This document shows, one piece after another, positions 1 to 64,000 of a DNA stretch of 64,000 bases. The DNA is taken from assembly GCA_039621445.1 (NCBI GenBank), contig CP154954.1:28113037-28177036 (forward strand). The letters run 5' to 3'. This stretch comes from Euglena gracilis (taxonomy: Eukaryota). The notes beneath the pieces were generated by a model. It was not told where the DNA came from and searched no databases. It saw only the letters and a program-made list of their open reading frames with translations. Each line of letters starts with the position of its first letter. Positions within the stretch are counted from its first letter, which is position 1. Position numbers and translations under genes: made by a program.

Positions 1-367
1 AAAAAATGGATTTAATGTAATTTCAGAGGACTGGGTGGAAGAACGAATTCAAAAGGCATTATGTTGGCAATTTCACTGTTTGCAATTTTTGCATGGTGGA
101 CAAAAAAGGGGAAATCTGGCCCAAAAACGCAAAACTAAGCCTAAGCCGAAATCACTTCCCAGCCGAACTTGAAAAACCACCAAAAGAAACCGCACAAAAA
201 ATTACAAAAAAAACACGCAAAAACACACTCAAAAAGCAAAACACACAAATTTCACCGAAACCGAATCACATAACACCCGCAAAAACTGTGTTTGCATTTT
301 CCCCAACACCCCCTCTGCCCGCCCACTGACCAGCGGAACAGTGCCCAGTCAGGGCCCACACACTGTG

Positions 368-3300
368 CCGCCATTGCCGAGGCGGTTGGTCCAGAGGTCA
401 AGCGTCCCTTCGCAGGTGTCACTCTACGCCCATTGCCACAAAAAAGGCGTCCCAGCCTGCAAGCAAACCCGCTGTCTTGCCAACAAATGCCCGACTGTTG
501 CATCCAATAGCCCATCCCCTTCCACACTCGAAAGCCATTTGCCAGAGACCCACTCAGGGAAGAAGGTCTTAAAGGTAGGCCCACTTTTCATAAACGCCCT
601 TTAAGCCTTATTAAATTCAAAGCCTCTGGAAAGGGAACCACCATTCCTTAACGAAAGCTTAAAAAAAAAGCTGTTCACGCATATTCAATCAAAAACCTCA
701 AACCGAAGGGAAATGGGCGAAATTTATTCGCAGCAAAAACAGGTGATTAGGTCCTTGACATATTATGGCAGAGCTTGTCAGAATTTTACGGCGAATATAC
801 AAGAGGGGAGAGGTGAGGGATGCCCAGAAACAGCGAAATGCCTGATGTGGGGTGGACCCCCCCACTCCCCCACCAGGATGGGGTGAAGGGAGTGGTCGTC
901 CCCCTCCCCACCCACCACAGTAAGATTTGCAAAATTCGAGCTGAAAATGAAGTCACAAACTCTCGGCAAAAACAAGCTAATTCCAGGGGAAACTGATTTC
1001 TGGCATCGCTGGAAAAATTTTCTGTCGGACACTCGAAAAAATGGGGTTTCCAACTGTTTCGATTCTGACCCCCATTCTATCCTGGGATGGCCCTTGGGAC
1101 ATCCCTCAGAAAATCGACGCCTTGAAATTTTGAAAATGCCTGTAAAAACCTTAACCGGGTCGGTAAAATGAGCCCCCATCAACCCCCCAAAGAAGTATGG
1201 GAGCGCTCAATGCAATCTGCCGCCTCAGATGGCGCTTCTATTTTGATCCCGCCTGGAAGATTTTTGTTGATATTCTTCAGAAAGCCCAGCAAAGTGGAGA
1301 CTGCCCGACCAGGTGCTCCACCGACCATTATGGTCCGGGCCTACCGAACAGACTTCTTCTTGAGACCCCCACCGGGTTGGGTTTCGGCGCAAAGCGCCGA
1401 AATTTTTTGGGAAATGCCCTCAGACGGCCCGATTTTGTCCCCCCCCCCCGGGGTCCAGCGCTGGGCTGGGTGGGTTGGGGACCCCCCCTCCAGCCTGGGC
1501 CCCCCTGGGGGGGGTCCGGTCCCAGACCCACCCACCCACCCCGGGGGGGGGGGGGGCTGCTGGCTTAAAAAAAAAAGCCTGCTACCGACCTCTATGGCTT
1601 TCCAATAAAGTTAATTCAATATTCTTGTGGAACATGAAGAAGGCCCATTTTTAGCAAAGAATGCACCTCTGGGAGCGCCTGTGCAAATGGGTTGGACCAT
1701 GCAGCCGCCCAGAGCTTCTGTTGGGGGGGGGGGTTGCACCAGATTCACAAGGAGTTCGGCTCTGGAAATTGGTCCGTTGCGTTGCTCATTGAACAGGGTT
1801 CAAAAAAAATATATGTTGCCGGCAGGCGGGTAGCAGGGGGGCCCCCCCCCGGGGGGGGGGGGCCTGCTACCCACGACCCTGCACCTGCCAACATGGCCAT
1901 TAGCGCAACATGGCCATTAGCGCACCTAACCCTACTCCTTCAATTATCCCCATAATAGCGCAACATGGCCATGTTGCACAACATGGCCATGTTGCGCAAT
2001 ATGGCCATGTTGCGCTATTATGGGGTTAATTGAAGGAGTAGGGTTAGGTGCGCTAATGGCAGGTGCAGGGTCGTGGGTAGCAGGGGGGCCCCCCCCGGGG
2101 GGGGGGCCCTGCTACCCGCCTGCCATGTTGCCTTGTACAAAAACAATTGCAATGCCATCTCCACACCCAGAAAGACGTTGTTTCACAGTCTTTGGTGCGG
2201 GCGCAGTGACTTCAAGGCGGTGCAGATTGTTCAGCAGAAAAAGCGGCGGTGTCTCCCCGCCCCTCCAGGGCCACCTGGGCAGCCACTCCAGTGACGGGGA
2301 GGCGCCCAACGCAGCCAGCTCCTTCGGCGCACCTTCCCCCAGCTGGTTCGTGCCAGTGGCCCACCCCGGTCCTACACCCGCCAGGCTGAATTTCATTAAG
2401 CTCGTCTCGGGGTTACTTCGGGAGGTACTAACACACCACCCGAGGGGGAGTTGTGCCTGGTCGTGAGGAAAAATTTCCCCCAAAATGACATTTTCCGGCC
2501 TTCGAACCCCCCCTCCCGAGGACTGACTTCAGCTGCTCAAGTAATAACACCCCCTCCGACAGATGAAAGCAAAGAAAAAAAGAGAATAGAATGAGCGGGA
2601 ATGTTGCAAAAATAACAAAAAGGGATGGTTTGGTGCAGAACATATGTCGAAAAGAGTGCAAAAAAATGACAAAATATTGATGATTAGAACCTATTGAAAC
2701 GCTTTTGGGTCGATTCTTGACTTCAAAACTGTTGCCCTGATAATAACCTCCAAATATCACCCTTCCCCCGGGACCCTGACTTCGAGTGTCCAAAAAATAA
2801 CTGGGGGGATATTGTTTGGGGGGTTCATGTGCCCACCCTCCATCCTGGCCGCAGTAGGGTTTATCATTAGCAAGTTTGATGATTACCTATCAATGGTATT
2901 ACAAAGCGAAGAAGGCGCCCCAGGGCAGACGAAGCCCTCAGATCTGACCCCCACCCTGGGTTTGACATTAAACCAGGTTTTGAGTAGTGCTGAGCTCTTA
3001 ATGGGACATGCATGTGATGGAATGCCGAAAAGACTAGCATTGCAAAGTTCGCGTAATTTTTAATTTACAAATTACACTCTTTCAATTTACGGTGACTTTC
3101 AATGATTTTACGGAACTTTCTGAAATGACAATGATAATCCCCCCCATACACCCCATACCCGTTTTATAGGATTTTTTGACTTTTTTTTACCCATTTTAGA
3201 GCCAAACTCCATGGGTTTCGGGCCCAAAACGGGGCGCAGGGTCGAAAAACGCTCATTTTTGGCTGAGAAACAGGTTTTCCGGGTCTGGGAGGCCAAAAAG

Positions 3301-6300
3301 AATCGTTTCGAACAAAAAAAAATTCGATTTTTTTCGACTTCTTTGACCCGTTCCTGGCCAAACTGCATGGGTTTCGTGCAAAAAAAAAAAAACGGGGCGC
3401 TGGCGGGTCGAAAAACGCTCATTTTCGGCTCAGAAACAGTTTTTCCGGGTCCGGGAGGCCAAAGAACATTGTTTCAGGCAAATTTAACCAAAAATGACCG
3501 AAAACGGCCCAATCACATCAGGTCCAAACTGTACAAAACGGCCAAAATCGGCCAAAAAAAATGACCGTAACTCGAGCTAGGCGGGGAGATGCGGGGAAAT
3601 CAAAATACTGTTAGATAGGGCATTTTAAGGGCTTCAATTTAGGTCTCCAGACATTTCCTTTGATTTTGCTTCATTTTGAGATATCTTAAAAACATCGATT
3701 TTTTTTGACCCCGAAAACAGCCCAAAATGGCCCCTGAAATGGGCCAAAATTGGCCGAAAAATGGCTAACTTGGTAACTCGGTAACTCGGTAACTCGGTAA
3801 ATCGGTCAGGGAAAATGGCTGTAACTCGGGCTACACGAAGAATTGGGGGAAAAATAAACCATGGTTGGATAGGACATTCCAAAGGCTTCAATTTTGCAGT
3901 CCGGACATTTTCTTTGATTTTGATTCATTGTCGAGATATTTTGGAAACCCCGATTTTTTTACCCTAAAACGGCCCAAAAAAACCCCCCCAAAATGGCCGT
4001 TTTGGGCCGCAAAAGCGCGCCGGAACACGGGCCAGGCGTGTCGGCGGCCAAAACGGCGAACGGGGGCGATACAGGGCCTCCGGGGGTGCATTTCGTCAGA
4101 CCGACATTTCCAGAAATAATGTACGTTTTCTCGAGATATTTTCAAAAAATCGATTTTTTGACCGATTTTTGGACCCCGGCAAAATGGCAAAGTCGGAAGA
4201 GGGGGGGGGGGGCGCCTCCACCTTCTGAACAGTGGCTGAATTACAGACCCCAATCATTATCTGGTGCACATTAAAGTCCTGCCGGAGGGGAATGAGAGTC
4301 TGCGGCCTTTTATCGGCATCGTCCGGCCCCCCTCGCCCATGAATGAGGGGGAGGGAGGGACCTCCTAAAACCCCCACCTCTAACCCCTGGGGGGTTGTAG
4401 GTGGGGGGGTCGCTTGAGCTCTTATCTCTTTATGGGTAAGAGCGAAGCTTACCCCTGGGTCCAACCCCCCCCCCTCCCCTCGGGCCACCTCGGGAACCGG
4501 CTGATTATCACCATGATCCTGGCCCGGTTCCCGGATTTTTTTTTTCAGTCGCGAGCGACTGGATTTCTAGTTTCCGAATGCCCCCCCGAACCTACTCTGC
4601 CCCCCCCGGGGGGCGGGCCAGTAGTTAATCCGGGGGGTCAGAATAGTTTTTTTGTGTTAATGATGGAATAGGGTCAGGTGCGCGACTTAGGCTTAGGGTT
4701 AGGCCTAATTTATAGACGGGTGTTCGGTGTACAAGTTAGGCCTAACCCTAAGCCTAAGTCGCGCACCTAACCCTATTCCATCACTAACGCAAAAAAATTT
4801 TTGACCCCCCGGATGAACTACTGGGCCCCCCCCCCGGGGGGGCCCAGTAGTTTCGGGCTGCCTTCCGAATCACCTTCGTTTGACCCCCAACTCCCCGCCA
4901 GGCCCGAGTTATTCACGCACGAAGGCTATGAAAGGGGGTTCCACCCTGTATCTGGAACATCCTTAGCTCAGGCCTTGATTGTTTTCCTCCACACGGCCAT
5001 ATGGGTTCGGAGCACTGGCCGAGGCCCAGCTGGAGCACCACCGTCTGCAACTGACGCATCTCCCGCAGCTGCGCCAGCCAACAAACCCCATCGGGCCCAG
5101 GGGACAGGTTGGAGCATTGGTGACAGAATACCTGTGGGGTCCTCGCCACAGGGAGTGCCCGTATGATTGGACAGGGGGAGTGCCGACGAATCTAAATGAA
5201 TAATTTGGTTTGATATCCAAGGGTTGATATTGGCAGCTTATTACCCAGGAGGCCAGGCCCACTAGTGTGGGATACGGTTAGGGTTACGATTTGGCCCAAA
5301 AGTAGACCCAATTTTGTCCTCCACAGTGGGAAAAGGGCAGCTCTATGGATCAGGCTCTGAATGAGCGAGTTGCACAACAGGGGTTTCCCAAAGTTTCAGA
5401 TTTTCACAACAGGCTTTCTCTTGCGCGCCCACTGCAAAAACAAGTCATGATCTAAACCATCACTTCAATGTCAAACAATCGTCGGCATTGATTGGCGGAA
5501 ACAATGATAGCCATGGCCACTGCCCTCTGCCCGCGGTGGAGCTGGTTCTGGTTCAGGTTGAGGGCCAGAGAGCGCAGGGACGTGGAGGCCCGGAGGCCGG
5601 CGAGGGCCTCGGCGCCGTCCGGCCCGAGGTGGTTGCCGGACAGGTCCAGGCGGAGGGTGTGGAGGAGCGGTGCCTGCGCCAGCAGCCCGGCGGGGGCGGC
5701 CTCCCGCCTGCGGCAGTGGGGCCCATCGGGGACCTGGCCGGCGGGGGGGGGGGGGGCACACCAACCCGAGCCCGTCTGTCGCGGCCATTGAAACGCCGCC
5801 ACTGTACAAACAGAGCTGGAAGTTGGAAAGTCACAGCGGTCACACACGGGGTACGGATCCCTCGTTTGGGTATGGCAGAGGCCGCCCCCCTCGCCAGCGC
5901 CGCCGCCCCGCCGGGGCCGATGTGGGCCCGGGCGGCGTCGAGGGACAGGGTGCCGAGGCGGGCGGCGGTGCGCAGCCCCGCCAGCGCTGCCAGCCCGCCG
6001 TCCCCGATGGGGTTGCGGCCCAGGTTCAGGTGCCGCCAGGGCCGCGGCCGGTGGGTCGCCGGCAACACCCGGCACAACACTCGGCCGCAATCGACAAGGT
6101 CTGGCGAGTGCACCGGGGCGGAGGGGCCTCCAGGCAGGGATCATCATTTTTCAAACGCGCCAAAACCTTAAATGTTTTAAAATGCAGCTTAAAAATATGG
6201 GCAGAATTTTCTCCGACTGAGCAAAAATGAAAGCGCAAAATCTCGGCAAAAACAGGCCAGCTCCGGGGAAAAAATGATGATTTCTGGCATTAAAAAAATA

Positions 6301-9300
6301 AATAAAAATATGGTTTTGATTTTTTGATTTTGGACCTCGTGCAAAATCAAAAATGTTGGTTCGATGCCCACACAGCCCTTGGACAGCCCTGAAAAATGGC
6401 TCCTTAAAACGCCTTAATGGACAGGGCTGAAAAAATGCCTCCTTAGCGCCTTAAACCGTCTTTGCCTGTCTCCAGCGGCCGGTGGGCAGGGGCCAGCTCG
6501 TTGGGATCGGCAAGAACCCGGGCACTCCAAACCCAGGGTCAACCATGCCGCGGCCTGAAACCCGTCCACTGTCCAGAGCTGGGTTGGCGACAGTCACAGC
6601 GGCACCCCGGGGGGGCAGAGGGCCCGCCCTGGCCGCCGGTGGACCGGCGATGTGGCCCGGGGGTCGAGGGAACCCCAGGCTAGCAAATGCCATCGCGCGT
6701 CGCAGAACTGTCCACTATCCACAAACTGAAAAAAGTTAATTCAGCAGCCTCGAAAAACATATGCACTCAGGCCTCCAGAAATGTGGGCCACCGGCACCTG
6801 GCAAACAAACGGGCCTCAAAACTAGACAATGATGTCCGAGGCGGATGGGCCTCCAGGCAGGGATCACATTTTTCCAAACGCGCCACAAACCTAATGAAAC
6901 ACTTAAAAAAGGGTCTTAATTTTTTTTGAATGTTCCACCGAATTTAAAAAATCCATCAAATGAACACAGCACAAATTAATGAAAGTCGCCCAAGTAAAAT
7001 CCACATTAAAGATGTTTTGACCCTTGATTTCCATCTGAAAATCAAAAATGTTGGTTCGATACCCCACAACCTTGAAAATAATAAAGCCAAAAAACGGCTC
7101 CTAAAATCAAAGGTAAGTATTAAACAAATCAATAAAAGCCTGAAAGAAGGCCTAAAAAATAAATTATAATAAAAAAAATGCCGTAAATTTTTGAGAAAAA
7201 AAATTCCCTTAAAAAATGCCTGGCTCCCAGGCTCCTTTTCAACAACCCCTATGGGTGCCTTGTGCTGTAGGTGCCATACCCCCGCAAGGGTTGTGACCTT
7301 CCTAAGAAGCGTGGTTGCTCCCCCTTTCTTTTTATTTCCCATGCCCTGCGGACTGGGGGAGCTGCTGGGGGCGGGCCTGGGGGCCGCCGCCGGCCCTGGC
7401 CGCAGCGTGTGCAGTGCTGGGGCCGCCCCCAGTCCAGCCAGCGCTTGGGCCCCCGCCACGCGCAAGGGGGTTCCCGTCCAGCGGGCTGGGATTGCCGGTG
7501 GAGGGGGAGGGTGGGGGCTCTGGCAGCGCCGGGCACCCCGCTGGCCGGGCCGATGTCGGTTTTGTACACGTCCAGCGACAGCCACTGGAGGCCCGGCATG
7601 TGGGCGAGGCTCCGGCCCGCCGACCTGCCTGGATTCGGTGCCCCCCCCACCACCTCGGGATTGGGACATAAACGGGGATGCCACCACTCCCTTCCGCTGG
7701 CTCTTGTTCACTCTCACAAACTCTGGAGCATTTTATTTGTCCAAGGACCCAAGCCCGTTGAAGTAGAATGAAAAGGGTGGCTGGAAACCTGCCTTTCAAC
7801 AGAAATCTGCCAATGCCAAGCTCAACTCAAACCTCAGCAGAAGAATGCAAATTATCAATGAACCGAGAGGGAAACGGGGGGGGGGGGAATAACTGATATT
7901 GGAGGCCATCAGAGAAATTGCAGGAAAAAACTGATATCAGGAATGTACACATTTCTGCTGGAAGGACACGATTCTGAGCTACACCCCGAATAGAAGTAAC
8001 TAATAATCACGTACTCCTGCAAAATTTTTCAACTGCTCCAGAAATTTTGCAACATTGTTTGGCATTTTTTCCAACAAAATATTACAAAATTATACTTCTT
8101 CTTATTTTGGAAACATGCTGCTTCCACAACATATGCAATTTCGTTGGCCCAAAATAAAATGACAAAATTTGCCAAAAAATTTCGTCTTGGGATAAATCTG
8201 GTCCAAATTCAACAAAAATAAAGAAACCCACCTTTGCAACGAATGGACCGGCCACTGCCGAGTTCTCCTCGTACCGAATCACAACTTTAATGTTGCACAC
8301 CCCAACCAAGAAGATTTGGGAGGGAACACCCCCCATGCCACCCAACCACACCCACAGCGACAACCCCACAGGAAAAATGAAACACGTACGAAAAAAAGGA
8401 CTGTGATACCCCCTTCGTTTTTATATCATCCAGAAATGGCCGGAAAACTCATGAATTTGGATGATCAAATTTTAGCAAAAGAAAAAAAATGGAGTGGGAA
8501 TTTGCAGAAAAAATTGCGGAAATGGGGAATTTGAGGGCAAAAATTGCAGGAAAAAAAAAACCCGGAGGGTGGAACTGCTGGGAAAAATTGTGGGAAGGAT
8601 AGATTGCAGGAGATATTGCGGGGGACAAAAAGGAAACAATTGGCAAAAAATAAAAAAAAAAAAAAAAGTAGGATTCAAAATTGGCTGTCAATTATTCCCC
8701 TAGGGAGGAGGAATTTTCAGGAAAAGTTTTACAAATTTAAATATCAGTCCTCTGTGCCGCTTTTCTCTTCACCTTCAACATTTCCCAATGCTTTTGATAC
8801 CCCCTCACCAAGGACTGGAAAATACAACGCCACCAGGCACCCAAAGGCAGCTTTATGGCAAACCACTTCAAGGGAGACCACAGGGAGGGCGGCGGCCGCC
8901 AGGGCAGAGGCCCCGATGTCCCCAATCTCGTTGTGGGAGAGGTCGAGGCCAGGCTTTTTTTTTACCAACCCCGGGGGGGGGGGGGGTCGGAGTGCCTTTG
9001 TGTGCCTTCCCAGGCAGGCACCCCCCCCCCCCGGGGGGGGTGGGGACCACCTTAAAAAACGGCCTGGTCGAGGCCCAGCCCCCCGAGGCGCTGGAGTCCA
9101 GCCAGCTCCGCCGCCCCGAGCGGCCCCACCCGATTGTTGTGGAGGTCGAGCATCGGCGGCAGCGCCCTTTGCGAGGTCCGGCATTGGAGCGGACGGCGGT
9201 CGCAGTGAGGCAAAGTTCTCCCAACTGGATGAGGATTCTATTTTTAAGCGCCCGGGGGGAGGGCGGCCCCCCCCCCCCCCAGCCGGGCACAGGACCCCCC

Positions 9301-12300
9301 CCCCCCCGGGACAGCGGGGACTATCCCCAAAAACGGACTCTCTGAAGGCATTTCCCAAAAAAAAAAACTTCCAGCGCTTCGCGCTGAAACCCGGACCTCC
9401 AGGGGTTCGGCCCGTCTGGGGCCGAACCTCCACCCCGGAAGGAGGTTCGGCCCCAGCCCCCCCCCCCCCCGTGGGGGTCTTCTGGGCTAAAAGAAGCTGG
9501 TTCAGTTATCAGGAGATGACAGGCGCGGGTACCCCCTCTTTGTCCAAGGATGTTGTTGTTACACATCATTGTTCCAAGAACGTGTTGTTGACACAGGGGA
9601 GGGCAACAACTTGCCGTGTGAACGGCATAGCATTTCAATGGAAATGCCAGGTGGCATTCCGAAAGTGCGCTTTGGCACAGTTTCAACGACACTTGTGCAA
9701 GAGAGGCTGCCCTTACCTAACCCCCCCCAAAATATAAAGCCCCCCCCTTCACATTTGGGCGGGATTTCAAGACCCTCAAGGGGGACTTTATATTTGGGGT
9801 GGGGAGTTTAAAATTGGGGGGATCGACTGTTTCTGGGTGGCCCATCCTGACTTTGGCAGCCTTCAACCACAGTCAAGTGCCAAAATTATACCAAATTTTC
9901 ATTGTGTACCTCAAATTTACCTCAGAATTTGCAATTTTTGTCCAAAATGGAGAATTTCTGGTGGGAAATTGTTACATCCACCCATCTGTTTTCCCTGATC
10001 GGCGGGTGTCACATTGGGGAGGGCTTTATATTCGGGCAAAACCAAACCTCCTGGGGAGGTTTATATTTGGGGGGCTTTATACTACCCCCCCCCCAATGGC
10101 CGTGCCATATGGGCCAGGGTGGCAAACGCCTGGCACACGAGAGGTGTGAAGGACAGTGGGCAGGGTGGACAACCCACGACAGGCTGAGAGTTGGCAGCGA
10201 GTGAGCACTCCATAATGGGAATGACCAAGAGCACATGAATAGCCTGAAACAGCTGAATCCAGCGACAGATGACGATTTTTTTTTGACTTTCAACTGCCTT
10301 TTTTAAACGATTGGACCGTTCTGAGTTCGCGCAAGATCACTGCTGTCTTGGAAATCTAGTTGCATGCCAAAGATATAGACGTGGTTGACAATTTGACACA
10401 GTGAACACAATAGAACGAATGCAGTGGCTGGAACGGAGGAAGGCCCTCCAAAGCCAATCAAAAAAGGATGATAATAATAAAAAGGTGAAAAAAACTCTTA
10501 TAGCCATGTTATCAGCACCTATTTTTTTTTAAGAAACGGGAGACAAGAAGTCATTCCAGTGTGATGGCCAGTATGGGCCTTCTTCATTGCAGATGAAAAC
10601 TGTGGTTCCCCCCAATGCAATTCATCAATATCATTTAGTTTTTGGACTGCAGGTTTTTGGCTAATAAAGTTCACCCTGGCAGGATTGTCACTTGTTGTAC
10701 TTTGGCACCATCTGCACCTTGCCTGTTGGCACCTCTGCGAAAAGAAGAGGTGCCAAGAGGTGCCAAACAAGGTTCGTTCCAAATAAAACTGTCCTGGGAA
10801 AGCGTTATGGGGACGTTGCGTTACGGTGCTTCCCATTGCATAAACCACTCCACATGGTGGAGAGCCCAATCAAACCAGCCAAGGCAGTAGCACCCCTGTC
10901 CCCCACGGCGTTGTCAGAAAGGTCAAGCGCCAGAACACGAAGGGATGCGGGGTGGGACCTCTGCCGGTTGGAAGGCACGCTAGCCCCCCCCCCCATCCCC
11001 CACCCATACCCATGGGGGTTCAAGGATTCCCGTCCAGTTCTGGGGTCTGCCAAGCCTTCAATGCAGGCATTTCTTAAAGACCAGGATGGAGGGAGGGAGG
11101 GGTCCCCCACCCACCCCTGCCAGAACGCTCCCAAACACACATGCAAAGTGTATGTGCCGTGTGCTATGGAGACACCTGCTGTTGTGCACACTCACTGCAA
11201 TGTATTTAGATGATTACACCGGCATTTCACCCGTGTCGCCCAAAGGTTGCTTAAATGTTGCTGCTGCTTAACTTTGGAGGGGTTGTTTAAATTTGGAGGG
11301 GTAACCCACCCTGGAGGTTCCAGCAGACCAACTCACCCCACACCCCCCAGGTCCAAACATTAAAAAAATTCTGTCTAAATGAGGGGTTACATGGAAAAAC
11401 AAAAAACCCAGAACTTGTTTTGAGTACCTTTTCTTTCCCAGAAAAAAGAACATTTTTGTGGTCTTGAAACAATTTTGGTTTTCAAAAAAAATAGGGGTTG
11501 AACCCTAATTCTGATGGAATTCTGAAGAAAATTGACAGAAGGGCCCAAAGACGTGTGCCCCCGCTTTCCGCACATCCGTGCTGAAATTTGGGGGGTTTAC
11601 AATGCAATTCCCGGACACTCTTTCCTCGAGTCCTCCTCCACACCACAACTAATTCAAGGGCTGTTTCCATGGTGCTTTCACGTCAGACATACCTACTGCA
11701 AAGGCTTCAAAATTAAAAAACCCTTTCTAGAATTTCTCCAAACTGTCCCCTCACATGAGGATCGCCACCATTTGAATCCCGGGGCAAAGGCTCAATTTTG
11801 GTGTTTTTGGCCTGACCTAAATTCTTCCAAGTTTTGTTTCCCCTGCGTTCCGCCCAAGAAATGTAAAACCTTAATGCTGTCCCACACATTTCCTGTCAGG
11901 CTCCATGGTATGGTCAATATTCCCTTGGATTCCAGTGTGGCCAACTGCCCTCTCCACTGGAGTAGTGACTGAAGTAGTGACTGACCGGACTGGCTGGTTT
12001 TGGAAATGACCCTGGTGGTCGGTGCTGGACCCCACCTGCAAAACATGGCTGCCTCTTTGAGAGAGGTAATTGCGCAGTTGCATTAATGATCCTTTCAAAT
12101 GATGAATTTGCACACGTTGGGCAAATGGGACGAGATACGGCTGAAAAGCGAGATCGGCTGCCAAAGCTAACTTCGCTGGAAAAGGCAGCTGACTGGCTGG
12201 ACACCCCTGTGGGGAGTGTCCAAGCGAGGCCAGGCTCCCATGCTACTTGTGAATGGGAGCAATTGGGATTTGCTGTTGAAATGTGATGCATCAAAGCAGG

Positions 12301-15300
12301 CTCAGAAGATAAATTGGCAGAGACCCAAACAGAATCTTTGAGGCGTGCCAATGCAACGGCACCATCCGACGTCACTTGGTTGTCCCACAAGTTCAAGCAG
12401 AGGCAGGGACGAGGTTTGCAGTTGGGCTACCTCCGTATTTTCTTTTTAATTCATTCCTTGTGACATTCAATTCCTTGTGCACCGGACAAGAATTACAGAA
12501 AATATACTCAGGATGACCCGGGGGGTCAGTGTTATCTGATGTGCCTGGCATACTTTCGCGTGCTTGGGACACACAAGGGTGCAGGGGGGGGGATAGATAT
12601 CAGAGTCTTTCGGAAAAACTGCGTAAAAATTGCAGGAAATTTTTTAAATGTGTTTTTGAAAATTAGTGCACTTCTCCTGGAAGTGGGGGTTGGAAAAAAA
12701 CTCACAAATTTGCTCATTTTGCAACACAGGTGTATCTTTTGAGCCGTTATTCACATTTTTTCCAACAAAAAGGTCTAAAAACTTGATTTTTGTAATTTGG
12801 AACATGCTCGTTCGGGAAACATGGAATTTCTTGGTGAAAAAGCCAAAACTGGCAAAAAGTTGCCGAAAACTTTGGTCAGGTAAAATCTGGTCAGGTGAGC
12901 AGAATTATTTCCCAGCAGAAATTGGGGGAAAACCTAAAAAAGACCCAGAATTTTGTCAAGTTTTATAATATTTTTGGCAACTTTTGGCAAATTTGCAACA
13001 AAATGACAAAAAAGCACCTGGTTCCCTTGTGAAACGTTCAGGAATGGCCAGAACTCATTTCGCCTTCCATTTCAGGTTCATGCGAGAAAAAAAGCTCAAA
13101 GGGAAAAAAATGCAGAAAAATTGCAGGAAGTTACGGAAAATTGCGGAAATCGCGGAAAAATTGCGGATATCAATTTCACCCCCGAGGCGGATAAACTGCC
13201 TTGACCCCACCCCTGGCGCATACCGCCCACCCCTACAAATGGTGTGCTCCCACTCCTCCAAGGGCAGCCCTGGACCTATCAGCCCCGTCCGTGGAGCCCC
13301 GGCCCTGGGCACAGGGTGTGCAGGGAGGCGGCCCGCTGCAGCAGCGCGAGCGCCTCCGCCCCGGCACTCTCGATCTTGTTCTTGTGGAGGTGCAGGGTGA
13401 GGGACGTGAGGGACGCGCAGGTGAGCACACAGTGAGGCTGCCACTGGACTTCCATTCTCCATCTGTGAGTGAACGCATTCATCCCAATATTGAAGGAAAC
13501 AAACGCTGGAACCAGAATCACCCAACGCCCATTTAAAGCCAAAAAAGCTTCACATACAAAATTCAATAAACCACAATTTATGGAAAAAAGTGTGCAACGA
13601 GTTGATGCTTTGCTTTCGTGTGCACAGTCCGGACAAAAATGACGGGAAACAAAGATGATGGGAAACCACCAAAAATTTCCCGTCATTTTTCCATCATTTT
13701 TTCCCCCTGAACCCTTTCTATGCCCTTTTGGAGGAACCACATTCACAGCTGGTCAAATTTCACGCACAAAGGATGGGGGTATGACATATGATCAAGTTTG
13801 GGGTGTGTTTTCAATACAACCACAAAAAAAAGAACACCCAGAACACCATTTTGACACTTTCTTGGAATTTTGAGGTGCTGCCGAAAAACTCCCACTTATT
13901 ACCTTCATGGAAAATTGAAATTTCCATCACTTTTTCCAGAATAAAAAATTTCCCATCATTTTATTTCCCGTCATTTTTGTTTCCCGTCCGCTTCCGCCAT
14001 TTTTGTCCGGACTGTAATTTGGAGAAAACTTGGATGTGCGTGGGCAAACGTCATTTCAAAGCCAGCTTCAATGGGCTGCAGAAATCGCCGAGCACATTAG
14101 CACGTCAAATAACTCCTCCAATCATCCCACCTCACAATTTGAATTTACCAAAATTTCAATGCAACGGCAAAATCAATTGTTGTTTGTATTGCATAATCGT
14201 ATCCACAAAATGCAAGGTGCTTCTCCGGACGAAAAGTTGCTGAGGTTGCTCAGAGCTGCCACGCCACCATCGCCAAGCAATGAACCCTGTACAGAGTTTC
14301 TTTTTTGGGCTGAGGAGAGTGGGGACACTCAAGGGCAATATGCGACGCCCTTCAATGTGTCAGGACATCATGGCCCAGAAATTCCTTCCTCTTGCTGCTC
14401 AAATAACGCATCCCCAGGGGCCTGGCTACAATGACATTTCGGTTGTGAGGACATTTTGGTTCACTTTGGTTGGAGGGACACACTTCTATTACAGGGGCAT
14501 TTTGAAACACTTCGGCTAAAGGTGGGGATGAAACTTACTTTTGGTTTTTAAAAAACTGGGAGAAACCATTTGCTTTTTTAACTTTCAATTACTTTTTGAA
14601 CAAAAACTGGGCCAAAAATTCTTCAAAGCTTGTTTGAGATAAAATTCTGCAAATTCTCAAAATACTCCGATTTTTCATTTTGACCTTTTTCCTTCGCTAA
14701 AATTTTCCTTTATTTTTTATGTTTTCATACCGTTTTCTTTTTTAAAAAGCACTGTTTTTGCTCTTTTTCCTTCAAAAGCAACAGAATGCCAACGCTTTGA
14801 ATATGCATTGAACAGATCAGAATGTCAGTGTCAAAGCGAATCCTCCACACAGGGTTTGTTGCCAGAAAATTACACAACGTTCCGTCAGTAAAATTTGATC
14901 TTTTTGTGCTTCTTTTGCAATTCACTAACTTGGCATGTCCACTCGAGACTGGAAGGGCCCAAAGAAAGAGGACGCCCAAAAAGAGACTCTTTGGGGAGAC
15001 GCCCTAAAACTTACAGTCAATGCCTGAAAAAGGGTCCAGCATCTTAAAAAGAATCCTGATCCCGCAGCTGCATTGTCTGTACAAGGGAGCTGCCAAAGCT
15101 CTCCATGCAGCCACGGAGGCACCACGAGCACCTCCCACCACATCCCGAGGATGAATCACCACACAGCTGACTTTCCTATGGACTTATCGAGGGCGTTGTT
15201 GGGTTGTGTAAATTCAACGTTCCTTGGTTGCCTTCATTTCAGTCTTGTGAGAGGTGAGTAGAAAGACAACCTTGGTGAATCATTTGCTGGATGTCGTTTT

Positions 15301-18300
15301 TTGCGATTTCTGGAGCTTGGAGGACAAAATCAGTCAGCAATGGGGAGTGTTCGATTTTCGTTGTTGACATCCCTCATAATTCACCCCGAAACCCTCCAAA
15401 CCCCCCCAGGGTGTCATTTATGGGGATTTTGAAGGGAAAATCCAAAAGAACTGTCATCGGCAGCGAGCAAAATTTCATATTGCAGAGCGGTGGGTGTCAT
15501 TTTTGATTTATAGAGTGGCACCTACCGTATTTGTCACCCCTGGGGGCACTGCCAGACCCCCTTTGTTGATGTCAACGCACCCTAATTGGACAATTAGAGT
15601 GCGTTGCCAGTATTCCACCTAATTGGCACTTTTCTGACACTCCTTTCGCACTCCAAAAAAAAAGTTCTTCGGCTGGTCCTTGGGGATTTAGTACCCCCTA
15701 CCCTCACCCCCCCTAATTGGCCTCCAGGACAACACTGGCAAAAATTTGGCCAGGCTCCAACGACTTCCCCAAAAAATGACTATTGAAACAAATGTCCATC
15801 AAAAAGTGGAGAAAAAAATTCATGAAGCACCCAACCGTGCACAAAAAAAAACAAATTTTGTGCTGGGGGTGATAGCAGGGGGTGGGATCCTTGAGTCTCC
15901 TTGCTTGTCCCCCCCCGGCTAATTGGCTGATGGGGGGTCTGAGGGAACCTGGTCATTATAAGTCATAAAGAAGGTGTGAAATTGCCACCCTTCGGCACAC
16001 AGGCAATATTCCCCCTGGCAGCAGGGAGAAGCACCAACACCCCCCCCCTTTATTTGAGCACACCCACGGGTCAAAAGACCCCCCAAATGCTCAAACGAGG
16101 GGGGGTCGGAAATTCGGCTTTGAGAGAGGACAAAAAAATTTTGGCGCCTTTGGCGCCTAAAATTTTTTTCCCCCAGACCCAAATGTTCAATTAAGGGGGG
16201 GGTCAAATAAAGGGGGGGGATGGTATTGACCATTTTTCACCAACTCCCCCAGGGGGAGTCATTTTCTACTCTGCTAAAGACCAGCCAAAACCATTTTCCT
16301 GGAAAAATAGCAATTCAGCACCTGCCTGGGAGGTGGGTTGGTCACTTTGGGATCCAGTGGAATTGACCACACATGTGAAGCACGACCAAAAAAAACTTTC
16401 TCTGACAGAAATGCCTTAAAATTCACTTTAAATTCTTGGCCAAAATGGGTAAAAATCCCTTAAAATGCCAATGCCTTAAAATTTCTGAGGGGAAATTTTT
16501 CCTCCAACCCAGCAAAAATGAAAGTGCAAAAATCTCAGCAAAATAACAGGCCAAATCCAGGGGAGGAAAAGCGATTTCTGGCATCGTTGGAACATTGTCT
16601 AGTCAAAACTGAAAGAAAAAAAATGAGCTTTTTGCCCTCTTTTTTTTGGATTTGGACCTTGTGAAAATCAAAACGTTGGTTCGATGCATGCCTGGATGGC
16701 CCTTGTACCACCCTGAAAAGTGGCGCACCAAAAAGCCTCAAAGTGCTGTTACAAAGCCTTAAAAAAGCTTAAACAACCTTAAATTTTTGAAAAAATTCTG
16801 CTTTGAAAAAGGCCCACCTCCATGGTGATTGGCATTTGCCAATCAATTGGTGCAGCCTTGGAAGAAATCCACAACATTGGCTGCTGTCACTTGGCACCAA
16901 ATATGACGACTGGCTAATAGTGATCGAAGGCGGTGGCAAATCTGGCTCGGCATCAAGAGAAGAATGAATGTGCATCTCTTTCTTGATGTACGTTCATATT
17001 CCCTCCCTTTAATCCCCTCTAATTCTTCGACAATTATCGTTAATTCGACAATTTCGGGGGCAGTAGTGTGTCGGTTCATGGGCAAAACCTGCGGCCTACG
17101 GGACAACACTCAACAAAGAGCCCAAAGAGCATCACAACTTCAATTACCACCGGGTTTTATGCAGCCGGCGGTTTTCAGTACGTACCCAGGGGAAACCAGG
17201 TGGTCCAGTTCGGTCCAAAAGACCCCCCTCCCTAGGGTTGTGCCAATTAATCGTTTCGAGCAGGCGAATAAATCGGGGTGTCTCAGACGACTAACGATCA
17301 ATTGGTCCCTTCTGAGTTTTGCTGTTGAAATCTGCATAAGAAATTGAAATGCGGAACTCAAACCATTTCTTTGCGCGCCCTCTAACGAATTTTTTCCTTG
17401 TTCTGGGCCAGGCACTAGCAAATTAGGAACCGTGTCAGCTTAATAAATCGCACAGCATTTCACTGGCACCTTCGCTGACTCATGGCAACTTTAACAACTG
17501 TGTCAAGGTGTAAGTAGAGTATTATCTGACTGGTTACTGTACGAAATTGCGTGTTTGTAGCAAATATCGCGCCCATCGTGGTTGACATCCATAATGAACG
17601 ATTGCCCTGGGCCGAACGATTCGGAATCGGCGATGACGAACAATTAGTCGATTAATCGATTGATCGAATCTACCCCAGCCTGGCCGGGCCGGCCCGGGAT
17701 GGGCCGCCACCGGGCCGCTAATCCACTGGCCTGGGCCGTGCCGCCGGGCCGTTGGGCCGGGCTAGGCCGCCGGCTGCCGATCACCTCAAACATCTGCCAC
17801 ACGCCTCAAACATCAGCTGCAGCATGGCACCATCACACATGTAAAGAGCTCGGTACTACACAAAACCTAATCAAACAGGGGGGGGGGTATTCAGTCACCC
17901 CAAAAACGTCCCCCCCCCTGTGACCTGGACCACCAACAACAATGAATTAGTAACAAGGTAATTACCATGCCCTGGACCCTTTACGGCCCAATGGGAACAG
18001 TATGGGGGCAGCTGGACCTAGGTCCCACTCAAGCTATTCCCATACCCGAACCTGGCACAGCCCAAAAGGGGGCACCTTTGGAATTTTTTAGGATGTTCAC
18101 AAAAAATGGTCAATTTCAAGCACATTTGCCAAAAAGCGATTTTTGAAAACGTCCAAATAATGTCGATTTGACCATTTTTTCGGGGTTTCTTCACAAAGCA
18201 CGCTATGACAGTGAGCTATTCCAGTCAGGCTTTTGCTTAAGGACCCCGGGGGGGGGTACTGGCTAGCCAATCGGCTAGACACTGGAAAAAATGGACTAGC

Positions 18301-20641
18301 TAGACCCCCCTCCCCCCCCCCGGGGGGGGGGGTCCGGGGGTCCCCCCAACTGGAAAAAAATTTTCCTCCGGCACTGCGCGCCGAGGTGGAAATCAGGTTT
18401 TTAATAGGTTTTTGGGCTGTTTGTTCAAAAATTCCCAAAAATCCTATGGTAAATGTCATATTATTCGGTTTTTCTCGACAAAAATTAGAAAATCTGTCGC
18501 GAACAGTTCACTCAAACCTGATGTTTTTTTTCGGGGTCAGAAAAATCCAAAAATAGACCCCCACCCAATTCAATTCATAAGACCGTAATCTATCATTTTG
18601 GGTTTTTTGACTGGTTGTACGTCTTTACTCAAGCTATTTACGCCTGATAGTCGCACTCCCCGGGCACCCAGCCCATTTTTTTAATGTATGCTAGTCAAAA
18701 AAATGGTCAATTTCAAGCACAGTCCCAAGTCGATTTTTGAAAACCCAAATAATTTTGAATTTCTTTTCTTCACAAAGCACATGGCAAGCTCAGTCCACCC
18801 CCGGGTGGGGGGGTACCTGGACAATCCTCAACAGAAGGAGAAAAGGTATAGCTGGAGTCGGGGGGGGGGGCCTGTCCCCCCTCACTGGAATAAATTTTTT
18901 TCCTTCGTGCACCAAAAAAATTTGGTTTTTTTCAAGCTTAATTGTTTTTTGAAAACGTCCAAAATTTTTTTCCATTTTTTTTTGTTCCACAAAATGAGCT
19001 AGTCCAGCCCTTTTTAGGACTCCGGCTCCTTACTGCCCCAATCCCTAAAGCATGGAATCCCCCCCCCCCCAACGGTCGGGGTGTCCCCCCACTGGAATTT
19101 TTCTGTTGGAATCGTTTTTTATTTTTGGCTGATTTTGTTCCAAAAATTCCCAAAAATGGCCAAAGACGGGCTAGCGGCCAAATTTGGACTAGCTGCAGTC
19201 CAGCCCTTTCCCCGGGGGGGGGGGGGACTGCAATCCCTTAAGCAGAAGCCTGATTCCCGTCCCCCCTATGGGAATAGCTTGGGAGGGGGGGCATGGAAAT
19301 TGTTTGGTCCCCCCAACGGTCAATTAAATGAGCACAAATCCCATCAATGTCAGTGAATCGCGATTTTTGCACGCATCTCTATTGGATGTTGATTGATTAT
19401 AACCTGCGCATGCCCCCATTGACCAACAGGGGTACAAATCCCCGAAAAGGATGTGAAGTAGACTGGGTAGTCGGCCAACTACGCAATTGGTCGGCTGACT
19501 AGCCCCTGTTGGCAGCTAGTTGAGCGGCAAGATGCGGTGGGGGGGGGGGGTAATCGGCTGACTACCATGCCCCACCCATATAACACCCCCCTCAGGAGCC
19601 AAAATCCAAGGGGGGGTCTTATATGGGGGGGGTCTTATATGGTGGGGTCGCTGAGCTCTTATCCCTGACCAAGATCCTTTGGCCTCCCGGAAAAACTGTT
19701 TTTGAGCCGAAAATTAGCGTTTTTCGACCCGCCAGCGCCCCGTTTTGGGCCGCCAACCCATTGCCTTTGGGTCAAAACCCGGTCAAAAAAGTCGAAAACA
19801 ATCGATTTTTTTTTTTGCCCGAAACGATGTTTTTTTAGCCTCCCGGACCCGGAAAAACCGTTTTTGAGCCGAAAATGAGCGTTTTCCGACCCGCCAGCGC
19901 CCTGTTTTGGGCCGCCAACCCATTGCCTTTGGGTCAAAACTGGGTAAAAAAAGTCGAAAAATTTTTTCCCCGAAACGATGTTTTTGGGCCTCCCGGACCC
20001 GGAAAATTTGTTTTTGAGCCGAAAATGAGCATTTTTTCGACCCGCCAGCCCCCCGTTTTGGGCTGCCAACCCATTGCCTTTGGGTGATTTTCGGGTCAAA
20101 AAGTCGAAAAAAATCTAAAAAAAATTTTGCTCGAAACGATGTTTTTTGGCTTCCCGGACCCAGAAAAAGTGTTATTTGAGTCAAAAACGACTGTTTTTTG
20201 ACCCCCTGGCCTCCGGTTTCGGGCACAAAACCCTTGCATTTCAGTCAAAAGAGATCCATGGAGTGGGCCGGTGTGGTGGAAATTAGCAACCAGAGGCTTG
20301 ACCCTGGCGTGCCTGATGGGAAAGGGCCGGCGGTCTACCTGACCTGTCACAATTAAACCATTGCGGCTTCGGCCGAGCAGTGACACTAAGGACAAGCAAC
20401 CCCTATCAAACACGCCATCGCCAAGCATCAGGAGCTGAGGCAAGGGATGGAGGACTTCGAGTGCCACGAACCCGAGGGCTAATGCCCCCTGGCGGTAGCT
20501 CCACAGGCGAGAAATCGCTTCGTCCAGAAAATCTGTCCTCAGTCGTTGGAAAAATTCTCTCTTGCCCAACGCTGCAGATTGCAAAAAATCAGAGACATGA
20601 TACCAAACATCATTCGGAAGACAAGAAGCTTCACTCATCAT
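368..20641 (-). CDS. F-box/leucine-rich-repeat (RNI-like LRR) protein, multi-exon; 3' end runs off the left edge of the window
   Basis: Exon 20641-20568 (MMSEASCLPNDVWYHVSDFLQSAAL) joins exon 16948-~16860 (SQICHRLRSLLASRHIW) to form an F-box motif. LRR exons: ~14290-14230 (LLGDGGVAALSNL), 13424-13311, 12398-~12320, ~10950-10850 (LALDLSDNAVGDRGATALAGL), ~9154-9070, 8944-8898, 7612-7547, 7457-7402, 6031-5893, 5686-5533, 5092-5021, 2348-2281, 406-~368. The joins give in-frame LxLDLxxNxIGxxGAxALAxL repeats. Exons within 9150-12320 and 13430-16860 are only partly resolved. Confidence 0.85.
1349..1581. mobile_element. hAT-type MITE
   Basis: CAGAC...GCCTG ends; TSD CTACCGAA/CTACCGAC. Confidence 0.7.
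1821..2124. mobile_element. Palindromic (foldback) MITE with GG..CC ends, possibly Merlin-type
   Basis: Near-perfect ~300-bp palindrome; perfect TSD ATGTTGCC (1813-1820, 2125-2132). Confidence 0.8.
4580..4862. mobile_element. Palindromic MITE containing TTAGGG-like motifs
   Basis: Foldback structure; perfect TSD TTCCGAAT (4572-4579, 4863-4870). Confidence 0.75.
8945..9069 (-). other. Nonconventional intron consisting of a MITE (8950-9066) plus one 8-bp TSD equivalent
   Basis: Element CAGGCTTTTT...AAAAACGGCCTG flanked by the perfect direct repeat GTCGAGGC (8942-8949, 9067-9074). Removal gives in-frame GGC CTC|GAC CTC TCC CAC AAC (GL|DLSHN). Confidence 0.85.
13625..14014. mobile_element. MITE, possibly Tc1/mariner-type
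   Basis: TIR CAGTCCGGACAAAAATG / CATTTTTGTCCGGACTG; flanks CA and TA. Confidence 0.6.
18226..19252. mobile_element. hAT-type MITE inside intron 1 of the F-box gene
   Basis: CAGGCTTTTGCTTAAGG / CCTTAAGCAGAAGCCTG; TSD ATTCCAGT/ATTCCCGT. Confidence 0.75.
19680..20215. repeat. Tandem repeat with ~155-160-bp unit (~3.5 copies); related inverted copies at ~3165-3480
   Basis: Recurring GCCTCCCGGACCCGGAAAA...GAGCCGAAAATGAGCG...CCCATTGCCTTTGGGT. Confidence 0.75.
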
Positions 20642-20653
20642 GAACAAATAACC

Positions 20654-20680
20654 CTATGGAAAAGAGAAGGGAAAAAAGCG
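20654..20680 (-). promoter_or_regulatory. Putative spliced-leader trans-splice acceptor of the F-box/LRR gene
   Basis: Minus strand reads CGCTTTTTTCCCTTCTCTTTTCCATAG|GGTTATTTGTTCATG: pyrimidine tract plus AG, 12 nt before the ATG. Confidence 0.6.
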
Positions 20681-22690
20681 AAACCTTCACCACCACTTGG
20701 ACGGTGATGACAAATGGGGTGCGCCAAAAATCTGAGGCATTTTTTGTCCAATTTCGCCTCCAGCCCCAATCCTTGCCGACCCCTTTCCCCAAAGAGAGGC
20801 CTGGCGTGACTTGCTTGCAGCTGTGTGCGTCCCATTGCAGTCCTCATCCTCCTTCTGGAAGAGGCACGGGACCCCCCCCCAAGTTGAATCCCATGGCACG
20901 GCAAAGGATCCCCCACCCCCGTCTTGGAAAGTACTTGTCAGCCGTGCCGAACGAAAAACACGTGTATTTTTTTTCTCGAAACGCCCATTATGGCACCAGT
21001 GTTAGCAGTGATTAATTGAGCTTCTTTCATGGCAGGGGCTTTTTTGGGGGCTGCACCGGACTCAAATGGTGGTTGGGGCTTCCTTTGGCAGAACCCATTG
21101 GGACCTGTGCCGGCTGCCGGTCCGTCACGGACATCGACAGAGACCAGGGGGGTCTATGAAGGGGTGGGTGTGCGCTTATCAAGAGCTCAGCACTGTTCAA
21201 AACCTGGTCTTATATGGGGGGGGTAAGCTCAAGGTCAAGCTCGCCGAATTTAAGCTCCCCCCCAAACGCCCCCAAAGTGCTTGCCTCTACGACGGTCTTT
21301 GGTTCGAAAGACCCGCCCCCGAAAATAATTATCCTTCCAAAATAAGCCATCGGAGCGAAGCGCCAGAGGGTGAAAGTTATCCTAACACAAGAATGATGAA
21401 ATTTGAAAAACTTCAGGATTTTGAAATGCAAAAAAGTATGGCAAATATCACCCAATACAATTAACACATGATGCGAAGCGCCGAAAGTTTTCATGCTTGG
21501 AAAACAAAACCCAGGGATTCTTTGGAGGGGGTTAAAGCAGCTTGTTTTGTTATTAGAGGCTAGGTAGTCCTCCCCCCCCTCCCCCTTGTTCAGCTCACCC
21601 AGTCCCAGGTCCCGAGACTGCCCCCCGTGTACCTAGCCACACTTGTTCACTTCCGGGAAAAAACCAAAAACCGGAACAATGGGCACACACCAATCAAGGT
21701 TCTTTTTCAAAAAAATTTCGGCACCTTCGGTGCCGGACCTTCCTCCCACTCCGGGAAGTCAACATGTCTAGTTCAGTTCGGAAGTCAGTGAACAGGGGGT
21801 TCCAGCCCCCCATGTAATTGGGCTCCATTAGAGTTAAAAATATTTTAAAAAAATGCGAACAAAAGGAAAGCCCTGCGGGTGCTGACACCAAACAGGGAGC
21901 CAGGTCAGTGCGTGGGAAAACCTCCAAAAAATGTCTTTTCTTTGCGGGGTCTCATTTTTTTGGGCCAAAACAACCAAATTACAACTAACGCATGGATATT
22001 TTGCACTTCACACCGTATGTTTTTGCACTTCCGGTCAACATTTTTGCACTTTATCTCAAAAATATTTGCACACAAGCATAGGCCTCGGGCAGAAACCTCA
22101 ACAGCCGTGACTGTTTGTTGGAGGTCGGCACGTTTGACGAGGACCCTCGGCCTCCAGGGGGGGGTCCCCATTTTACCGTGCCGAGGGGGTCCGACCACCA
22201 TGGGGGGGGGGTGGGAAGTGCATCACCTTGCAGGCATCAAGACAATAGCGCAAGAGCACATGCTCAACCTGAGGATCTCCCAAAATGCCGAGGACGTGCC
22301 ATGCCTCTTCAACCTTGATCACCACCCCTTTCCGGAATGATGTTGAAAGCGGGTGTTCCACTGGGAAGCCGAGGACCTGCAACGATTGCAGACAACTTTC
22401 AGGAGGGCTTGCCAGTCAATTGTATTGAACGCATTCTGTAGGTCCACTTGGAGGATAGCCCACGCATCTCCTTGGCCATGTTCCGCAAAGGTTTTTTCCC
22501 CTAGTCAAGGACCCTGACATGTCTGTTGGTTGCCACCTCCCTTGCTCCCAGTAAACATCTTGGATGACCACCTCTTGGCTTTGGTCAACCTGCACCTCAC
22601 CCAACCACTGCCATCCTCTCCTTGGTCTGACACCAATGCCACTGTGACCACCAAAAAAAGCCACCAAATAACCCTCATGCTGAATGGAAC

Positions 22691-22863
22691 CAAGGTTTCC
22701 GGGCTGTTTTTAAACAAATTGTTTAAACCAGATTTTTTTCCTATTTTGTAGTGTTTTATTTAAAAAAAACAGCCCTTTTTAAAATAAAAAACCGTTTTTA
22801 AACCGTTTTTTATCCAGGAAAGTTTTTTTGCTTTGTTTTAAAACAAAAAAAACGGGAACCTTG
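22691..22863. mobile_element. hAT-type MITE
   Basis: CAAGGTT...AACCTTG; TSD AATGGAAC/AATGGAAA. Confidence 0.7.
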
Positions 22864-22886
22864 AATGGAAAAATAGAGGCCGAGAG

Positions 22887-23440
22887 TTGTTGGAGCCCCC
22901 CAAAACCGACCAAAATGGTTCAGAATGCGTATTGAAGCAGAAATGTCATTGCTGCAAAAGCCGATTGACCTCAGAATTTGCCCCACTTCATTCTAACCTT
23001 TGACAAATGAGTTACATTGGTTCGTGTCAATCCTGTTTTTCAAATACAATTCACTGCTTGGACATTTCCAAATACCAATATTTGGCAAAGAAAAACACTG
23101 CATATGTGGGCACCTTGCATCAAAACCCCAAAAATTGAAAATAATTTGCAAAATTTCTGCCATTTGAGCCATTTTTGGCTGGTGTTCCGCCATTTCAAGC
23201 AGTTTTTTTTTTGCAATAATTCTGGGCATTTGTTGGAATTTTTGGGGCCAATTCATGGTGATGATGGATTTTTTTGTTGTCATGTTCGACCCCATTTTGG
23301 GCAGTTTTTGGCAGATTGTCAGTCATTTTTTGGGGACAGCTGCAAATATTTTTGATAAATTTTGGAAATGCTGGGCCTTTTGTGTCATTTTAGGTCATTT
23401 CTGACCAGATTTTGAACTGTGTCCATCCATTTTGGGCATT
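22887..23440. repeat. ~550-bp repeat with an inverted copy at ~30012-30571
   Basis: Near-identical reverse complement; the ORF track shows matching translations on opposite strands. Confidence 0.85.
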
Positions 23441-23684
23441 CACCAATTGTACGTGTGCAAGTTGGTGATTGAACACAATAAACATCTATATTTTTCATTG
23501 GCTGTTAAAGATCCAGACTCCGTCCTGAGCCCCCACGCCTCTAATAAGCAGACTTGAAAAAAAACACCTGTTAAGACGTTCAATTGGCCTGGATCTTAAT
23601 CCATTGTCCAGTGTAAGGGTTTTTTCATTGTGCAAAAATAAAATGACGGAGGGCAAATATTTTTTTGAGGAAATGCAAATATTT

Positions 23685-24005
23685 GGCGGCGCGGAGCAAA
23701 AGTTTTTGAGGCCTCTGGTCAAATTTTTTAGAGGGAGCCAGGCAAAAATTTTGACTGGTTGGGGCAAATGTTTTTGTCGGCCGTGGGCAAACATTTCAGA
23801 CACTAGGTGTAAAACCATTTTCACCTAGCGTCTGAAATGTTTGCCCATCCCAGCGCCCTCAAAAAATTTGTCCAAAAGTCTCAAAATTATTTGCACTTCC
23901 CCCCAAAAATGTTTGCACTTGTTCCGAAAAAATTTGCACTCCGTCATTTTCTTTGCCCAATGGAAAAAAAGGCTAATGCTGGACAATGGAAAAAGATCCA
24001 CGCCG
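23685..24005. repeat. ~320-bp direct repeat, second copy at ~26581-26902
   Basis: GGCGGCGCGGAGCAAAAG...GGAAAAAGATCCAC is duplicated almost identically. Confidence 0.85.
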
Positions 24006-24306
24006 ATATTTATTTGGGAGGCAGAGAGGATGGTGATGAGGGCAAAGAGGAAATAAAATCCTCCTCTGTTTCGTTTCTTCTTTTCAGTTTGTGATCCCCT
24101 CAGACGGACGTTGCCGCCAGGGTGTCGCCAGGCAACCCCCAAGAGGGGGGGGTCTAGCGTGGCTGGAAAATTTGGGCTGGTTGGAAAAAGAGTGTTGGCT
24201 GGCCCCCACTTAAATTCCCCCATCCTATGACCTCCCATCCACATATGCCCCCCTGACCACTGCACATACCCCCCCCCCCGCTGACCACCAAACCATCACT
24301 GATACC

Positions 24307-24737
24307 CAGGGTTCGATATAAGGACAGGTGGGGGGGTGTTCCGGACCCCCCCCTGCGGGCCAGGAGGGGGGGGGGTGGGGGGGGACACCCCCCCCCACCT
24401 AAACAGGTGCGCGGTCAGGGTGGCTGAATTTCGGCCCGGCGCAAAGCGCCGGGCCGAAAATTTTTGACCCCCAAAACGACCAAAAGTGCCATTTTGGGCA
24501 CTTTTTGGGCAAAAATGTGCCAAAAATGCAAAAAATTTTCGGCGCAAAGCGCCGGAGGAAAAAATTGACCCTTTTTGGGGGGGGGTCCCGGGAACCCCCC
24601 CCGAGGGTCGGTCCAGACCCCCCTGGCAGGTGGGGGGGGGGTGGTCCGGAACCCCCCCCTGCGGGCCAGGAGGGGGGGGGGTGGGGGGGACACCCCCCCC
24701 ACCTAAACCATGTACGCCCTCCTTATATCAAACCCTG
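24307..24737. mobile_element. hAT-type MITE (same family as 48318-49009)
   Basis: CAGGGTTCGATATAAGG / CCTTATATCAAACCCTG; perfect TSD CTGATACC. Confidence 0.85.
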
Positions 24738-25214
24738 CTGATACCCCCCAGAAGGAAAAGTAATGAAGAAACAACAGACAAAATGAGCTAAAAATCACAC
24801 ACTGTGCAGGAAAAATAAAGTGCAATGGGCCAGCCAATCTCTGAATCTTGGCCCCCCAAAAAACATATGATGGCCCAAAATACCTTCTTTTACCCCCCTG
24901 ATGAAGAAATATGGAGGGGCATTCTTGGACCTATTTCAGTTACACAGGGTTATGATTCTCATCCAAACAGCAGAACATTTCCCGCTCAACGCTTTTTGAT
25001 TGGCCTCTACAAGGTACCCAGCGAACCCGAAGAGCCGCCCAACTAGGGTTAATACACATGAGGGGGACCCGAGCGAGGCGCCTTTGGCGCCTCGTTCGGG
25101 TAGGGACCAACTTATCACGTTTCTGAGCAACCGGTTTCTATACACAAATTTTCGGGGGCCCCCTGGCTGAACACGTTTTCAGGCTGAAATCTGGGCTCAG
25201 CCACAATTTATTTA

Positions 25215-26424
25215 AAAACGTGTTCAGAGCCCGCCAAATGCCTGCCCTGAAATTCGTGGTCATGATTCACGCAAGGGGTCAAAAACGCGAATTTGTGAAA
25301 TTCGGACCCAAAAAACGGCGCCCTAATGGAAAACGTGCCTGAACACAGATGCCTTCACTGAAAACGTGTCATTGCCACAAATACCCTCATTGAAAACGTG
25401 CCTGAACACAGATGCCTTCACTGAAAACGTGTCATTGCCACAAATGCCCTCACTGAAAATGTGTCACCCCCCCCTTTTTTCTTCTTTTTTTCCTTTTTCC
25501 CGCAGCCCTGCCAATATGGCCAAACGCACGGCAAACTTTGTGAATGGTCTTTTGCCACCACCCCCTAGGACGGAACTGTTCCTGGCTGCTCTCGCGGTAT
25601 ACCAGCAAGATGCCAAGAAGCCGAAGGTTGACCCCCTTCATGGCACCTTGCTGGCACAGGGCAACACAAAGAAAAAGTGACGAACACTCGGTCGAAAATC
25701 AGGACCTGACCAGTGTTCCCTCTGTCTTTCCCACCGCCGAGCAACGTTCCGCTCCTGCGGTCAGCTCTGTTCCCTCCCCTGACCAACCCCCTGTGCCTCG
25801 TGCTGTATAAAACAGGAGAAATGTGGTTTTTGTGGTGTTGCCATTCCGAAAAATCCAAATTGTGTGGAGCTGAACAAAGTTGTGTGTGACGCCTGCGGTT
25901 TTGCGGTTTGGCATATCATTTTCATTGCCAAGATTTGCGGCGGCCACCAAAGTATGGCTCTTTTTTGTGTAAAGCCTGTCGTGTGCCGTGATTTTCGCCC
26001 CTTCCCTGTCGTTGTGCCAAGGCAACCTAGCTTTCTTGTTGTCGTCTTCTTCGTGTTGTAGAGTGCCCCCGACCCGCCTCACCCGTTGAGGACCACCCGG
26101 CTTCTCAACCGCACGCCGATTTTTCCTGATAGCGATTTTCGTTTCTTGCTGGGGGTTGCCACAGATGCCCTCACTGAAAACGTGCCTGAACACAGATGCC
26201 TTCACTGAAAACGTGTCATTGCCACAAATACCCTCATTGAAAACGTGCCTGAACACAGATGCCTTCACTGAAAACGTGTCATTGCCACAAATACCCTCAT
26301 TGAAAACGTGCCTGAACACAGATGCCTTCACTGAAAACGTGTCATTGCCACATATGCCCTCATTGAAAACGTGTTCATGACCACGAATTTCAGGGCAGGC
26401 ATTTGGCGGGCTGAACACGTTTTT
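25215..26424. mobile_element. Element with ~50-bp TIRs and internal 63-bp tandem repeats
   Basis: GCCCGCCAAATGCCTGCCCTGAAATTCGTGGTCATG is inverted at 26377-26412. The 63-bp unit occurs at 25330-25460 (x2) and 26155-26375 (x3.5). Confidence 0.65.
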
Positions 26425-26443
26425 AATCGATTTCAAAAAGAAA

Positions 26444-26487
26444 AGGGTTAGGGTTAGGGTTAGGGTTAGGGTCAGGGTCAGGGTCAG
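26444..26487 (+). repeat. Interstitial telomere-like repeat (TTAGGG)n decaying to (TCAGGG)n
   Basis: agggttagggttagggttagggttagggtcagggtcagggtcag. Confidence 0.9.
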
Positions 26488-26980
26488 TGCCAGGCCATCC
26501 TTTGCTCACACAATGGGATATTGTCATTGGTCATGGAACTCAACTGATTTGGCCGTTTCCCCCCACTTTTTTTTTAAACCGGCGGCGCGGAGCAAAAGTT
26601 TTTGAGGCCTCTGGTCAAATTTTTTAGAGGGAGCCAGGCAAAAATTTTGACTGGTTGGGGCAAATGTTTTTGTCGGCCGTGGGCAAACATTTCAGACACT
26701 AGGTGTAAAACCATTTTCACCTAGCGTCTGAAATGTTTGCCCATCCCAGCGCCCTCGAAAAAATTGTCCAAAAGTCTCAAAATTATTTGCACTTCCCCCC
26801 AAAAATGTTTGCACTTGTTCCGAAAAAATTTGCACTCCGTCATTTTCTTTGCTCAATGGAAAAAAAGGCTAATGCTGGACAATGGAAAAAGATCCACACC
26901 GATTGAAGTTTCAAAGGGCAAATGTGCAAAACACCCCATCCAAGTGCAAAAAATTTTGAAACAGATACTTTTTCAAAATT

Positions 26981-28144
26981 GGTGGGGGTACACGGGCTTT
27001 GTCCTGCGCTCCGCTCCGGACAAAGCCCGTGTACCCCCCCACCAATTTTATAAGCCCGTGTACCCCCCCCCTCCGGATTTGGACAAAGCCCGTGGACCCC
27101 CTACAGCGGCCATGTAGACACCCATTGGCCTGTTTTCCCCCCCCCTTTCCACAGCTATGTTGCTCGCACAGCTCGTTATCGTGGCCGAGTCGGCTGTCCC
27201 GCTCCTGCCCACACTTGATGATTTCCTGAGGGACCTAGAGGTTGGAATCCTTGACGGCATAGTCAACTGACACGGCACTTTTTAGGGACACGTTTGAGGC
27301 AGCTGTTCCTCGTCCTGAGGGGAGCGTAAAAAATATGAAAAAGGCATTTACAGCCCTGAAACATTTCCAGAACGTTTGCGAGAATTGGGGCTGAAAAACG
27401 AGAACGAGAATTTGAATGAGTGCATGGTTGCCTTTGCAAAGTGGACCCTCTGTGCGGAATGCCTGGTCAACACGGAAACCAAAATTGTGGCGGTTAAGGC
27501 CATGTATGAATGGGCACCCACGACTCTGACCACTAACATGAATGTGCTGGCGGTGCTCCAAAAGCATGGTAGGCCAGAGCGACAAACTGTTCCAAAGGCA
27601 AATAGGCAATTTCCCAATTTTGTTCTGCTGGAAATGCATGCCAAAACGCGTTGGGATTCCTGGTTCGAGGTTCAAAGCTACAACATCATGGTGTTATTTT
27701 ACAGCCTCGGCCAACGCCAAGAGTTGCAAAAACTGCTGCGCGTGGGAAATTTTCACCCTGCCAACTGAAAATCACGCCTGCCCCGACAAATCCCCAGGGT
27801 CCATTTTTCATAGGCGGAGGACATAAATCCTGGGCCAGCCGAAATAGCCGGTGTTGTCCGCGCTGTGAGGGCGGCGAAATGCCCCTTCTGCCAGCCCGTG
27901 TGAAGGGCAAGCGACCATAGCGGTGACACCACTGGCTCCCTTAGTTGCCGCTTTCCCCCTAAGAAACATTCCGTGGCTGTACACTATGCCTGGCCTTGGG
28001 TTTATTTTACGGCAACTGACAACATTTATTCTGCCAAATCGCTGTGCATTGCAGTTTTCACTTTGAGGGGGGGTACACAGGGCTCAAGACAAAGCCCGTG
28101 TACCCCTACACAGGGCTCAGGACAAAGCCCGTGTACCCCCCGCC
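26981..28144 (+). mobile_element. TIR element carrying a frameshifted ORF with tyrosine-recombinase-like motifs
   Basis: TIRs GGTGGGGGTACACGGGCTTTGTCCTG / CAGGACAAAGCCCGTGTACCCCCCGCC. Acceptor-like CCTTTCCACAG then ATG at ~27157. Protein fragment YNIMVLFYSLGQRQEL resembles YR box I. Confidence 0.45.
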
Positions 28145-31100
28145 CAGGGAATTTCTTAAGGACCCCCCGGGGGGGGTCCAGCCACAGAAAGAATGTGAAA
28201 CAAACACGGGTGACCTTATGGGCACCTGTGACTGTCTCGCAATTCCCCATATGGTCACCCGTGATCCAATCACGGGGGGGCAATATGGTCACCGGTGATC
28301 ACTTTCCATGAACAAGATTGGGGCATTCCACATAGCTGGCGGGTTTTTGATTGATGATGTTTCCAATAGAAAATGCAAAGTTCCAACACATTACCATAAA
28401 AGAGCCACAATAATAGTAATAAAGCAAAATAATTTCCAAAGAAAACACTCATTTTAAGTGATCGTATATTCCAAAATTTGACATGTTGGTTTTTCAAATC
28501 CCATGGTGCAGTAGAGCACATCAATTGAAAGGTCTGTCCAAGGCCCACCGAACTCACAGAACTCAGCCACACTACACAGGGTCGCAATTTCCAAATTCCA
28601 CTATTCACCTTGGCCTCAGGTTTCTGTCACACTACATGGTCTTCTTATTTCCGAAAATCCCCAGAAGTTGCCAAAGGGAATCATTGCACAAAAATTCTCC
28701 AATTTCAGGTCAAACACCATTCTTGTCCCCCCCCCCCCCGATCTTATCCCACACCTGGCCAAAGGGTCTGGGCAAGGGTCCGCTTAAGGAAAGTTTCTTG
28801 ATTTTCTTGAAACGATCTTGTCCCCTCTCCCCGATCTTGTCCCATACCCGGGCTAGCGTCACCCGGGGTATGGGACAAGATCGGGGGGGGGGATGGTGAA
28901 CCCCCCAAATAATACCCCCCCCCAAATAATACCCCCCCCTTGGGGTCCGACTTCGGCCGCCGAAATAATACCCCCCCCCCTGGTTTCGGGCCGAAGGCCC
29001 GGATTTTTGACCTGAAAATGTAGGTAAAAATCACAATTTCTGACAACAAATGATGAAAAAAATGGATTTTTCTGGCTCATCTGACCTCCAAAAATGGTAA
29101 ATTTCACAAGAAAGTGCAAAAAATGACCCAAAGGGTGGTTTTGGGTGCTATTTTGGGTTTTACGGGACTTCGGAAAATTTCGAAAATTTTGGAAAAATAA
29201 TACCCCCCCCCAATAATACCCCCCCCCCTCGGGCCGGGACTTCGGGCGAAAAAATAATACCCCGGGGGGGTATTATTTGGGGGGGGGGTTTACCAAAACT
29301 CCTCAGATATGATTGTCACATGCTTCCCGCCCGAACCGGCACGCTGAACACTGAACTGTTCGGGCGTGAAGCCAGATCCCCAATACACGGTTTAAGGTCA
29401 AAATCCAGGTTATCGGCCCGAAAGTCAAGGGCCCGAGGGGGGGGGGTGTTATTTTGGGGGAGGGTTCACTGGCTTTATCATAGGTGCTCTATACAAATTT
29501 TGAGACAAAAATGGCTCAAAATATATTTTCAAAAATTTGTTGGTCGATGGGAAAAAGCACAGAAACTGCAACCCATTCAAAAAAATTCAAAACGCTGGCT
29601 GCCGTTTTTTTTTTGGTGCTATTTTGGTCCCCACCTACCCGCAACCCCCAGGCACTGGTGAATTCTTCCTTGTACATAACCCTAGTAAACGTACCGTCCA
29701 CATGTGGACTCACATGTAGTCAGTCATAAGAGGTTCTCCTTGTGACGAGGGCCAACGGGGGTGCTGGGGTCGGTGGGGGGGGGATCGGGGGGGTCGCGGG
29801 GGGTAAACGGGTTTTACGGCAGGTCATGCGTGACTTGAGTGATGTCATTCATTCCTCTAATTTTAGATCCCAATTAGGAATTTGCGTGCCATTTGGGTCC
29901 AAAAATAGGTCCAATTAGGAATTTGGGACGAATTTTCACACTTTGATTGACGGTTAATTGGCGAACACCCTATTTGTCCAAAGCCAACAGGTGGCCTTGT
30001 GCGAGTAGCCAAAATGCCCAAAATGGATGGACACGGTTCAAAATCTGGTCAGAAATAACCTAAAATGACACAAAAGGCCCAGCATTCCAAAATTTATCAA
30101 AAATATTTGCAGCTATCCCCAAAAAATGATTGACAATCTGCCAAAAACTGCCCAAAATGGGGTCGAACATGACAACAAAAAAATCCATCATCACCATGAA
30201 TTGGCCCCAAAGATTCCAACAAATGCCCAGAATTATTGCAAAAAAAAACTGCTTGAAATGGCGGAAAACCAGCCAAAAATGGCTCAAATGGCAGAAATTT
30301 TGCAAATTATTTTCAATTTTTGGGGTTTTGATGCAAGGTGCCCACATATGCAGCGTTTTTCTTTGCCAAATATTGGTATTTGGAAATGTTCAAGCAGTAA
30401 GCAGTGAATTGTATTTGAAAAACAGGATTGACACGAACCAATGTAACTCATTTGTCAAAGGTTGGAATGAAGTGGGACAAATTCTGAGGTCAATCGGCTT
30501 TTGCTGCAATGACATTTCTGCTTCAATACGCATTCTGAACCATTTTGGTCGGTTTTGGGGGGCTCCAACAAAGTCATTATTCAAGGCGCAGTACTTTGGG
30601 CGGAGTCTGCGTCTTAAGGCGCAGACCTCATACCCGAAATCTGGCGTCTTTGACGCAGACTCCGTCCTGAGTCCCTGTGCCTTAGACGCAGATTTAAGGT
30701 CAACTGTGCAACACACCCAATCCAAGTGCAAAAATTTTCGGAACGGAGGCAAATATTTTGAGATAAGGTGCAAACATTCTTGATTTTTGAAATAAGGTGC
30801 AAACAAATTTTTGACAGCCTCCTAATTTCAAGAAGGTGGCGGTGGATCTACACGGCACACCTGGGAGATCAGGCAGTAGACTTTGGTCATTTTGACCCCC
30901 CCCTATGGTGAAGTTCACCGTTTGAAAGTTCACCGGGGGGTCCCGGACCCTCTCCCCCCCCTCTGCCTAACCCATCGGTGAACTTCACCGGTGAAGTTCA
31001 CCAAAAAAGCACTTTTTTGGCAAAAAAATGGCCAAAAATGGCATTTTGGGCAAGTTTTCGGAAATTTCGATAAAATTCCATGAAGCATCAACCTCAAAAC

Positions 31101-31239
31101 GACCATTTTGAGAGAAAAGGAGCAAAATTTTTCCCATGAAAATTTCACCCCCAACCATCAAAACGGTGAAGTTCACCGATGAACTTCACCGGGGGGTCCA
31201 CAGCACCCCCCCCACCCCTGCCTAACCTCCTTGGCCCTC

Positions 31240-33850
31240 GGTTCGAGCCACTGCAAGGATGGATTGAGAAGGGTCAACCATCGAACAAAGCAAGGAAAGA
31301 AGCTATGAAGAACACCTTGCCACAGCGAGACAAATGCCACCTCCGACTGCAACCGGCTCCCAGGCTCGTGTGGTGCTCCTTGCCCCCTGTGTGGAAACTC
31401 ATGGATCCCTTTGGGGACCATGCTGAAAAAGAACAAACTCGTGCAATGTCACAACGCTGTGCGGGACGCGCTGGCTATGGTCCTCAAAGAGAATGGGAGG
31501 CGTGCAGACGGACGGACGGACGGACGGACGGACGGATGGCTAGAAAAAATTCCTTTCATCTGGACGGACGGCTGGTCAGGGTTCCAGCTGTGCATTTTGG
31601 TCTGGACGAACAGACAGCTAGGTTGGTCTCGAAATCGAGAAACGTCTTGGCTTTTGCCACCGGGCCGGGACGAACTTGGAGAAAGGCTCGAAAATTTTTA
31701 CACGGCTCTTATTCTCAGTTTCACTCAGAGGTCTTATAGTGTAGTGGTCGGCACCTGGGATCCTGATTCGCTTACTCTCACCCCCCCCCTATTTCACTAA
31801 TGGCCAGGCTCCTTCGGATCCCCATTTAGCCAATTAGGGGGGGGACAATTAGGGGGGAGGGTCACCCCGGCCAATGGCCAATGAGCCTGACCCCCTAATT
31901 GGCTAATGGACCGTCCAACGGGGCCAATTGGGGGGGGGGGGGCAAATAAGGGGGGGGGTGAGGGTAACCCCAGTTCGAACCCAGGTTTGACTTGATCTTT
32001 GTTCGTCTCGTTCTTGAATTTTAAGTTCGCGGACAGTAAATGCCGATGAACTTTTCCACAATCCATGGCAGATGAAATTTCACGGGTGAAGGCGGATAGG
32101 CATTTTGAATTCAGATGGAATCACAATCAAAATAGAGGTTTTACTGTTTGAAATGATTGAATTCGATTGAACATTCATGCTCCGCAAGCTGATCTGCTTC
32201 TTTCCAAAAGGCTCTGCCCCTGGCCCTTCTGGCCTTCGCCCTGACCATTTGAGATGCATAGGCTCCCGAGCCGAGGCCCAGTTGTTTCACCTAGGCGGCC
32301 GAAGTCCCCGGTAGGTACAACCACTGGGAGCCAAAAAAAAGAGGACCGTTGGGGCTTGTTGCAAATTGACCTGAGCAATGCTTTCAACTGCATTTTCCAA
32401 AATGGGGTTCTTTGATATTGTACGTTGCAGATGCTCTTCGGCAATCTCTTGGATTGAGAGTTGCTACAGCTAGCACTCTCACCTGTTCCATGGGATAACA
32501 ATTTTGCAATCAGCAAGAGGCGCACAACAAGGTGATCTGTGTGTGCCACCTCTTTTAGCTTGGGGCCCGCATCATGTGTTGGAGAATCTTGAATGGCAAG
32601 GCTGATATCTCGACGATGGTCACCTTTTTGGGCCCCTTGCAACTGTACTCAGCCATTGGCACCCTCATCCAAGAAGCTGGAAAACACGGGCTCTCTGTGA
32701 ACTTGGCAAAATGCAACCTCCAGTGCCCAGCATTTTCATCGGGGATCTGTGCATCCCCCAGATAGCCCGTTGCGCCAGGTTCCCATCGTTCATTTGTCAA
32801 AGATTCAGGCCTGAAAGTGCTTGGTGTGCCTTTATGCCACCTGGAAGGGGACGCCCGGAGGGCGGCCAAATGGGGGGGGGGAGGTCACGTTATTTGCGGC
32901 TCATCTCAAGGTATGGCGCAAGTCGATTGGGCGGTCGGCCCGACTAGTCGAGCCAACCAGGAGTCGGCCCAACTTTGGCCGCACTCGGGCCGACTTGGCG
33001 GTCAATCCAACTGGTCGGGCCGACCACCCAGCACAATCCTACCCCCCTTTATTTTTTAAGCCTCCCCCAAGCATGAAAAATGATCAAAAAGCATACAATC
33101 CCCCCCTCCCATACCCAGGCTAACGCTAGCCTGGGTATGGGACAAGATCGGGGGGGATCAGATGGGGGTCAACAAAATTCCTTTAGTGGACCCTGGCCTG
33201 GACCCTTTGGCTAGGGATGGGACAAGATCGGGGGGGGGGGCAAGATCAGGGGGGGGTGGACCTACATCGTTGGAAATGAGCGACAGAACCCCCCGATGGA
33301 ATCCCCTCGACCAATTTTTGGACTCAACGCCCTCAAAAACCCCTGCCACATTATCTCAGGTTGCTCTGACGGCGGGGGCCGGCACAGCAGCCACCAACAA
33401 CGCGGTCATCCTGATCACCGGTGCTGCGGGATCAGCCACGTTGGTGCTGAAGGCTAGGTGGTCGTCGCCCCCGTACCATCCCATCTCAAGGTGTAGCGAA
33501 CGCTGCTGAAAGTACGCCGCACCACCCGACCACCAAGGCCACCCGACCTGAAGGCCAACTAGAGAGTCCCCTGACACCAGGTTGATTTCGGGTTGCTATC
33601 GTGTGCTGCCGTTCTGAAGGCGTCCCGTCTTCCGTGCAGCACCTTGAGGACCATTGCGGGCCCGCCACTCGCTTTTAGGGACCAGGTATCGGGCCGCGCG
33701 CTGAACAACCATCCTATTGCTTCACAAATGAGTTGGTTTTTTGCAATCTTCTTGTGCTCCATTGATGCCATGTTCTTCAATGCAATCTTCTCGCCCCAAG
33801 ACATATCTTTCCGGAGGGGGCACAACGAGGTCCACCGCCAGCCCTTGTAG
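31240..33850. pseudogene. Degraded CRE-like retrotransposon relics interrupted by MITEs
   Basis: Plus strand: MDPFGDHA/CHNAVRDALA (31400-31495), LLQIDLSNAFNCI (~32355), GAQQGD (~32519), HGLSVNLAKC (~32685). Minus strand: EHKKIAKNQLICEAIGWLFS (~33700-33770). Confidence 0.6.
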
Positions 33851-36059
33851 GCGCGCTAGGCAGTCGAGTTCAGGTCCCAAACCCCCCCTCCCCCCCTGCC
33901 TGGTTGAGTTCAGACCTCCACACGGGGCCCCCAGTGCTGGGCTGCCCCATTGATTTTGTTAGTCCAAAAACCTGGACCCCCCCCGAACTCAACTGGTCCG
34001 GTTGAGTTCGCAACTTTGTCAGGGGGGTCCCACCCCCCCCCCTTGTGCCTGGGCCCAGGCCCCCTGATGGCCACCTCTCTCCTAGTATGTATTCCATGGG
34101 GGCGTTTGGCCGGACCAACCTAAAACTTCTTTTCACTTTACACACTTTCCATTTTTTTAAAAAAAAACACTTTTTTGTTGCTTTCTTTTTTGAAAAAAAG
34201 AGCAATTTTTTTTAAAAAAACGTCAGCTTTGATCATGGTCCCTAGAATGGTGGTGCCCCTGCGTTCCCCCCCTGCGTACCCCCCCCATCCCCCCCCCCCC
34301 GCATCCAACACCCCCAAAAGGTGCTCGCCGGTTATATTCCGGGGGCCGACAATTACCGCGGGTGGGTAATTGCCGCAGCGACAATTACCGCGGGGTTTTA
34401 CAACGCGGTGCCTCTCTGGAATGCGCGGCACAACAGCGTGCTATTTTTTCATGCTTTCTGCCAAGTGACAAAAAGAAACCATCTTCCGGATGCTTCTTGC
34501 AGTGGGTTCCTTTCTGTAATACTAAGTTTGTCTCTCGGAGTGTCAGACACACTAATGCTGCAGTTTTCAGCTGGCAGACCAACCTAGCCGACCAACATGC
34601 TGGCTGTCCAGCCGTCCGTCCAGATAAAAGCACTGTCGCTCGCCGCCCGGCTGTCCAGACCAATGCGTACGCTGCACGAATGCGTGGTTGGGGAAGGAAT
34701 GGATGTGTGCGCCGGGGGGTTGATTTACCGGACGACAATGAGCGCCGGAATAAAACCGATGGATGACGGAGCCATTTCCCCCTTTAGCTGCACTGGGGAA
34801 AGCGGACAACGGCCGGCGCGAGCATTTGGTGATGTGTCCCAGTCACGCAGGTTTCCCCCCGAAAAATGATTCAGAACATTAACTCACAGGGAGGTGCGTT
34901 AAATAATAAAAATACAAAAGAAAAACTTGGTGTTTTTATTCCAATGTTTGAGGAAACAGATCAAAGATGCAACGTTCATTGCAACTCCAAATTTGCAACA
35001 TGTTGCAAACACAATGAAAAGGAGGTTCACAGGAAATTGAACACAAATTTGAAATAAAAACACAACCCGCTGAAACTGAAACAAACAGTGCTATGAAACA
35101 AAAAAAATGCAATAGTTAACAACGACTTTCCCTCCATCTTCGTTCGTTGTTGTGATAAGTGTCATCTTTTTGTTTTGAATTTATTCATCTTCTTCACCTT
35201 CTTTATCAACTCTTCTGAAGAAGGAATTTTGTGTCACACAAATATTGACTGTTGTTTGGAAGGTGGGGGTGTACAGTGGATACATGCTGAGTTGAATTGT
35301 GATGCATTAAATGTGCAAGATGTTGAATGAATGATGTAACATAAAATATCCAGAAGAAAACGTACATAGGAGATGCTGGAAAATTGTCCTTGAAAAAAAT
35401 GATTGTGATGACATGCCACAAACAAATGTTGCTGCAAAAGCTGTTGCAGATGCATTCAGACATTTAGACAACAAAAAAAATGTTTTTCAGCAGTTTGTAA
35501 ACACTGTAATACACAACCATTTTGAAGACATGCCACAGACCCTAAAATATGCATGCAAAAATATGAAGATGCATGCATGTCGCCAACAAAAATGCGTGAC
35601 AGTTTATAAACGTTACAGAAGAACACAGCAGGAGCAACAACAGGGAACATGCCTTCAACTGTGAGGCGATCAGCACGAACTTGGCACGAAATGAACTATC
35701 ATTTCTTCCTCCAAAACCGTTTTTTTTTGTTTCCACACCCAAAATGGAGTTTTGTCAAAAATGGCCCAACATTCATCCCAAAAAATGTGATGGTTGATCA
35801 GAATATCCTACAAAAATCCCTCTCAAACAATTCTTTGAAAGGCAGTCTCTAGCAAACTCAAAATGGGAAGATGGCTCTTTGGGATAACCCCCCCCTAATA
35901 GAAGCACGGGGCCACTACAAGCGCAGGGTCCAAATAAAAGCGCACCCCCCGCCGCCGAAGGCGGCGGTCCGCTACAAGCGCACCCCCCATTTTGATAGGA
36001 TTTCTAAAGGAAATCAACAAAAATCGTGCAGGTAGGGTCCAAATAGAAGCGCACCCCCT

Positions 36060-36525
36060 GCTGCCGAGGCCAAAGCAGAAGTGTGGCAAGGACTCTCACT
36101 CACCCACCCTCGCCAAAGAAATCTCTAAACAACTGGTTTGGAGCTTCTACACCAACCTGTCAAATGACGCTGACCTTTCTGCTGGTTGCCACCTCCCTTA
36201 TTCCCACTGAACACCTTTGCTAACCACCTGTCCACCTTGGTTAACCTGCCCCCCTCCACATGAATCCTACCCGCTTCCCCACTTCACACTCCTGTCCTCT
36301 CCATCCTCTCCTGGTATTAACGTCACCGTAGCCATCTGTTCGAGACCAAAGCCAACAATTACTTCCAACCCAAGCAGCGAAACAGTCCAAGCCCAAGCTA
36401 ACACTCCCTAACACACCACCTAAGGACCTGACACACACATGCCATCCAACGGCAAGCTCAGCACAACACACACGCCCCCCCCAGGCACTTTATATATTGA
36501 AGATGAGCCTCGCTCATTTTCCACT
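36060..36525 (+). mobile_element. Fragment of the second CRE family (ORF end plus 3' UTR)
   Basis: Near-identical to the reverse complement of ~45640-46135 (LAKEISKQLVWSFYTNLSND). Confidence 0.8.
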
Positions 36526-36606
36526 GACGCGCCTTCTTACATCGCTCTGTAAAATGTTCTACATAGAACGCCCCATTGAGTCCCCTCGGGATGATGTGGA
36601 ACGTAC

Positions 36607-37231
36607 CAAGGTTGACGGCTTGTTTTTTTTGAAACAAAAAAAATGTGGTTTTTTTAAAGAAAACAACAAAAAAAACGTCATGGAGGGTTTGGGGGAAATT
36701 TTTTTGCAAAAAGTTCATTTTTTATCTCTGCAACATTCATTTTTGGGTTTTTTGGGGGGTTGAAAGCATGATTTTTTCGCACCAGAAAACACAGATTTGG
36801 AAATACTTTCACACATTAAAATTTTAGAGGGCCGGTGATGCCTAATTTGACAAAATATTCAGGTAGATTCCTAATTTTGAGGCATAAATTTTGCAACACT
36901 TAGAATGGTAATGCCTAATTTGGTGTCAAAATACCAATTTTAAGTTGGGGGATTCCTAATTTGGAGCCTAAAAAGGATTTTTCCCCAAAAATTCGTTTTC
37001 AGGTAATTCCTAATTTGGCCACCGAAAATGTGATGTTCCCCCATGACCCCCCTGTTACCCCCATGTGACCCCCCGGTGACTCGAACCACCCCCGAAAATT
37101 TTTCTTCGAAAATGGCCATTTCGCAACGAAAAAGGTCGATTTTTGTTTTTGTGTTTTTTTTGTGTTTTTTTTAAAAAAAATTAAAGAAAAGCACAAAAAA
37201 AAACAATAAAACAATAAAAACGTCAACCCTG
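36607..37231. mobile_element. hAT-type MITE
   Basis: CAAGGTTGACG / CGTCAACCCTG; TSD GAACGTAC/GAATGTAC. Confidence 0.75.
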
Positions 37232-37466
37232 GAATGTACATTTCTCACCCGCCGGAGCACCATGTACATGAAGGTGGTTGAGCCCCCGTGTGTAGGATTG
37301 TACTTGAAATTTTTCCGAAAAATATGATGGAAATTTTTCCGAAATTTTTCCAGGAAAATAAATTATATTTTTTCCGAGTGGAAAAATATGGAAATTTATT
37401 TTTTTTTGAAGCAAGGCACAATGAGGAAAAGTTTTTATCTTCCCACTCCTTTCTCAGGATACTTTC

Positions 37467-39380
37467 ATGGGTCGCCACAGAAAGCATGCCATATGGGAAC
37501 AGTTTGTGCCGAAGAACAAGGATGGGGCAGTTTGTGATGTAGCGAAGGCAGTCAAGGCCCACTGTTGCCATTGTGAATGGACTCAGAAGGTCAATATCAC
37601 CCGGATGACTCAGCATTACGAAGCATGTCACCGGAGCAACGTTGTGCCGGTTGCAGTGGTCCACCCTTATGAGGAGGAGCCCCGCAATCATGAAGATTCT
37701 CAATCCTCTGTGTCTTCAAGGTCTCCAAATTGTCCCAGTCCAAAGAAGCAAAAAACTTTGGATGGTTTTGCAGACCACAAGTTCACTCCAACCACTGATG
37801 TAGGATGCGGGGGGTGGCACTTTTCTTTGGGAGGTGTTTCTCCGGCATCACCCCCCCCATCCAATCACCCTTTTTTTGGTGGTCATGGACAGGGGGGAGT
37901 CCCAGCGCCGAAGGCTCTGCAATATTTTTCCGTTTTTGCAATGAAACTTCAGTGAAACTTTGGCCTTTGTTGCAAAGGAATGGCTAGGTTTGGGGGGGGG
38001 GGGCGGGAAGGCCCCAGTGTCACATAGGTAGTCAAAATCAACCACCCATTCCCCCCCTTTTTTTTGTTTTAAAACAAAGCAAAAAAACTTTCATGAATAA
38101 AAAAACATTTTTTGTTTTAAAAGGGGGTGTTTTTTTGAATAAAACACTACAAATAGGAAAAAAACCTGTTTTAAACAATTTGTTTAAAAACAGCCCGGGA
38201 ACCACCCCCCTGGATGAGCCCCCCCCCTTTGGCCATTTCAGGCCAAAAATTTTTTTTCAATATCTCGAAAATGAGCCTCTGTGCGTATTTGCTGGGTTTG
38301 ATGGGTGTGAAATCCCTCTGTTCAGGATAACCCCTTGCACGCAACTTTGAGAGGCATCTCCACATTTTGTGCCGAATTGGACCCACTGATGGTGCCGAAG
38401 ACCCCCGTGTTGGACGACTTGATCGAGTTCATTGGGTGCACCGGAAAGTTTAAAGACAGCGAGGACATAAACTGCCATCCTTGTAGTTTCTGGTCTGTCC
38501 TTTACCCTGATAGTGTGAAGCACGCCCCTCATTCGACAAACTTTTGGGGGATGTTTTGTGGCGTGGTTGTGATGATGGTAGGCAATTGAACAATGTTTTG
38601 TTGTTTGGGGTGGGGGCAGTTTTGGGACAATTCCACATGTTAACCTCCTACACCATGCCTAGAGACCAGTTTTTTTTGGGCCCCAAATTCGACCCCCAAA
38701 CGTGGGTCCCCCCGAGCACCCCGCCCCCCCCTTGGGGGGTGGGTGGGTGGGTCCGGACCTCCACCTCCTCCCGGGTCATGAAAACACCCTGCAGACAACA
38801 ATCAATTGTAGTTTGTGTTTTTTTTATACAAAGTATCCACCTTCATTCATTCATTTCATTGTTGAGCCAGTTGAGATGGATGCTTCACCCACCGTTTCTT
38901 CCCTTGGCCGCCTTTTGGGGGTGTATCCCCCGCGGCCCCCCCGCGACCCCCCCGCGACCCCCCCGCGACCCACACATGGAGGGTTTCCACATCCCAGTAG
39001 GAGCCAAAAAGTGGCAACTAATTCCTAATTTGCACCCAAATTAGGAATCAAAATTGCCAAAAATGTGTGACAAATTCCTAATTGGAGCTCTTTTTGGACA
39101 CAAAAGTTCTAAAAATAGGTTCCATGTGACGTTGTATGAAAGGTCACACTTGTCACGCGTGACCCGTCAAGACTTCCACGTTCCCCCCGCGACCCCCCCC
39201 CCCCCCCCCCCCACTCATACACCCCCTTTGGGAGCCATTGCGGCCGCACAGGCGTCCGTTGAACGTGTGTTCAGCTCCGCTGATTTTCAGTCCGATGGCC
39301 GGACCCGCATTGAGTTCGACAAACTTGCCCGTGAGGTGTACATCCGCTACAATCATATGGCACTAAGTGCTGAGTTTGCC
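37467..39380 (+). mobile_element. Fragmented, internally deleted hAT transposase (BED zinc finger plus hAT C-terminal dimerisation domain)
   Basis: 37467-~37795 contains IWEQF...AHCCHCEWTQKVNITRMTQHYEACH (zf-BED), preceded by a pyrimidine tract and AG. ~38400-38515 VLDDLIEFIGCTGKF...HPCSFWSVLYPDS. ~39228-39375 AIAAAQASVERVFSSA...RTRIEFDKLAREVYIRYN. Candidate right terminus with GGTCGCCA repeats at ~39525-39575. Confidence 0.8.
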
Positions 39381-39712
39381 TTTGATGTTCATTGTTTTCC
39401 CAACTCCCATCCATTTATTAGCCTTTTGTCATCTGACACCCAATGATGAACAATTTTTTGGCGGAACTAACTCCTCGGGGGGGGGTAGATTTGGCCTGGG
39501 GGGGGGGGGTTGTGGGCAGACCCTAGGGTCGCCAAAGGTCGCCATGGTCGCCAAAGGTCGTGGGCAGGTCGATGTCAAAAAATGCGCTCCACGGCAAATT
39601 AGCGCAACATACACACAAAAGGTGTTGCACACACAAGGGTTTTTTTTTTTAGGGCCCTGGAACAGTTGCCTACGCCGCTACAATGCAAAAAAGACTGAGT
39701 AGGAAATACCCA

Positions 39713-40300
39713 TAGCGACCTTTGGCGACCTTTGGCGACCGTGGGCAGACCCTAGGGTCTGCCCACAACCCCCCCCCAGGCCAGATCCGGGAGCCCCTCG
39801 GGGGGTCGGCACACCCCTCCCCCCCCCCATCCGGGACCCCCTCCCCGCGCCATTTTCCCCCCCCCCCCCCCCCCCTTTTCAGACCCCCTCGCCACGCCAT
39901 GTCAGCCGCGCCAAAGAAAATTTTCTTGGCAAACCCCCGCGCACCCCTCCCCCCCCCCCATCCGGGACCCCCTCGCCACGCCAAAAAACGCCAAAAACCC
40001 CCCCTCCCCCCCCCTAGCCGGACCCCTCGCCACGGCGTGCCGACCCCCCCTCGCCGCGCCCTGTGGGACAAAAAGAGGGCACGGGCAGGGCCTTGGGGGC
40101 AGTTCCCGAGTGCGCTCAACCGTGAGGTTACTTTTTCATCATCAAAAAATATTTTTCCGAAATTTTTCCGAAATTTTTCCGAAATTTTTCCAAAAGAAAA
40201 ATATTTTTATATTTTTCCGAAAAAAAACAATCCTACCCGCGTCCCCCCCCGCGCGCCCCCCCGTCCCCACCAAGTGGCTTGGTGTCCTTTTTTTTGAAGA
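39713..40300 (+). mobile_element. Left end of a related hAT-type element
   Basis: Starts TAGCGACCTTTGGCGACC (inverted relative to 39527-39575) and has AAATTTTTCCG subterminal repeats like those at 37305-37350. Confidence 0.5.
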
Positions 40301-41279
40301 GGCTTTTCTGCAACACTTGATGTGATGAAACGAAGAAGAGGGGAGAAGGAAAAAGAACGTTTTAGGGGGGGAAAAAATGGCCAAAAATGTCATTTTTGGC
40401 CATTTTTTTGCCAAAAAAAGTGCTCTCTTGGTGAACTTCACCGGTGAAGTTTACCATGCCCCCCCCCCTTACTGTTCCCCCCCTTACTGTTCCCATTGGG
40501 GGGACGGGAACAGTACAGTGTCATAGCACTTTTTGTAAAGGATCCTTGGAACACAAGGCAAAACGGGGGATTTTTGGTCGGTTTTGGGTGCTTTCCATCC
40601 CATCAAAATCCAACCTAATGCCAAAAAAAAATGGATGTTGTGGTGCAATTTTCAAGCATGTAAACCAAAAAAGCTTCATTTTGGCATTTTAGGTGGCCTT
40701 TAGGGTCTAACTTGGTTGGTTGGTTCATGGACCATGGGAACAGTAAGGGGGGGGGGCTCGTCCCCCCCCCCCCGTACTGTTCCCCCCCCCTTACTGTTCC
40801 CATGGACCCAAAAGGGGGCCACGGGACGGGAACAGTAAGGGGGGGGGGCATGGTACCGATGGGTTAGGCAGAGGGGGTGGGAGGGGGTCCGGGACCCCCC
40901 GGTGAACTTTCAAATGGTGACCATAGGGGGGGGAGAGGGGGTCAAAATGACCAAAGTCTGATCTCCAAGGGAATGCTTCCCATTTCTTTACATTGTAGTT
41001 GATGGGATCCGGGAAGACAATTGGTGTTGGCCATGCAAAGAGTGTCCATTTGTCATTTCCTGTTTGTTTGGCATGATCAATGCTAATCATAGAATGTCCC
41101 CCTGCAACCACCGCACGCTGTCCTTTTTGTTGACACCGTTCCCATCTCCTGTTGTCTTTTCCATTTTGTCGATTTTTTTTCAGCCCATGGCGTTCAGCCC
41201 ATCCTGTCACCTGGAAATTCTGATCGTGGTGTAAACCCCCCCTAATAGAAGCACGGGTGCGCTTATAGGGGACCGCCGC

Positions 41280-41901
41280 CTTTGGCGCTGAAGCCAACCC
41301 TCCCCTTGCCCTAAAAAGGCTTTAAGGGGAGTGGACATCAGAAGAAAAAAAAGTGGACATCAGGGAACGACCTTGCTGCCCCACGCCGCCAAAGCAGTCA
41401 AGCACAAACGGGGTAAGGCGCCAACCTCGTCTCGAATAAGTTACGTCATATTTGCGGATATCATGCTGTAATTTTTTTTTCATACTGGAAATCCCCAGAA
41501 ACGGTCTTTTCACGGCGGGTAGCACTGCTTCACCCAGGCCGTGCCCCGGGCCCAGGGAAATGGCTCTTTTGGCCCTCGCCACAAGGAGGACCTCCTCGTG
41601 ACTCTCTGTGCGCCCACAGGTTAGCGGTTGCTACTGAGGGGTTTACAAAGAGGTGTTCGGTGACTGGGTGAGAGAGGTTAGTGGAAAATGAGCGAGGCTC
41701 ATCTTCAATATATAAATTGCCATGGGGGGCGTGCGTGTTCTGGTGTTGCCTTCTTTGGCGTGTCAGTGTCGTTACTCCTGCGTGCGTGTGGAAAATGAGC
41801 GAGGCTCACCTTCAATGTATAGTGCTTGGGGGGAGGGGTGTGTGGCTCTTGTTGCCTTCGTTGGCGTGTTTGTCTCGGGTGGTCCTTGCGCTGCCTTCCT
41901 T

Positions 41902-41944
<43 letters not shown>

Positions 41945-42110
41945 TGTGGGGGAGGAGGTTGTGTGCGGCAGGTACGCAGCCTTGCCGTTTGCACAGTTTG
42001 CGGTGAAATGGGGTTTGGATTTAGTTTGAGTAGGGAGAGTGAGAGCGTCTGGAGGTGTTGGCATTTGTGGATGGTTCAGTGTAGAAGCACCAAACAAGAA
42101 ATTAGATGTC
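41280..42110 (-). mobile_element. Rearranged fragments of the second CRE family
   Basis: RKYDVTYSRRGWRLTPFVLDCFGGVGQQGRSLMST at 41330-41460; 3' UTR homologous to 45445-45670. Confidence 0.75.
41903..41943 (+). repeat. (GT)n microsatellite
   Basis: Seen directly. Confidence 0.9.
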
Positions 42111-42668
42111 TGATAGTTCAGAAGTGTTCAGGGGGTAAGGCTATGCACAGAAGTGATAGACGGAAGTGAGGTGAGGCAAGGGCAAGGGCAAAGCCCAAGC
42201 GAAGGGAGATGAGGGTGGCGGGAGGTGTAACGTGTTTGGTGTGCATGTGTCGGGCACCCCGGGGCTTTGGTACCAGGTGGCGGTGTGGCTGTTGTGGCGG
42301 GGGCATAGTCACCTTACTTGATCAGGATCATGCGGTCCGTGGCTCTTTCGGCCAACCGCAACTGCCGTGCTACTGCACGAGTCAGTGTGATGGCCAAGTT
42401 TCCAGTCATTTCTTGAAACTTTCGTTGTTTGGTTGTACCTAAGTAAGAGTTGGTCGCGAGGCGTAGCACATCACGGAGGAGTTTGGAGGCTGTTGTCCCC
42501 GTGCACCCCCACGGGTTGAAGGCTGCCCCAATGTACTCCCATTGGTGGCGTGCACCGATCTTCAGCCTGGGATCGTTTGTGCATTTCAGCGTCCGGTAAA
42601 GTACGCTGAACTCGGGTCAAGTTCAAAGGCCATCGTGAGGTTGCCAGAATTAGCAATGAGCCAGAGCA

Positions 42669-45400
42669 TTTTTTTTTTTAAGGGGCTCTAGCCGGCTTGC
42701 TGGGTCGCGCGTGCACTCTCTTCTCACCTTGTGGAGTCCAGGGGGGGCGGGCTACCCTTTGCGTGTGTGTTGCTTTTGCCGGCTCCACTCCCCTTTGTCG
42801 CCTCGTTGGGCGGATGCCTTTCGCCTGGCGTGTAGGCTCTGGTTTTTTTTTGGCGGCTTCGTTTTTTTTTTGTGGTGTGGGGGGGGGGCCGCCTTTTTGG
42901 GGGGGGGTGTTTCCGTGGGGAACCTCCGCGCTTTGTGGGTTGTGGCCGTCTTGGTCTTGGTCTTGCTCGCTTTTGGTGTGGTCTGCGGTGGGGGTTGGGG
43001 ACTTACCATGGGTGGAGGGCCTCCTCCACGCGGTCCCTGGCGGAAAGCTGCCGCGCCACGTGGCGCATGAGTGTCACCGATAGTGCTTCATGCATTTCTT
43101 GCAGGGCCCTTGTCTTTGGCCATCCCCGCATGTCTGCGGTGGCCCTTTTGGTGACCTCAAACAGCACCGCCTTGGCAGAGGTCCAGGCCTCCCCATGTGC
43201 TCAGGCCGAAGGGTGAGAAGCCCCACCCCTTCGCCTGACACGGGGGGCCATCCGTCTGCACTTTCCTGGTTTCCACCTGGTTGCAATGCCTGCGGGCATT
43301 GTCCACCACCAGTGGGTGCTCTCCCAGCCCCGCGGGGTGGCTGCAGACGAAATCAACTGCCACGTGTTGCCCCCGTGACCAGTTGATGAGGAGAATGTCG
43401 GCTGGTCTTTTGTTCGCCAAACACTCTGCCTCCTTCTCCACCGCAATGTTGTACCGGGCACACATCGCCGCAAAAGCATCTCGGAATGCATTGTGCCGTT
43501 GGGTGTTTCCATTCTGCTCGCAGCAGACGAAGTGATCCCCGAAGGGATCAATGGACCCCCGACACAGTGGGCACCCCGGCAGCGTGACCCCTGAAGGGAG
43601 GATGGGCAGGCCAAGCCACCACCGTAGTAGCAGCCGGTATTGGGTGTCCGAGAAAGCTGTGTGCTGTGCCTTGCTGGGCAAAGTCCGCAGCCATCCCGTT
43701 GCCACCGGTTGCAGCAACAGCTTGGCCCCAACATGGATCCCGTGGCCAGCTGGCTCGCAGGCACCACCCCACTCTCCTCCGCAGCACCAGAACACGCCAC
43801 CCAACGGTGGTGGGCGGAGAAAGTTGCGGAAATGCAGAGCCAGCGAGTCGACGCGGTCGGCTCTGCCAGGGACCGGGTGAGACGGGCTTGCCAAAAGGGA
43901 ACCGTTGTAGCGTGTCTTGCATGTCCGGGGATGGGGTTGCCAACACCGAGGCTGGCACCCCCACTGCTTGGCTGCCGTGCATCCCCAGATTCAGCAAGGC
44001 CGCCATCCGTGCCGCGGGTTGCAACACTTCGGGGTCCGAGATTCCGAGTCCTCCTTGGCGGATGGGCAGGGAGACTTGATCCCATGAACTCTCGGTGATT
44101 CCCAGTCCGAGGAGATCTTGTACGGCTTCCTGCAGCCGTGCCCTGAGAATGAGCGGGGAGTCCCGTGCGTTTTCTCTCTCTGTTGATCGGAGGAGGTGGA
44201 CCACCCGACATCCGTCAAGACAGTGCCGCACTTGCCCCTCTGGGTATCCCCTGAGCCGTTCCAGGAGCAAGGTCGCCCTGTCCACGGTCTCTTCCCATAC
44301 GGCTTGGCATTGTGGTGCTCTTGGCGTGTCCTCTTGTGCTGTGCGCTGCTCCCGCGGGGCATCAATTGGGACGCCCAGGGTCGTGATGCCCCTCGGTCCT
44401 CCAAAGGGAATCACGGGCACTTGTCGTCCCAAGTGGTCTTCTGCCAAACCGTCTGGGTAATGTGGCCCGGCTTGATTGACCGTTTGCATCCCAGGTCCCC
44501 AAAATTTGCACTTGGCCAAATTGAGGTGGAGGCCTACTCGCTCCAGGACCGTGCTGAGGTCATGGAGGCGGGCCAACACCACTGCTGGTTTCCCCACGAT
44601 GTGGCCGTCGTCGAGGTACCAAGACTCCCATGCCAAGTCCCGGGCAAAGCATTGGTCAAGGGCGTAGTCCAAGCCCAGTGCAAAGCCCAAGGGCCCGCAT
44701 GCGTCGCCTTGATGCACTCCGATCTTGCTTGTACACAGGAAGCGCCCTTGGCAGAACAGCGGACTTGGTCCACTGTAGCAAAAGCGCAGCCAGTTGTACG
44801 CCGTGGGTACCTTGGCCAAGCATCCCCGGAGCATTGCATCCCTGCTGATGGAGTTGAAGGCATTGCGCATGTCCACCTGCAACACCACGTAGTCGTTGTC
44901 CCCTTGGAGGTGGCTTGACTGGACGTAGCGTTGCAGGCCCATGCCCACCATCTCGGCGGCGTTGCGCACTCCCACCCCGCACTGCCGCGGTTGTAGGGCT
45001 GCCAACTCCATCGTCACCGCTTCAGAATGGACAAGGCACTTGCCCACCACTCGCCGGAGGGTGTCCCCGACGGCAATGGGCCGCACCCCCCAATCCTTCT
45101 TGCGGAGCGGGATGAGCGTGGAGGCGCATAGCACTTCTCGCACGCTCTCCGGGAATGATGTGGTCAGGGCCGTCGCAGCAAGCTTGCCGAGGGCTTGGAC
45201 CAGGGGCCCCCCCGGCCCCAGCTTTCGGCAACACTCAATGAGGTGGATTGGACGCAGCCCAGATGGTCCGCCTGCGGACCCCGGGGGGAAGGAGACCACG
45301 GCTGCCCAGGCCCGCTTGGACCACTGCTCGTTGCTCTCCTCTTCGTCCATGCCCTCGTCCACCAGGCGGCAGGCAATCGAGGTGGGCAAATCCCCTGCCA
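42669..45400 (-). mobile_element. 5'-truncated CRE-clade (CRE/SLACS/Cnl1-like) non-LTR retrotransposon: RT, CCHC and restriction-like endonuclease
   Basis: RT motifs GVRPIAVGDTLRR, QVDMRNAFNSISR, GVHQGDACGP, WYLDDGHI; C-terminal CPLC..DPFGDHFVCC...RHNAFRD and RPADIL...VAVDF. Poly-A tail (T run from 42669) and 11-bp TSD GAGCCAGAGCA at 42658-42668 and 45401-45411. Frameshifts near 43750-43900 and 43170. Confidence 0.92.
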
Positions 45401-45444
45401 GAGCCAGAGCAAGAAATTAAGAAAGAACTTTGGTAATAAAAAAA

Positions 45445-46510
45445 ACACGGTGGGTAGCACAGCTTCACCCAACCGTGCCCCGGGCCCAGGGAAACGTCTC
45501 TTTTGGCCCTCACAAGAGGAACCCCCTTGTGACTCCCTGTGCCGCCACAGGTCGCGGGTTGCTATACTATGGGTGTTATGTACAGAAGAGAGGAGTGCCG
45601 AGTAACTGTGAAGAGTGCCGTGGTTAGCGGTAAGAGGAAGATGAGCAAAGGTGACCTTCAATATATAGTGGGCGGGCAGGGGGGGGGTGTTTGTACCTCC
45701 TTTGCCACGGGATGGCGTGTTTGTGTCGGGATTTTGCTCTTCTTGCCGTTGGATGGCATGTGTGCGTCAGGTCCTTAGGTGGTGGGTCAGGGAGGGAGTG
45801 TCAGCTTGGGCTTGGGCTGTTTTGCTCCATGGATTCATGGGTTGGGGTTAATTTTTGCCTTGGTCTCGAACATATGGCTACAATGACGATGGTGGCATAC
45901 CAAGGAGAGGATATAGAGGAAATGAAGCGGGTAGGGTTCAAGTGGAGGGGATGGGTTAACCAAGGTCAACAGGTGGCAGGTGGTTGGCAAAGGTGTTTAT
46001 TGGGAATACGGGAGGTGGCAACCGGCAGACAGGTCAATGTCATTTGACAGGTTGGTGTAGAAGCTCCATACCAGTTGTTCAGAGATTTCTTTGGCCAGGG
46101 TTAGCGAGAGTCCTTGCCACACTTCTGCTTCGGTTTGGCGCTGAAGCCAACCCTCCCTTTGCCCTATCAAGGCTTTGAGGAGGGTGGACATCAGAGAACG
46201 GCCTTGTTGCCCCAGGCCGCCAAAGCAATCAAGCACAAACGGGGTAAGGCGCCAACCTCGTCTCGAACAAGTTGCGTCATATTTGCGGTGTTTGTCTGCT
46301 TCTTGTTTTTCTTGCCAAATCGGAAGTTGTGCGGCACGGCTCAGAGGGTTGCTTGGGGTCTGTGTGTGACGAATGGTGACGTCGATGGCGACCGGGCCCT
46401 CACTGTCAAGGCGAGGGATGAAGATATCACCAGGGCGGGAGTTGTCATCAGCCCGTTGTTCTTTTTTTGGCTTGGAATCCGGCACGTTGAGCCAAGGAGG
46501 CAAGGAAGTC
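45445..46510 (-). mobile_element. 3' fragment of a second CRE-family retrotransposon (RLE domain plus 3' UTR)
   Basis: ORF 46503-45997 contains RPGDIFIP...VAIDVTIRH...EADKHRKYDATC...GWRLTPFVLDCFGGLG. Confidence 0.85.
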
Positions 46511-46715
46511 TTGGACCGCTGCTAAGAAAGAACTTCAAATTAGGAATTGATCCTATGGTTTCCAGGGAGAGAAAAGCAGGGACAAAAAAAGGAAAAACCC
46601 GAGAGACAAACCTTTTTAAGAAATAAATATTTTTTTGAATTTAAACTTGCTTACTGCTTTAAATGGCGTTTTGAATGGACGCTGTGGTTTCTGTCACTTT
46701 CAGGGATATTCCAAC

Positions 46716-49700
46716 ATGGAACTCGCAATCCCTGAAGCATCTACAACTATTTGTGTCGGAAACCTTCCCGACTATATGAGCAGGAATCACTCTCCAGTGA
46801 GATTTCTTGCTCTTTTTTTGATTGGTTCCTGTTGTAAACTGCTCGTGAATTCCGCCTTATGTTCAAATTCGCAAACGGTGTCCAACGGTGCATCATCAAT
46901 CACACCAAGGCTGGACACCAGGTTGGTTATGCAAGGTTTGGAACGGCACAAGAAGCACAAGCCGCCATTGAATGGCTTGCGCAGGGCTGCTGAAAATGAT
47001 ATGAAGTTTTATGTGAAATTTTCAACCTGACAGCTTCCCTGATGCTCACGGATACCCGATTGACGAGGACTTCCCAAACACTTTGAAAGTTTTCATGTCT
47101 TCAACTCAATTGCGCGATGCCCTTCCTGGCACCCGACCAAAGCGCCCGCTGGACAATGGTTTTGGCGCACCTGCAGCGAAATTCCCACGTTTGGGGGGAG
47201 TGCACAGAATTTGACAACTGTTCAAATGTGCTTGTGAGAGGCCCAGGTTTCTCTGAGCACTTTTTCTGATCTGCAAAGTGTGAGAACCATGAGGAAGTCA
47301 AATCAACCTGGAACCTCACTAATGGAAATGAACCAGTTGTGATGTTGTTTGATTTTGGTTTTTGCTTGTTCAAAAAATCGGAAGAAACAAAGAAAATTTT
47401 GTTTTTGGCAGGGACTCTATTCTTTGGACAACTTGTCTTTTCAAAAACTGACCAAATGCAGAAGCCCACACCAACCAGAACTTATGGAGAGAATGCGAAT
47501 CGCCAAAACCTGCACGTTGGGGGTTGCTGGATACTGTCTGCCTCGCCTCAGAAGACCACTTTTTAGAGCACTTTTGGTGATTCAAGTCCTTGGTTGACTC
47601 AAAGGTACTTGTTCGCTACTCGACCGCCAGTTTATTGTGAGGTTATTTGAAGGGTAGGGTTAGGTGCGCACATGGCCATGTTGCACAACATGTCCATGTG
47701 CGCACCTAACCCTACTCCTTCAATAACCTTAAATATTCCAATAAGACTTTGAAAAATTTCGGTGGCGGTCGGGTAGCGAACAAGTACTGACTCAACGGAT
47801 TCAAGGTCGTTGGGTTCTTGATTACCAGGACCTTTTTGGCGGTTTTTTCCTTGGAGGAATTTTTGTGTGAAGCGGACGCAACAACAAGCAAGGTAAACCG
47901 TCATTGTCAAAAAAAAGGACTTCGGTGCCCTGAGGTGCTTGGGCCACCTCTTCAACCAAGCCACCTCGTTTCACCTCATGTCAAATTCTGAAATGCCTTT
48001 TGCTGCAGCTCCTGGGTTCATTGGTGGCCGTGGTTTTGGCAAAGGTGCTGGAAAAGGCCGTGGGAAAGGTGGTGCACAGGCTGAATTTCAAGGCAATGCC
48101 GACCGGGGGTTCCTGCCAGGCTGTATTTTAGTCGGGTGCCGACCCCACCCCGGGGGGGGGGGGCAGGCACTCCAAGGCCCCCCTGATCCGACCGTAGGGC
48201 ACATGGCCAAAAGTGCCCTGGCACAACCCCGGCGCCGGGGAGCCAAAAATGGCCTATCCTCAAAGGAATGTGCCTGGGCACAGACCGAAATCCGACCCCC
48301 CCGGGGGGGGTAGTGCCCAGGATTTGATATAAGGAGGGCGTACATGGTTTAGGTGGGGGGGTGTCCCCCACCCCCCACCCCTCCTGGCCCGCAGGGGGGG
48401 CCGGACCACCCCACCTGCCAGGGGGGTCCGGACCGACCCTGGGGGGGGGGCACCCGGGACCCCTCCCCAAAAGGGTCATTTTTTCCTCCGGCACTTTGCG
48501 TCGAAAATTTTTGCATTTTTGGCAAATTTTTGGGTACTTATCTGTTATCGCACGACATACCCCCCCCCTTCGGTTATCGCACGACACCCTTTTTTGGGGT
48601 TATTTAAAGGAATAGGGTTAGGTGCGCACATGCTACGTTGCGCTACATGGCCACGTTGCGCTACATGGCCATGTAGCGCAACATGGCCATGTAGCGCAAC
48701 GTGGCCATGTAGCGCAACATTGCATGTACGCACCTAACCCTACTCCTTCAAATAACCCTATAAAACCTAAAAATAAGGCGTCGTGCAATAACCGAAAGGG
48801 GGGGGTATGTCGTGCGATAACAGATAAGTACCAATTTTTGCCCAAAGAGTGCCCAAAATGGCACTTTTGGTCGTTTTGGGGGGTCAAAAATTTTCGGTCA
48901 CCCAGACCGAGCCACTGTTTAGGTGGGGGGGTGTCCCCCCCACCCCCCCCCCCTCCGGCCCCGGGGGGGTCCGGACCCCCCCCCCCCCACCGTCCTTATA
49001 TCAACCCTGGTAGTGCCTGCCTGAGCAGGCACTCTGGACCAGGGTTGGTAAAAAAACAGCATTTTGGGCACTTTTTGGCCCACGACCTGGCAGGCACTGC
49101 CCCCCCCCCCACCTGCCTAAATCACTCCCAAACCCCCTCCCCCAATTTCAATTTCAGCCTGGTGGTGTAGCCTCCAGCCCCTCATCCGTTTATGTTGGAG
49201 GTGTACCCCATGACTGGGATGAGCCCAGGGAAGTGCCAAGTGTTTCCAGAGCACAGACGCAGCATACTTCCAACACACCCCACCATCCGTTACTTGGGGG
49301 GTCAGGCCCAGGCAATTGCTTAAGCACAGACCAACCAACCCCCCCCCCCCCGGGGGGGGGGGACTGGTTTTTTCAAAGTGACTGACTGGTTTTGGGCCCG
49401 GACCCCCTCCCCCCCGGGGGGGGGGGTCGGCCAGGAGTGGGCAAAAGTGGCTTGAGTGACCCCGGCGCCAAAGGCGCCGGAAAAATTTTTTGGGCCTTAA
49501 ATGGCCTAAAGTGACTGGAAAGTGGCCGTTTTTCTGAGTGGCCGACCCCCCCCCCCCCGGGTGACTGGCTGGTTTTTTGAAAATGAGTGACTGACTGGTT
49601 TTTAAAAAAGTGGAGTGACCCCCCCCTCCCCCCCCCCGGTCGGTAAGCAATTGTATGGTCAGGCCGATCAAGATCTTCTCATGCAAAAGCAAAAATCTTC

Positions 49701-52700
49701 GGTCCCAACCTGCCTTTTGAGCCAAGCCCAATTGCCCGGAGAAACCAACCCACCCAAAAGGGGGGGTCCGCACCCCTCCAGTCCCGGAGAGTGACACCCC
49801 CGCTTAAGAGAGAGTGACACCCCATCCAGGCCCTGGGGGGGGGGGTGGGTGCTGGGGTTTTCAGTGTGACTGACTGGTTTTTGGCCTGGACCCCTCCCCC
49901 GGGGGGGGGTTGGCAAAAAAACCCACAAAACTGACCCAGCCGGAAAATTTTTTTGCAGTTTTTTCATGTTTTGGGCCAAGTTTCCCTTGGATTCCAGAGT
50001 GACCGACCCCCCCCCCCCCCGGGGGGTCGTGGCTGACTAGCTTCCCGAAAAAAGTGACTGAAGGATGGCCAAAACGGGCACCCTAACAAAATCCCTTTGT
50101 GTGTGCACCCAGATGAACTTACCCTCACCCCCCCCCCCTATTTGGCCCCTCCCCTAATTGGCTTATTGGGGTCCCGTTGGATGGTCCATTAGCCAATTAG
50201 GGGGGGGGGGTCAGGCTTATTGGCCATTGGCCGGGGTAACCCCCCCCCTAATTGTCCCCCCCCCCCCTAATTGGGGGTCCGAAGGAGCCCGGCCATTAGC
50301 CAAATAGAGGGGGGGGGTGAGGGTAATGAAGGTGTCTGGTAGGTAAAATAGCCCCTCTGTATGTTCCACAGGGTTTGGCCAAGGGTTTTTATGCTTCTGA
50401 AATGGAAAACCATGGAGGTCGTTTCCACCGACCATATGGTCCGGCCGACCATGGTCGGCCCGACCATGGTCGGCCCGACCTATTGTCAAAAGTCCTTTGA
50501 AAAGGGGGGGGGTAATGCGGTTCATTGGCTACCACCTCCCCCCCCCTAATTGACCCCCCCCCCCAAATGACCAAATGCCCCGGGGAAATTTTTTTCTACA
50601 CACAAATTGTGGCTGAGCCCAGATTTCAGCCTGAAAACGTGTTCAGCCAGGGGGCCCCCCGAAGGGAATTAGGTTAAGAAGTCAGACCTAAAATGGGGCC
50701 TGATTTTGGCCCTAATTTGAATCAAATTTAGGCCTGGCAACCCTGATAACCCTAAAATTTCCGCCTTGGAAAATATAAAAAAATTCAGATGGCGGCCCCA
50801 TGCCGAACAAGTACCACTGACCCCCCTTAGGACCGACTTTCCGGGTTTCTGGGACCCCCCAAATGGTCAAATTTTCCTTTCCGGCGCCTTGCACCAACTT
50901 TTTTTGCATTTTTGGCAACTTTGCCAAAACAGAATTCCCCAAATAATACTCCCAGAATATTTTGGTCCACCAAAGTCCCCGAAGGGGGAAGGGGGGTATT
51001 TGGCGAAAATTTTCGTATTTGTATGTTTGGTTGTGAAATGCAAATGGCAAAACTATCCTTAAACCCCCCCATAGTCCCCCTGGCTTTATATGTAAAATTT
51101 TTTTCGTTGTTTTGGATGATAATATTCATCAAGTTTCTACTTGGCCTCCCGGGGGGGGGGGGCAAGTAGAATGTCCAGGGGGCTCCGCAAAAATTTTGGG
51201 TGTTTGGAGTTCGGCCCAACTTTAGGCCTTACTCAAAGAGGGTTAGGTGTAAAAGTTAGGCCGAACTCCTAACCCAAACCCTACTCCATCAATAACGCAA
51301 AAATGTTTTTGACCCCCCTGGCTGGGGCAAGTAGAATCTTGTTGCTGATTATTTATCAAAGGCATTTACAAGGTTTGGCAATTTGATTAATGTCGCAATG
51401 GTGCTCCTTGTGATATTTGGGAATTTCCAAATTGTTTCATTATAAAACAATGTCAACGGAAGGCTGGCAGGTGTGATGGACACATGGCACTGGACACCCA
51501 TTTCCAACAACCAAGCGAGATTCAAAGTGGCTCTTCTCTTCAATTGACTGCCCTCCAGTCCCTGTTTGAAGGATTTGGAACAATCACCAAAGTGCAGCTC
51601 ACTCGTGGAAGCAACCCAGTTGGGAATACCCAGGGATGTTTGCAGTGGAGGCTGTTTCTCATCGATTCCATTGATAGGGAAAAGGTAATGACCCATTCTG
51701 TAACAACTGAGTGTTATACGCTTGCACTGTATCAGAGACCTCGATGATGATTGAGGTTTTTCAAGTTGTTGGTTCACAATCATCACAAATGAAAGATGTG
51801 GTTGACTGAAAATGTCGTTGTGATATTCCAAGGAGGAACCTGCTGCAGCAATGCAAAAGTGTGCTATCCAGTGAAGGCTTTTCTAAACTCAGAAGGCCCC
51901 CCCCCCCGGCGGGGTCACAGACCAGAAATTTTTTTAAGTTTCATGACCCGGTGGATGGGTCCCGGCCGAACCCCCTGGGGGGGGGGCAGGGCGAGTGGGA
52001 ACCATGCCCCCCCGAGCTATTCCCATGGGGCGGGCGGGATTAGGTCACTGTCATAGCACTTTTTATGAAGAAAGTCCAAAAAGTGCAGTCCAAAAAAGCG
52101 CAGTCCAAAATTGACGTTTTTTTTGACGTTTTCAAAAAGCACTTTTTGTCAAAAGTGCTCAATATTGACCATTTGGAATAGCTCGGGGGAGTATGGTGCC
52201 CCGCTGGAGGCAGGGTTTTCTTCTATTCGCGCCGATGTTTTTTTCAGACCCCAAAATTGACCACGAAGGTGCCCCCCCCCCCCCCCCGGAAGCCGAGTGT
52301 TTTGGTCCAGGCCCCCCCCCCCCCCTGCTGGGTCCTAAAAACCCCTCTGACACAGATGGGCTGGAGGCGTTTCGGTTTTCAGTGCGAAGTGCCGAAGAGA
52401 AATGCAAAAGAAACCTCATTTCCACCTCGGCTCACAGCGCCGGAGGAAATTTTTCCCCAGTCTGGGGGTCCCCGGGGGTCTAACTAGTCCATTTTTTCCA
52501 GTGTCCAGCAAAATGGCTAGCCACTGGATCCGCTGAGTTCCTCAAGCAATGGCCTGTTCACAACAGGCGACATTTCCATGATGGTTTACTGGCCAAAAAC
52601 CACAAAACCTGCTGCTTGCTTTACCTGCCGAATTTGTCACCGTCAGTTGATTTTTGTTTAGAATCAGGCACCTGGACACTGAAGCCTGCATCTCTGATGC

Positions 52701-52827
52701 CATTGCATTCATCCACTTCACAACCCCAGAGGAGGCCCAAGGCGCCATCCAGAGCATGAACAACTACCCGCTGGATGAGACCCGTCACCTCGTGGTGCGG
52801 GGCAACACCAGCAGCCCACGAATCTAG
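46716..52827 (+). CDS. Two-RRM RNA-binding protein, paralog 1 (RRM1 RBPMS/MEC-8-like, Gly/Arg/Lys-rich linker), 7 exons
   Basis: Exons 46716-46777, 46837-46978, 47047-47201, 47995-48073, 49167-49222, 51546-51627, 52702-52827. Product: MELAIPEASTTICVGNLPDYITAREFRLMFKFANGVQRCIINHTKAGHQVGYARFGTAQEAQAAIEWLHGYPIDEDFPNTLKVF...GGRGFGKGAGKGRGKGG...SVYVGGVPHDWDETALQSLFEGFGTITKVQLTRGSNPVGNIAFIHFTTPEEAQGAIQSMNNYPLDETRHLVVR. RNP2/RNP1 motifs occur twice. Pyrimidine tract plus AG at 46702-46703. Confidence 0.9.
47604..47788. mobile_element. Palindromic GG-ended MITE
   Basis: GGTACTTGTTCGCTAC / GTAGCGAACAAGTACT; TSD GACTCAAA/GACTCAAC. Confidence 0.75.
48318..49009. mobile_element. hAT-type MITE nested in an intron
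   Basis: CAGGATTTGATATAAGG / CCTTATATCAACCCTG; perfect TSD GTAGTGCC. Confidence 0.85.
48533..48832. mobile_element. Palindromic GG..CC MITE nested in 48318-49009
   Basis: TIR GGTACTTATCTGTTATCGCACGAC; perfect TSD AATTTTTG. Confidence 0.85.
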
Positions 52828-54761
52828 GCACCAGCTTGTTTTTGGCTTGCTTCTCTTGGATGGTGGAGGGATCATAAAGAAACTCAACTTGTGGATATCT
52901 GTTTGCCCAAAAGACAATTTTTTTCAGCCCAGAAACATGTCCGCCCACATAAAAGATTTCACTGCATCCTAGCAGACCCCCTTTGAGGGAGGGGGCTGGA
53001 CTGCAACCGGCAAAAATTGGCCAGTGGAGGTTTCTTGTGAACCCCTGGACAGCCAGTGAAAAAAAACACCATTTGTTAAACCGAAACCTTCCTTGAGGGT
53101 CAGGGGTCATGGGGGATATGTGCCAAAAAATCGCGAAAATGCCAAAAGTAGCCTTTTAAAAAATTTTCGGCGCCTTCAGCACCGAAAAGAAACCCCCCCT
53201 CCCTCTTATACCCCCCCCCCCACTTATAACCCCCCCCCCACTTATAAACCCCCCTCGGGCCGACCAACCAAACCGGGACTTATAACCCCCCCCCCCCCGG
53301 GAAGAAAAACGAAAGTACAATTTTTTTCGGCCGCAAACCACCAAAAGTTGATTTTTTAGCAGTTTTTTTTGAGACCAACCATCAAATTTGGCAAAAATTG
53401 CCAATTTGGGGGGGTTTCGGGGTCATTTTTGGGGGTCGGATTTTCACCAACAATTCCGGGACTTAACTCCCCCCCCCCTTCGGCCGACCAACCAAACCGG
53501 AACTCCATTAAACTTTCGGGGGTTTATCAGTGGGAGGGGAGGTTTATATCCCACCCCCCTTGAGGACCTGGGGGGGGGGGGCTCAGTGGGGGCTCAGCCA
53601 GACCCGCCTGCCCTGCCTACCCCCCGGGGGGGTCCAAGACTAAAAAAAACCCCTGCTTCCGGCACTTTGCACCAGGCGCACAATTTCAGATATGTGCCCC
53701 CCCAGGCACCCTGAAAAAGTATTTTTGGTCCACTTTGAAAGCTTTACCTGCAAGCCGGCATAGGTCACTGTTTGGGAGGCAAACCCAGAAAAAGGCATGG
53801 ATATTTGAACTTTGAGGAGACTCCAAATCTGAAGGAAATATACGACATTTTGGCCTTTTTGGCAGGTTGGACCAACCTCGGGGAAAAGTGAGTGGCCCCC
53901 CGGACCCCCTCCGGGGCGCCCCCCAAGGGGGTGGGTGGAGGGGACCCCTCCCCCCCACCGGAAGCCGGAAGCAGGGCACCTCCCAAGGTACTTTGGAAAA
54001 TGGATGGACAGTTCCCTTCCTCTGTTCCCTCTCGTATTTTAAAAAGAAGCCTGCTCCTCTCCTCTGCATTGTAAAGCACTCAAATTGAGACGCCATAGCA
54101 CAAAGCCAAGAATGATGATCAAGGTATTTCACATATGCAAGCGACGGAGGTTGTATTCTGCCAAAGATACCTCTGAAACACAATCGAGACCGTGATGTTA
54201 CTTTTGTTTTCAGTTTCCTTCCTCGTCTGGGAAGCCCAAAGAACGTAAAAACCATGTGGGATTTGACGCATGTTGATGGCAAAAGGGTCACTCTCAAACC
54301 CATTTGATTTCCTCTGCATGATGTCTTTTTCTCGCGGAAAGCATTGTTCAAATTTCATCAATGGGAGTAGGAAGTGAAAACATTATCTCCAGCCAAAAAG
54401 AAAGCGAAGCTTTCGTTGGGGGACAGTGGTTTTTTGGTTTAAAACGCTGTTGTCAAGTTCTCCATCCATTCATTTTTTTGAGATGTATCTTTTCAATGGC
54501 TGCGGTCACCACTTGCCGCAACTGGTGCTGCACGCCATCCCGAACCTTTCTGAACTCCCTCTTTCCTCCGTTCGTTTGCTGTGCGTTTTAGGCCACAATT
54601 ATCGCCTGATGCCTGAAGAAGGCCTCACTGTTCGGACGCACCATCACTGATGAAGGCGACGGCTCACAGGCACCACCGTCGATCCTCTCACCCCTTTGTT
54701 TTGTGCAGTTCGCATTCCTTCGCGTGAGGTCCAGGGATGAACAGGTTTCCCATGGTTGGCA

Positions 54762-54845
54762 GGCATCCGGGCTTTCACCAGGCATCCGGGCTTTCACCAG
54801 GCATCCGGGCTTTCACCAGGCATCCGGGCTTTCACCAGGCATCCT
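54762..54845 (+). repeat. 19-bp minisatellite (GGCATCCGGGCTTTCACCA)x4
   Basis: Four exact tandem units seen directly. Confidence 0.9.
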
Positions 54846-56096
54846 CGGGGGGTAGTCCAACCCCCACCCCTTTGACCGGAGGGGTCTGAAACCCCCCCCC
54901 CCCCCGGGGTATCAGGTGAGCGGTAGGGGGGTCTGGACTATCCCATTGTTTCAGGACCACACCACCCCAGGGGAGTGGCCAGGGCGGAACGGGAATCGGC
55001 CAAACAGCCAGGGTGGTGGGTGGGGGGGGGGTCGACCCCCCCCCCCCCGCCCCCTGCATGGTGGGTGGGGGCTGGTTTGGAAGCCAAAAAAAATGCCATT
55101 GAAAATCCGAAAAATGTCAGTAAAATTTGACTGTGCCAAAATTTGGTCCACTTTTTTTTTGACGTTGGTTTTTTTCACCCCCCCCCTAAGAATACCAATT
55201 TTTAACCCTGAAAATTTTGAGATTTCTTCTGAAAAAATGTGGTTTTCATCAAAAAATCATGTGTTTTGAATTCATTTTTCAAAAAAATTTGAATTTTTTT
55301 CGGCCAAAATCCCTTTTTTCCCGAAATCGGTGAAGATGCTGTGGTGGGTGGGGGGGGTCGACCCCCCCCCCCATGCCTTCCCGTTCTGCCCCGGGAGTGG
55401 CTGACTGATTTTTTCGGAGTGACTGACTGGTTTTTGGCCCTAGACCCCCCCCCCCGGAGGTGGGGTTTGGCCAAAGTCCTTTTTTGAAAAGTGAATAACT
55501 GGCTTTTTGAAAGTGGAAAGTGACCCCCCCCCCTTGGGGGTCGGCAACCAATGGTATGGTGTGGACCTCCCCCCACCCCCTCCTCGGCAGGTTCCAAAAA
55601 TAGCAAATAGGGCATTTCCCAACAAAAATTGGCTGCCTCGCGCCAAAACCAATTTTCTGTCCGAGAACCCCCCCCCTGGGGGGGTCTGGCCCAGGCACTT
55701 TAAAAAGCTTTCAAAAATTTGTCTTGGAAAATTTTCAAAACAGATTTTAGGGACCAACAAAGTCCTCTCCAGTGAAAAAGTGCACAGCCCCGGAGCTCCT
55801 CAGGGGATTTATGCAAAGCTTGCATATTTTTTTTTGCATTTTTGCTTTTTTTTTGCCTTGCATATTTGGTGAGCCTTGTTGCATCTCCCCCCCCCCCGTG
55901 GTCCAATCCCCTCCTCCCCAGCCTTCCCCCCACAGCCCTGTCCCGCTCTCCTCGTTTGACTGGATAACTCCCCTGTTCATCCTTTCCAGTGGGTCGTCAA
56001 AAAACGCCCTGATTAGCACACTTCAAAAGCTTTTATTCAACACGGTTTCAGTTGCATTTCCACCCTCATTTGCTCTCACAGGTACGCAACAATATT

Positions 56097-59000
56097 ATGG
56101 CATTGGTTGAAGCATCGACCACCATCTGCGTCGGAAACCTCCCAGACCACATATCCAATGGCCCCCCATTTGTGAAAGGAAACCTTTTGCTTTCCTTCAG
56201 GCTGATGTGACAGTTGGGTGACCATTGCCCGCAACACCACGTGAATTCCGCTTGATGTTCAAATTTGCTGCCGGAGTGCAACGATGCATCATCAATCATA
56301 TGCAGGGGACCACAGCAATTCTTCTGATGGGGGCTTTTGGCACCTTGGCTGGAGACATTCACATCATTTGAGCCGAAGTGGACCCCATGCCTGGCGGGAT
56401 CCAGCCAGCCAGCAGCCCCCAGACCCCTCCCCCCCCCCATCGACGAGTTATCTTTTTCCAGCCGCCCAAAGGGCGTGTGGACGGTGACGGATTTTTGGCT
56501 TTCGGGGGTGCAAAATTGGCCAAAATGGGCAAATAACGGGTCGGCTTTGGGCTGGCCAGGCAAATTTTGGATCGAAAAGTTGATTTTTTGCACAATTGGC
56601 AGTTTTTTGGGCATTTTTGGCTTTTCCCAGGTTCGACCACAGGTTGGCCCAGTTCCAGCCAGGGACTCCCCCCAACCTCCCCATATTGCCCTACAGCCTT
56701 TTTCCAGCCAGCCCAAATTTTTCAGCCTCTGAGCTGGACCCCCCGGGGGTGGGTCACCAAGCGACGGGGGTCGTTTGGATTTTCACCTCCAGATTTTGGC
56801 TCAAGAATGCTAACCAAGCTGGATTGGGCTTTTGGGGGACAAGCTGGACCCTTCCACAACCCAGGATTGGGGGGCCCAGCGATTTTTCTTAGGCGGTTTT
56901 CTCAGGGGTGCTCAGGCCTTTTAATTTGGAAGACCCCCCCCCCCCCCCCGGAACTCCCTGGGAGGTTTCGCCATTGCCAAAAATTTTGGGTGGAAATGCC
57001 CTCAGATGGCCCGTTTTGGGGGGGGGGGTTGCGTTTCGGCATCCCTGCACACAGCATCCACGGGGCGCTTGCTGAGTCCCCTGGCACCACCAAGTCAGGG
57101 CACCAGGTCGGTTATGCAAGGTTTGGCACCCCGCAAGAGGCACAGGCAGCAATTGAGTGGCTCTGCCAGGGTCATCCTCACCTTCCAACCGACCAAGCAC
57201 CGGTTCAAAGCCAGAGGCGCATGTTTGGTTCAGCCCACGACGTCCTCTCTCTCAATTCAAGAAAACCCCCTCAAGAGTGATGTCTCACCAGGTTTTCCTG
57301 TTCATCCCTATTTTTCTCAGGCCATTTTCCAGCCAATCCAGCCCCTTTAATTTAGTTTGAATGTGAGTTTCTGCATCGTTTGGATGGGACGGAATTCCTC
57401 CAAGGTTTCGGGCGGCAGTGCGAGCATGCCCCTGCCTCTCACGGCTACCCTCTCGATGAGGATTTCCCCCAAACGCTGAAGGTCTTCATGTCCTCCACGC
57501 AGCTGCGGGATGCTCTGCCGGGCACTGGGATGAAGCGGCCCCTTGGGCAGGCTTCTTTTAAACCCCTCATCTTCTTCAGTCTTTTCGGGGCAGGATTATT
57601 CATGTCTGTCGGGTTTTGCAGACCCGGGGGGGGGGGGCTGCTGCAGCTGGGCCAAAATCAGCCGCAGCAGCACCCCTCCATCTGGCCCTGACCACTCCTT
57701 AGTGTGTGTGTCGGCAAAAAGAATTTTGTGTATCCTGTGTATCGCCAAAAAAATTTTTGTGTTCCCCTGTGTATCACCATAAAAATTTTTGTGTTCCCCT
57801 GTGTATCGCCAAAAGAATTGTATATTCCTGTGTATCCCCATTTTTCTGTTATTTGTAATTGTCCTCCCTCCGCAGCCATAAAGCAAATGTGCTTGTCTTC
57901 TTTCACTTCCTCTCGGGAGCGGGCGGCGTTTGCAAAGCCCCGGATACAATTGCCGCACCCATACCCCAAATCACCTGCTTTTTTGTTTTGTTTTTCTATT
58001 TTGTTTTCTTGGGGTTTTTTTCAAAACAGCTGCAAAAATCGACGAAACGGACAAAAGGAAAAATCAACACGTGCTAGAGGCAGGCTCGCCGAATTGCCTC
58101 TTGGCCGCACGAGGGAGTAGCACCCCTCCCCCAATCACAGCAGCAGGGTGAGATTCCCTGCCACGCTTGGGGTTGAGCCGGGGCCAATGTCCACAGAATT
58201 TTGCGGCAATGGTGTCAACAAATCAACAAATCACAATTTTTGTGAGTTTTTTTTGTGTATTCCGAAATCGTATTTGTGTATCCACAAAAATTTTTGTGTA
58301 TCCTGTGTAGCGCCAAAAAAAATTTGTGTTCCCTTGTGTATCACCACAAAAAATTTTTTGTTCCCCTGTGTATCGCCAAAAGAAAATTTGTGTATTCCTG
58401 TGCATCTTGGATACACACTAAGGAGTGGTCTGATCTGGCCTCACCGCCGGGCGAATCCCAACACCTGCCCTTTTGGGTCACCCCAACAGCCGGGAGGGCC
58501 GAAGGGGGCTTCATCTTTCTTCCCCCTGTCAGGCACCAGGACCCAACACTAACCCTGCGGGGAGTTCGCTGGCGGCAGTAAAATTTTTTTCAATGACCAA
58601 AAATTGGTCAAATATTTTTGTTCCATTTTGGCCACGACAGAAAATTTTTGGGAAATGTCCGGAGATTTCCCTTGTTTTGTATTGACCGCTAAATTTTTTT
58701 TCTTTTTGCACCATTTTTTTGGCCATTTTTTTTACCACCAATCCCCCCTGGTATTGGAAGGTGCCCGGTGTGAGAATGCTGAACGGGTGGCATTGTCCTC
58801 GAAGAAAATCAGAGTGGTTCACCTAAATCGTTCTGTGTGATTCTGTTTTGCATTGCCACGTGCTTGAAAAAAGCCTTCCGCGGACAATGGATTCGGTGGC
58901 CCGGCGTTCAAGATTCCCCGTGGCGGTGCCTTTGGTGGCTTTGGGGGCGGCTTTGCCTACGGGGCCCCGGCGGGCTTCCCCGGCGGCCGCGGGCTGGGCA

Positions 59001-59769
59001 AGGGCCGGGGCCGGGGCAAGGGTGGTGCAGTGGCGAGCCCCACGTCTGTCTACGTCGGCGGGGTGCCCCATGATTGGGATGAGAGCAGGACGGTCGCCCC
59101 ATTCCCATTCCGGGGGGGGGGGTGACTCTGAGGAATTAGTCCACGTGTCCTGCAGCGCTGTCGATTTGCCGTTGTTTCCCCCATCCGCCAGCTCAGCAGG
59201 AGATTTTCAAAACTGTCGATATCTGGCTAGTTTTTTGATATCCGCATCTTTTTCACACCCGTGGGCCCTGATCCGGCCGGCACATTGGAATAGTTATCCC
59301 GGGGATCCCAGTGGGAACCCCCAATCGGTTTCCTGTTTTGGGGCCAAATCACGGTTTTCTATAGGCCCAAGTGAGGGGCCGTCTTCCGTCCAAATGATGA
59401 GCCCTGCGAAGGTGCCCAGTTGGTCCCCGGTTCCCATTTCGCCCATCACAATTGGCGGCTGCCGTCCTGTCCCCGACTGCTCTGCAGTCTCTCTTTGAGG
59501 GGTTCGGCACCATCTCCAAGGTGCAGCTGACCCGAGGCTCCAGTCAGGTTGGGCGTTTGCTGTGCTCTTTTGGTCGGTTCGGCCCGCCGATGGTGCCCGT
59601 CAGGCCTCGCCGACCCCAACCTGGTTCCAACCCGGTGGGCAATATTGCCTTCATTCACTTCACCTCCCCGGAGGAGGCCCAAGGGGCCATCCAGAGCATG
59701 AACAACTACCCCTTGGACGAGACCCGGCACCTTGTGGTTCGGGCAAACACCAGCGCGAAGGGCCTTTAG
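56097..59769 (+). CDS. Two-RRM RNA-binding protein, paralog 2, 7 exons
   Basis: Exons 56097-56152, 56233-56299, 57089-57163, 57440-57544, 58883-59082, 59475-59541, 59629-59769 (TAG). RRM domains are nearly identical in protein sequence to paralog 1. Acceptor-like TCTCACAG ends at 56081. Confidence 0.9.
57693..58427. mobile_element. TIR element with subterminal tandem repeats, inside intron 4 of paralog 2
   Basis: CACTCCTTAGTGTG / CACACTAAGGAGTG; repeated TGTGTATCGCCAAAA motifs; TSD unclear. Confidence 0.6.
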
Positions 59770-59914
59770 GCATGCACCCAATCCGTGTCATTTGTTTGGC
59801 CACAGCTGGGCGAATGGTTGCATGGAGCAATTTGGTAATTCTCAAAGCTACAGGGAAGTTGTTATCTTTTTTAAGTGGCCATTTTGAGACAGTACGGCTG
59901 ACAGGTCATGTTGG

Positions 59915-60408
59915 CAGGGAATTTCTTAAGCCGGAGGGTACCCTACCCCCCGGGGGGGGTCCAGCCAGCCAGCAGCTCAAATCCAGCCAGCAGCCCAAAT
60001 TTGGGCTGGGAGCCCCCCCCCCCCCCCGGGGTCGAGTGAAATAAAGTCGGGTCCAGCCCGGCCGGAGGCCGGGCCAGCCGGCCGAAGGCCGGCCCAGCCG
60101 GCCGCAGGCCGGCCAGCCAACTGGGCTGTCCAGCTCACTTATCCCTGCATTTTTCCCCCTCATCACAGCCCCCCCATCACAGCCCCCCAGCCTTGATCTA
60201 GCTCCACCCATCAAAATGTCGAAAATGTGTTAGAAATTTTTGTTTTTCTTCGACCCAGCCCAGCCCAGCCCGCTCCAGCCCCGGACCCCCCCCTCCCCCC
60301 CCCCCCCCCCCCGGGGGGGGTCCAGCCAGCAGCTCAAATCCAGCCAGCAGCCTTTTTGCCAGCCGGAGGCTGGACCCCCCCCCCGGGGGGTCCTTAAGAA
60401 ATTCCCTG
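59915..60408. mobile_element. hAT-type MITE
   Basis: CAGGGAATTTCTTAAG / CTTAAGAAATTCCCTG; perfect TSD CATGTTGG. Confidence 0.85.
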
Positions 60409-60723
60409 CATGTTGGAGTCATGCCCCCAGAAAGCTTACCATGAGGGGAGTGTGTCAAATTTTGATTTTCAAAAAGCACAACCCAGGAATGAGGGGGGAT
60501 AATGTAGTGCAAAATCCTGAATAAATCCAACCCACACTTGTTGTTAACATCACGAGAAAAATCTTTCTTTGTGCCGGAACCAAGATGGAAAGTTTTTTTT
60601 ATAACCATCTGCTCTGCAACGTTCTTGTCGGTGCCGCCTTGCCAACTTGAAAGTCTGTGTTGCAACTTTAATTTTTAGATTGAAAAAAATGTGCTGGGGC
60701 AAAAAGCCGCAACCACCATGGAC

Positions 60724-61007
60724 CTGGCTTCTTTTTAAGTCACCTGACCCCCCCCCCCCCGGGGGAGGGGGGGTGGGTGGGTGGGTCCGGGCCGGCCCCC
60801 CCCCCTGGGGGGGGGGTCCCGCGCCGGAGGCGCTGGGTATACCTTTTCGGCGCGAAGCGCCGAAAATTTTTGAAAATTGCCTTTAACGGGCCCAATTTTG
60901 GGGGGGGTCCCCGTCCCCCCCCCCCGGGGGGGGTCCCGCGCCACCCTGGGTGGGTGGGGGGGACCCCCCCCCCCCCCCCCCCCCCGGGGGGCTTAAAAAG
61001 AAGCCTG
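60724..61007. mobile_element. hAT-type MITE
   Basis: CTGGCTTCTTTTTAAG / CTTAAAAAGAAGCCTG; TSD CCATGGAC/CCGTGGAC. Confidence 0.8.
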
Positions 61008-61580
61008 CCGTGGACTTTTTTCCCGGCACGCTGTCCAAAAGTCGCCAACAACACTTGCACTGGGTTCCTGGGTTTTGCTTTTTTAATTCAAAATGATGTG
61101 TCTTCAGATAATTTTTTTGCGTGCAAATAAATTGTCAACTCTTTGCAAGTGATTGAAAAAGAGCTTAAATTGCACAAAAAACCATGTTTTTGTTGGTTGG
61201 AGGCAAAATTGCACCACACAACATTTTTATGGGTCCCCCAGGTGAGAATCGATCATTTTTCAATTCGATTTTACATTAAGGGGGCGAAAATGGCCATAAT
61301 GGCTTTTTTTTGAGGACCCCCCCTTTCGGGGGTTGACATAAGGGGGGCACGTACAATCACCCCCCCCCCCTGTTGGTGGTTTTGAGAATCGGTAGTCGTG
61401 CGACCACCGGGTTGTAGGTTGGGGGGCGCGCATGGCCACCCCCCCGTGGTCGGGGTTATGGGAACCCAGTCGGTTGACAGGGGGGGGGCGGGTAGAGCTT
61501 GGGGCCTCCAATATTGGATAAAAATGACAGCCTGGCTGGATTTGGGGGTTTTTTTGCCTGTTTTGAAGGTGCTGCCGGGC

Positions 61581-61856
61581 CAGGGATTTTTTTAAGTTTG
61601 GACCCCCGGGGGGGGAGGGGGAGGGGTAGGGTGGGTGGGTCCGGCCGAGCCCCCCCGGGGGGGGGTCCCCCCCTGGAGGGGGGTGGGATATATTTTTTTG
61701 GCGCTGCAGGCGCCGAAAAAATTCTATTTTTAGCACTTTTCGCGATTTTTCGGCCATTTTTTTTTGTGGGTCCTCCGGGACCCCCTCCCCCCCCCCCCGG
61801 GGTGGGGTGGGTGGGGGGGCCCCCGCTCCCCCCCCCGGTCTTAAAAAAAACCCCTG
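61581..61856. mobile_element. hAT-type MITE
   Basis: CAGGGATTTTTTTAAG / CTTAAAAAAAACCCCTG; perfect TSD TGCCGGGC. Confidence 0.85.
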
Positions 61857-64000
61857 TGCCGGGCACCCCCCCCCCAACCCCCACCCACCTTTTTTCCCGG
61901 CCCACCCCCCAAGGTTCTTGTCCGGACCACCCCCACCCCCACGTGCCAAGGGAGGTCCAGACCGACCCCAGCAGGGAGGTCACCCGGCAACCCCCCAAAA
62001 GGTCAATTTTTTCTTTTGGAGCTTTGTGCCGAATTTTTTTTCTGCATTTTTGACAAGTTTTTGCCCAAACAGTTCCCAAAATGGCACTTTTGACCATTTT
62101 GGGCGGTCGGTCAAAATTTTGTCCTGGCGCTTCGCCAAAAGTTTGCCACCCAGACCAAAAATCGGTCACCCAGACCTCCCCCCCCAGCTGCCCTTATATT
62201 GAAGCTTCCAGGGGTCTTTAAAAAACACCTGGACGTAAAAGGTTCTTTTTTGTTTTTTGATTCTTCAGGTTAAACAATATTGTTGACATGGCTCCAACCA
62301 AGTCGACAATGCTGTGGATGCTTTTTTTGATTTTGTGTTGAAAAGAGCTGAAGACCAAGGGTATCTAGGAATATTTTTTTCATGTATCTTTTGGTTATGT
62401 TTTATGCTTTCCCCTTTTTTCATGCAACAAAAGTGTGCTTATATGTGTGATTTTTGTATTTTTTTCAATGGGGGCATAATGGGCCAAGGTGAGAGAAATG
62501 TATGAAGAAGGGGTTTCTGTCATTGTTTGAGAATTGACGTGGTGAAGTTGTCAGATGTGAGAGGATTGGGGCCAATTCGTGTTGTGGAAATTTTTTTTCA
62601 AAAAATTTACAGTTCATATGGCGTTGTTTTGACCCCCCTGATAATTCATTACTGACTCACATTTCAACCAATATGTCAACTTTCCATGATGGTAAAGTGA
62701 CTGGGAACAGGCGAAAATCCAATTTGCGTTGGAAGGGTGGATACCGGCGTTGGTGCATGTGGTGAAAAATCGGCCCTGGGGAAAAGAGTAATTTACAAAA
62801 AAGGAAATCAAAAATGCAAAAAAATTGTTTTTGCATACTCAAATTGCTGAATTTCATTGCAATCTGGTGGGGGCTCACCCCTGCCCACCCTGTAGTACAA
62901 CGGCTGAACCCATATCTCCTCTTTTTGAGTGGTCGCATTTTGAATCCTAACACTTCCAACCAACTTGCTTTCTTGCCCTCTTGCAGATTTGAAAAGTGAG
63001 CCCCTCAGAAAGATATTGGAGCCAAGAAAAGGGGCCACTGCACCCTCTGCAGTGCAGAGGATTTCTTATCATTCGTCACAAGCAAATGAAAATGGAAACG
63101 CCGCGACGATTTTCTCTACTGGACACCAAACCTTCGGCCGCCAAACCCATATGCGAGAAATGCGCTGGCAGAAGAGCCGGAAATGGGAAAGGGGACGTAA
63201 TGGCGTTCCTTGCATTTACTCCGGACTAATCCTGCTTCCAGAACACCAGAGCTAATCAATGGAAACGAATTTTCGCTTGTGGCTTTGTTGAGGATTCCCC
63301 TTGTGCTTTTGATGGGCTCCAGCTGTTTTGCTTTTTCCCTTTTTTTGTTGAAGTTGAACAAATTTATTTACCATTGATGTTGCTTTTGGCAAAAGGGCTT
63401 GCATTGTTCCCAAAGTTCACAAATTTACAAATTGTGTTGCATCTCAAATGGCAACGTTATTTTATTGTTTCCCCGAAAAGAGTGCACTAAGTGAACGCAG
63501 AGGATTTTCCAAAAGAAAGTTTGACCAAATGCAGCCGGGATGTTGGACGCAAAGATGGAAAAGCATTTGGGGTGGATCTGTTTCTTGTCCCTGTCGTTTC
63601 AGTGTCATCGTTTGGGTGCTTGGCTATCACACTGACCCCACCGACTTTGAATTGTTTGCTTCCTTTGTCTTTTGCCTGCTGACGATGCTATTTGTTCCTC
63701 TGAATCTACAAAAATTTTGCAGAAAGGTTTCAAGTTGATATTGAAGTGTAGTCTGGTGCAAGTTTTTAGAAGTAGTTGGGTTTGTTTGTATCCCACATGC
63801 ATGTGGTTGCTGATACAACCGATAAATTTTGAGGATTTTTTAGATGGATTTTTTGTTGGTTGCACCAAAGACCAAAGACGGATATTCACAATCAACATCT
63901 GCGCTTGTGCTACAAGAAGGGATATTTTGGCAGTCTCTATCAAATAGCTTCTGGGTGGGAGTCAACTGGGCATTACCCTCTTGGCAACAACAATCAAAAA

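Follow-up and report, generated by a model that had tools for sequence, protein, structure and literature searches.

The window, the whole 64,000-nucleotide stretch of Euglena gracilis DNA analysed here, carries two tandem paralogs on the plus strand that encode RRM-like proteins (gene 1 and gene 2) and an LRR gene on the minus strand (Table 1). The RNA-derived junctions yield clean open reading frames for both paralogs. By eye, the gene 1 protein appears to consist of two RRM-like halves, and the gene 2 protein is 78% identical to it. At both gene starts, RNA-seq reads have loose ends with the SL tail ATTTTTTTTC (301 reads before 46703 and 463 before 56081), in agreement with TATTTTTTTTCG, published as the conserved 3' end of the E. 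gracilis SL (PMC4778363); the window derives from a Euglena-type euglenid. A poly(A) loose end is found at 54694 in gene 1; the 3' UTR of gene 2 continues past a conventional intron, its limit at 63016 being provisional. Taken as a whole, these features are best explained as the paralogs and the LRR gene with ordinary euglenid nonconventional (NC) introns, a reading to which we assign a probability of about 0.93.

Table 1. Genes and introns of the window. Read counts are split reads in RNA-seq run X21; paired triplets are those at +4 to +6 and -8 to -6, unless noted.
Feature	Positions	Strand	Length (nt)	Triplets	Evidence and remarks
NC-type intron	2349..5020	-	2672	CAG/CTG	reading frame only
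NC-type intron	5093..5532	-	440	CAG/CTG	3 pairs, mismatch, GGG/CCC; ungapped homolog alignment over junction
NC-type intron	5687..5892	-	206	GGG/CCC	13-pair stem from +4/-6; ungapped homolog alignment
NC-type intron	6032..7401	-	1370	CAG/CTG	stem; homolog alignment
NC-type intron	7458..7546	-	89	CAG/TTG	stem and fold; homolog alignment
NC-type intron	7613..8897	-	1285	CGC/GCG	6-pair helix really from +3/-5; homolog alignment
NC-type intron	8945..9069	-	125	CAG/CTG	folds; homolog alignment
NC-type intron	12399..13310	-	912	CAG/CTG	flanking 8-mers 6/8; ungapped LRR alignments over junction
NC-type intron	16949..20567	-	3619	CAA/TTG	8-pair stem; three homologs align without gap at junction
Gene 1	46703..54694	+			233-aa protein; SL acceptor 46702-46703, ATG 46716, stop 52825-52827, poly(A) after 54694
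NC intron	46778..46836	+	59	GAG-CAG/CTG-TTGTA	821 reads; non-slidable, exactly 3+5; 9-pair stem, 2 more pairs possible outward
NC intron	46979..47046	+	68	CAG/CTG	591 reads, slide 1; 5-pair stem
NC intron, omitted by the sequence-only reading	47201..47993	+	793	CAG/CTG	236 reads, slide 3; 12-bp stem; 4-nt 3' spacer
NC intron	48074..49166	+	1093	CAG/CTG	400 reads, reported as 48068-49160, slide 7
NC intron	49223..51545	+	2323	CAG/CTT	566 reads; 7-pair stem from +5/-7
NC intron	51628..52701	+	1074	CAG/CTG	232 reads
NC intron, 3' UTR, unlisted	52833..54120	+	1288	TTG/TGA	611 reads, reported as 52832-54119, slide 2; 13 pairs including G.U; offset sum 8
NC intron, 3' UTR, unlisted	54160..54497	+	338	AAA/TTT	491 reads, reported as 54159-54496, slide 2; 8 pairs; offset sum 8
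Gene 2	56081..63016	+			tandem paralog, 236 aa; SL acceptor 56080-56081, ATG 56097, stop 59767-59769
NC intron	56153..56232	+	80	CAA/TTG	1291 reads; unpaired ends of exactly 3 and 5 nt in the MFE fold
NC intron, gene 2-specific	56300..57088	+	789	CAG/CTG	1148 reads; 8-pair stem
NC intron	57164..57439	+	276	CAG/CTG	975 reads; non-slidable, exactly 3+5
NC intron	57545..58882	+	1338	CAG/CTT	305 reads; C.U at +4/-6
NC intron	59083..59474	+	392	CAG/CTG	254 reads
NC intron	59542..59628	+	87	CAG/CTG	442 reads, reported as 59539-59625, slide 4; helix extendable 3 pairs outward of +4/-6
Conventional GC-AG intron, not NC	59770..62986	+			C/T-rich tract; directly after gene 2 stop codon

The set considered here comprises 23 NC introns: 20 that had been listed by a sequence-only reading of the window, with coordinates and borders that we find to be correct, and three more, 47201-47993, 52833-54120 and 54160-54497. 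Split reads in two raw RNA-seq runs confirm all 11 listed introns of the plus strand, each with 232 to 1291 reads in run X21, and most of these junctions are also present in contigs of two further runs. The 15 RNA joints listed correspond to these 11 introns, the three additional NC introns and a variant shifted by 1 nt, and none of the 15 is a back-joined read (92 more joints lie beyond this list). The variant junction, 51627-52700 (4+4, offset sum 8), has 397 reads in run X21 versus 232 for 51628-52701, and may represent a T/C allele instead of a true alternative.

The minus strand relies on a different kind of evidence. The LRR gene is GC-rich, all three of its frames are frequently open, and eight of its nine introns have in-frame GC-AG alternatives no more than 30 nt away on either side, so that the junctions rest on homolog alignments; at 6032-7401, no in-frame GT-AG or GC-AG alternative occurs within that distance. 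Homologous LRR proteins align without gaps over six junctions, and also over those of 12399-13310 and 16949-20567 (8/9 in total); the alignment covering 2349-5020 has gaps. Intron 16949-20567 belongs to the N-terminal part of an LRR gene, either the same one or a neighbour, and a GT-AG alternative at -3/+3 would remove a conserved 'LS'. Thus, the claim that real junctions lie at the listed sites is borne out by RNA for the 11 plus-strand introns, and protein alignment suggests the same for eight of the nine on the minus strand.

As had been asserted, there is no GT-AG intron in the listed set: none of the 20 has GT-AG, GC-AG or AT-AC ends at any slide-equivalent position, and the three further NC introns likewise lack canonical ends. 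Conventional U2-type spliceosomal introns were rejected on the same count (0/20 with GT-AG or GC-AG ends), the only intron of that type being the unlisted 59770-62986, with GC-AG ends and a C/T-rich tract, where 589 reads run on past 59769 in a sequence identical to that of the window at 62987.

An inverted repeat starting at +4 and ending at -6 had been ascribed to all 20 introns, and 18 of them are indeed paired there; in the other two, 49223-51545 and 57545-58882, the CAG/CTT combination places a C.U mismatch at the first position and the stem starts from +5/-7. At least five contiguous Watson-Crick or G.U pairs starting at +4/-6 are found in 16 of the 20 introns, with terminal stems of 5-13 pairs, and 5093-5532 and 7458-7546 have three pairs, one mismatch and then further pairs. 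When the introns are tabulated by the two offsets, the (3,5) cell contains 16 of the 20 with a stem of at least five pairs, and off-diagonal cells contain 0-4, mostly 0-2. The six short introns all fold end to end in MFE folds. Among the 22 introns with an offset sum of 8, the first base of the downstream exon is a purine in 20; the exons downstream of 46979-47046 and 57164-57439 begin with C. The 3+5 register had been called strict, which holds for the sum of 8 in 13 of 14 RNA-verified NC introns and fails for the omitted 47201-47993, which has an offset sum of 7 (3+4 after a slide of +1) and must be removed for the gene 1 reading frame to stay open.

Might the register have been produced by choosing N3-stem-N5 boundaries among many in-frame possibilities? 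There is room for such choice: 17 of the 20 junctions can slide by at least 1 nt, the minus-strand gene has several open frames and the GC-AG alternatives mentioned above, and the list leaves out the only coding intron that breaks the pattern, 47201-47993. However, sliding leaves the offset sum unchanged, and RNA fixes this sum at 8 for the 11 plus-strand introns and two unlisted ones; two RNA-verified junctions, 46778-46836 and 57164-57439, cannot slide and are hence fixed at exactly 3+5, and homolog alignments are ungapped at eight minus-strand junctions. Split reads refute such an artefact on the plus strand, and overall we give it hardly any credence.

The pattern is real in this window, yet the same intron class and a stem-based cut have already been described, with genetic tests in 2025. 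Pairing of +4 to +6 with -8 to -6 in NC introns, together with a hypothesis of their origin from MITEs, is found in PMC3935182 and PMC11282704, and the sequence logos of E. gracilis NC introns are given as CCAGG and CCTG (PMC11170887). The NC intron code 5'-N3-CDG/CH'G-N5-6|R is reported from mutants with spacers altered by +/-1 nt, from swaps, and from point and synthetic-intron knock-ins; the stem shifts of +/-1 nt and compensatory swaps proposed in the sequence-only reading are therefore already in print (PMC12501133). In the same source, 61.2% of NC introns genome-wide fit the code and 38.8% lie outside it, and NC introns make up 71.8% of E. agilis introns.

Compared to the published NC introns of E. 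gracilis and E. agilis (PMC12501133, PMC3935182, PMC4770533, PMC11170887), the introns in the window have in common non-GT-AG borders, CAG at +4 to +6 pairing with CTG at -8 to -6, a 3-nt 5' and a 5-nt 3' spacer, a downstream exon starting with a purine, lengths from tens of nucleotides to several kb, positions that vary between close gene copies, and the presence of conventional introns in the same genes of a host with SL trans-splicing. There is no difference of kind, but 10 of the 23 introns here are outside the published motif or spacing: two with CAA/TTG, two with CAG/CTT, one each with CAG/TTG, GGG/CCC, CGC/GCG, AAA/TTT and TTG/TGA, and one with an N4 spacer. Six of these 10 are RNA-verified. 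The CAG/CTG form of the published motif accounts for the remaining 13 of 23 by our tally, to be read against a genome-wide share of 61.2% that refers to the wider code.

Excision of NC introns is described in the literature as later than that of conventional introns and as proceeding without the spliceosome, and the introns are reported, in papers citing Guminska et al. 2021, to be released as full-length circular RNA. Because of these published circles, the excision machinery acting on the introns studied here is probably non-spliceosomal as well. Splicing by an endonuclease and a ligase, at cut sites defined by RNA structure, is known from tRNA bulge-helix-bulge introns and from HAC1/XBP1 mRNA, and NC introns can be likened to these systems in their structure-defined cuts and circular intron products.

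What is it, then, that determines the position of the cut? The sequence-only reading held that the machinery takes its distances from an RNA stem and does not read sequence. Its list of stems other than CAG/CTG is accurate, with 56153-56232 (CAA/TTG) as the only RNA-verified intron among them. Half of the argument survives: RNA-verified CAA/TTG, AAA/TTT and TTG/TGA stems keep the offset sum of 8, and therefore pairing can set the register without CAG/CTG. The other half does not, because in 7 of 18 introns, including the non-slidable 46778-46836, one to three additional pairs can form outward of +4/-6, an extension that occurs in five of six MFE folds, which means that the helix end cannot by itself fix the position of the cut; moreover, the +4/-6 pair is broken in two introns, and point mutants reported in PMC12501133 indicate that the identity of CAG/CTG counts in addition to pairing. 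Sequence and structure are both read by the excision machinery.

Two simpler schemes can be weighed against this dual recognition. A purely structural ruler would place the cuts 3 and 5 nt from any terminal helix end, with sequence ignored. It would suit the non-CAG helices that end exactly at +4/-6 in 56153-56232, 52833-54120 and 54160-54497, all RNA-verified, and those predicted in 5687-5892 and 16949-20567, but outward pairs do not move the junction in the 7 of 18 introns just mentioned, the first real pair is at +5/-7 in two introns, the 3' spacer is 4 nt in another, and published mutants reveal sequence constraints (PMC12501133), which makes this scheme quite improbable. Equally poor prospects attach to a pure sequence code, in which some factor would recognise CAG and CTG at fixed distances and pairing would be incidental. 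Single CAG or CTG substitutions are reported to abolish splicing, and some complementary middle bases to fail (PMC12501133); cuts follow CAG/CTG and not the helix end where pairing extends outward, and CAG/CTT introns are spliced despite the broken closing pair. All this agrees with such a code, but the RNA-verified CAA/TTG, AAA/TTT and TTG/TGA introns have the same geometry, and a synthetic intron is reported to be impaired once pairing adjacent to the motif is removed (PMC12501133).

Short inverted repeats lie at the two ends of each intron, as a rule with CAG(G) from +4 and (C)CTG up to -6; in the pre-mRNA the two arms pair and bring the junctions together. The cuts fall 3 nt before the 5' arm and, in most cases, 5 nt past the 3' arm, with a purine next. 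As the introns in the window and published mutagenesis each show in part, the register is set by pairing and by base identity at the closing triplet, with some tolerance; natural variants that are tolerated include the CAA/TTG, AAA/TTT and TTG/TGA stems, the broken closing pair of CAG/CTT, and the 4-nt 3' spacer.

The 8-nt total offset had also been interpreted as a legacy of the staggered 8-bp cut of a transposase. Such an 8-bp target-duplication legacy is plausible and has moderate statistical support, but the signal is carried by three introns. The 8-mers flanking the cores match at 8/8, 7/8 and 6/8 positions in 3 of 22 introns (8945-9069, 48074-49166 and 12399-13310, respectively); 8945-9069 is flanked by the perfect 8-bp direct repeat GCCTCGAC, which extends to 10 nt with neighbouring bases, and 48074-49166, the intron with 7/8, is missing from the paralog in the empty-site comparison. 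Over all 22 introns there are 72 matches in 176 positions (permutation p about 0.004-0.006), dropping to p 0.06 when the intron+1/exon+1 position (position 6) is left out, and matches peak at shift 0 (66, compared to 37-53 at other shifts). The two introns with the closest flanking duplicates are apparently young.

NC introns may have originated as insertions of elements with terminal inverted repeats (TIRs) that duplicated 8 bp of target; removal of the core together with 3+5 nt would delete exactly one duplicate and restore the original reading frame. We tentatively suggest, at somewhat less than even odds, that the 3+5 geometry exists because NC introns descend from TIR transposons that duplicate exactly 8 bp, the insertion being healed without a scar at the RNA level. 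If so, the excision machinery and an 8-bp-duplicating superfamily, Merlin- or hAT-like, would have co-evolved, and the duplicate would be expected to survive in young introns, among them 8945-9069 and the paralog-specific 48074-49166. An explicit equation of the offset sum with duplication length was not found in the literature searched.

Similar arrangements are described for introners, the MITE-derived spliceosomal introns of Micromonas, dinoflagellates and Fritillaria, which have TIRs and target-site duplications, splice sites fixed relative to the duplication, and removal of the element along with one duplicate (PMC11282704). As presented there, introners differ in being removed by the spliceosome, forming recognisable multi-copy families and having duplications of 3-5 nt, whereas the introns here have non-spliceosomal ends, show no family within the window and have an inferred duplication of 8 bp. 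Merlin elements of E. gracilis resemble the apparently youngest introns here in having TIRs and an 8-bp flanking repeat, but their ends are described as starting with GG, and the cores here start with CAG (PMC8101967). Unlike what would be expected of Merlin or hAT, neither a transposase, among the 8 ORFs scanned, nor a repeated element family was found within the window. The hAT transposons generate 8-bp duplications and have CAG-type termini.

The 8-nt repeats could alternatively come from double-strand-break repair or capture of filler DNA, with the 3+5 geometry being a property of the excision machinery that has nothing to do with transposons. An 8-nt repeat beside a recently acquired gapC intron of E. 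agilis has been explained in this way (PMC4770533), and the window itself gives it some room: no terminal sequence beyond the short motif is shared between introns within the 64 kb, where only internal dispersed repeats match, and a Pfam scan of 8 of the 44 window ORFs of at least 170 aa detected no DNA transposase, the sole family match being a reverse transcriptase. On the other side, the introns end in inverted repeats like those of TIR elements, although these are shorter than TIRs typically are; the flanking direct repeat is as long as the offset sum in the three introns listed above and in the published case, and there is no reason for repair microhomology to be 8 nt. Merlin DNA transposons that duplicate 8 bp are, in addition, reported in E. 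gracilis (PMC8101967). We consider an origin by break repair doubtful. Should the duplicate and the offset sum prove equal across the genome, the origin of NC introns becomes testable, and the equality would speak for a TIR element that duplicates 8 bp.

NC introns are most of the introns in Euglena, hence the interest of their excision machinery and of their origin. No new type of feature is present in the window; what it supplies is a small RNA-verified set of natural off-code introns (CAA/TTG, AAA/TTT, TTG/TGA, CAG/CTT and the 4-nt 3' spacer) directly suited to the published knock-in assay. In addition, the two paralogs have 12 intron positions in their coding regions, and half of these, 6, occur in one copy only. 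For instance, 56153-56232 occupies in gene 2 the same position as 46778-46836 in gene 1, and at the site of 57545-58882 gene 1 is uninterrupted.

The 20 non-GT-AG introns listed in the sequence-only reading (11 on the plus strand and 9 on the minus strand) are nonconventional (NC) introns of the type already known from euglenids, including the 3+5 spacing, that is, three nucleotides before the 5' stem arm and five after the 3' arm. The pattern read directly from these intervals is three variable bases followed by CAG(G), with (C)CTG and five more bases at the opposite end. With the introns taken out, the plus strand yields two tandem paralogous genes (gene 1, 46703..54694, and gene 2, 56081..63016), each coding for a small protein composed of two halves that look RRM-like by eye (no profile run); the minus-strand introns sit in an RNI-type leucine-rich-repeat (LRR) gene. 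Pairing of +4..+6 with -8..-6 has been on record since 2014 (PMC3935182), and logos of E. gracilis intron ends were published in 2024 (PMC11170887). As these data and the genetics of PMC12501133 are published, the experiments suggested in the sequence-only reading have already been done. That NC introns leave as circles and by a route other than the spliceosome is taken here from the literature only.

Two raw RNA-seq runs, together with contigs of two further runs, were placed on 44000-62000, and split reads were found at each of the 11 listed plus-strand introns (232 to 1291 reads per intron in X21, one of the runs), bearing all of them out as listed. Wherever the junctions are slid along their repeats, none of the 20 introns has GT-AG ends, in line with the claim, nor GC-AG or AT-AC ends. 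Such sliding by at least 1 nt is possible at 17 of the 20 junctions, and for this reason the 3+5 split often has alternatives. Sliding leaves the offset sum unchanged, and the non-slidable introns 46778-46836 and 57164-57439 are exactly 3+5. Counted by intron, the sum is 8 in 13 of the 14 RNA-verified NC introns. The exception, 47201-47993, was missing from the original list, and its removal is required for the 233-aa open reading frame of gene 1 (Table). The register claimed as "strict" is therefore worded too strongly, since one verified intron departs from it; the underlying observation is correct in substance, well supported by RNA, and slightly overstated. There is also an equal-length junction, 51627-52700 (4+4), shifted by 1 nt from 51628-52701 (3+5), with 397 versus 232 reads in X21. 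The two junctions yield AAC or AAT, both coding for Asn; either the cut wobbles by 1 nt or position 51627 has a T/C allele.

Table. Introns of the plus-strand genes found in addition to those of the sequence-only reading
Type	Position	Strand	Features
NC intron	47201-47993	+	perfect 12-bp CAG.../...CTG stem; offset sum 7 (3+4 after a slide of one)
NC intron, gene 1 3' UTR	52833-54120	+	stem starts TTG/TGA; offset sum 8
NC intron, gene 1 3' UTR	54160-54497	+	stem starts AAA/TTT; offset sum 8
Conventional GC-AG intron	59770-62986	+	C/T-rich tract; begins at the base following the stop codon of gene 2

On the minus strand, the junctions were assessed through homologous proteins. LRR homologs that are 56-58% identical to one exon span six of them in gapless alignments over 143-163 residues, and at the 12399 and 16949 junctions such proteins likewise align without a gap, which leaves 2349-5020 as the sole minus-strand intron supported by frame alone. 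A search of longer proteins with LRR exon 5533-5685, aimed at a transcript-derived protein of this gene, gave no identical one; the best match was 58% identical, and the matches were used as homologs only. Relatives of one exon contain the Pfam LRR_6 domain, and the N-terminal region of the gene resembles that of three relatives, P0001-P0003. These junctions are well supported, but they fall short of proof, because in-frame GT/GC-AG alternatives lie within +/-30 nt for 8 of the 9 introns of this GC-rich gene. Further LRR-gene introns, absent from the original list, lie between 9070 and 12398. From ~12330 to ~10950 (minus strand), no in-frame 3+5 solution was found, and either a GT-AG intron or an NC intron of 3+6 geometry, its GGG.../...CCC stem bulged, may lie there; from ~10870 to ~9150 (minus strand), there is a candidate 3+5 solution with a stem of only three pairs.

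Pairing at +4/-6, which had been claimed for all listed introns, is formed in 18 of 20, while 49223-51545 and 57545-58882 are CAG/CTT introns with a C.U mismatch at the first position, and their stems start one pair inward. At least five contiguous Watson-Crick or G.U pairs run from +4/-6 in 16 of the 20 introns, and in two others three pairs are followed by a mismatch and further pairs. We examined offsets between -6 and +12 at the two ends in all combinations, filling a cell when a stem of at least five pairs was formed: 16 of the 20 introns fall in cell (3,5), whose diagonal contains the other filled cells, and counts away from it are 0-4 introns, mostly 0-2. In the minimum-free-energy structures of six short introns, the ends pair with each other in every case; the fold z-scores are between -2.9 and -3.3 for three of them and between +0.7 and -1.7 for the other three. 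CAG/CTG is carried by 13 of the 23 NC introns in the window, and a purine starts the downstream exon in 20 of 22.

The proposal that the excision machinery measures from a stem and does not read sequence turns out to be half right. In its favor, the RNA-verified introns with CAA/TTG, AAA/TTT and TTG/TGA stems keep the same geometry, and a code of sequence alone fails to account for them. A plain ruler applied from the helix end fits no better: outward pairing by 1-3 pairs past +4/-6 is possible in 7 of the 18 introns that form that pair (non-slidable 46778-46836 among them), the helix does extend outward in 5 of 6 folds, and the first real pair in both CAG/CTT introns is +5/-7. Both sequence and structure are read, with some tolerance, and the evidence from the window agrees in this with the published genetics (PMC12501133). 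There, single changes in CAG or CTG lead to loss of splicing, a 5' spacer altered by +/-1 nt abolishes it, and a 3' spacer tolerates +1, while with -1 ~20% of transcript is left; exons preferably start with a purine, motif-adjacent pairing is required, and splicing also occurs in fully synthetic introns designed on these spacer, motif and pairing rules. The code drawn from this work, 5'-N3-CDG/CH'G-N5-6 followed by R at the exon start, covers 61.2% of E. agilis NC introns (PMC12501133).

The offset of 8 nt had also been read as the legacy of a staggered transposase cut. In such a scheme, an element with terminal inverted repeats would insert with duplication of 8 bp of target, and removal of the core with 8 flanking bases would restore the original sequence. 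We compared the left 8 bases around the core (5 exon and 3 intron bases) with the right 8 (5 intron and 3 exon bases). The 20 listed introns match at 66 of 160 positions (against 37-53 for shifts of the right 8-mer by 1-4 nt), and the 22 sum-8 introns at 72 of 176 (permutation p 0.004, or 0.06 without the intron+1/exon+1 position); three of the 22 reach at least 6/8 (p 0.006), namely 8945-9069 (8/8), 48074-49166 (7/8) and 12399-13310 (6/8). Intron 48074-49166 is missing from the paralogous gene 2, which still keeps an alanine codon corresponding to the intron's first three bases, GCA. Against the idea count two findings within the window: intron ends form no multi-copy families, matches being limited to internal dispersed repeats and C-run/G-run palindromes, and no DNA transposase was found, with only an RVT_1 ORF matched among the 8 of 44 long ORFs scanned. 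Three introns give the 8-bp duplication legacy moderate support, and it is a reasonable idea that can be tested. In the literature, a MITE origin and "TSD-like" repeats have been proposed for NC introns (PMC3935182, PMC11282704), break repair was invoked for one 8-nt repeat at a recently gained intron (PMC4770533), and E. gracilis is described as having Merlin transposons that make 8-bp duplications (PMC8101967). Our literature search, supplements aside, found no paper explicitly tying the offset sum to duplication length. A specific link to hAT elements is a candidate only, and the search found no paper connecting hAT transposases with Euglena nonconventional introns.

Within the coding region, three intron positions are common to both paralogs and three are private to each, a pattern that fits ongoing gain of NC introns. 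In homologous coding sequence, two private introns, 51628-52701 (gene 1, context VGN/IAF) and 59542-59628 (gene 2, context RGS/NPV), lie at a distance of 15 nt from each other, as if gained independently or displaced by intron sliding. At shared positions, intron similarity is modest for 46778/56153 and little for 46979/57164, and for this reason the double change from CAG/CTG to CAA/TTG in the former pair is only suggestive of covariation.

At the starts of both genes, reads carry a loose end, ATTTTTTTTC (301 and 463 reads), matching the conserved spliced-leader 3' end that PMC4778363 gives for Euglena gracilis; this places the host among Euglena-type euglenids. At the other end of gene 2, 589 RNA-seq reads continue past the stop codon into letters matching the window at 62987; with this GC-AG intron, conventional and nonconventional introns coexist in one transcript. 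An Rfam scan of the whole window gave no matches. An open frame of 622 aa with an RVT_1 reverse-transcriptase domain (43548-45416, minus strand; E 7.8e-11), lying shortly upstream of gene 1, is likely a retroelement. Intron 16949-20567 contains several tandem copies of a dispersed repeat of ~280 bp (77-81% identity) that also occurs in intron 2349-5020 (19686-20233 and 3170-3482, both within minus-strand introns), and the interior of intron 48074-49166 matches 24306-24749 at 84-97%. Palindromes made of a C-run and then a G-run, ~8-14 bases each, recur across the window in introns and between genes (e.g., 48140-48172, 49335-49430, 50003-50029, 60300-60320 and 8969-9045), and reads break off or pile up at them.

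Follow-up and report, generated by a model that had tools for sequence, protein, structure and literature searches.

A short non-autonomous DNA transposon that has inserted into an exon and can be removed as a nonconventional intron is in our judgement the best explanation, and a reasonably likely one, for a 117 bp element found within a transcribed LRR gene of Euglena gracilis. The element lies in a 64-kb stretch of DNA that was analysed as a whole (the window), belongs to a population of elements with CAG...CTG ends, is flanked by a perfect 8-bp duplication and fits the splicing code of euglenid nonconventional introns. The removal of this copy (8950-9066) from the pre-mRNA is a prediction. 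In the published texts that we cite, the question of where euglenid nonconventional introns come from is regarded as open, and this locus provides a concrete example of how those of Euglena may derive from mobile DNA.

The earlier note on this DNA had described a 117 bp element that is bounded by CAGGC...GCCTG and flanked by a perfect 8-bp target site duplication (TSD), and these features can be read directly from the sequence (Table 1). The two TSD copies form part of a 10-nt direct repeat with 100% identity (GGTCGAGGCC, at 8941-8950 and 9066-9075), in which the 8-mer is extended on either side by one position that matches by chance. The terminal inverted arms extend over 14 nt (8949-8962 and 9054-9067) with 86% identity, the ungapped terminal inverted repeat (TIR) matches at 12/16 positions, and the interior contains a T/A-rich subterminal inverted repeat together with palindromes composed of C and G runs. 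Among the 349 CAGGC/GCCTG pairs spaced by 40-3000 bp in the 64-kb window, the pair at 8950-9066 alone is flanked by an exact 8-mer, and the probability that these ends and the 8-bp repeat arose by chance is low. The insertion is probably recent, because the duplication at 8942/9067 is still perfect. The observations support the view that 8950-9066 is a MITE-like element that has inserted into a coding exon and duplicated 8 bp of it.

To define the family we scanned the window for the end motif and for flanking duplications; a BLAST search with the element against the window was dropped for this purpose, as it returned 593 pieces, almost all of which were C/G-run matches. Nine duplication-flanked elements are present in the 64 kb, and the CAGGC-T-rich-AAGG end is found in four of these. 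The three 'free' copies to which the exonic element had previously been likened (1349, 18226 and 60724) are genuine elements, each possessing its own 8-bp duplication at 7/8 and sharing the end motif. Likeness between the elements is restricted to approximately 16-30 nt at their ends, where CAGGC is followed by a T-rich run, AAGG and then C/G runs. Within the 64-kb window, the sequence closest to the 117 bp element over its full length (61007-60896) has 68% identity, and no close full-length copy is present. RNA reads with dissimilar upstream parts begin precisely at 18226, the first base of the 1027-bp element. When in-silico empty sites of the nine elements were checked for spanning ORFs, the GC-rich flanks were open in most frames.

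Table 1. Coordinates of the element, its relatives and the exons and introns of the host gene within the window
Feature	Start	End	Strand	Remarks
MITE-like element	8950	9066	.	117 bp, CAGGC...GCCTG ends, exonic
TSD, left copy	8942	8949	.	GTCGAGGC; abuts the CAG of the element; identical to 9067-9074
TSD, right copy	9067	9074	.	GTCGAGGC; exact match to left copy
Predicted 125-nt nonconventional intron	8945	9069	-	N3-CAG...CTG-N5/R register: GAC-CAG...CTG-GCCTC, then exon G
Interrupted exon, downstream part	8897	8949	-	LDLSHNEIGDIGASALA (translation); joints 7611>8897, 8949>9080
Interrupted exon, upstream part	9080	9153	-	MLDLHNNRVGPLGAAELAGLQRLG (translation); joints 8949>9080, 9153>10161
Window/transcript mismatch	9075	9079	.	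CCAGC; net 9 nt and one substitution; X15 contig, depth 220.3
RNA-proven nonconventional intron	12399	13310	-	GCC-CAGGG...CCCTG-CCTCT/G; joint 12396>13309; duplication 6/8
RNA-proven nonconventional intron	14287	15061	-	starts GAT-CAGGATTCTTTTTAAG, ends CTG-TACAG/G; residual duplication 5/8
Related element, 233 bp	1349	1581	.	duplication CTACCGAA/CTACCGAC, 7/8
Related element, 1027 bp	18226	19252	.	TIR 15/16; duplication ATTCCAGT/ATTCCCGT, 7/8
Related element, 284 bp	60724	61007	.	duplication CCATGGAC/CCGTGGAC, 7/8
CAGGG...CCCTG element	24307	24737	.	TIR 15/16; exact duplication CTGATACC
Element, 1085 bp	48077	49161	.	duplication 7/8; second element nested inside
Nested element within 48077-49161	48318	49009	.	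exact duplication GTAGTGCC
Element	59915	60408	.	TIR 16/16; exact duplication CATGTTGG
Element	61581	61856	.	TIR 13/16; exact duplication TGCCGGGC

Across the window, nine CAG...CTG pairs are flanked by an exact 8-mer, against a control mean of 2.66; a count of nine was reached in 1 of 62 shifted controls. When repeat lengths of k=5 to k=11 are compared in the window, enrichment of duplications around these pairs is observed at 8 bp only. Shorter repeats occur 37 (k=5), 13 (k=6) and 8 (k=7) times against 40.5, 15.9 and 6.3 in the control, and longer ones 0 (k=9), 1 (k=10) and 0 (k=11) times against 1.5, 0.79 and 0.53. If a TIR of at least 12/16 is also demanded, exact 8-mers are found 4 times against 0.016 in the control and matches of at least 7/8 are found 6 times against 0.18. 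These counts bear on the proposal that no transposon is involved and that double-strand-break repair gave rise to the 8-nt repeat of an otherwise ordinary nonconventional intron, whose likeness to other sequences reflects the shared code and common C/G-run repeats. A break-repair reading of an 8-nt repeat has already been published (PMC4770533), and both the short extent of the likeness and the modest full-length identity are in keeping with it. Nevertheless we consider this origin very unlikely, as the window has eight further sites with like-ended elements that bear 8-bp repeats of their own, one of these elements being nested, and none of the eight is an RNA-supported intron. Furthermore the excess of repeats is confined to 8 bp, and RNA reads of unlike upstream sequence start at the very first base of the element at 18226.

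The transposon family may be related to the hAT superfamily. The short TIRs of hAT elements start with the motif YARNG, and 8-bp duplications can also be produced by superfamilies other than hAT. The CAGGG starts at 24307, 59915 and 61581 fit this motif, whereas the fifth base of the CAGGC starts at 8950, 18226 and 48077 does not. A Pfam scan of nine of the 18 window ORFs of at least 220 aa, and of one 34-aa exon translation, gave no transposase; RVT_1 and LRR_6 were the only matches above cut-off in this set, and a weak sub-threshold match to K1-lyase_Rider reached 17.8 bits against a cut-off of 27. The earlier suggestion of hAT membership is not supported in the form given, its basis being the 8-bp duplication and those ends that resemble the hAT motif, with no transposase among the ORFs scanned. 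In common with hAT-superfamily MITEs the elements have the 8-bp duplication and CAGG(G/C) ends, with several window copies starting CAGGG, but the element at 8950 starts CAGGC. We would term the elements hAT-like, with duplication length and end motif as the basis of this assignment. No literature tying Euglena introns to hAT transposons was found.

In E. gracilis, work with knock-ins and with synthetic introns of 50 bp has established the nonconventional splicing code as 5'-N3CDG...CH'GN5-6/R, the stroke preceding the exon-start purine (Nomura et al. 2025, PMC12501133). The minus strand reads ctc/GAC-CAG-GCC...GCC-CTG-GCCTC/g through the element, so that CAG, a CDG triplet, occupies +4 to +6 and the complementary CTG is followed by five nucleotides. 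The downstream exon would start with a purine, namely the G opposite the C at 8944. In the minimum-energy fold CCAGGC pairs with GCCUGG and pairing continues in a 6-bp U-A stem, as the code requires, with a z-score of only -1.87, since shuffles with many G and C runs fold well too. Cut in the N3/N5 register, the predicted intron has GA at its start and TC at its end, and is thus not of the GT/GC-AG type; the cut can slide across the duplication, and none of the registers within this slidable range gives GT-AG. In the orientation of the gene, the element possesses every feature that the published code requires.

The register arithmetic of the earlier note is correct, as 3 + 117 + 5 = 125 nt corresponds to the element plus one duplication, and the predicted restoration of the coding sequence likewise holds on paper. 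The flanks translate as ...LQRLGGLGL and DLSHNEIGDIGASALA in two different frames, which removal of 125 nt would join in the single frame G-L-G-L-D-L-S-H-N. The more general claim, that any such insertion in either orientation and any phase would become an intron, was overstated, as the code also demands a purine at the exon start and pairing beyond CAG/CTG.

The host is an RI-type LRR gene on the minus strand, with an LRR_6 domain at 26.3 bits against a Pfam cut-off of 23.4. RNA evidence was taken from raw-read runs, there being no RNA run indexed for 5400-12500. Reads join the flanking exons, which confirms that the gene is transcribed, and none of its 11 listed joints is of the GT-AG type at any permitted shift. 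A further joint from 6033 to 7544, proposed from a loose end, was dropped as nine loose letters mismatch. When a 61-aa frame containing the upstream exon half was compared with deposited proteins (longer proteins only), none of the 291 candidates matched at E <= 10, and a 30-nt exon stretch (8920-8949) had no match in a metagenome scan.

At the site of the element, the joint 8949>9080 (runs X15, X21 and X22) fuses the two exon halves without the element and with a single copy of the duplication. Between the two halves it has 14 letters, compared with the 5 that would remain from the window. The 14-mer of the transcripts and every sub-string of it of at least 11 nt are absent from the window; a micro-exon was therefore ruled out as the source of the extra letters, 9-10-mers being present only at 25069. 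Because the 14 letters are not encoded by the window, the transcripts at this site derive from another allele, copy or strain. Such transcripts would look identical whether or not the variant contains the element, so they demonstrate neither splicing nor an empty site. The mRNA junction predicted in the earlier note (a 125-nt skip) does not occur among the joints listed, which are 15 out of 79; the joint found at this site is 8949>9080, with its 14 other letters.

It is possible on this evidence that the window allele, bearing the insertion, an adjacent 9-nt deletion and a substitution, is disrupted and perhaps silent or mis-spliced, and that the mRNA originates from an intact empty-site allele or copy. 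The element would then be a plain insertion in an exon that does not function as an intron. The LRR period at the site is 26 aa in the window allele as opposed to 29 aa in the transcripts, and the window allele may indeed be damaged. Two alleles are expressed in X21, where C>T is seen at 10896 in 7 of 12 reads and at 16881 in 5 of 9. Within the element, at 8987, ten X21 reads are present, five with the window's letter, a depth that resembles the junction counts of the gene and may be compatible with retention of the element in RNA. We regard a disrupted allele of this kind as rather unlikely, however. The element passes every code requirement that was tested, and 50-bp synthetic introns containing little else than the code were reported to be spliced (PMC12501133); moreover the window allele is in frame once the predicted intron is removed. 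The reads within the element may stem from other copies, 88% of the aligned reads continuing into dissimilar sequence, and the sole joint seen at the site comes from a list of 15 of the 79 joints.

The same discrepancy could reflect an assembly artefact, in which the element and the 9-nt difference came to lie in the exon through a collapsed haplotype or a read rich in repeats, since the window conflicts with every listed transcript piece at this one spot and agrees with them elsewhere, and the flanks are rich in homopolymers. Such an origin is extremely unlikely, as inverted ends that are intact and directly flanked by a perfect 8-bp duplication are the trace of an insertion and are unlike a misjoin. 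In addition, 14 DNA-type runs contain a fraction of 0.57-0.61 of the words sampled from 5400-12500, a figure that applies to the region as a whole and not to the site.

Evidence relevant to a splicable transposon is also provided by other introns of the LRR gene. Of ten other RNA-supported introns three utilise CAG/CTG and seven do not. The joint of the intron at 14287-15061 (14285>15061) is represented by 5 reads in X21, 4 in X22 and 3 in X24 as well as by an X15 contig (four runs), and in this intron a family-like end is located exactly at +4. A duplication-like match is retained (5-6 of 8) in two of the three CAG/CTG-type introns; when 54 other offsets were used as a control, none reached 6/8 and one reached 5/8. 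The third intron of this type has a match of 3/8, a value reached by 25 of the 54 offsets.

The mechanism that we propose would begin with a transposon with CAG...CTG inverted ends that inserts into the LRR exon and duplicates 8 bp of target. Euglenid nonconventional splicing would then cut 3 nt ahead of CAG and 5 nt past the paired CTG. As both triplets are furnished by the extreme ends of the element, the two cuts would fall within the two duplication copies, and excision of a phase-0 segment of 125 nt, made up of the element and a single duplication copy, would restore the coding sequence that preceded the insertion. We infer that the 3/5 register exists because the elements make 8-bp duplications; 3 + 5 = 8 would provide a simple numerical reason for spacer lengths that are otherwise arbitrary. 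It is quite possible, although we advance this only tentatively, that CAG/CTG nonconventional introns in general are the footprint of one 8-bp-duplicating superfamily, whose ends are read in RNA and whose cuts lie at 3 and 5 because these add up to the duplication. If so, insertions in transcribed exons whose duplication has a purine at position 6 would be erased scar-free from the mRNA, and this would account for nonconventional introns outnumbering GT-AG introns and for most of them being 'slidable'. The MITE-origin hypothesis thereby becomes testable, both genome-wide and with the existing knock-in assay.

Several components of this proposal have been noted previously, which limits the novelty claimed for it. 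A MITE origin of nonconventional introns has been put forward (Milanowski 2014, PMC3935182; Mob DNA 2024 review, PMC11282704, Fig. 3D legend), in which, as here, CAG/CTG are viewed as terminal inverted repeats and the junction repeats as TSD-like. Its support consisted of inverted repeats and short junction repeats with no identified element, and euglenid genomes were stated in 2014 to be without any identified transposable element (PMC3935182). In their main texts these sources give no family, duplication length or superfamily, nor a link from 3 + 5 to 8 bp, and neither a defined 8-bp-duplication family nor the 3 + 5 = 8 register was found in the main texts of the literature on euglenid nonconventional introns. 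The contribution of the window is threefold: a delimited set of CAG...CTG elements that carry 8-bp duplications, an exonic copy that has kept its duplication intact and has the full experimentally defined splicing code, and a second, RNA-proven intron of the LRR gene with family-like ends.

The predicted intron resembles the nonconventional introns described in euglenids (PMC12501133; Milanowski et al. 2014, 2016) in its non-GT-AG borders, in the pairing of CAG at +4 to +6 with CTG at -8 to -6, in the 3-nt and 5-nt spacers, and in the exon-start purine, extra pairing and slidable repeat borders. It differs in that a transposon, recognisable as such and with its 8-bp duplication intact, fills the entire CAG-CTG body, a combination that the main texts of this literature do not report for any intron. 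A parallel is offered by intron 4 of gapC in E. agilis ACOI 323, a strain-specific intron with direct repeats of eight nucleotides (Milanowski et al. 2016, PMC4770533). It too is a recently gained nonconventional intron with an 8-nt direct repeat, but was interpreted there as a product of double-strand-break repair, with no element family named in the text. Like the Introner elements of Micromonas and other protists and the Ds-made intron of maize (PMC11282704, PMC3935182), the element would represent a DNA transposon that turns into an intron as soon as it inserts, part of the splice geometry being provided by the duplication. In those cases, as described, removal is spliceosomal with GT/GC-AG borders, which no slidable register of the present intron provides, whereas the route predicted here is non-GT-AG, guided by structure and independent of any splice signal supplied by the target. 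The element would act like an Introner, yet it is not one in the spliceosomal sense.

The 8-mer GTCGAGGC occurs in the window at both 8942-8949 and 9067-9074 and encloses exactly 117 bp that start with CAGGC and end with GCCTG, as the earlier note had placed them. A repeat search gives a direct repeat of 10 nt, in which the 8-mer is extended by a single matching base at either end, and terminal inverted arms of 14 nt (86%); the interior of the element is made up of C-run/G-run palindromes. The host gene lies on the minus strand, and its exon translations show a run of RI-type leucine-rich repeats (LRR), with LRR_6 detected in one larger exon piece (26.3 bits; cut-off 23.4). The exon halves flanking the element are in different frames, and removal of 125 nt brings them into a single frame that reads G-L-G-L-D-L-S-H-N. 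Insertion with an 8-bp target-site duplication is confirmed.

In gene orientation the locus reads ...ctc/GAC-CAG-GCC...GCC-CTG-GCCTC/gacctc, with slashes at the predicted cuts. According to the portions of Nomura et al. 2025 drawn on here, the code of Euglena nonconventional introns is N3-CDG...CH'G-N5-6, then a purine; the 3-nt spacer tolerates no change and the 5-nt spacer tolerates +1, base pairing is needed beyond the triplets, and 50-bp synthetic introns built from the code rules alone were spliced in E. gracilis. The element conforms to each rule of this code (N3-CAG...CTG-N5, then purine), and in the minimum-energy fold CAG is paired with CUG, followed by further stem. The predicted cut removes 3 + 117 + 5 = 125 nt in phase 0, which is the element together with exactly one duplication. 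Both the match to the code and the 3 + 5 = 8 arithmetic, on which the earlier note had built its proposal, are solid. Its extension to any insertion becoming a scar-free intron is too wide, since pairing is required and position 6 of the duplication, read in the direction of transcription, has to be a purine.

Three raw-read RNA runs (X21, X22 and X24) and one contig run (X15) were mapped onto positions 1-20000 of the window. The LRR gene is transcribed, its exons being set by a chain of RNA joints, and the proposal is upheld in this respect. At the insertion, joint 8949>9080 is carried by three reads in X21, one in X22 and none in X24, and by one X15 contig (depth 220.3). Between the two sides of this joint the X15 contig has 14 other letters, and we infer that the reads of X21 and X22 share them. 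Once the predicted intron is taken out, the window would be left with five letters at this point (9075-9079), so that the transcripts are longer by 9 nt and differ by one substitution. Their translation is LGGLARLCLDLSHN with a 29-aa repeat period, and that of the window is LGGLGLDLSHN with a 26-aa period. A micro-exon as the source of the 14 letters is excluded, because neither the 14-mer nor any of its sub-strings of at least 11 nt occurs in the window. The predicted mRNA junction, a 125-nt skip, is absent among the 15 joints listed of 79, the joint found being the one with 14 other letters.

The mRNAs at this site contain one duplication copy and no element, and originate from another allele, copy or strain than that of the window. 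They fit two states of this variant, which may possess the element and splice it out or may be an empty site. X21 contains transcripts of two alleles (10896 C>T in 7/12 reads and 16881 C>T in 5/9 reads); the X15 contig resembles the window at these two positions, yet has the 14 letters, and the difference is therefore local to the insertion. The element interior is covered at 8987 by 10 reads in X21, five with the window's letter. Their source may be a retained intron, intron RNA after excision, or other copies; of the mapped reads, 88% continue into unlike sequence. As a nonconventional intron the element is thus predicted, the RNA at hand being from a variant.

The window was scanned for CAG...CTG pairs 40-3000 bp apart, which were tested for repeated flanks. 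Four of the 349 CAGGC/GCCTG pairs have at least 7/8 flank matches, and 8/8 is reached by the 117-bp element only. With repeats made of two or fewer letter types excluded and 62 shifted controls, 8 bp is the only length at which exact flanking repeats show enrichment (nine observed versus a control mean of 2.66, a value reached by 1/62 controls). They are at or below control at k=5 (37 versus 40.5) and k=6 (13 versus 15.9), the remaining lengths giving 8 versus 6.3 (k=7), 0 versus 1.5 (k=9), 1 versus 0.79 (k=10) and 0 versus 0.53 (k=11). When at least 12/16 inverted-repeat matches are also demanded, there are four exact cases versus 0.016 in controls, and six versus 0.18 for duplications of at least 7/8. 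An element population with 8-bp duplications in the window is solid. The three copies that the earlier note had called free (at 1349, 18226 and 60724) are real duplication-flanked elements and share an end consisting of CAGGC, a T-rich run, AAGG and then C/G runs. Likeness among the elements is terminal only, the top full-length match to the 117-bp element being 68%.

Elements, RNA joints of the LRR gene and CAG/CTG introns scored for duplication remnants
Feature	Position	Strand	Details
Element (117 bp)	8950-9066		duplication exact
Element	24307-24737		duplication exact; ends match those of 48318-49009 (CAGGrTTTGATATAAGGA)
Element (692 bp)	48318-49009		duplication exact, GTAGTGCC; nested inside 48077-49161
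Element	59915-60408		duplication exact
Element	61581-61856		duplication exact
Element	1349-1581		duplication 7/8
Element	18226-19252		duplication 7/8
Element (1085 bp)	48077-49161		duplication 7/8; host of nested 48318-49009
Element	60724-61007		duplication 7/8
RNA joint	2348>5021	minus	non-GT-AG
RNA joint	5685>5892	minus	non-GT-AG
RNA joint	7611>8897	minus	non-GT-AG
RNA joint (insertion site)	8949>9080	minus	non-GT-AG
RNA joint	9153>10161	minus	non-GT-AG
RNA joint	10192>10876	minus	non-GT-AG
RNA joint	10947>12330	minus	non-GT-AG
RNA joint	12396>13309	minus	non-GT-AG
RNA joint	13410>14227	minus	non-GT-AG
RNA joint	14285>15061	minus	non-GT-AG
RNA joint	15106>16864	minus	non-GT-AG
Intron	12399-13310		6/8 matches; reached by 0/54 other offsets
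Intron	14287-15061		5/8 matches; reached by 1/54 other offsets
Intron	2349-5020		3/8 matches; reached by 25/54 other offsets

C runs followed directly by G runs (CCCCCCGGGGGG and variants) recur throughout the window, frequently a short way in from the end of an element, and swamp similarity searches (593 BLAST pieces for the 117-bp query). In X24, nine RNA reads with unlike upstream parts start at precisely the first base of an element (18226), which suggests that many copies of its family are transcribed in differing contexts. An X15 contig skips 18359-19122 (18358-19123) with 17 other letters between, and looks like a shorter family member.

Assignment of the element to hAT, as originally made, stands as a "hAT-like" label on account of the 8-bp duplication and the CAGG(G/C) ends, but no transposase was found in a Pfam scan of 10 window proteins (9/18 ORFs of at least 220 aa and one exon), among which only RVT_1 and LRR_6 passed the cut-offs. 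The RVT_1 reverse-transcriptase domain (E 7.8e-11, 42.5 bits) is located in a 622-aa open frame at 43548-45416 on the minus strand, indicating a retroelement in the window.

None of the 11 listed joints of the LRR gene (2348-16948) gives GT-AG at any allowed shift. The CAG/CTG, N3/N5 and purine register is found in three of the 10 other RNA-supported introns of the gene. Counting the predicted intron, CAG/CTG is used at 4/11 listed joints, and the other seven introns pair near their ends with different motifs, for example GGGTCTCTGCC/GGCAGAGGTCCC at 10948-12329. Duplication remnants were scored by comparing the last 5 exon plus first 3 intron nt with the last 5 intron plus first 3 exon nt. The three CAG/CTG introns together give 14/24 matches (binomial P = 0.0005 for p = 0.25 and 0.004 for p = 0.30), a small sample in which slidable matches are included in the count. 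Intron 14287-15061, present in all four runs, carries the end motif of the element family from +4 (CAGGATTCTTTTTAAG) and CAGAGTTTCTTTTTT in reverse complement at its other end; with such family-like ends this proven intron resembles, and to judge by its sequence looks like, an older family member.

The exon at 10161-10192 comprises only 32 nt. An exact 8-bp repeat, ATCGGCGG (9152-10005), flanks a CAG...CTG stretch at 9160-9997, the left end of which agrees with the 3' border that RNA supports for intron 9154-10160 (CTG, 5-6 nt, then purine); the RNA 5' border lies ~160 nt beyond its right end. The arrangement is due to chance, or else the stretch is an old element with a moved donor side. Reads and an X15 contig continue past 16948 into ~30 letters (mutual agreement 0.94) that are absent from 1-20000, so that at least one further exon of the gene must lie upstream.

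The interpretation in the earlier note is partly supported, its general claim going further than the three introns and the single published case behind it. In the parts of the sources cited here, MITE-like insertions were proposed as the source of nonconventional introns (Milanowski et al. 2014), and in E. agilis gapC a newly gained, strain-specific intron bearing direct repeats of eight nucleotides was attributed to break repair (Milanowski et al. 2016). Transposon origin was listed as an open question by Guminska et al. 2018. The sections used of a 2024 review treat CAG/CTG as TIRs, describe the repeats at the junctions as TSD-like, and do not state a link between 8-bp duplications and these introns. 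The cited portions of Nomura et al. 2025 report junction repeats in 84.4% of introns and term the origin unclear, citing the MITE idea. A literature search outside supplements and subscription papers found no paper combining Euglena, hAT, transposon and intron. The concept of a MITE origin is thus largely in print; what this window adds is the definition of a family, a copy that lies intact within an exon, and a relation of the spacer lengths to the length of the duplication.

Follow-up and report, generated by a model that had tools for sequence, protein, structure and literature searches.

Two tandem Euglena gracilis genes, P1 and P2, lie on the plus strand of the window (the whole 64-kb stretch of DNA that was analyzed). 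Each gene is separately trans-spliced and encodes a conserved two-RRM protein. The P1 transcript (46703..54694) starts at a spliced-leader acceptor at 46703 and has its ATG at 46716, its stop codon at 52825-52827, and its poly(A) site near 54694, where an A-run loose end was found. Its coding exons are 46716-46777, 46837-46977, 47046-47200, 47994-48074, 49168-49222, 51546-51627, and 52702-52827. The P2 transcript was followed from a spliced-leader acceptor at 56081 to the stop codon at 59767-59769 (56081..59769, ATG at 56097), with coding exons 56097-56152, 56233-56299, 57089-57163, 57440-57544, 58883-59082, 59475-59538, and 59626-59769. The spliced leader was recognized as the loose end ATTTTTTTTC, which precedes P1 position 46703 in 301 X21 reads and P2 position 56081 in 463 X21 reads. 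Joining the exons produces open frames of 233 (P1) and 236 (P2) amino acids, each interrupted by six coding introns. The P1 protein differs by one residue from EukProt EG_transcript_13479 (P0001), and the P2 protein is identical to EG_transcript_12387 (P0003, EukProt). Both have two stretches matching Pfam RRM_1 (77.1 bits for P0001 and 78.3 bits for P0003, cutoff of 20.7; P1 E value of 9.7e-22). PDB matches were to RRM proteins only, with the N-terminal domain aligning with RBPMS (5det_A, E value of 6.2e-6). No third copy of the gene was found in the 64-kb window by tblastn.

Reads and contigs on 46500-60000 were drawn from four of 24 listed runs, namely two RNA raw-read runs (X21 and X24), an RNA-like contig run (X17), and a DNA contig run (X1). 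Eleven of the 12 coding introns have a spliced joint, which all three RNA-type runs contain and no DNA contig does. The P1 joints are 46777>46837, 46977>47046, 47200>47994, 49222>51546, and 51626/7>52701/2, and those of P2 are 56152>56233, 56299>57089, 57163>57440, 57544>58883, 59082>59475, and 59538>59626. P1 intron 4 (48074/5 to 49166/7) has weaker support: a single loose end in X17, at 48074, runs on into sequence from 49168, and the intron's junction is read through uninterrupted by the transcriptome protein P0001 (EG_transcript_13479).

On the protein alignment, the coding introns occupy nine positions, three common to both genes, three found only in P1, and three found only in P2. Shared position A is DYI|T in P1 and DHI|T in P2 (phase 2), and shared position C is DWDE|TALQ (phase 2). 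Shared position B is WL|HG, phase 0 in P2 and ambiguous by 1 nt in P1, where phase 0 is compatible. A preliminary description made from the sequence alone had counted three shared positions of nine, and this count was borne out by the RNA joints and the two transcriptome proteins. Its exon models agree with the RNA reads and transcriptome proteins for both genes, and each of its six coordinates for paralog-specific introns equals a placement allowed by the RNA joints; five are the placement with CAG at +4..+6, and 57545-58882, which has no such placement, is the joint itself. As it had proposed, each paralog displays the other's empty site, and in the protein alignment these sites are exactly empty.

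The coding introns, all 12 of them, belong to the euglenid nonconventional class. The borders at the 11 coding joints (e.g., GA..TA, TG..GC, and AT..CC) are not GT..AG, GC..AG, or AT..AC, and no permitted sliding yields GT..AG. Nonconventional introns account for 71.8% of all introns in E. agilis. Their published code, N3-CDG...CH'G-N5-6 followed by a purine, is present in 61.2% of nonconventional introns (PMC12501133). Nine of the 12 coding introns fit N3-CAG...CTG, eight with N5 and one with N4, while P1 intron 5, P2 intron 1, P2 intron 4, and the three 3'UTR introns do not. For 14 introns, base pairing of the terminal 30 nt at one end with those at the other is predicted to have energies, calculated without a shuffled control, of -12.9 to -29.6 kcal/mol. 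The coding introns would be removed through this end pairing, in which CAG at +4..+6 pairs with a CTG located ∼5 nt upstream of the 3' junction. The P1 and P2 introns resemble euglenid nonconventional introns in their non-GT/AG borders, in the pairing of CAG at +4..+6 with CTG near -8..-6, in their short junction direct repeats, in lengths from tens to thousands of nucleotides, and in positions that are not conserved between related genes. Introns of this class leave the transcript as full-length circular RNA once the conventional introns are gone; no back-splice joints (circular RNA) of the P1 and P2 introns were among the read-table joints listed.

In P1, shared position A is occupied by intron 1 (46778..46836, 59 nt), which has GAG-CAG...CTG-N5 and an end duplex of -19.6 kcal/mol; its joint is carried by 393 + 428 X21 reads. 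Intron 2 (46979..47046, 68 nt) is at position B with a 1-nt placement ambiguity (joint 46977>47046, both=1), and the code fits at 46979-47046. Intron 3 (47202..47994, 793 nt) is found only in P1 (PRLGG|V; joint 47200>47994, both=3), has CAG...CTG-N4, and contains a nested foldback (inverted) repeat at ∼47605-47787; a DNA contig (46521-47440) has a depth of 135. Intron 4 (48074..49166, 1093 nt) is also P1 specific (KGG|VAS) and fits the code with N5, and its interior consists of nested palindromic repeats. Intron 5 (49223..51545, 2323 nt; joint 49222>51546) is at position C and has the 5' CAG, no matching 3' CTG at N4-7, and an end duplex of -18.6 kcal/mol. The last coding intron, intron 6 (51628..52701, 1074 nt), is again P1 specific (VGN|IAF) and fits the code with N5. 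Its two joints, 51626>52701 and 51627>52702, represent two allelic forms (T/C at 51627), and a DNA contig (51274-51914) has a depth of 150.

In P2, intron 1 (56153..56232, 80 nt; joint 56152>56233) is at position A and has the variant stem CAA...TTG. Intron 2 (56300..57088, 789 nt; joint 56299>57089) is P2 specific (INH|TKS, phase 0) and fits the code with N5, with DNA contigs 55894-56467 and 56961-57339 at depths of 94-117. Position B is occupied by intron 3 (57164..57439, 276 nt, phase 0; joint 57163>57440, both=0). The P2-specific intron 4 (57545..58882, 1338 nt; RPL|DNG, phase 0; joint 57544>58883) is missing the 3' CTG and contains a nested element bounded by perfect inverted repeats of 18 nt (57690-57707 and 58413-58430); a DNA contig (58779-59119) has a depth of 163. 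Intron 5 (59083..59474, 392 nt, phase 2; joint 59082>59475) is at position C. Intron 6 (59542..59628, 87 nt; joint 59538>59626, both=4) is P2 specific (TRG|SNPVGN), and its placement is ambiguous over 4 nt, from 59539-59625 to 59543-59629, within DNA contig 59341-59802.

The RRM cores of P1 and P2 are identical at 72 of 79 and 73 of 76 residues and the whole proteins at 194 of 229 (85%), so the proteins can be called almost identical, as they had been, in the RRM cores only. Synonymous sites are saturated (pS of 0.757; 76 of 103 fourfold sites differ), which indicates that the duplication is old, while dN is 0.10 and GC3 is 0.50 versus 0.72. In a tree of 18 family members, P1 and P2 form a clade with support of 99/98. 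The paralog-specific introns had been ascribed to rapid turnover after duplication. This is not supported by the synonymous sites, since saturation means that the six changes had a very long time to accumulate. Positions A, B, and C survived the divergence that saturated these sites and were probably inherited from the pre-duplication gene. The shared introns themselves lack obvious sequence similarity, in agreement with the preliminary description: the observed local alignment score was reached by 177/200 shuffles for pair A and 127/200 for pair B, and the score of pair C, reached by 2/60 shuffles, comes from a G-run only.

P2 intron 6 appears to be a tandem copy, now decayed, of the exon sequence on either side of it: approximately the first 16 nt of exon 7 come first, and approximately the last 58 nt of exon 6 come next. 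A colinear exon-copy model, fitted after the similarity had been noticed, scored 39, which was reached by 0 of 200 re-optimized dinucleotide shuffles (mean of 22.2, standard deviation of 4.3, and a maximum of 38, scored by one shuffle) and by 0 of 1400 real 87-nt windows of the same 64 kb (mean of 16.3, maximum of 36). Against the 13 other junctions, P2 intron 6 had a mean score of 18.2 and a maximum of 30. The other 13 introns scored 10-23 on their own flanks, none exceeding its own control maximum, and P2 intron 6 is the only one colinear with the start of the downstream exon followed by the end of the upstream exon. Its alignment to the exon copy contains 56 identities in 70 ungapped columns, with 21 gap columns and an ambiguous fit in the 3' third of the intron. 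Eighteen aligned columns distinguish the P1 exons from the P2 exons; the intron agrees with P2 in 16 of them, with P1 in none, and with neither gene in 2. This count is biased toward P2 because the alignment was optimized on P2 sequence. When the model was made from the exons of P1 instead, the score was 14. Comparison of the introns with the two mRNAs by blastn-short gave only 7- to 14-nt matches, including an 8-nt exact match of P2 intron 6 to its own mRNA. This intron also has a 12-nt exact match to the P1 3'UTR (blastn-short, E value of 0.006), which indicates that short chance matches do occur. In unrestricted local alignment of donor and acceptor regions, no intron was significant, with P2 intron 6 the best at 6.6% of the null.

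The P2-specific bases suggest that P2 intron 6 arose by duplication late in the P2 lineage, after most of the P1-P2 divergence. The event would have been a tandem duplication of ∼74 nt of coding sequence, roughly one P1-type exon, made harmless by structure-guided nonconventional splicing that removes one repeat unit. The CAG/CTG stem and the N3/N5 spacing are absent from the undamaged exon, so the splice signals must stem from later changes; subsequent mutations and a small insertion may have supplied the stem. Spliceosomal intron gain by tandem exon duplication is a classical model in which a duplicated AGGT gives both splice sites. P2 intron 6 agrees with this model in being colinear with the end of one copy and the start of the next and in that deleting one repeat unit restores the reading frame; it differs in being nonconventional, without GT..AG. 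On balance, we lean toward the view that nonconventional introns can originate in Euglena with no mobile element involved, from a tandem duplication of about exon size that splicing renders harmless. Full-text searches returned no publication on an exon-duplication origin of euglenid nonconventional introns among the matches considered (the only match of one search and the first 15 of 41 of another), as judged from titles and abstracts. If the reading is true, P2 intron 6 would be the first member of this intron class with a source sequence that can be traced.

P1 intron 4 is flanked by an 8-nt direct repeat (GTGGTGCA / GTGGTGTA) that is 7/8 identical and allows a 7-nt slide (GGTGGTG). In the same 8-nt register, P1 introns 3, 4, and 6 have 5, 7, and 1 identical positions, P2 introns 2, 4, and 6 have 1, 3, and 5, and the shared introns have 2, 1, 3, 4, 1, and 2. 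A target-site duplication of this fixed length is therefore matched at 7/8 by one intron, at 5/8 by two, and at ≤4/8 by nine. Among 132 noncognate pairs, 5 reached ≥5/8, and the maximum was 6/8. The P1 intron 4 repeat sits in a GGT-rich stretch coding for glycine. As 84.4% of Euglena introns are “slidable” (PMC12501133), short junction repeats are common, and repeats of 3-5 nt are weak evidence of youth. A tandem repeat between the start of P1 intron 6 and the preceding exon was not significant (P = 0.53). P1 intron 4 may have arisen with an 8-nt target-site duplication, which would fit foreign DNA inserted at a staggered break, and the survival of its junction repeat supports its polarity as a probable gain. 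The closest published case is intron 4 of gapC in a single Euglena agilis strain; this recent gain has 8-nt junction direct repeats, and double-strand-break repair was put forward as its origin (Milanowski et al. 2016, PMC4770533). The junction repeat of P1 intron 4 (7/8 identical) has the same length, and its register takes in 5 nt of exon and 3 nt of intron. Unlike in the gapC case, no intron-less allele was seen (0 DNA contigs with joints), and recency is suggested by repeat survival only.

The six paralog-specific introns had been described as mostly gains. This stands for two, P2 intron 6 and P1 intron 4, and perhaps for a third; three of the six carry no polarity signal, and for the four other than these two, a gain is what the literature would favor. 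Parsimony by itself gives six gains and six losses equal weight. Pattern searches for homologous genomic loci in metagenomes gave 136 matches with a 7-sequence alignment and 181 with P0004, none of which was confirmed by tblastn. Two homologues located on long contigs, P0007 (1.06 Mb) and P0014 (210 kb), have uninterrupted protein models; the gene-calling method is unstated, so they are uninformative on introns. In the order of events that we infer, and that we consider probable, an old duplication was followed by slow, lineage-specific turnover at the six unique positions, with at least two post-duplication gains, while positions A, B, and C were inherited and the long introns were later inflated. 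Such turnover would be slow and continuing, as already described for nonconventional introns.

The agent of gain had been proposed to be element insertion. This reading takes most of the six unique introns to be recently inserted MITE-like mobile elements, with the inverted ends of the element turned into the paired ends of the intron. It is a standing published proposal (PMC3935182, PMC11282704, and PMC12501133), all six unique introns do have inverted-repeat ends, P1 intron 4 has the 8-nt target-like duplication, and transposon-like repeats are abundant at the locus. However, no two introns share end sequence beyond the CAG/CTG core. P1 introns 3 and 4, the most promising pair for a single element family, had an end score of 21 (mean of 11.5 and maximum of 22 for 91 pairs) and are no outlier. 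Repeats in the window are confined to the interiors of long introns and never reach the intron ends, and DNA contigs from one run (X1) cross five unique-intron ends at single-copy depth (94-163). P1 intron 4 has ends that recur nowhere else in the 64-kb window, and intron ends in general have no match elsewhere in the window, which leaves room for multicopy families elsewhere in the genome; no multicopy intron family that includes the ends was found in the 64-kb window and the one DNA run. Synonymous saturation speaks against rapid turnover, and the one traceable intron, P2 intron 6, appears to be derived from exon sequence. Element insertion is not supported where it can be tested, and we regard it as unlikely for most of the unique introns. 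High-copy repeats would instead have inflated the long introns later by nesting inside them. The introns resemble introners, which are transposon-derived (PMC11282704), in their inverted ends, target-like repeats, and new positions within genes. They differ from introners in having no recognizable multicopy family, ends that are single copy where visible, and repeats that are secondary insertions inside introns.

More doubtful still is differential loss, in which all nine introns were present in the ancestor and three were then lost precisely from each copy, e.g., via recombination with reverse-transcribed mRNA. The exact empty sites, the long time since duplication, and the same number of events as under gains are all compatible with it, as is an open reading frame just upstream (43548-45389, minus strand; RVT_1, E value of 7.6e-11), which indicates that reverse-transcriptase activity exists in this genome. 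Against it, P2 intron 6 has P2-specific exon bases and so postdates most of the P1-P2 divergence, and P1 intron 4 retains 7/8 repeat bases despite saturated neutral sites. Retained introns lie between the missing ones, which are neither adjacent nor clustered at the 3' end, and tubulin genes show 15 nonconventional gains versus 11 conventional losses (PMC3935182). Very improbable is a relocation, in which P1 intron 6 and P2 intron 6 (18 nt apart) are one ancestral intron moved in P2 by an exon-duplicating event, leaving eight rather than nine ancestral-or-gained positions: the P2 duplicated unit does end ∼0-4 nt from the P1 intron 6 site and begin ∼2-8 nt from the intron C acceptor, and it thus approximates the 82-nt P1-type exon 6, but this coincidence of breakpoints may be chance, all 87 nt of P2 intron 6 can be accounted for by exon-derived sequence with no foreign core of an old intron left, the ends of P1 intron 6 are unlike its flanking exons (own-flank score of 22, control mean of 18.8), and the ends of the two introns are unremarkable in comparison with each other (summed end score of 19, ninth of 91 intron pairs).

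Slow turnover after an old duplication, with at least one gain apparently built from an exon of the same gene, is the reading that we favor over these alternatives. Nonconventional introns at species-specific positions are already published for euglenids (Milanowski et al. 2014, PMC3935182; Nomura et al. 2025, PMC12501133; PMC11170887). Rapid, element-driven turnover is not new, nor is it supported as stated; the new element here is the putative exon-duplication origin of an intron. Unlike the published euglenid comparisons, which concern orthologues across species, this locus offers two tandem paralogs in one genome in which all 12 coding introns are nonconventional and three positions have outlasted synonymous saturation. 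It is an RNA-validated natural experiment in which each paralog is the other's empty site, and it suggests that some intron positions persist over very long times and that gains continue long after duplication. The origin of Euglena nonconventional introns is still called unclear in print, and both MITE insertion and break repair are hypotheses (PMC12501133, PMC4770533). Similarity between an intron and its own flanking exons is a simple and scalable test of one route of origin. If the exon-duplication reading is true, scoring each nonconventional intron against its own flanks would give the genome-wide frequency of births by duplication.

Introns were also found in the 3'UTRs, which were absent from the count in the preliminary description, and none is at a position common to P1 and P2 (two in P1, at least one in P2). 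The P1 3'UTR introns (52832-54119 and 54159-54496; joints 52831>54120 and 54158>54497) flank a 39-nt exon (54120-54158) and have paired, non-GT/AG ends without the CAG/CTG signature. The P2 3'UTR intron (59770..62986, 3217 nt) begins right after the stop codon: 589 X21 reads continue past 59769, and their 30-nt consensus matches the window exactly at 62987. This intron has a weak end duplex (-5.4 kcal/mol), and its GC..AG ends and pyrimidine-rich 3' end make it look conventional.

Two neighboring genes for two-RRM proteins, P1 and P2, lie on the + strand of the region, and both are expressed and trans-spliced separately. They share a non-genomic 5' extension, ATTTTTTTTC, which we take to be the 3' terminus of the Euglena spliced leader; in the raw-read RNA run X21, 301 reads have it at 46703 and 463 at 56081. 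With exons joined at the RNA joints, P1 has an open frame of 233 aa (ATG at 46716, stop codon at 52825-52827), and P2 has one of 236 aa (ATG at 56097, stop codon at 59767-59769). Pfam RRM_1 matches each protein twice, and PDB sequence matches are RRM proteins throughout, with RBPMS aligning with the N-terminal domain. One 51-aa exon used as a query recovered the EukProt proteins EG_transcript_13479, which differs from the P1 model at one residue, and EG_transcript_12387, which is identical to the P2 model; this naming is that of the Euglena gracilis Z1 transcriptome as described in PMC6366073. Expressed sequence variants occur in both genes (51627, 52779, 52821, 56239, and 57130; each in 26 to 69% of X21 reads). 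The alternative base is present at all five sites in the DNA contig run X1, and we interpret the variants as alleles or haplotypes rather than as products of editing.

Each gene has six coding introns, numbered here from the 5' end. Spliced joints were found for 11 of the 12, each in X21, in a further raw-read RNA run (X24), and in an RNA-like contig run (X17), while none of these 11 joints was found in X1. The twelfth, P1 intron 4 (48074/5-49166/7), is represented by one loose end in X17 and by the transcriptome protein that reads across it. The joint of P1 intron 6 has two forms, whose sole difference is the T/C allele at 51627. In the protein alignment, three intron positions match in codon and (compatible) phase and six do not. 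The preliminary description had reported three of nine positions common to both paralogs, and the RNA joints and protein alignment bear this out; the joints and EukProt proteins likewise agree with its exon models. Its coordinates for the unique introns are all placements that the joints permit (P1 introns 3, 4, and 6 at 47202-47994, 48074-49166, and 51628-52701; P2 introns 2, 4, and 6 at 56300-57088, 57545-58882, and 59542-59628), and five of them put CAG at +4 to +6. As had also been stated, introns at shared positions have no sequence similarity beyond chance.

None of the joints has GT..AG borders. The pattern N3-CAG...CTG-N4/5, which is the code that Nomura et al. established by genetic means (PMC12501133), fits 9 of the 12 coding introns, and the N3-CAG placement is consistent with the E. 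gracilis consensus CCAGG at +3 to +7 given in PMC11170887. The first 30 nt can pair with the last 30 nt in all 14 introns that lack GC..AG ends. Introns of P1 and P2 with paired, non-GT..AG ends are ordinary euglenid nonconventional introns.

The protein collection contains 17 more full-length-like relatives, one of them a Eutreptiella transcript. P1 and P2 are mutual closest relatives (clade support 99/98) in a tree of 18 rows that omits a partial sequence (P0019) and a genomic read-through (P0002), and no third gene copy was found within the window. The two-RRM family (P0004-P0018), with members from Eutreptiella and many environmental sequences, is conserved, with an invariant GYARF, a near-invariant HDWDE-type motif, and a C-terminal VVRxNTS. 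The RRM sequences of the paralogs had been called almost identical, which holds for the cores (91% and 96%); identity over the whole proteins is lower (84.7%). Over 229 aligned codons, synonymous divergence is high (pS 0.757), four-fold sites are fully saturated (76 of 103 differ), and dN is 0.10; GC3 has diverged to 0.50 and 0.72. The high protein identity reflects strong constraint, not youth. Because synonymous sites are saturated, a very long time was available for the six positional differences to arise, and three positions outlasted the same time. The turnover is thus not supported as "rapid."

One supported gain is P2 intron 6 (87 nt). It is colinear with two exon segments in succession, ∼16 nt from the start of the downstream exon and then ∼58 nt from the end of the upstream exon; of 70 ungapped columns, 56 are identical, and 21 further columns contain gaps. 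The fitted score of 39 was reached by none of 200 re-optimized dinucleotide shuffles (maximum, 38) and by none of 1,400 actual 87-nt segments of the 64-kb window (maximum, 36); against the 13 other junctions, the top score was 30. Own-flank similarity did not exceed controls for any of the other 13 introns. In an alignment optimized on P2, 18 aligned columns distinguish the P1 exons from the P2 exons; the intron agrees with P2 in 16 of these and with P1 in none. The same model built from P1 scores 14. Together, these comparisons suggest that P2 intron 6 derives from P2's own coding sequence by tandem duplication and subsequent decay, the duplication postdating most of the P1-P2 divergence. It would be a late gain in P2 whose source was not a mobile element. 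The terminal CAG and CTG are absent from the intact exon and lie within mutated or inserted parts of the copy. Within 59475-59643, the duplicated unit starts a few nt past the site of shared intron C (DWDE/TALQ), within ∼2 to 8 nt of its acceptor, and ends within ∼0 to 4 nt of the P1 intron 6 site, and so approximates one P1-type exon (82 nt). This coincidence may hint at an exon-level event, but chance alone may suffice. P2 intron 6 (59554-59565) and the P1 3'UTR (54573-54584) have 12 identical nt in a row (blastn-short E value of 0.006); this match is treated as chance, approximately one being expected over all intron-versus-mRNA comparisons.

Junction repeats were scored over 8 positions, aligning 5 exon and 3 intron nt with 5 intron and 3 exon nt. 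In this register, P1 intron 4 matches at 7 of 8 positions (GTGGTGCA / GTGGTGTA). P1 intron 3 and P2 intron 6 each match at 5 of 8, and the six shared introns at no more than 4 of 8; among 132 non-cognate pairs, 5 reach at least 5, and the maximum is 6. Half of the 16 bases in the P1 intron 4 repeat are intronic and free to vary under the published code. Retention of this repeat while neutral sites between the paralogs became saturated is evidence that P1 intron 4 arose long after the duplication. It resembles the strain-specific, recently gained E. agilis gapC intron, for which PMC4770533 describes a direct repeat of the same 8-nt length. This evidence is tempered by the GGT-rich sequence of the site and by the fact that short junction repeats are widespread at Euglena introns, 84.4% being slidable according to PMC12501133.

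Insertion of elements had been proposed as the main source of the differences. Repeats in the window are confined to the interiors of long introns, with none at intron ends. X1 contigs with depths of 94 to 163, taken as single-copy level, extend from exons over five unique-intron ends, and word depths in the interiors are 10^4 to 10^6 in the same run. No second copy of the P1 intron 4 ends was found within the window, and no pair among all introns compared had unusually similar ends. The repeats that can be seen therefore inserted secondarily, into introns already present, and made these longer. Element insertion as the origin is not supported by the 64-kb window and one DNA run, although there may be families that are multicopy elsewhere in this very large genome. 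A palindromic (foldback) family with core GGGTTAGGTGCGCACATG has six arms, forming three elements, in the window (0.02 expected by chance), at 1915-2058, 47657-47712, and 48615-48740, the last two within adjacent P1-specific introns 3 and 4. A ∼740-nt element nested in P2 intron 4 (57690-58430) resembles the remains of a DNA transposon; its terminal inverted repeats are perfect over 18 nt, and a TGTGTATC-type unit is repeated inside it. Approximately 1.3 kb upstream of P1, a 613-aa ORF on the - strand (43548-45389) has a reverse-transcriptase domain (Pfam RVT_1, E value of 7.6e−11) and is probably a retroelement; three neighboring ORFs had no Pfam matches.

Of the six unique introns, two and perhaps a third are supported as gains, on the junction repeats and the exon copy in P2 intron 6. 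The paralog comparison gave no polarity signal either way for P1 intron 6, P2 intron 2, or P2 intron 4. PMC3935182 describes nonconventional intron positions that are restricted to single species or small clades and infers 15 gains in tubulin genes, and PMC4770533 describes gain inside one species; MITE-like insertion and break repair are among the proposed sources (PMC3935182; PMC4770533; PMC11282704; PMC12501133). Since most of the preliminary claim is already in published work, its observation adds one more valid case to a pattern already known, and its interpretation repeats a standing hypothesis. Among the matches listed first in full-text searches, titles and abstracts yielded no nonconventional intron traced to host-exon tandem duplication. 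For the most part, the locus gives a well-documented case of intron dynamics already known in euglenids, and the apparently exon-derived P2 intron 6 is its one interesting detail.

Introns also occur in the 3'UTRs; P1 has two and P2 at least one, with no position common to both genes. The P2 intron (59770-62986, 3,217 nt, + strand), whose ends are GC..AG, begins immediately downstream of the stop codon, and a P1 intron (52832-54119, + strand) begins 4 nt past the stop codon and has paired, non-GT/AG ends. These stop-proximal introns are of different types and occupy nearby but non-identical positions.

Follow-up and report, generated by a model that had tools for sequence, protein, structure and literature searches.

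A nonconventional intron of Euglena gracilis that probably arose from a miniature CAGG...CCTG transposon

In a 64,000-nucleotide stretch of the Euglena gracilis genome (hereafter the window), we describe an intron that was most likely born as a transposon: a CAGG...CCTG miniature element with an 8-bp target site duplication (TSD), removed from RNA by the euglenid-type nonconventional pathway. We put the probability of this reading at roughly 0.8. The intron (48074..49166, + strand, 1093 nt) lies in paralog 1 of a gene for a protein with two RRM domains. Its outermost element can be read from end to end, its empty target site is present in paralog 2, and its removal is recorded in RNA.

The outermost element (48077..49161; 1085 nt with its inserts) begins with CAGG and ends with CCTG and, like its TSD copies and the layers inside it, has no strand assigned. 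Without the inserts, approximately 138 nt remain (48077-48116 plus about 49064-49161). On direct reading, its terminal inverted repeats (TIRs) match at 11/12 positions; the 5' repeat (48077..48088, + strand, CAGGCTGAATTT) holds the CAG of the splicing code discussed below, and the 3' repeat (49150..49161, + strand, reverse complement CAGGCTGAAATT) holds the CTG. The flanking TSD copies match at 7/8 positions. The 5' copy, GTGGTGCA (48069..48076), has the same eight letters as the uninterrupted site of paralog 2, while the 3' copy, GTGGTGTA (49162..49169), is divided between the intron (first 5 nt, by the N5 rule) and the exon (last 3 nt, the codon GTA). Since the 5' intronic copy retains the GCA also found in paralog 2, comparison of the copies suggests that the exonic copy probably underwent a C>T change after insertion.

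RNA reads show that the element is removed together with one TSD copy. At the joint 48067>49161, 1093 nt are skipped, and since its position is ambiguous by 7 nt, the reads permit eight registers, from 48068-49160 through 48075-49167. This skip was found in 400 reads (175+225) with 136 different starts in RNA run X21, in 54 reads with 34 starts in run X24 from a second study, and in one contig of run X15, whose RNA nature is only guessed; small-share soil metatranscriptome RNA rows (X19, X20) were left out of the counts. No contig of the DNA run X13 carried the skip, this control being a single run of contigs, which can miss rare alleles. Intron bins at 48432-48839 have a depth of 0.09-0.62 per strand class vs about 330-350 in exon-rich bins, and at position 48322 all of the reads carry a variant from other copies (8/8 in X21 and 8/8 in X24), so even the residual intron depth does not come from this locus. 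Unspliced RNA of the locus is thus essentially undetectable. A loose end at 48074 continues TAGCC..., and no back-junction is present among the joints listed for the cDNA and size-fractionated RNA-seq libraries.

The borders of the eight registers are GG..CT, GT..TG, TG..GG, GG..GT, GT..TG, TG..GG, GC..GT, and CA..TG, none of them GT/GC-AG. A spliceosomal introner of the dinoflagellate type with GT/GC-AG sites is therefore ruled out by the RNA joint. Three in-frame GT/GC-AG candidates picked by eye (48069-49170, 48072-49170, and 48080-49157) are absent among the joints listed.

The borders fit instead the nonconventional code of Euglena, N3-CDG...CH'G-N5-6|R, which was demonstrated by knock-in according to the available text of Nomura et al. 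2025 (PMC12501133). In the register 48074-49166, the intron reads GCA-CAG...CTG-GTGGT, with three nucleotides ahead of CAG at the 5' end and five after CTG at the 3' end, and the first downstream exon base, at 49167, is a G and hence the purine of the code. As the reads leave eight registers, it is this published code that places the exact junction, probably, at 48073|49167. The upstream exon (47994..48073, + strand), which encodes the RGG-rich linker of the RRM protein, is delimited by the joints 47200>47994 and 48067>49161; its 3' end at 48073 is set by the N3 rule within the range 48067-48074 permitted by the reads. The downstream exon (49167..49222, + strand), supported by RNA joints and its ORF, is the start of the second RRM, with RRM_1 matches on neighboring exons. 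Once joined, the exons form one continuous open frame with RRM_1. The first-pass annotation had proposed the outermost element with its TIRs and one-mismatch TSD, its exact removal along with one TSD copy to leave GGT GGT|GTA in the mRNA, and the junction 48073|49167; the first is read directly in the sequence, the second is what the RNA joint records, and the third lies within the permitted registers and is the one that the code selects.

The other introns of the RRM gene have the same character. All five RNA-verified introns are non-GT-AG, and in four out of five the CAG and CTG lie 3-5 nt inside the junctions; the spacer sums in the four introns other than the one described here are 8, 7, 8, and 8, counting the CTT of intron D as the 3' motif. 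Intron E has unambiguous N4/N4 spacers and a pyrimidine as its first exon base, so this gene departs in part from the published code. Pairing between the ends of the outermost element may be a recognized feature. The terminal stem is short, with nine contiguous pairs and two more that can be drawn and a duplex energy of -17.6 kcal/mol (z = -0.8 vs shuffles), and the global minimum free energy structure of a 1133-nt stretch lacks this outer stem and contains hairpins of the third and fourth layers described below and of the G/C runs. Removal by a modified spliceosome acting at noncanonical sites, rather than by a separate end-pairing pathway, would agree with the argument for an adaptable spliceosome made in the available part of a diplonemid study (PMC12621601). 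We regard it as unlikely, given that no register yields GT/GC-AG, that the knock-in genetics, as far as the available text goes, show a need for CAG/CTG and fixed spacers (PMC12501133), and that full-length circular products are reported for nonconventional introns in the part of a review at hand (PMC11282704).

The intron carries further insertions, nested within one another, and its layers probably number four. The second layer (48117..49063) belongs to a high-copy family and is related to a 117-bp element at 8950-9066. On its 5' side the layer ends clearly: likeness is lost just before 48116/48117 in 28 DNA contigs and 12 RNA reads, and direct repeat D9 and sequence alignments also support this layer. 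Its 3' terminus is decayed, with ATT in place of the expected CTG, and no target duplication is recognizable at its ends. The third layer (48318..49009) is a MITE with an indel-bearing 17-nt TIR and a perfect 8/8 TSD, GTAGTGCC, at 48310-17 and 49010-17. Its boundary is also marked by a loose end at 48317 and by the joints 48300/48310>49009 in DNA contigs, and in DNA contigs from other loci, GTAGTGCC runs directly into the sequence that follows 49017, an empty site for this layer. A second copy of the MITE family (24307..24737, - strand) has its own perfect 8-bp TSD (CTGATACC on the + strand) and lacks the fourth layer, holding a single copy of its target, that is, the empty site. The fourth layer (48533..48832) is a 300-nt near-perfect palindrome, with the inverted repeats I1 and I2 for its arms; it has a perfect 8/8 TSD, AATTTTTG, at 48525-32 and 48833-40, its termini fall outside the CAG...CTG code, and the DNA joints 48532>48842/48848 bridge it.

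The third and fourth layers are thus clean insertions, while the second either predates the arrival of the outermost element or is damaged. The earlier annotation had named the outermost element and these two clean insertions as three nested levels; all three hold, the inner two on perfect TSDs and independent empty sites, and it overlooked the further terminus at 48117. Its proposed order, birth of the intron followed by growth, is not established, since the second layer has a terminus and no recognizable duplication; at least this layer may have been aboard before the outermost element entered the gene.

The MITE on its own also fits N3-CAG...CTG-N5|G (48315-49014), so that stepwise, twintron-like removal could be envisaged, with this segment excised first and the outer intron next. 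The complete code of the MITE and its end pairing, the strongest of the CAG...CTG pairs tested (-33.4 kcal/mol, z = -5.1), speak for this possibility. The corresponding RNA joint, 48314>49015, is absent among the 15 joints listed from steady-state RNA (276 more exist), and the joints 48300/48310>49009 are shared with DNA contigs and hence reflect other genomic copies. Intermediates of nonconventional splicing are reported to be extremely rare in the available text of PMC6221363, so the missing joint proves little; overall, we consider stepwise removal doubtful.

The empty target site in paralog 2, GTGGTGCA at 59022..59029 (+ strand), is read straight through inside one continuous exon, as the annotation had claimed when it called this paralog intron-free at the site. 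The coding alignment of the two paralogs across the site is of equal length and uninterrupted. Within this exon, the adjacent introns B and C are both missing from paralog 2, which has a predicted intron of its own (57545-58882) that is absent from paralog 1. An ORF for a reverse transcriptase is found close by (43551-45416).

Alternatively, the intron could be ancestral to both paralogs, with paralog 2 having lost C and B precisely, e.g., by recombination with a reverse-transcribed mRNA. The absence of both adjacent introns from one exon is a pattern typical of cDNA-mediated loss, for which a reverse-transcriptase ORF is at hand. Nevertheless, a 7/8 direct repeat abutting an 11/12 TIR is the mark of a recent insertion, and duplications decay in this gene: intron B has a perfect 12/12 TIR, yet only a 3-nt repeat is left. 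Each paralog having introns that the other lacks fits ongoing gain as well, the one in paralog 2 being a prediction. Thus, ancestry followed by loss appears quite improbable, and we continue with insertion into paralog 1.

The outermost element was presumably once mobile itself. Five CAG...CTG pairs within the 64-kb window combine a TIR of at least 11/12 with an 8-bp flank match of at most one mismatch (n=5), vs a total of three matches over 20 controls with displaced downstream 8-mers at the same TIR threshold. With a looser TIR threshold of at least 9/12, the window contains eight matches vs 0-3 in each displaced control. Seven other CAG...CTG elements in the window have 8-bp flanking repeats at 8/8 or 7/8, and all share with the outermost element an architecture of CAGG, T-rich sequence, and G/C runs. 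Based on the 8-bp TSD length, we take the CAGG...CCTG elements to be hAT-like. Of the 201 stop-to-stop frames in the window that reach 105 aa or more, 105 were scanned against Pfam; no DNA transposase was found among them, the only matches being RVT_1 and LRR_6, and Rfam gave no match across the whole 64-kb window. The other 8-bp-flanked elements were also excised in silico, but the open frames obtained were set aside as support, since long frames arise by chance in G+C-rich sequence.

The searches found copies of the three inner layers at several sites, and of the outermost element none beyond this one. Self-BLAST of the 64-kb window yielded no second copy, and a pattern scan of the window for its terminus gave one further match, at 2382, with one mismatch and without a partner (at least three matches occurred in 5/100 shuffles). 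In metagenome scans, neither its 24-nt terminus nor a 30-nt stretch of the high-copy MITE had a match (0 each), so the collection probably lacks this organism. In the bin with the right arm of the outermost element, DNA word depth is 2650, far under the 46,000-343,000 of the inner elements. The lack of further copies in the pattern and metagenome scans would suit an origin of the 8-nt direct repeats in double-strand-break repair with filler DNA rather than transposition, which is how the 8-nt repeats of a newly gained gapC intron of E. agilis are interpreted in the available text of Milanowski 2016 (PMC4770533). Such repair is very improbable here, considering that the outermost element has TIRs and an architecture in common with seven other window elements with 8-bp flanking repeats. 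The repeat is constant at 8 bp at unrelated sites. Such constancy is a transposase signature.

The weakest alternative, that the spliced reads derive from an allele, paralog, or retrocopy without introns, is scarcely credible. At exon positions 46852, 46957, 47190, 52776, and 52779, roughly one RNA read in three has a second letter, so at least two near-identical copies or alleles are indeed expressed, but DNA run X13 has no contig for any of the five joined forms, yet has intron-bearing contigs (e.g., 46800-47440), and all five joints occur in both X21 and X24, four of them also in X15 contigs.

We therefore return to transposition, for which the following course can be proposed. After the separation of the two paralogs, a CAGG...CCTG miniature DNA transposon would have inserted at GTGGTGCA in the RGG-linker exon of paralog 1. 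In the pre-mRNA, the CAG and CTG at its ends may pair, and a euglenid-type nonconventional (non-GT-AG) pathway would remove it, with the cuts set by the published code 3 nt ahead of CAG and 5 nt past CTG. Because 3+5 = 8, the element would leave with exactly one TSD copy, restoring the original frame without a scar. The second, third, and fourth layers would be tolerated inside the intron because the pathway reads only the ends. Whether the 3+5-nt spacers of the code exist because their sum is the 8-bp TSD of one superfamily of CAGG...CCTG miniature transposons is, in our judgment, an even bet. If so, every exon insertion of such an element, in either orientation, would be a ready-made and scarlessly removable intron, the entire class of nonconventional introns would consist of insertions of this superfamily, and their splicing would amount to transposon excision at the RNA level, by a machinery that recognizes transposon ends. 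A nested element that is itself competent, such as 48315-49014, would in that case be a substrate in its own right, able to yield its own circle. The equality turns the question of origin into a simple genome-wide test and offers a rationale for the genetically found spacer lengths.

Among known systems, Euglena chloroplast twintrons and fungal stwintrons likewise have one intron-competent element inside another, but these need inner removal first to rebuild the outer signals, whereas the outer ends here are intact and inner removal is optional. The introner elements of Micromonas, Polarella, and others are, in the available part of a review (PMC11282704), likewise MITE-like, with TIRs, TSDs, and frame-restoring TSD use; however, they are spliceosomal, with GT/GC-AG sites of which one is often co-opted from the TSD, and the intron described here cannot be GT-AG. 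According to the same part of that review, the transposable element-derived introns of Amoebophrya and Fritillaria likewise have noncanonical borders, TIRs, and TSDs, while the TSDs of Amoebophrya are 3-5 nt with a different border logic, and the 3+5 geometry of CAG/CTG does not appear there. The gapC intron 4 of E. agilis ACOI 323 (Milanowski et al. 2016, PMC4770533) is likewise young, absent from close relatives, and flanked by 8-nt direct repeats; the available text ascribes it to double-strand-break repair without a repeat family, whereas the TIRs and shared architecture of our element point to transposition.

Closest are the nonconventional introns of E. agilis and E. gracilis themselves (Nomura et al. 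2025, PMC12501133; Milanowski et al. 2014, PMC3935182). In the available text of these sources, they are likewise non-GT-AG and precisely removed, CAG occupies +4..+6 and CTG -8..-6, the exon begins with a purine, and the junction is "slidable" owing to short direct repeats; the ends of those published introns pair. Nonconventional introns constitute 71.8% of E. agilis introns (PMC12501133), and their "origins remain unclear." A MITE origin is a published hypothesis which, in the text available, rests on inverted repeats and "TSD-like" repeats. Unlike the introns of those two sources, as far as their available text describes them, the one reported here can be read as a separate transposon, its 8-bp TSD nearly intact and its target site empty in the paralog. 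Introns of this kind are already known, and the locus is direct evidence for the MITE-origin hypothesis: it combines TIRs, the TSD, the empty site, 8-bp-flanked sister elements, and RNA-proven scarless removal, providing a clear worked example of how non-GT-AG introns in Euglena-like protists may be born.

The outermost element, L1 (48077-49161), lies as an intron in the gene for a two-RRM protein (paralog 1). Its 5' start, CAGGCTGAATTT, matches the reverse complement of its last 12 bases, CAGGCTGAAATT, at 11 of 12 positions (terminal inverted repeat, TIR), and it sits between two copies of an 8-bp target-site duplication, GTGGTGCA at 48069-48076 (+) and GTGGTGTA at 49162-49169, which agree at 7/8 positions. 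Inside L1 are the middle element L3 (48318-49009) and the inner 300-nt palindrome L4 (48533-48832), flanked on either side by GTAGTGCC and AATTTTTG, respectively. Read in the sequence, the coordinates that the first-pass annotation gave for these three elements are all correct, and the two nested insertions are real, both having perfect 8-bp duplications and independent empty sites. The nest had been described as three-level; the three layers stand, but a depth of exactly three does not, because an extra terminus, the 5' end of an element that we call L2, lies at 48117. It starts CAGGCTGT and belongs to a high-copy repeat family. We aligned two raw RNA-seq runs from two studies (X21 and X24), contigs guessed to be RNA (X15), and DNA contigs (X13) to 46800-52900, and likeness is lost just 5' of 48117 in 28 DNA contigs and 12 RNA reads. 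The L2 ends (from 48117, ending near 49063) align to both ends of the 117-bp element 8950-9066. Altogether, the nest is probably four-deep.

RNA joint 48067>49161 omits 1093 nt, and 7 letters fit on either side of it; since 1093 = 1085 + 8, L1 is removed together with exactly one duplication copy. The joint is found in X21 (175 + 225 reads, 136 start places), X24 (54 reads, 34 start places), and one X15 contig, and in none of the X13 DNA contigs. A loose end past 48074 runs on as TAGCC..., which gives GGT GGT GTA in the mRNA, as had been predicted for the exon. X21 depth per strand class is 0.09-0.62 in intron bins (48432-48839) versus about 330-350 in exon-rich bins, and at position 48322 the letter of the other copies appears in 8/8 X21 and 8/8 X24 reads, so there is essentially no unspliced RNA of the paralog 1 locus. 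Run X24 is stranded, and the first mate falls on the minus strand in nearly all of its reads, which by the usual convention fits a plus-strand transcript. Joining the six RNA-defined exons gives a single open frame with a terminal stop; RRM_1 matches fall on single exons, passing the Pfam cut-off in the final exon of both paralogs. At exon positions 46852, 46957, 47190, 52776, and 52779, roughly a third of the RNA reads show a second letter; it is absent from DNA contigs at four of the five, while an X13 contig shows it at 52779, and the second letters could be due to alleles, polyploidy, or a third near-identical copy. A 622-codon open frame (43551-45416, minus strand) that lies just upstream of paralog 1 matches RVT_1 (reverse transcriptase; E = 7.8e-11) and is probably a retroelement.

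None of the eight possible registers of the 1093-nt skip has GT/GC...AG ends, so the intron is probably not a spliceosomal one, and the other four RNA-verified introns of paralog 1 are also non-GT-AG. Knock-in genetics in Euglena has defined a nonconventional splicing code, 5'-N3CDG...CH'GN5-6|R (PMC12501133). This code requires CAG/CTG, a 5' spacer of exactly 3 nt, and a 3' spacer of 5 (or 6) nt; it prefers a purine as the first exon base and places no constraint on the central sequence or its length. Applied to the L1 intron, this code selects 48074-49166, although the reads fit seven neighbouring registers equally; the previously predicted junction, 48073|49167, is thus both within the registers that the reads allow and the one that the code picks. 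In intron 46978-47045, CAG lies 3-4 nt in and CTG 4-5 nt from the end (spacer sum 8); the corresponding values are 3-4 and 3-4 nt in intron B (47201-47993; sum 7) and 4 and 4 nt in intron E (51627-52700; sum 8). Intron E is unambiguously 4+4 with C as the first exon base, so the published rule is looser in this organism. Intron D (49223-51545; 2323 nt, RNA-verified) begins N3-CAG and ends CTT-N5 (sum 8 with CTT counted), a 3' end outside the published CH'G rule, and its body holds several high-copy repeats. At intron E, joints 51626>52701 (397 X21 reads) and 51627>52702 (232 reads) lie one base apart, each skipping 1074 nt, and yield the synonymous codons AAC and AAT; either both cuts shift by one base or an allele has T at 52701. 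Intron B has a perfect 12/12 TIR yet only a 3-nt flanking repeat, and its TIRs may persist under selection for splicing as the duplication erodes; it also contains, at about 47620-47790, a palindromic element related to L4.

The second gene copy, paralog 2 (about 57089-59772), lacks the L1 intron, as the first-pass annotation had claimed: it reads GTGGTGCA uninterrupted at 59022-59029 within one continuous exon, and the two coding sequences align gap-free across the insertion site. The intronic 5' duplication copy of L1 retains the GCA of paralog 2, so a C>T change (Ala to Val) probably arose in the exonic copy once the element had inserted. Paralog 2 also appears to have an intron, predicted from sequence, that is absent from paralog 1 (57545-58882); it starts GGG-CAGGCTTC... 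and ends ...GCCTT-CCGCG|G, with CTT replacing CTG, and its removal in silico restores the paralog 1 coding sequence KRPLDNG. Empty sites are likewise found for the inner elements. A second L3 copy (24307-24737, minus strand) has its own perfect 8-bp duplication and a single copy of the L4 target without L4. Some X13 DNA contigs follow the locus as far as 48317 and from there run directly into the sequence after 49017, and so represent copies of the surrounding repeat without L3; others skip 48533-48841/48847.

The proposal that intron birth was followed by growth largely holds for the birth, but the order of growth is not established. L2 has a decayed 3' end, with ATT in place of the expected CTG, and no recognisable duplication, versus 7/8 for the outer L1 duplication, so L2 may already have been inside L1 when L1 entered the gene, or may have been damaged afterwards. 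For L3 and L4, birth then growth is possible given their perfect duplications.

Stepwise removal had also been suggested. L3 fits the code (GCC-CAG...CTG-GTAGT|G), and its end pairing is much stronger than that of the outer L1 pair, whose terminal stem is modest and absent from the global MFE; judging from sequence, L3 is thus a plausible independent splicing substrate. The joint for removal of L3 only, 48314>49015, is not among the 15 joints listed, with 276 more outside these. Joints 48300/48310>49009 are seen in DNA contigs as well and so reflect other genomic copies. The 48117 terminus could also form 7 bp with the outer 3' end, and splicing there would shift the frame; the listed joints include none of this kind. 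Intermediates of nonconventional splicing are described as extremely rare (PMC6221363), so steady-state RNA-seq is not decisive for recursive removal. The earlier interpretation thus largely stands for birth and junction, with growth order and recursion unproven.

We searched the whole window for CAG and CTG separated by 40-6000 nt, requiring 12-nt inverted termini and, immediately outside these, matching 8-mers. With TIR >=9/12 and <=1 mismatch between the 8-mers, the scan gave 8 matches versus 0-3 per control with a displaced downstream 8-mer; with TIR >=11/12, there were 5 versus 3 in total across 20 displaced controls. The matches have a common architecture in which CAGG is followed by C or G, a T-rich stretch, and a run of C leading into a run of G. 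Six further CAGG...CCTG elements (1349-1581, 6037-7379, 8950-9066, 18226-19252, 59915-60408, and 61581-61856) are flanked by 8-bp direct repeats that agree at 8/8 or 7/8 positions, and they share T-rich subtermini and cores of C runs and G runs. Two long minus-strand frames (5455-6150 and 8747-9505) have weak LRR_6 (leucine-rich-repeat) matches, and element 8950-9066 sits within one of them. No further copy of L1 was found in the window or in two metagenome scans, and DNA depth of the bin holding its right arm is about 100-fold below that of the inner elements; the form of L1 suggests that it was itself mobile.

A MITE origin of nonconventional introns was proposed from inverted repeats (Milanowski 2014; PMC3935182), and a gapC intron gained recently, which bears 8-nt direct repeats, was attributed to break repair (Milanowski 2016; PMC4770533). 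TSD-like repeats at such introns appear in a 2024 review (PMC11282704), and the 2025 PNAS paper still calls the origins unclear (PMC12501133). In full-text searches covering the main texts of openly accessible papers, we found neither an assignment of these introns to transposon families nor a link between the 3+5 spacers and the 8-bp duplication. The L1 locus supplies this link: it has a TIR and a 7/8 duplication, its paralogous site is empty, and its removal is scarless at the RNA level. Neighbouring elements in the window share the 8-bp duplication habit. The locus is thus direct evidence for reading 3+5 = 8, with the spacers equal to the duplication length. The kind of intron is already known, and the value of the locus is direct evidence for a transposon origin. 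The CAG/CTG geometry of the paralog 1 introns is that of the Euglena nonconventional code (PMC12501133), and this intron code points to a euglenid host; diplonemids also have noncanonical introns, but these are described, in the part of the source available, with G/C-rich inverted ends rather than a CAG/CTG code (PMC12621601).
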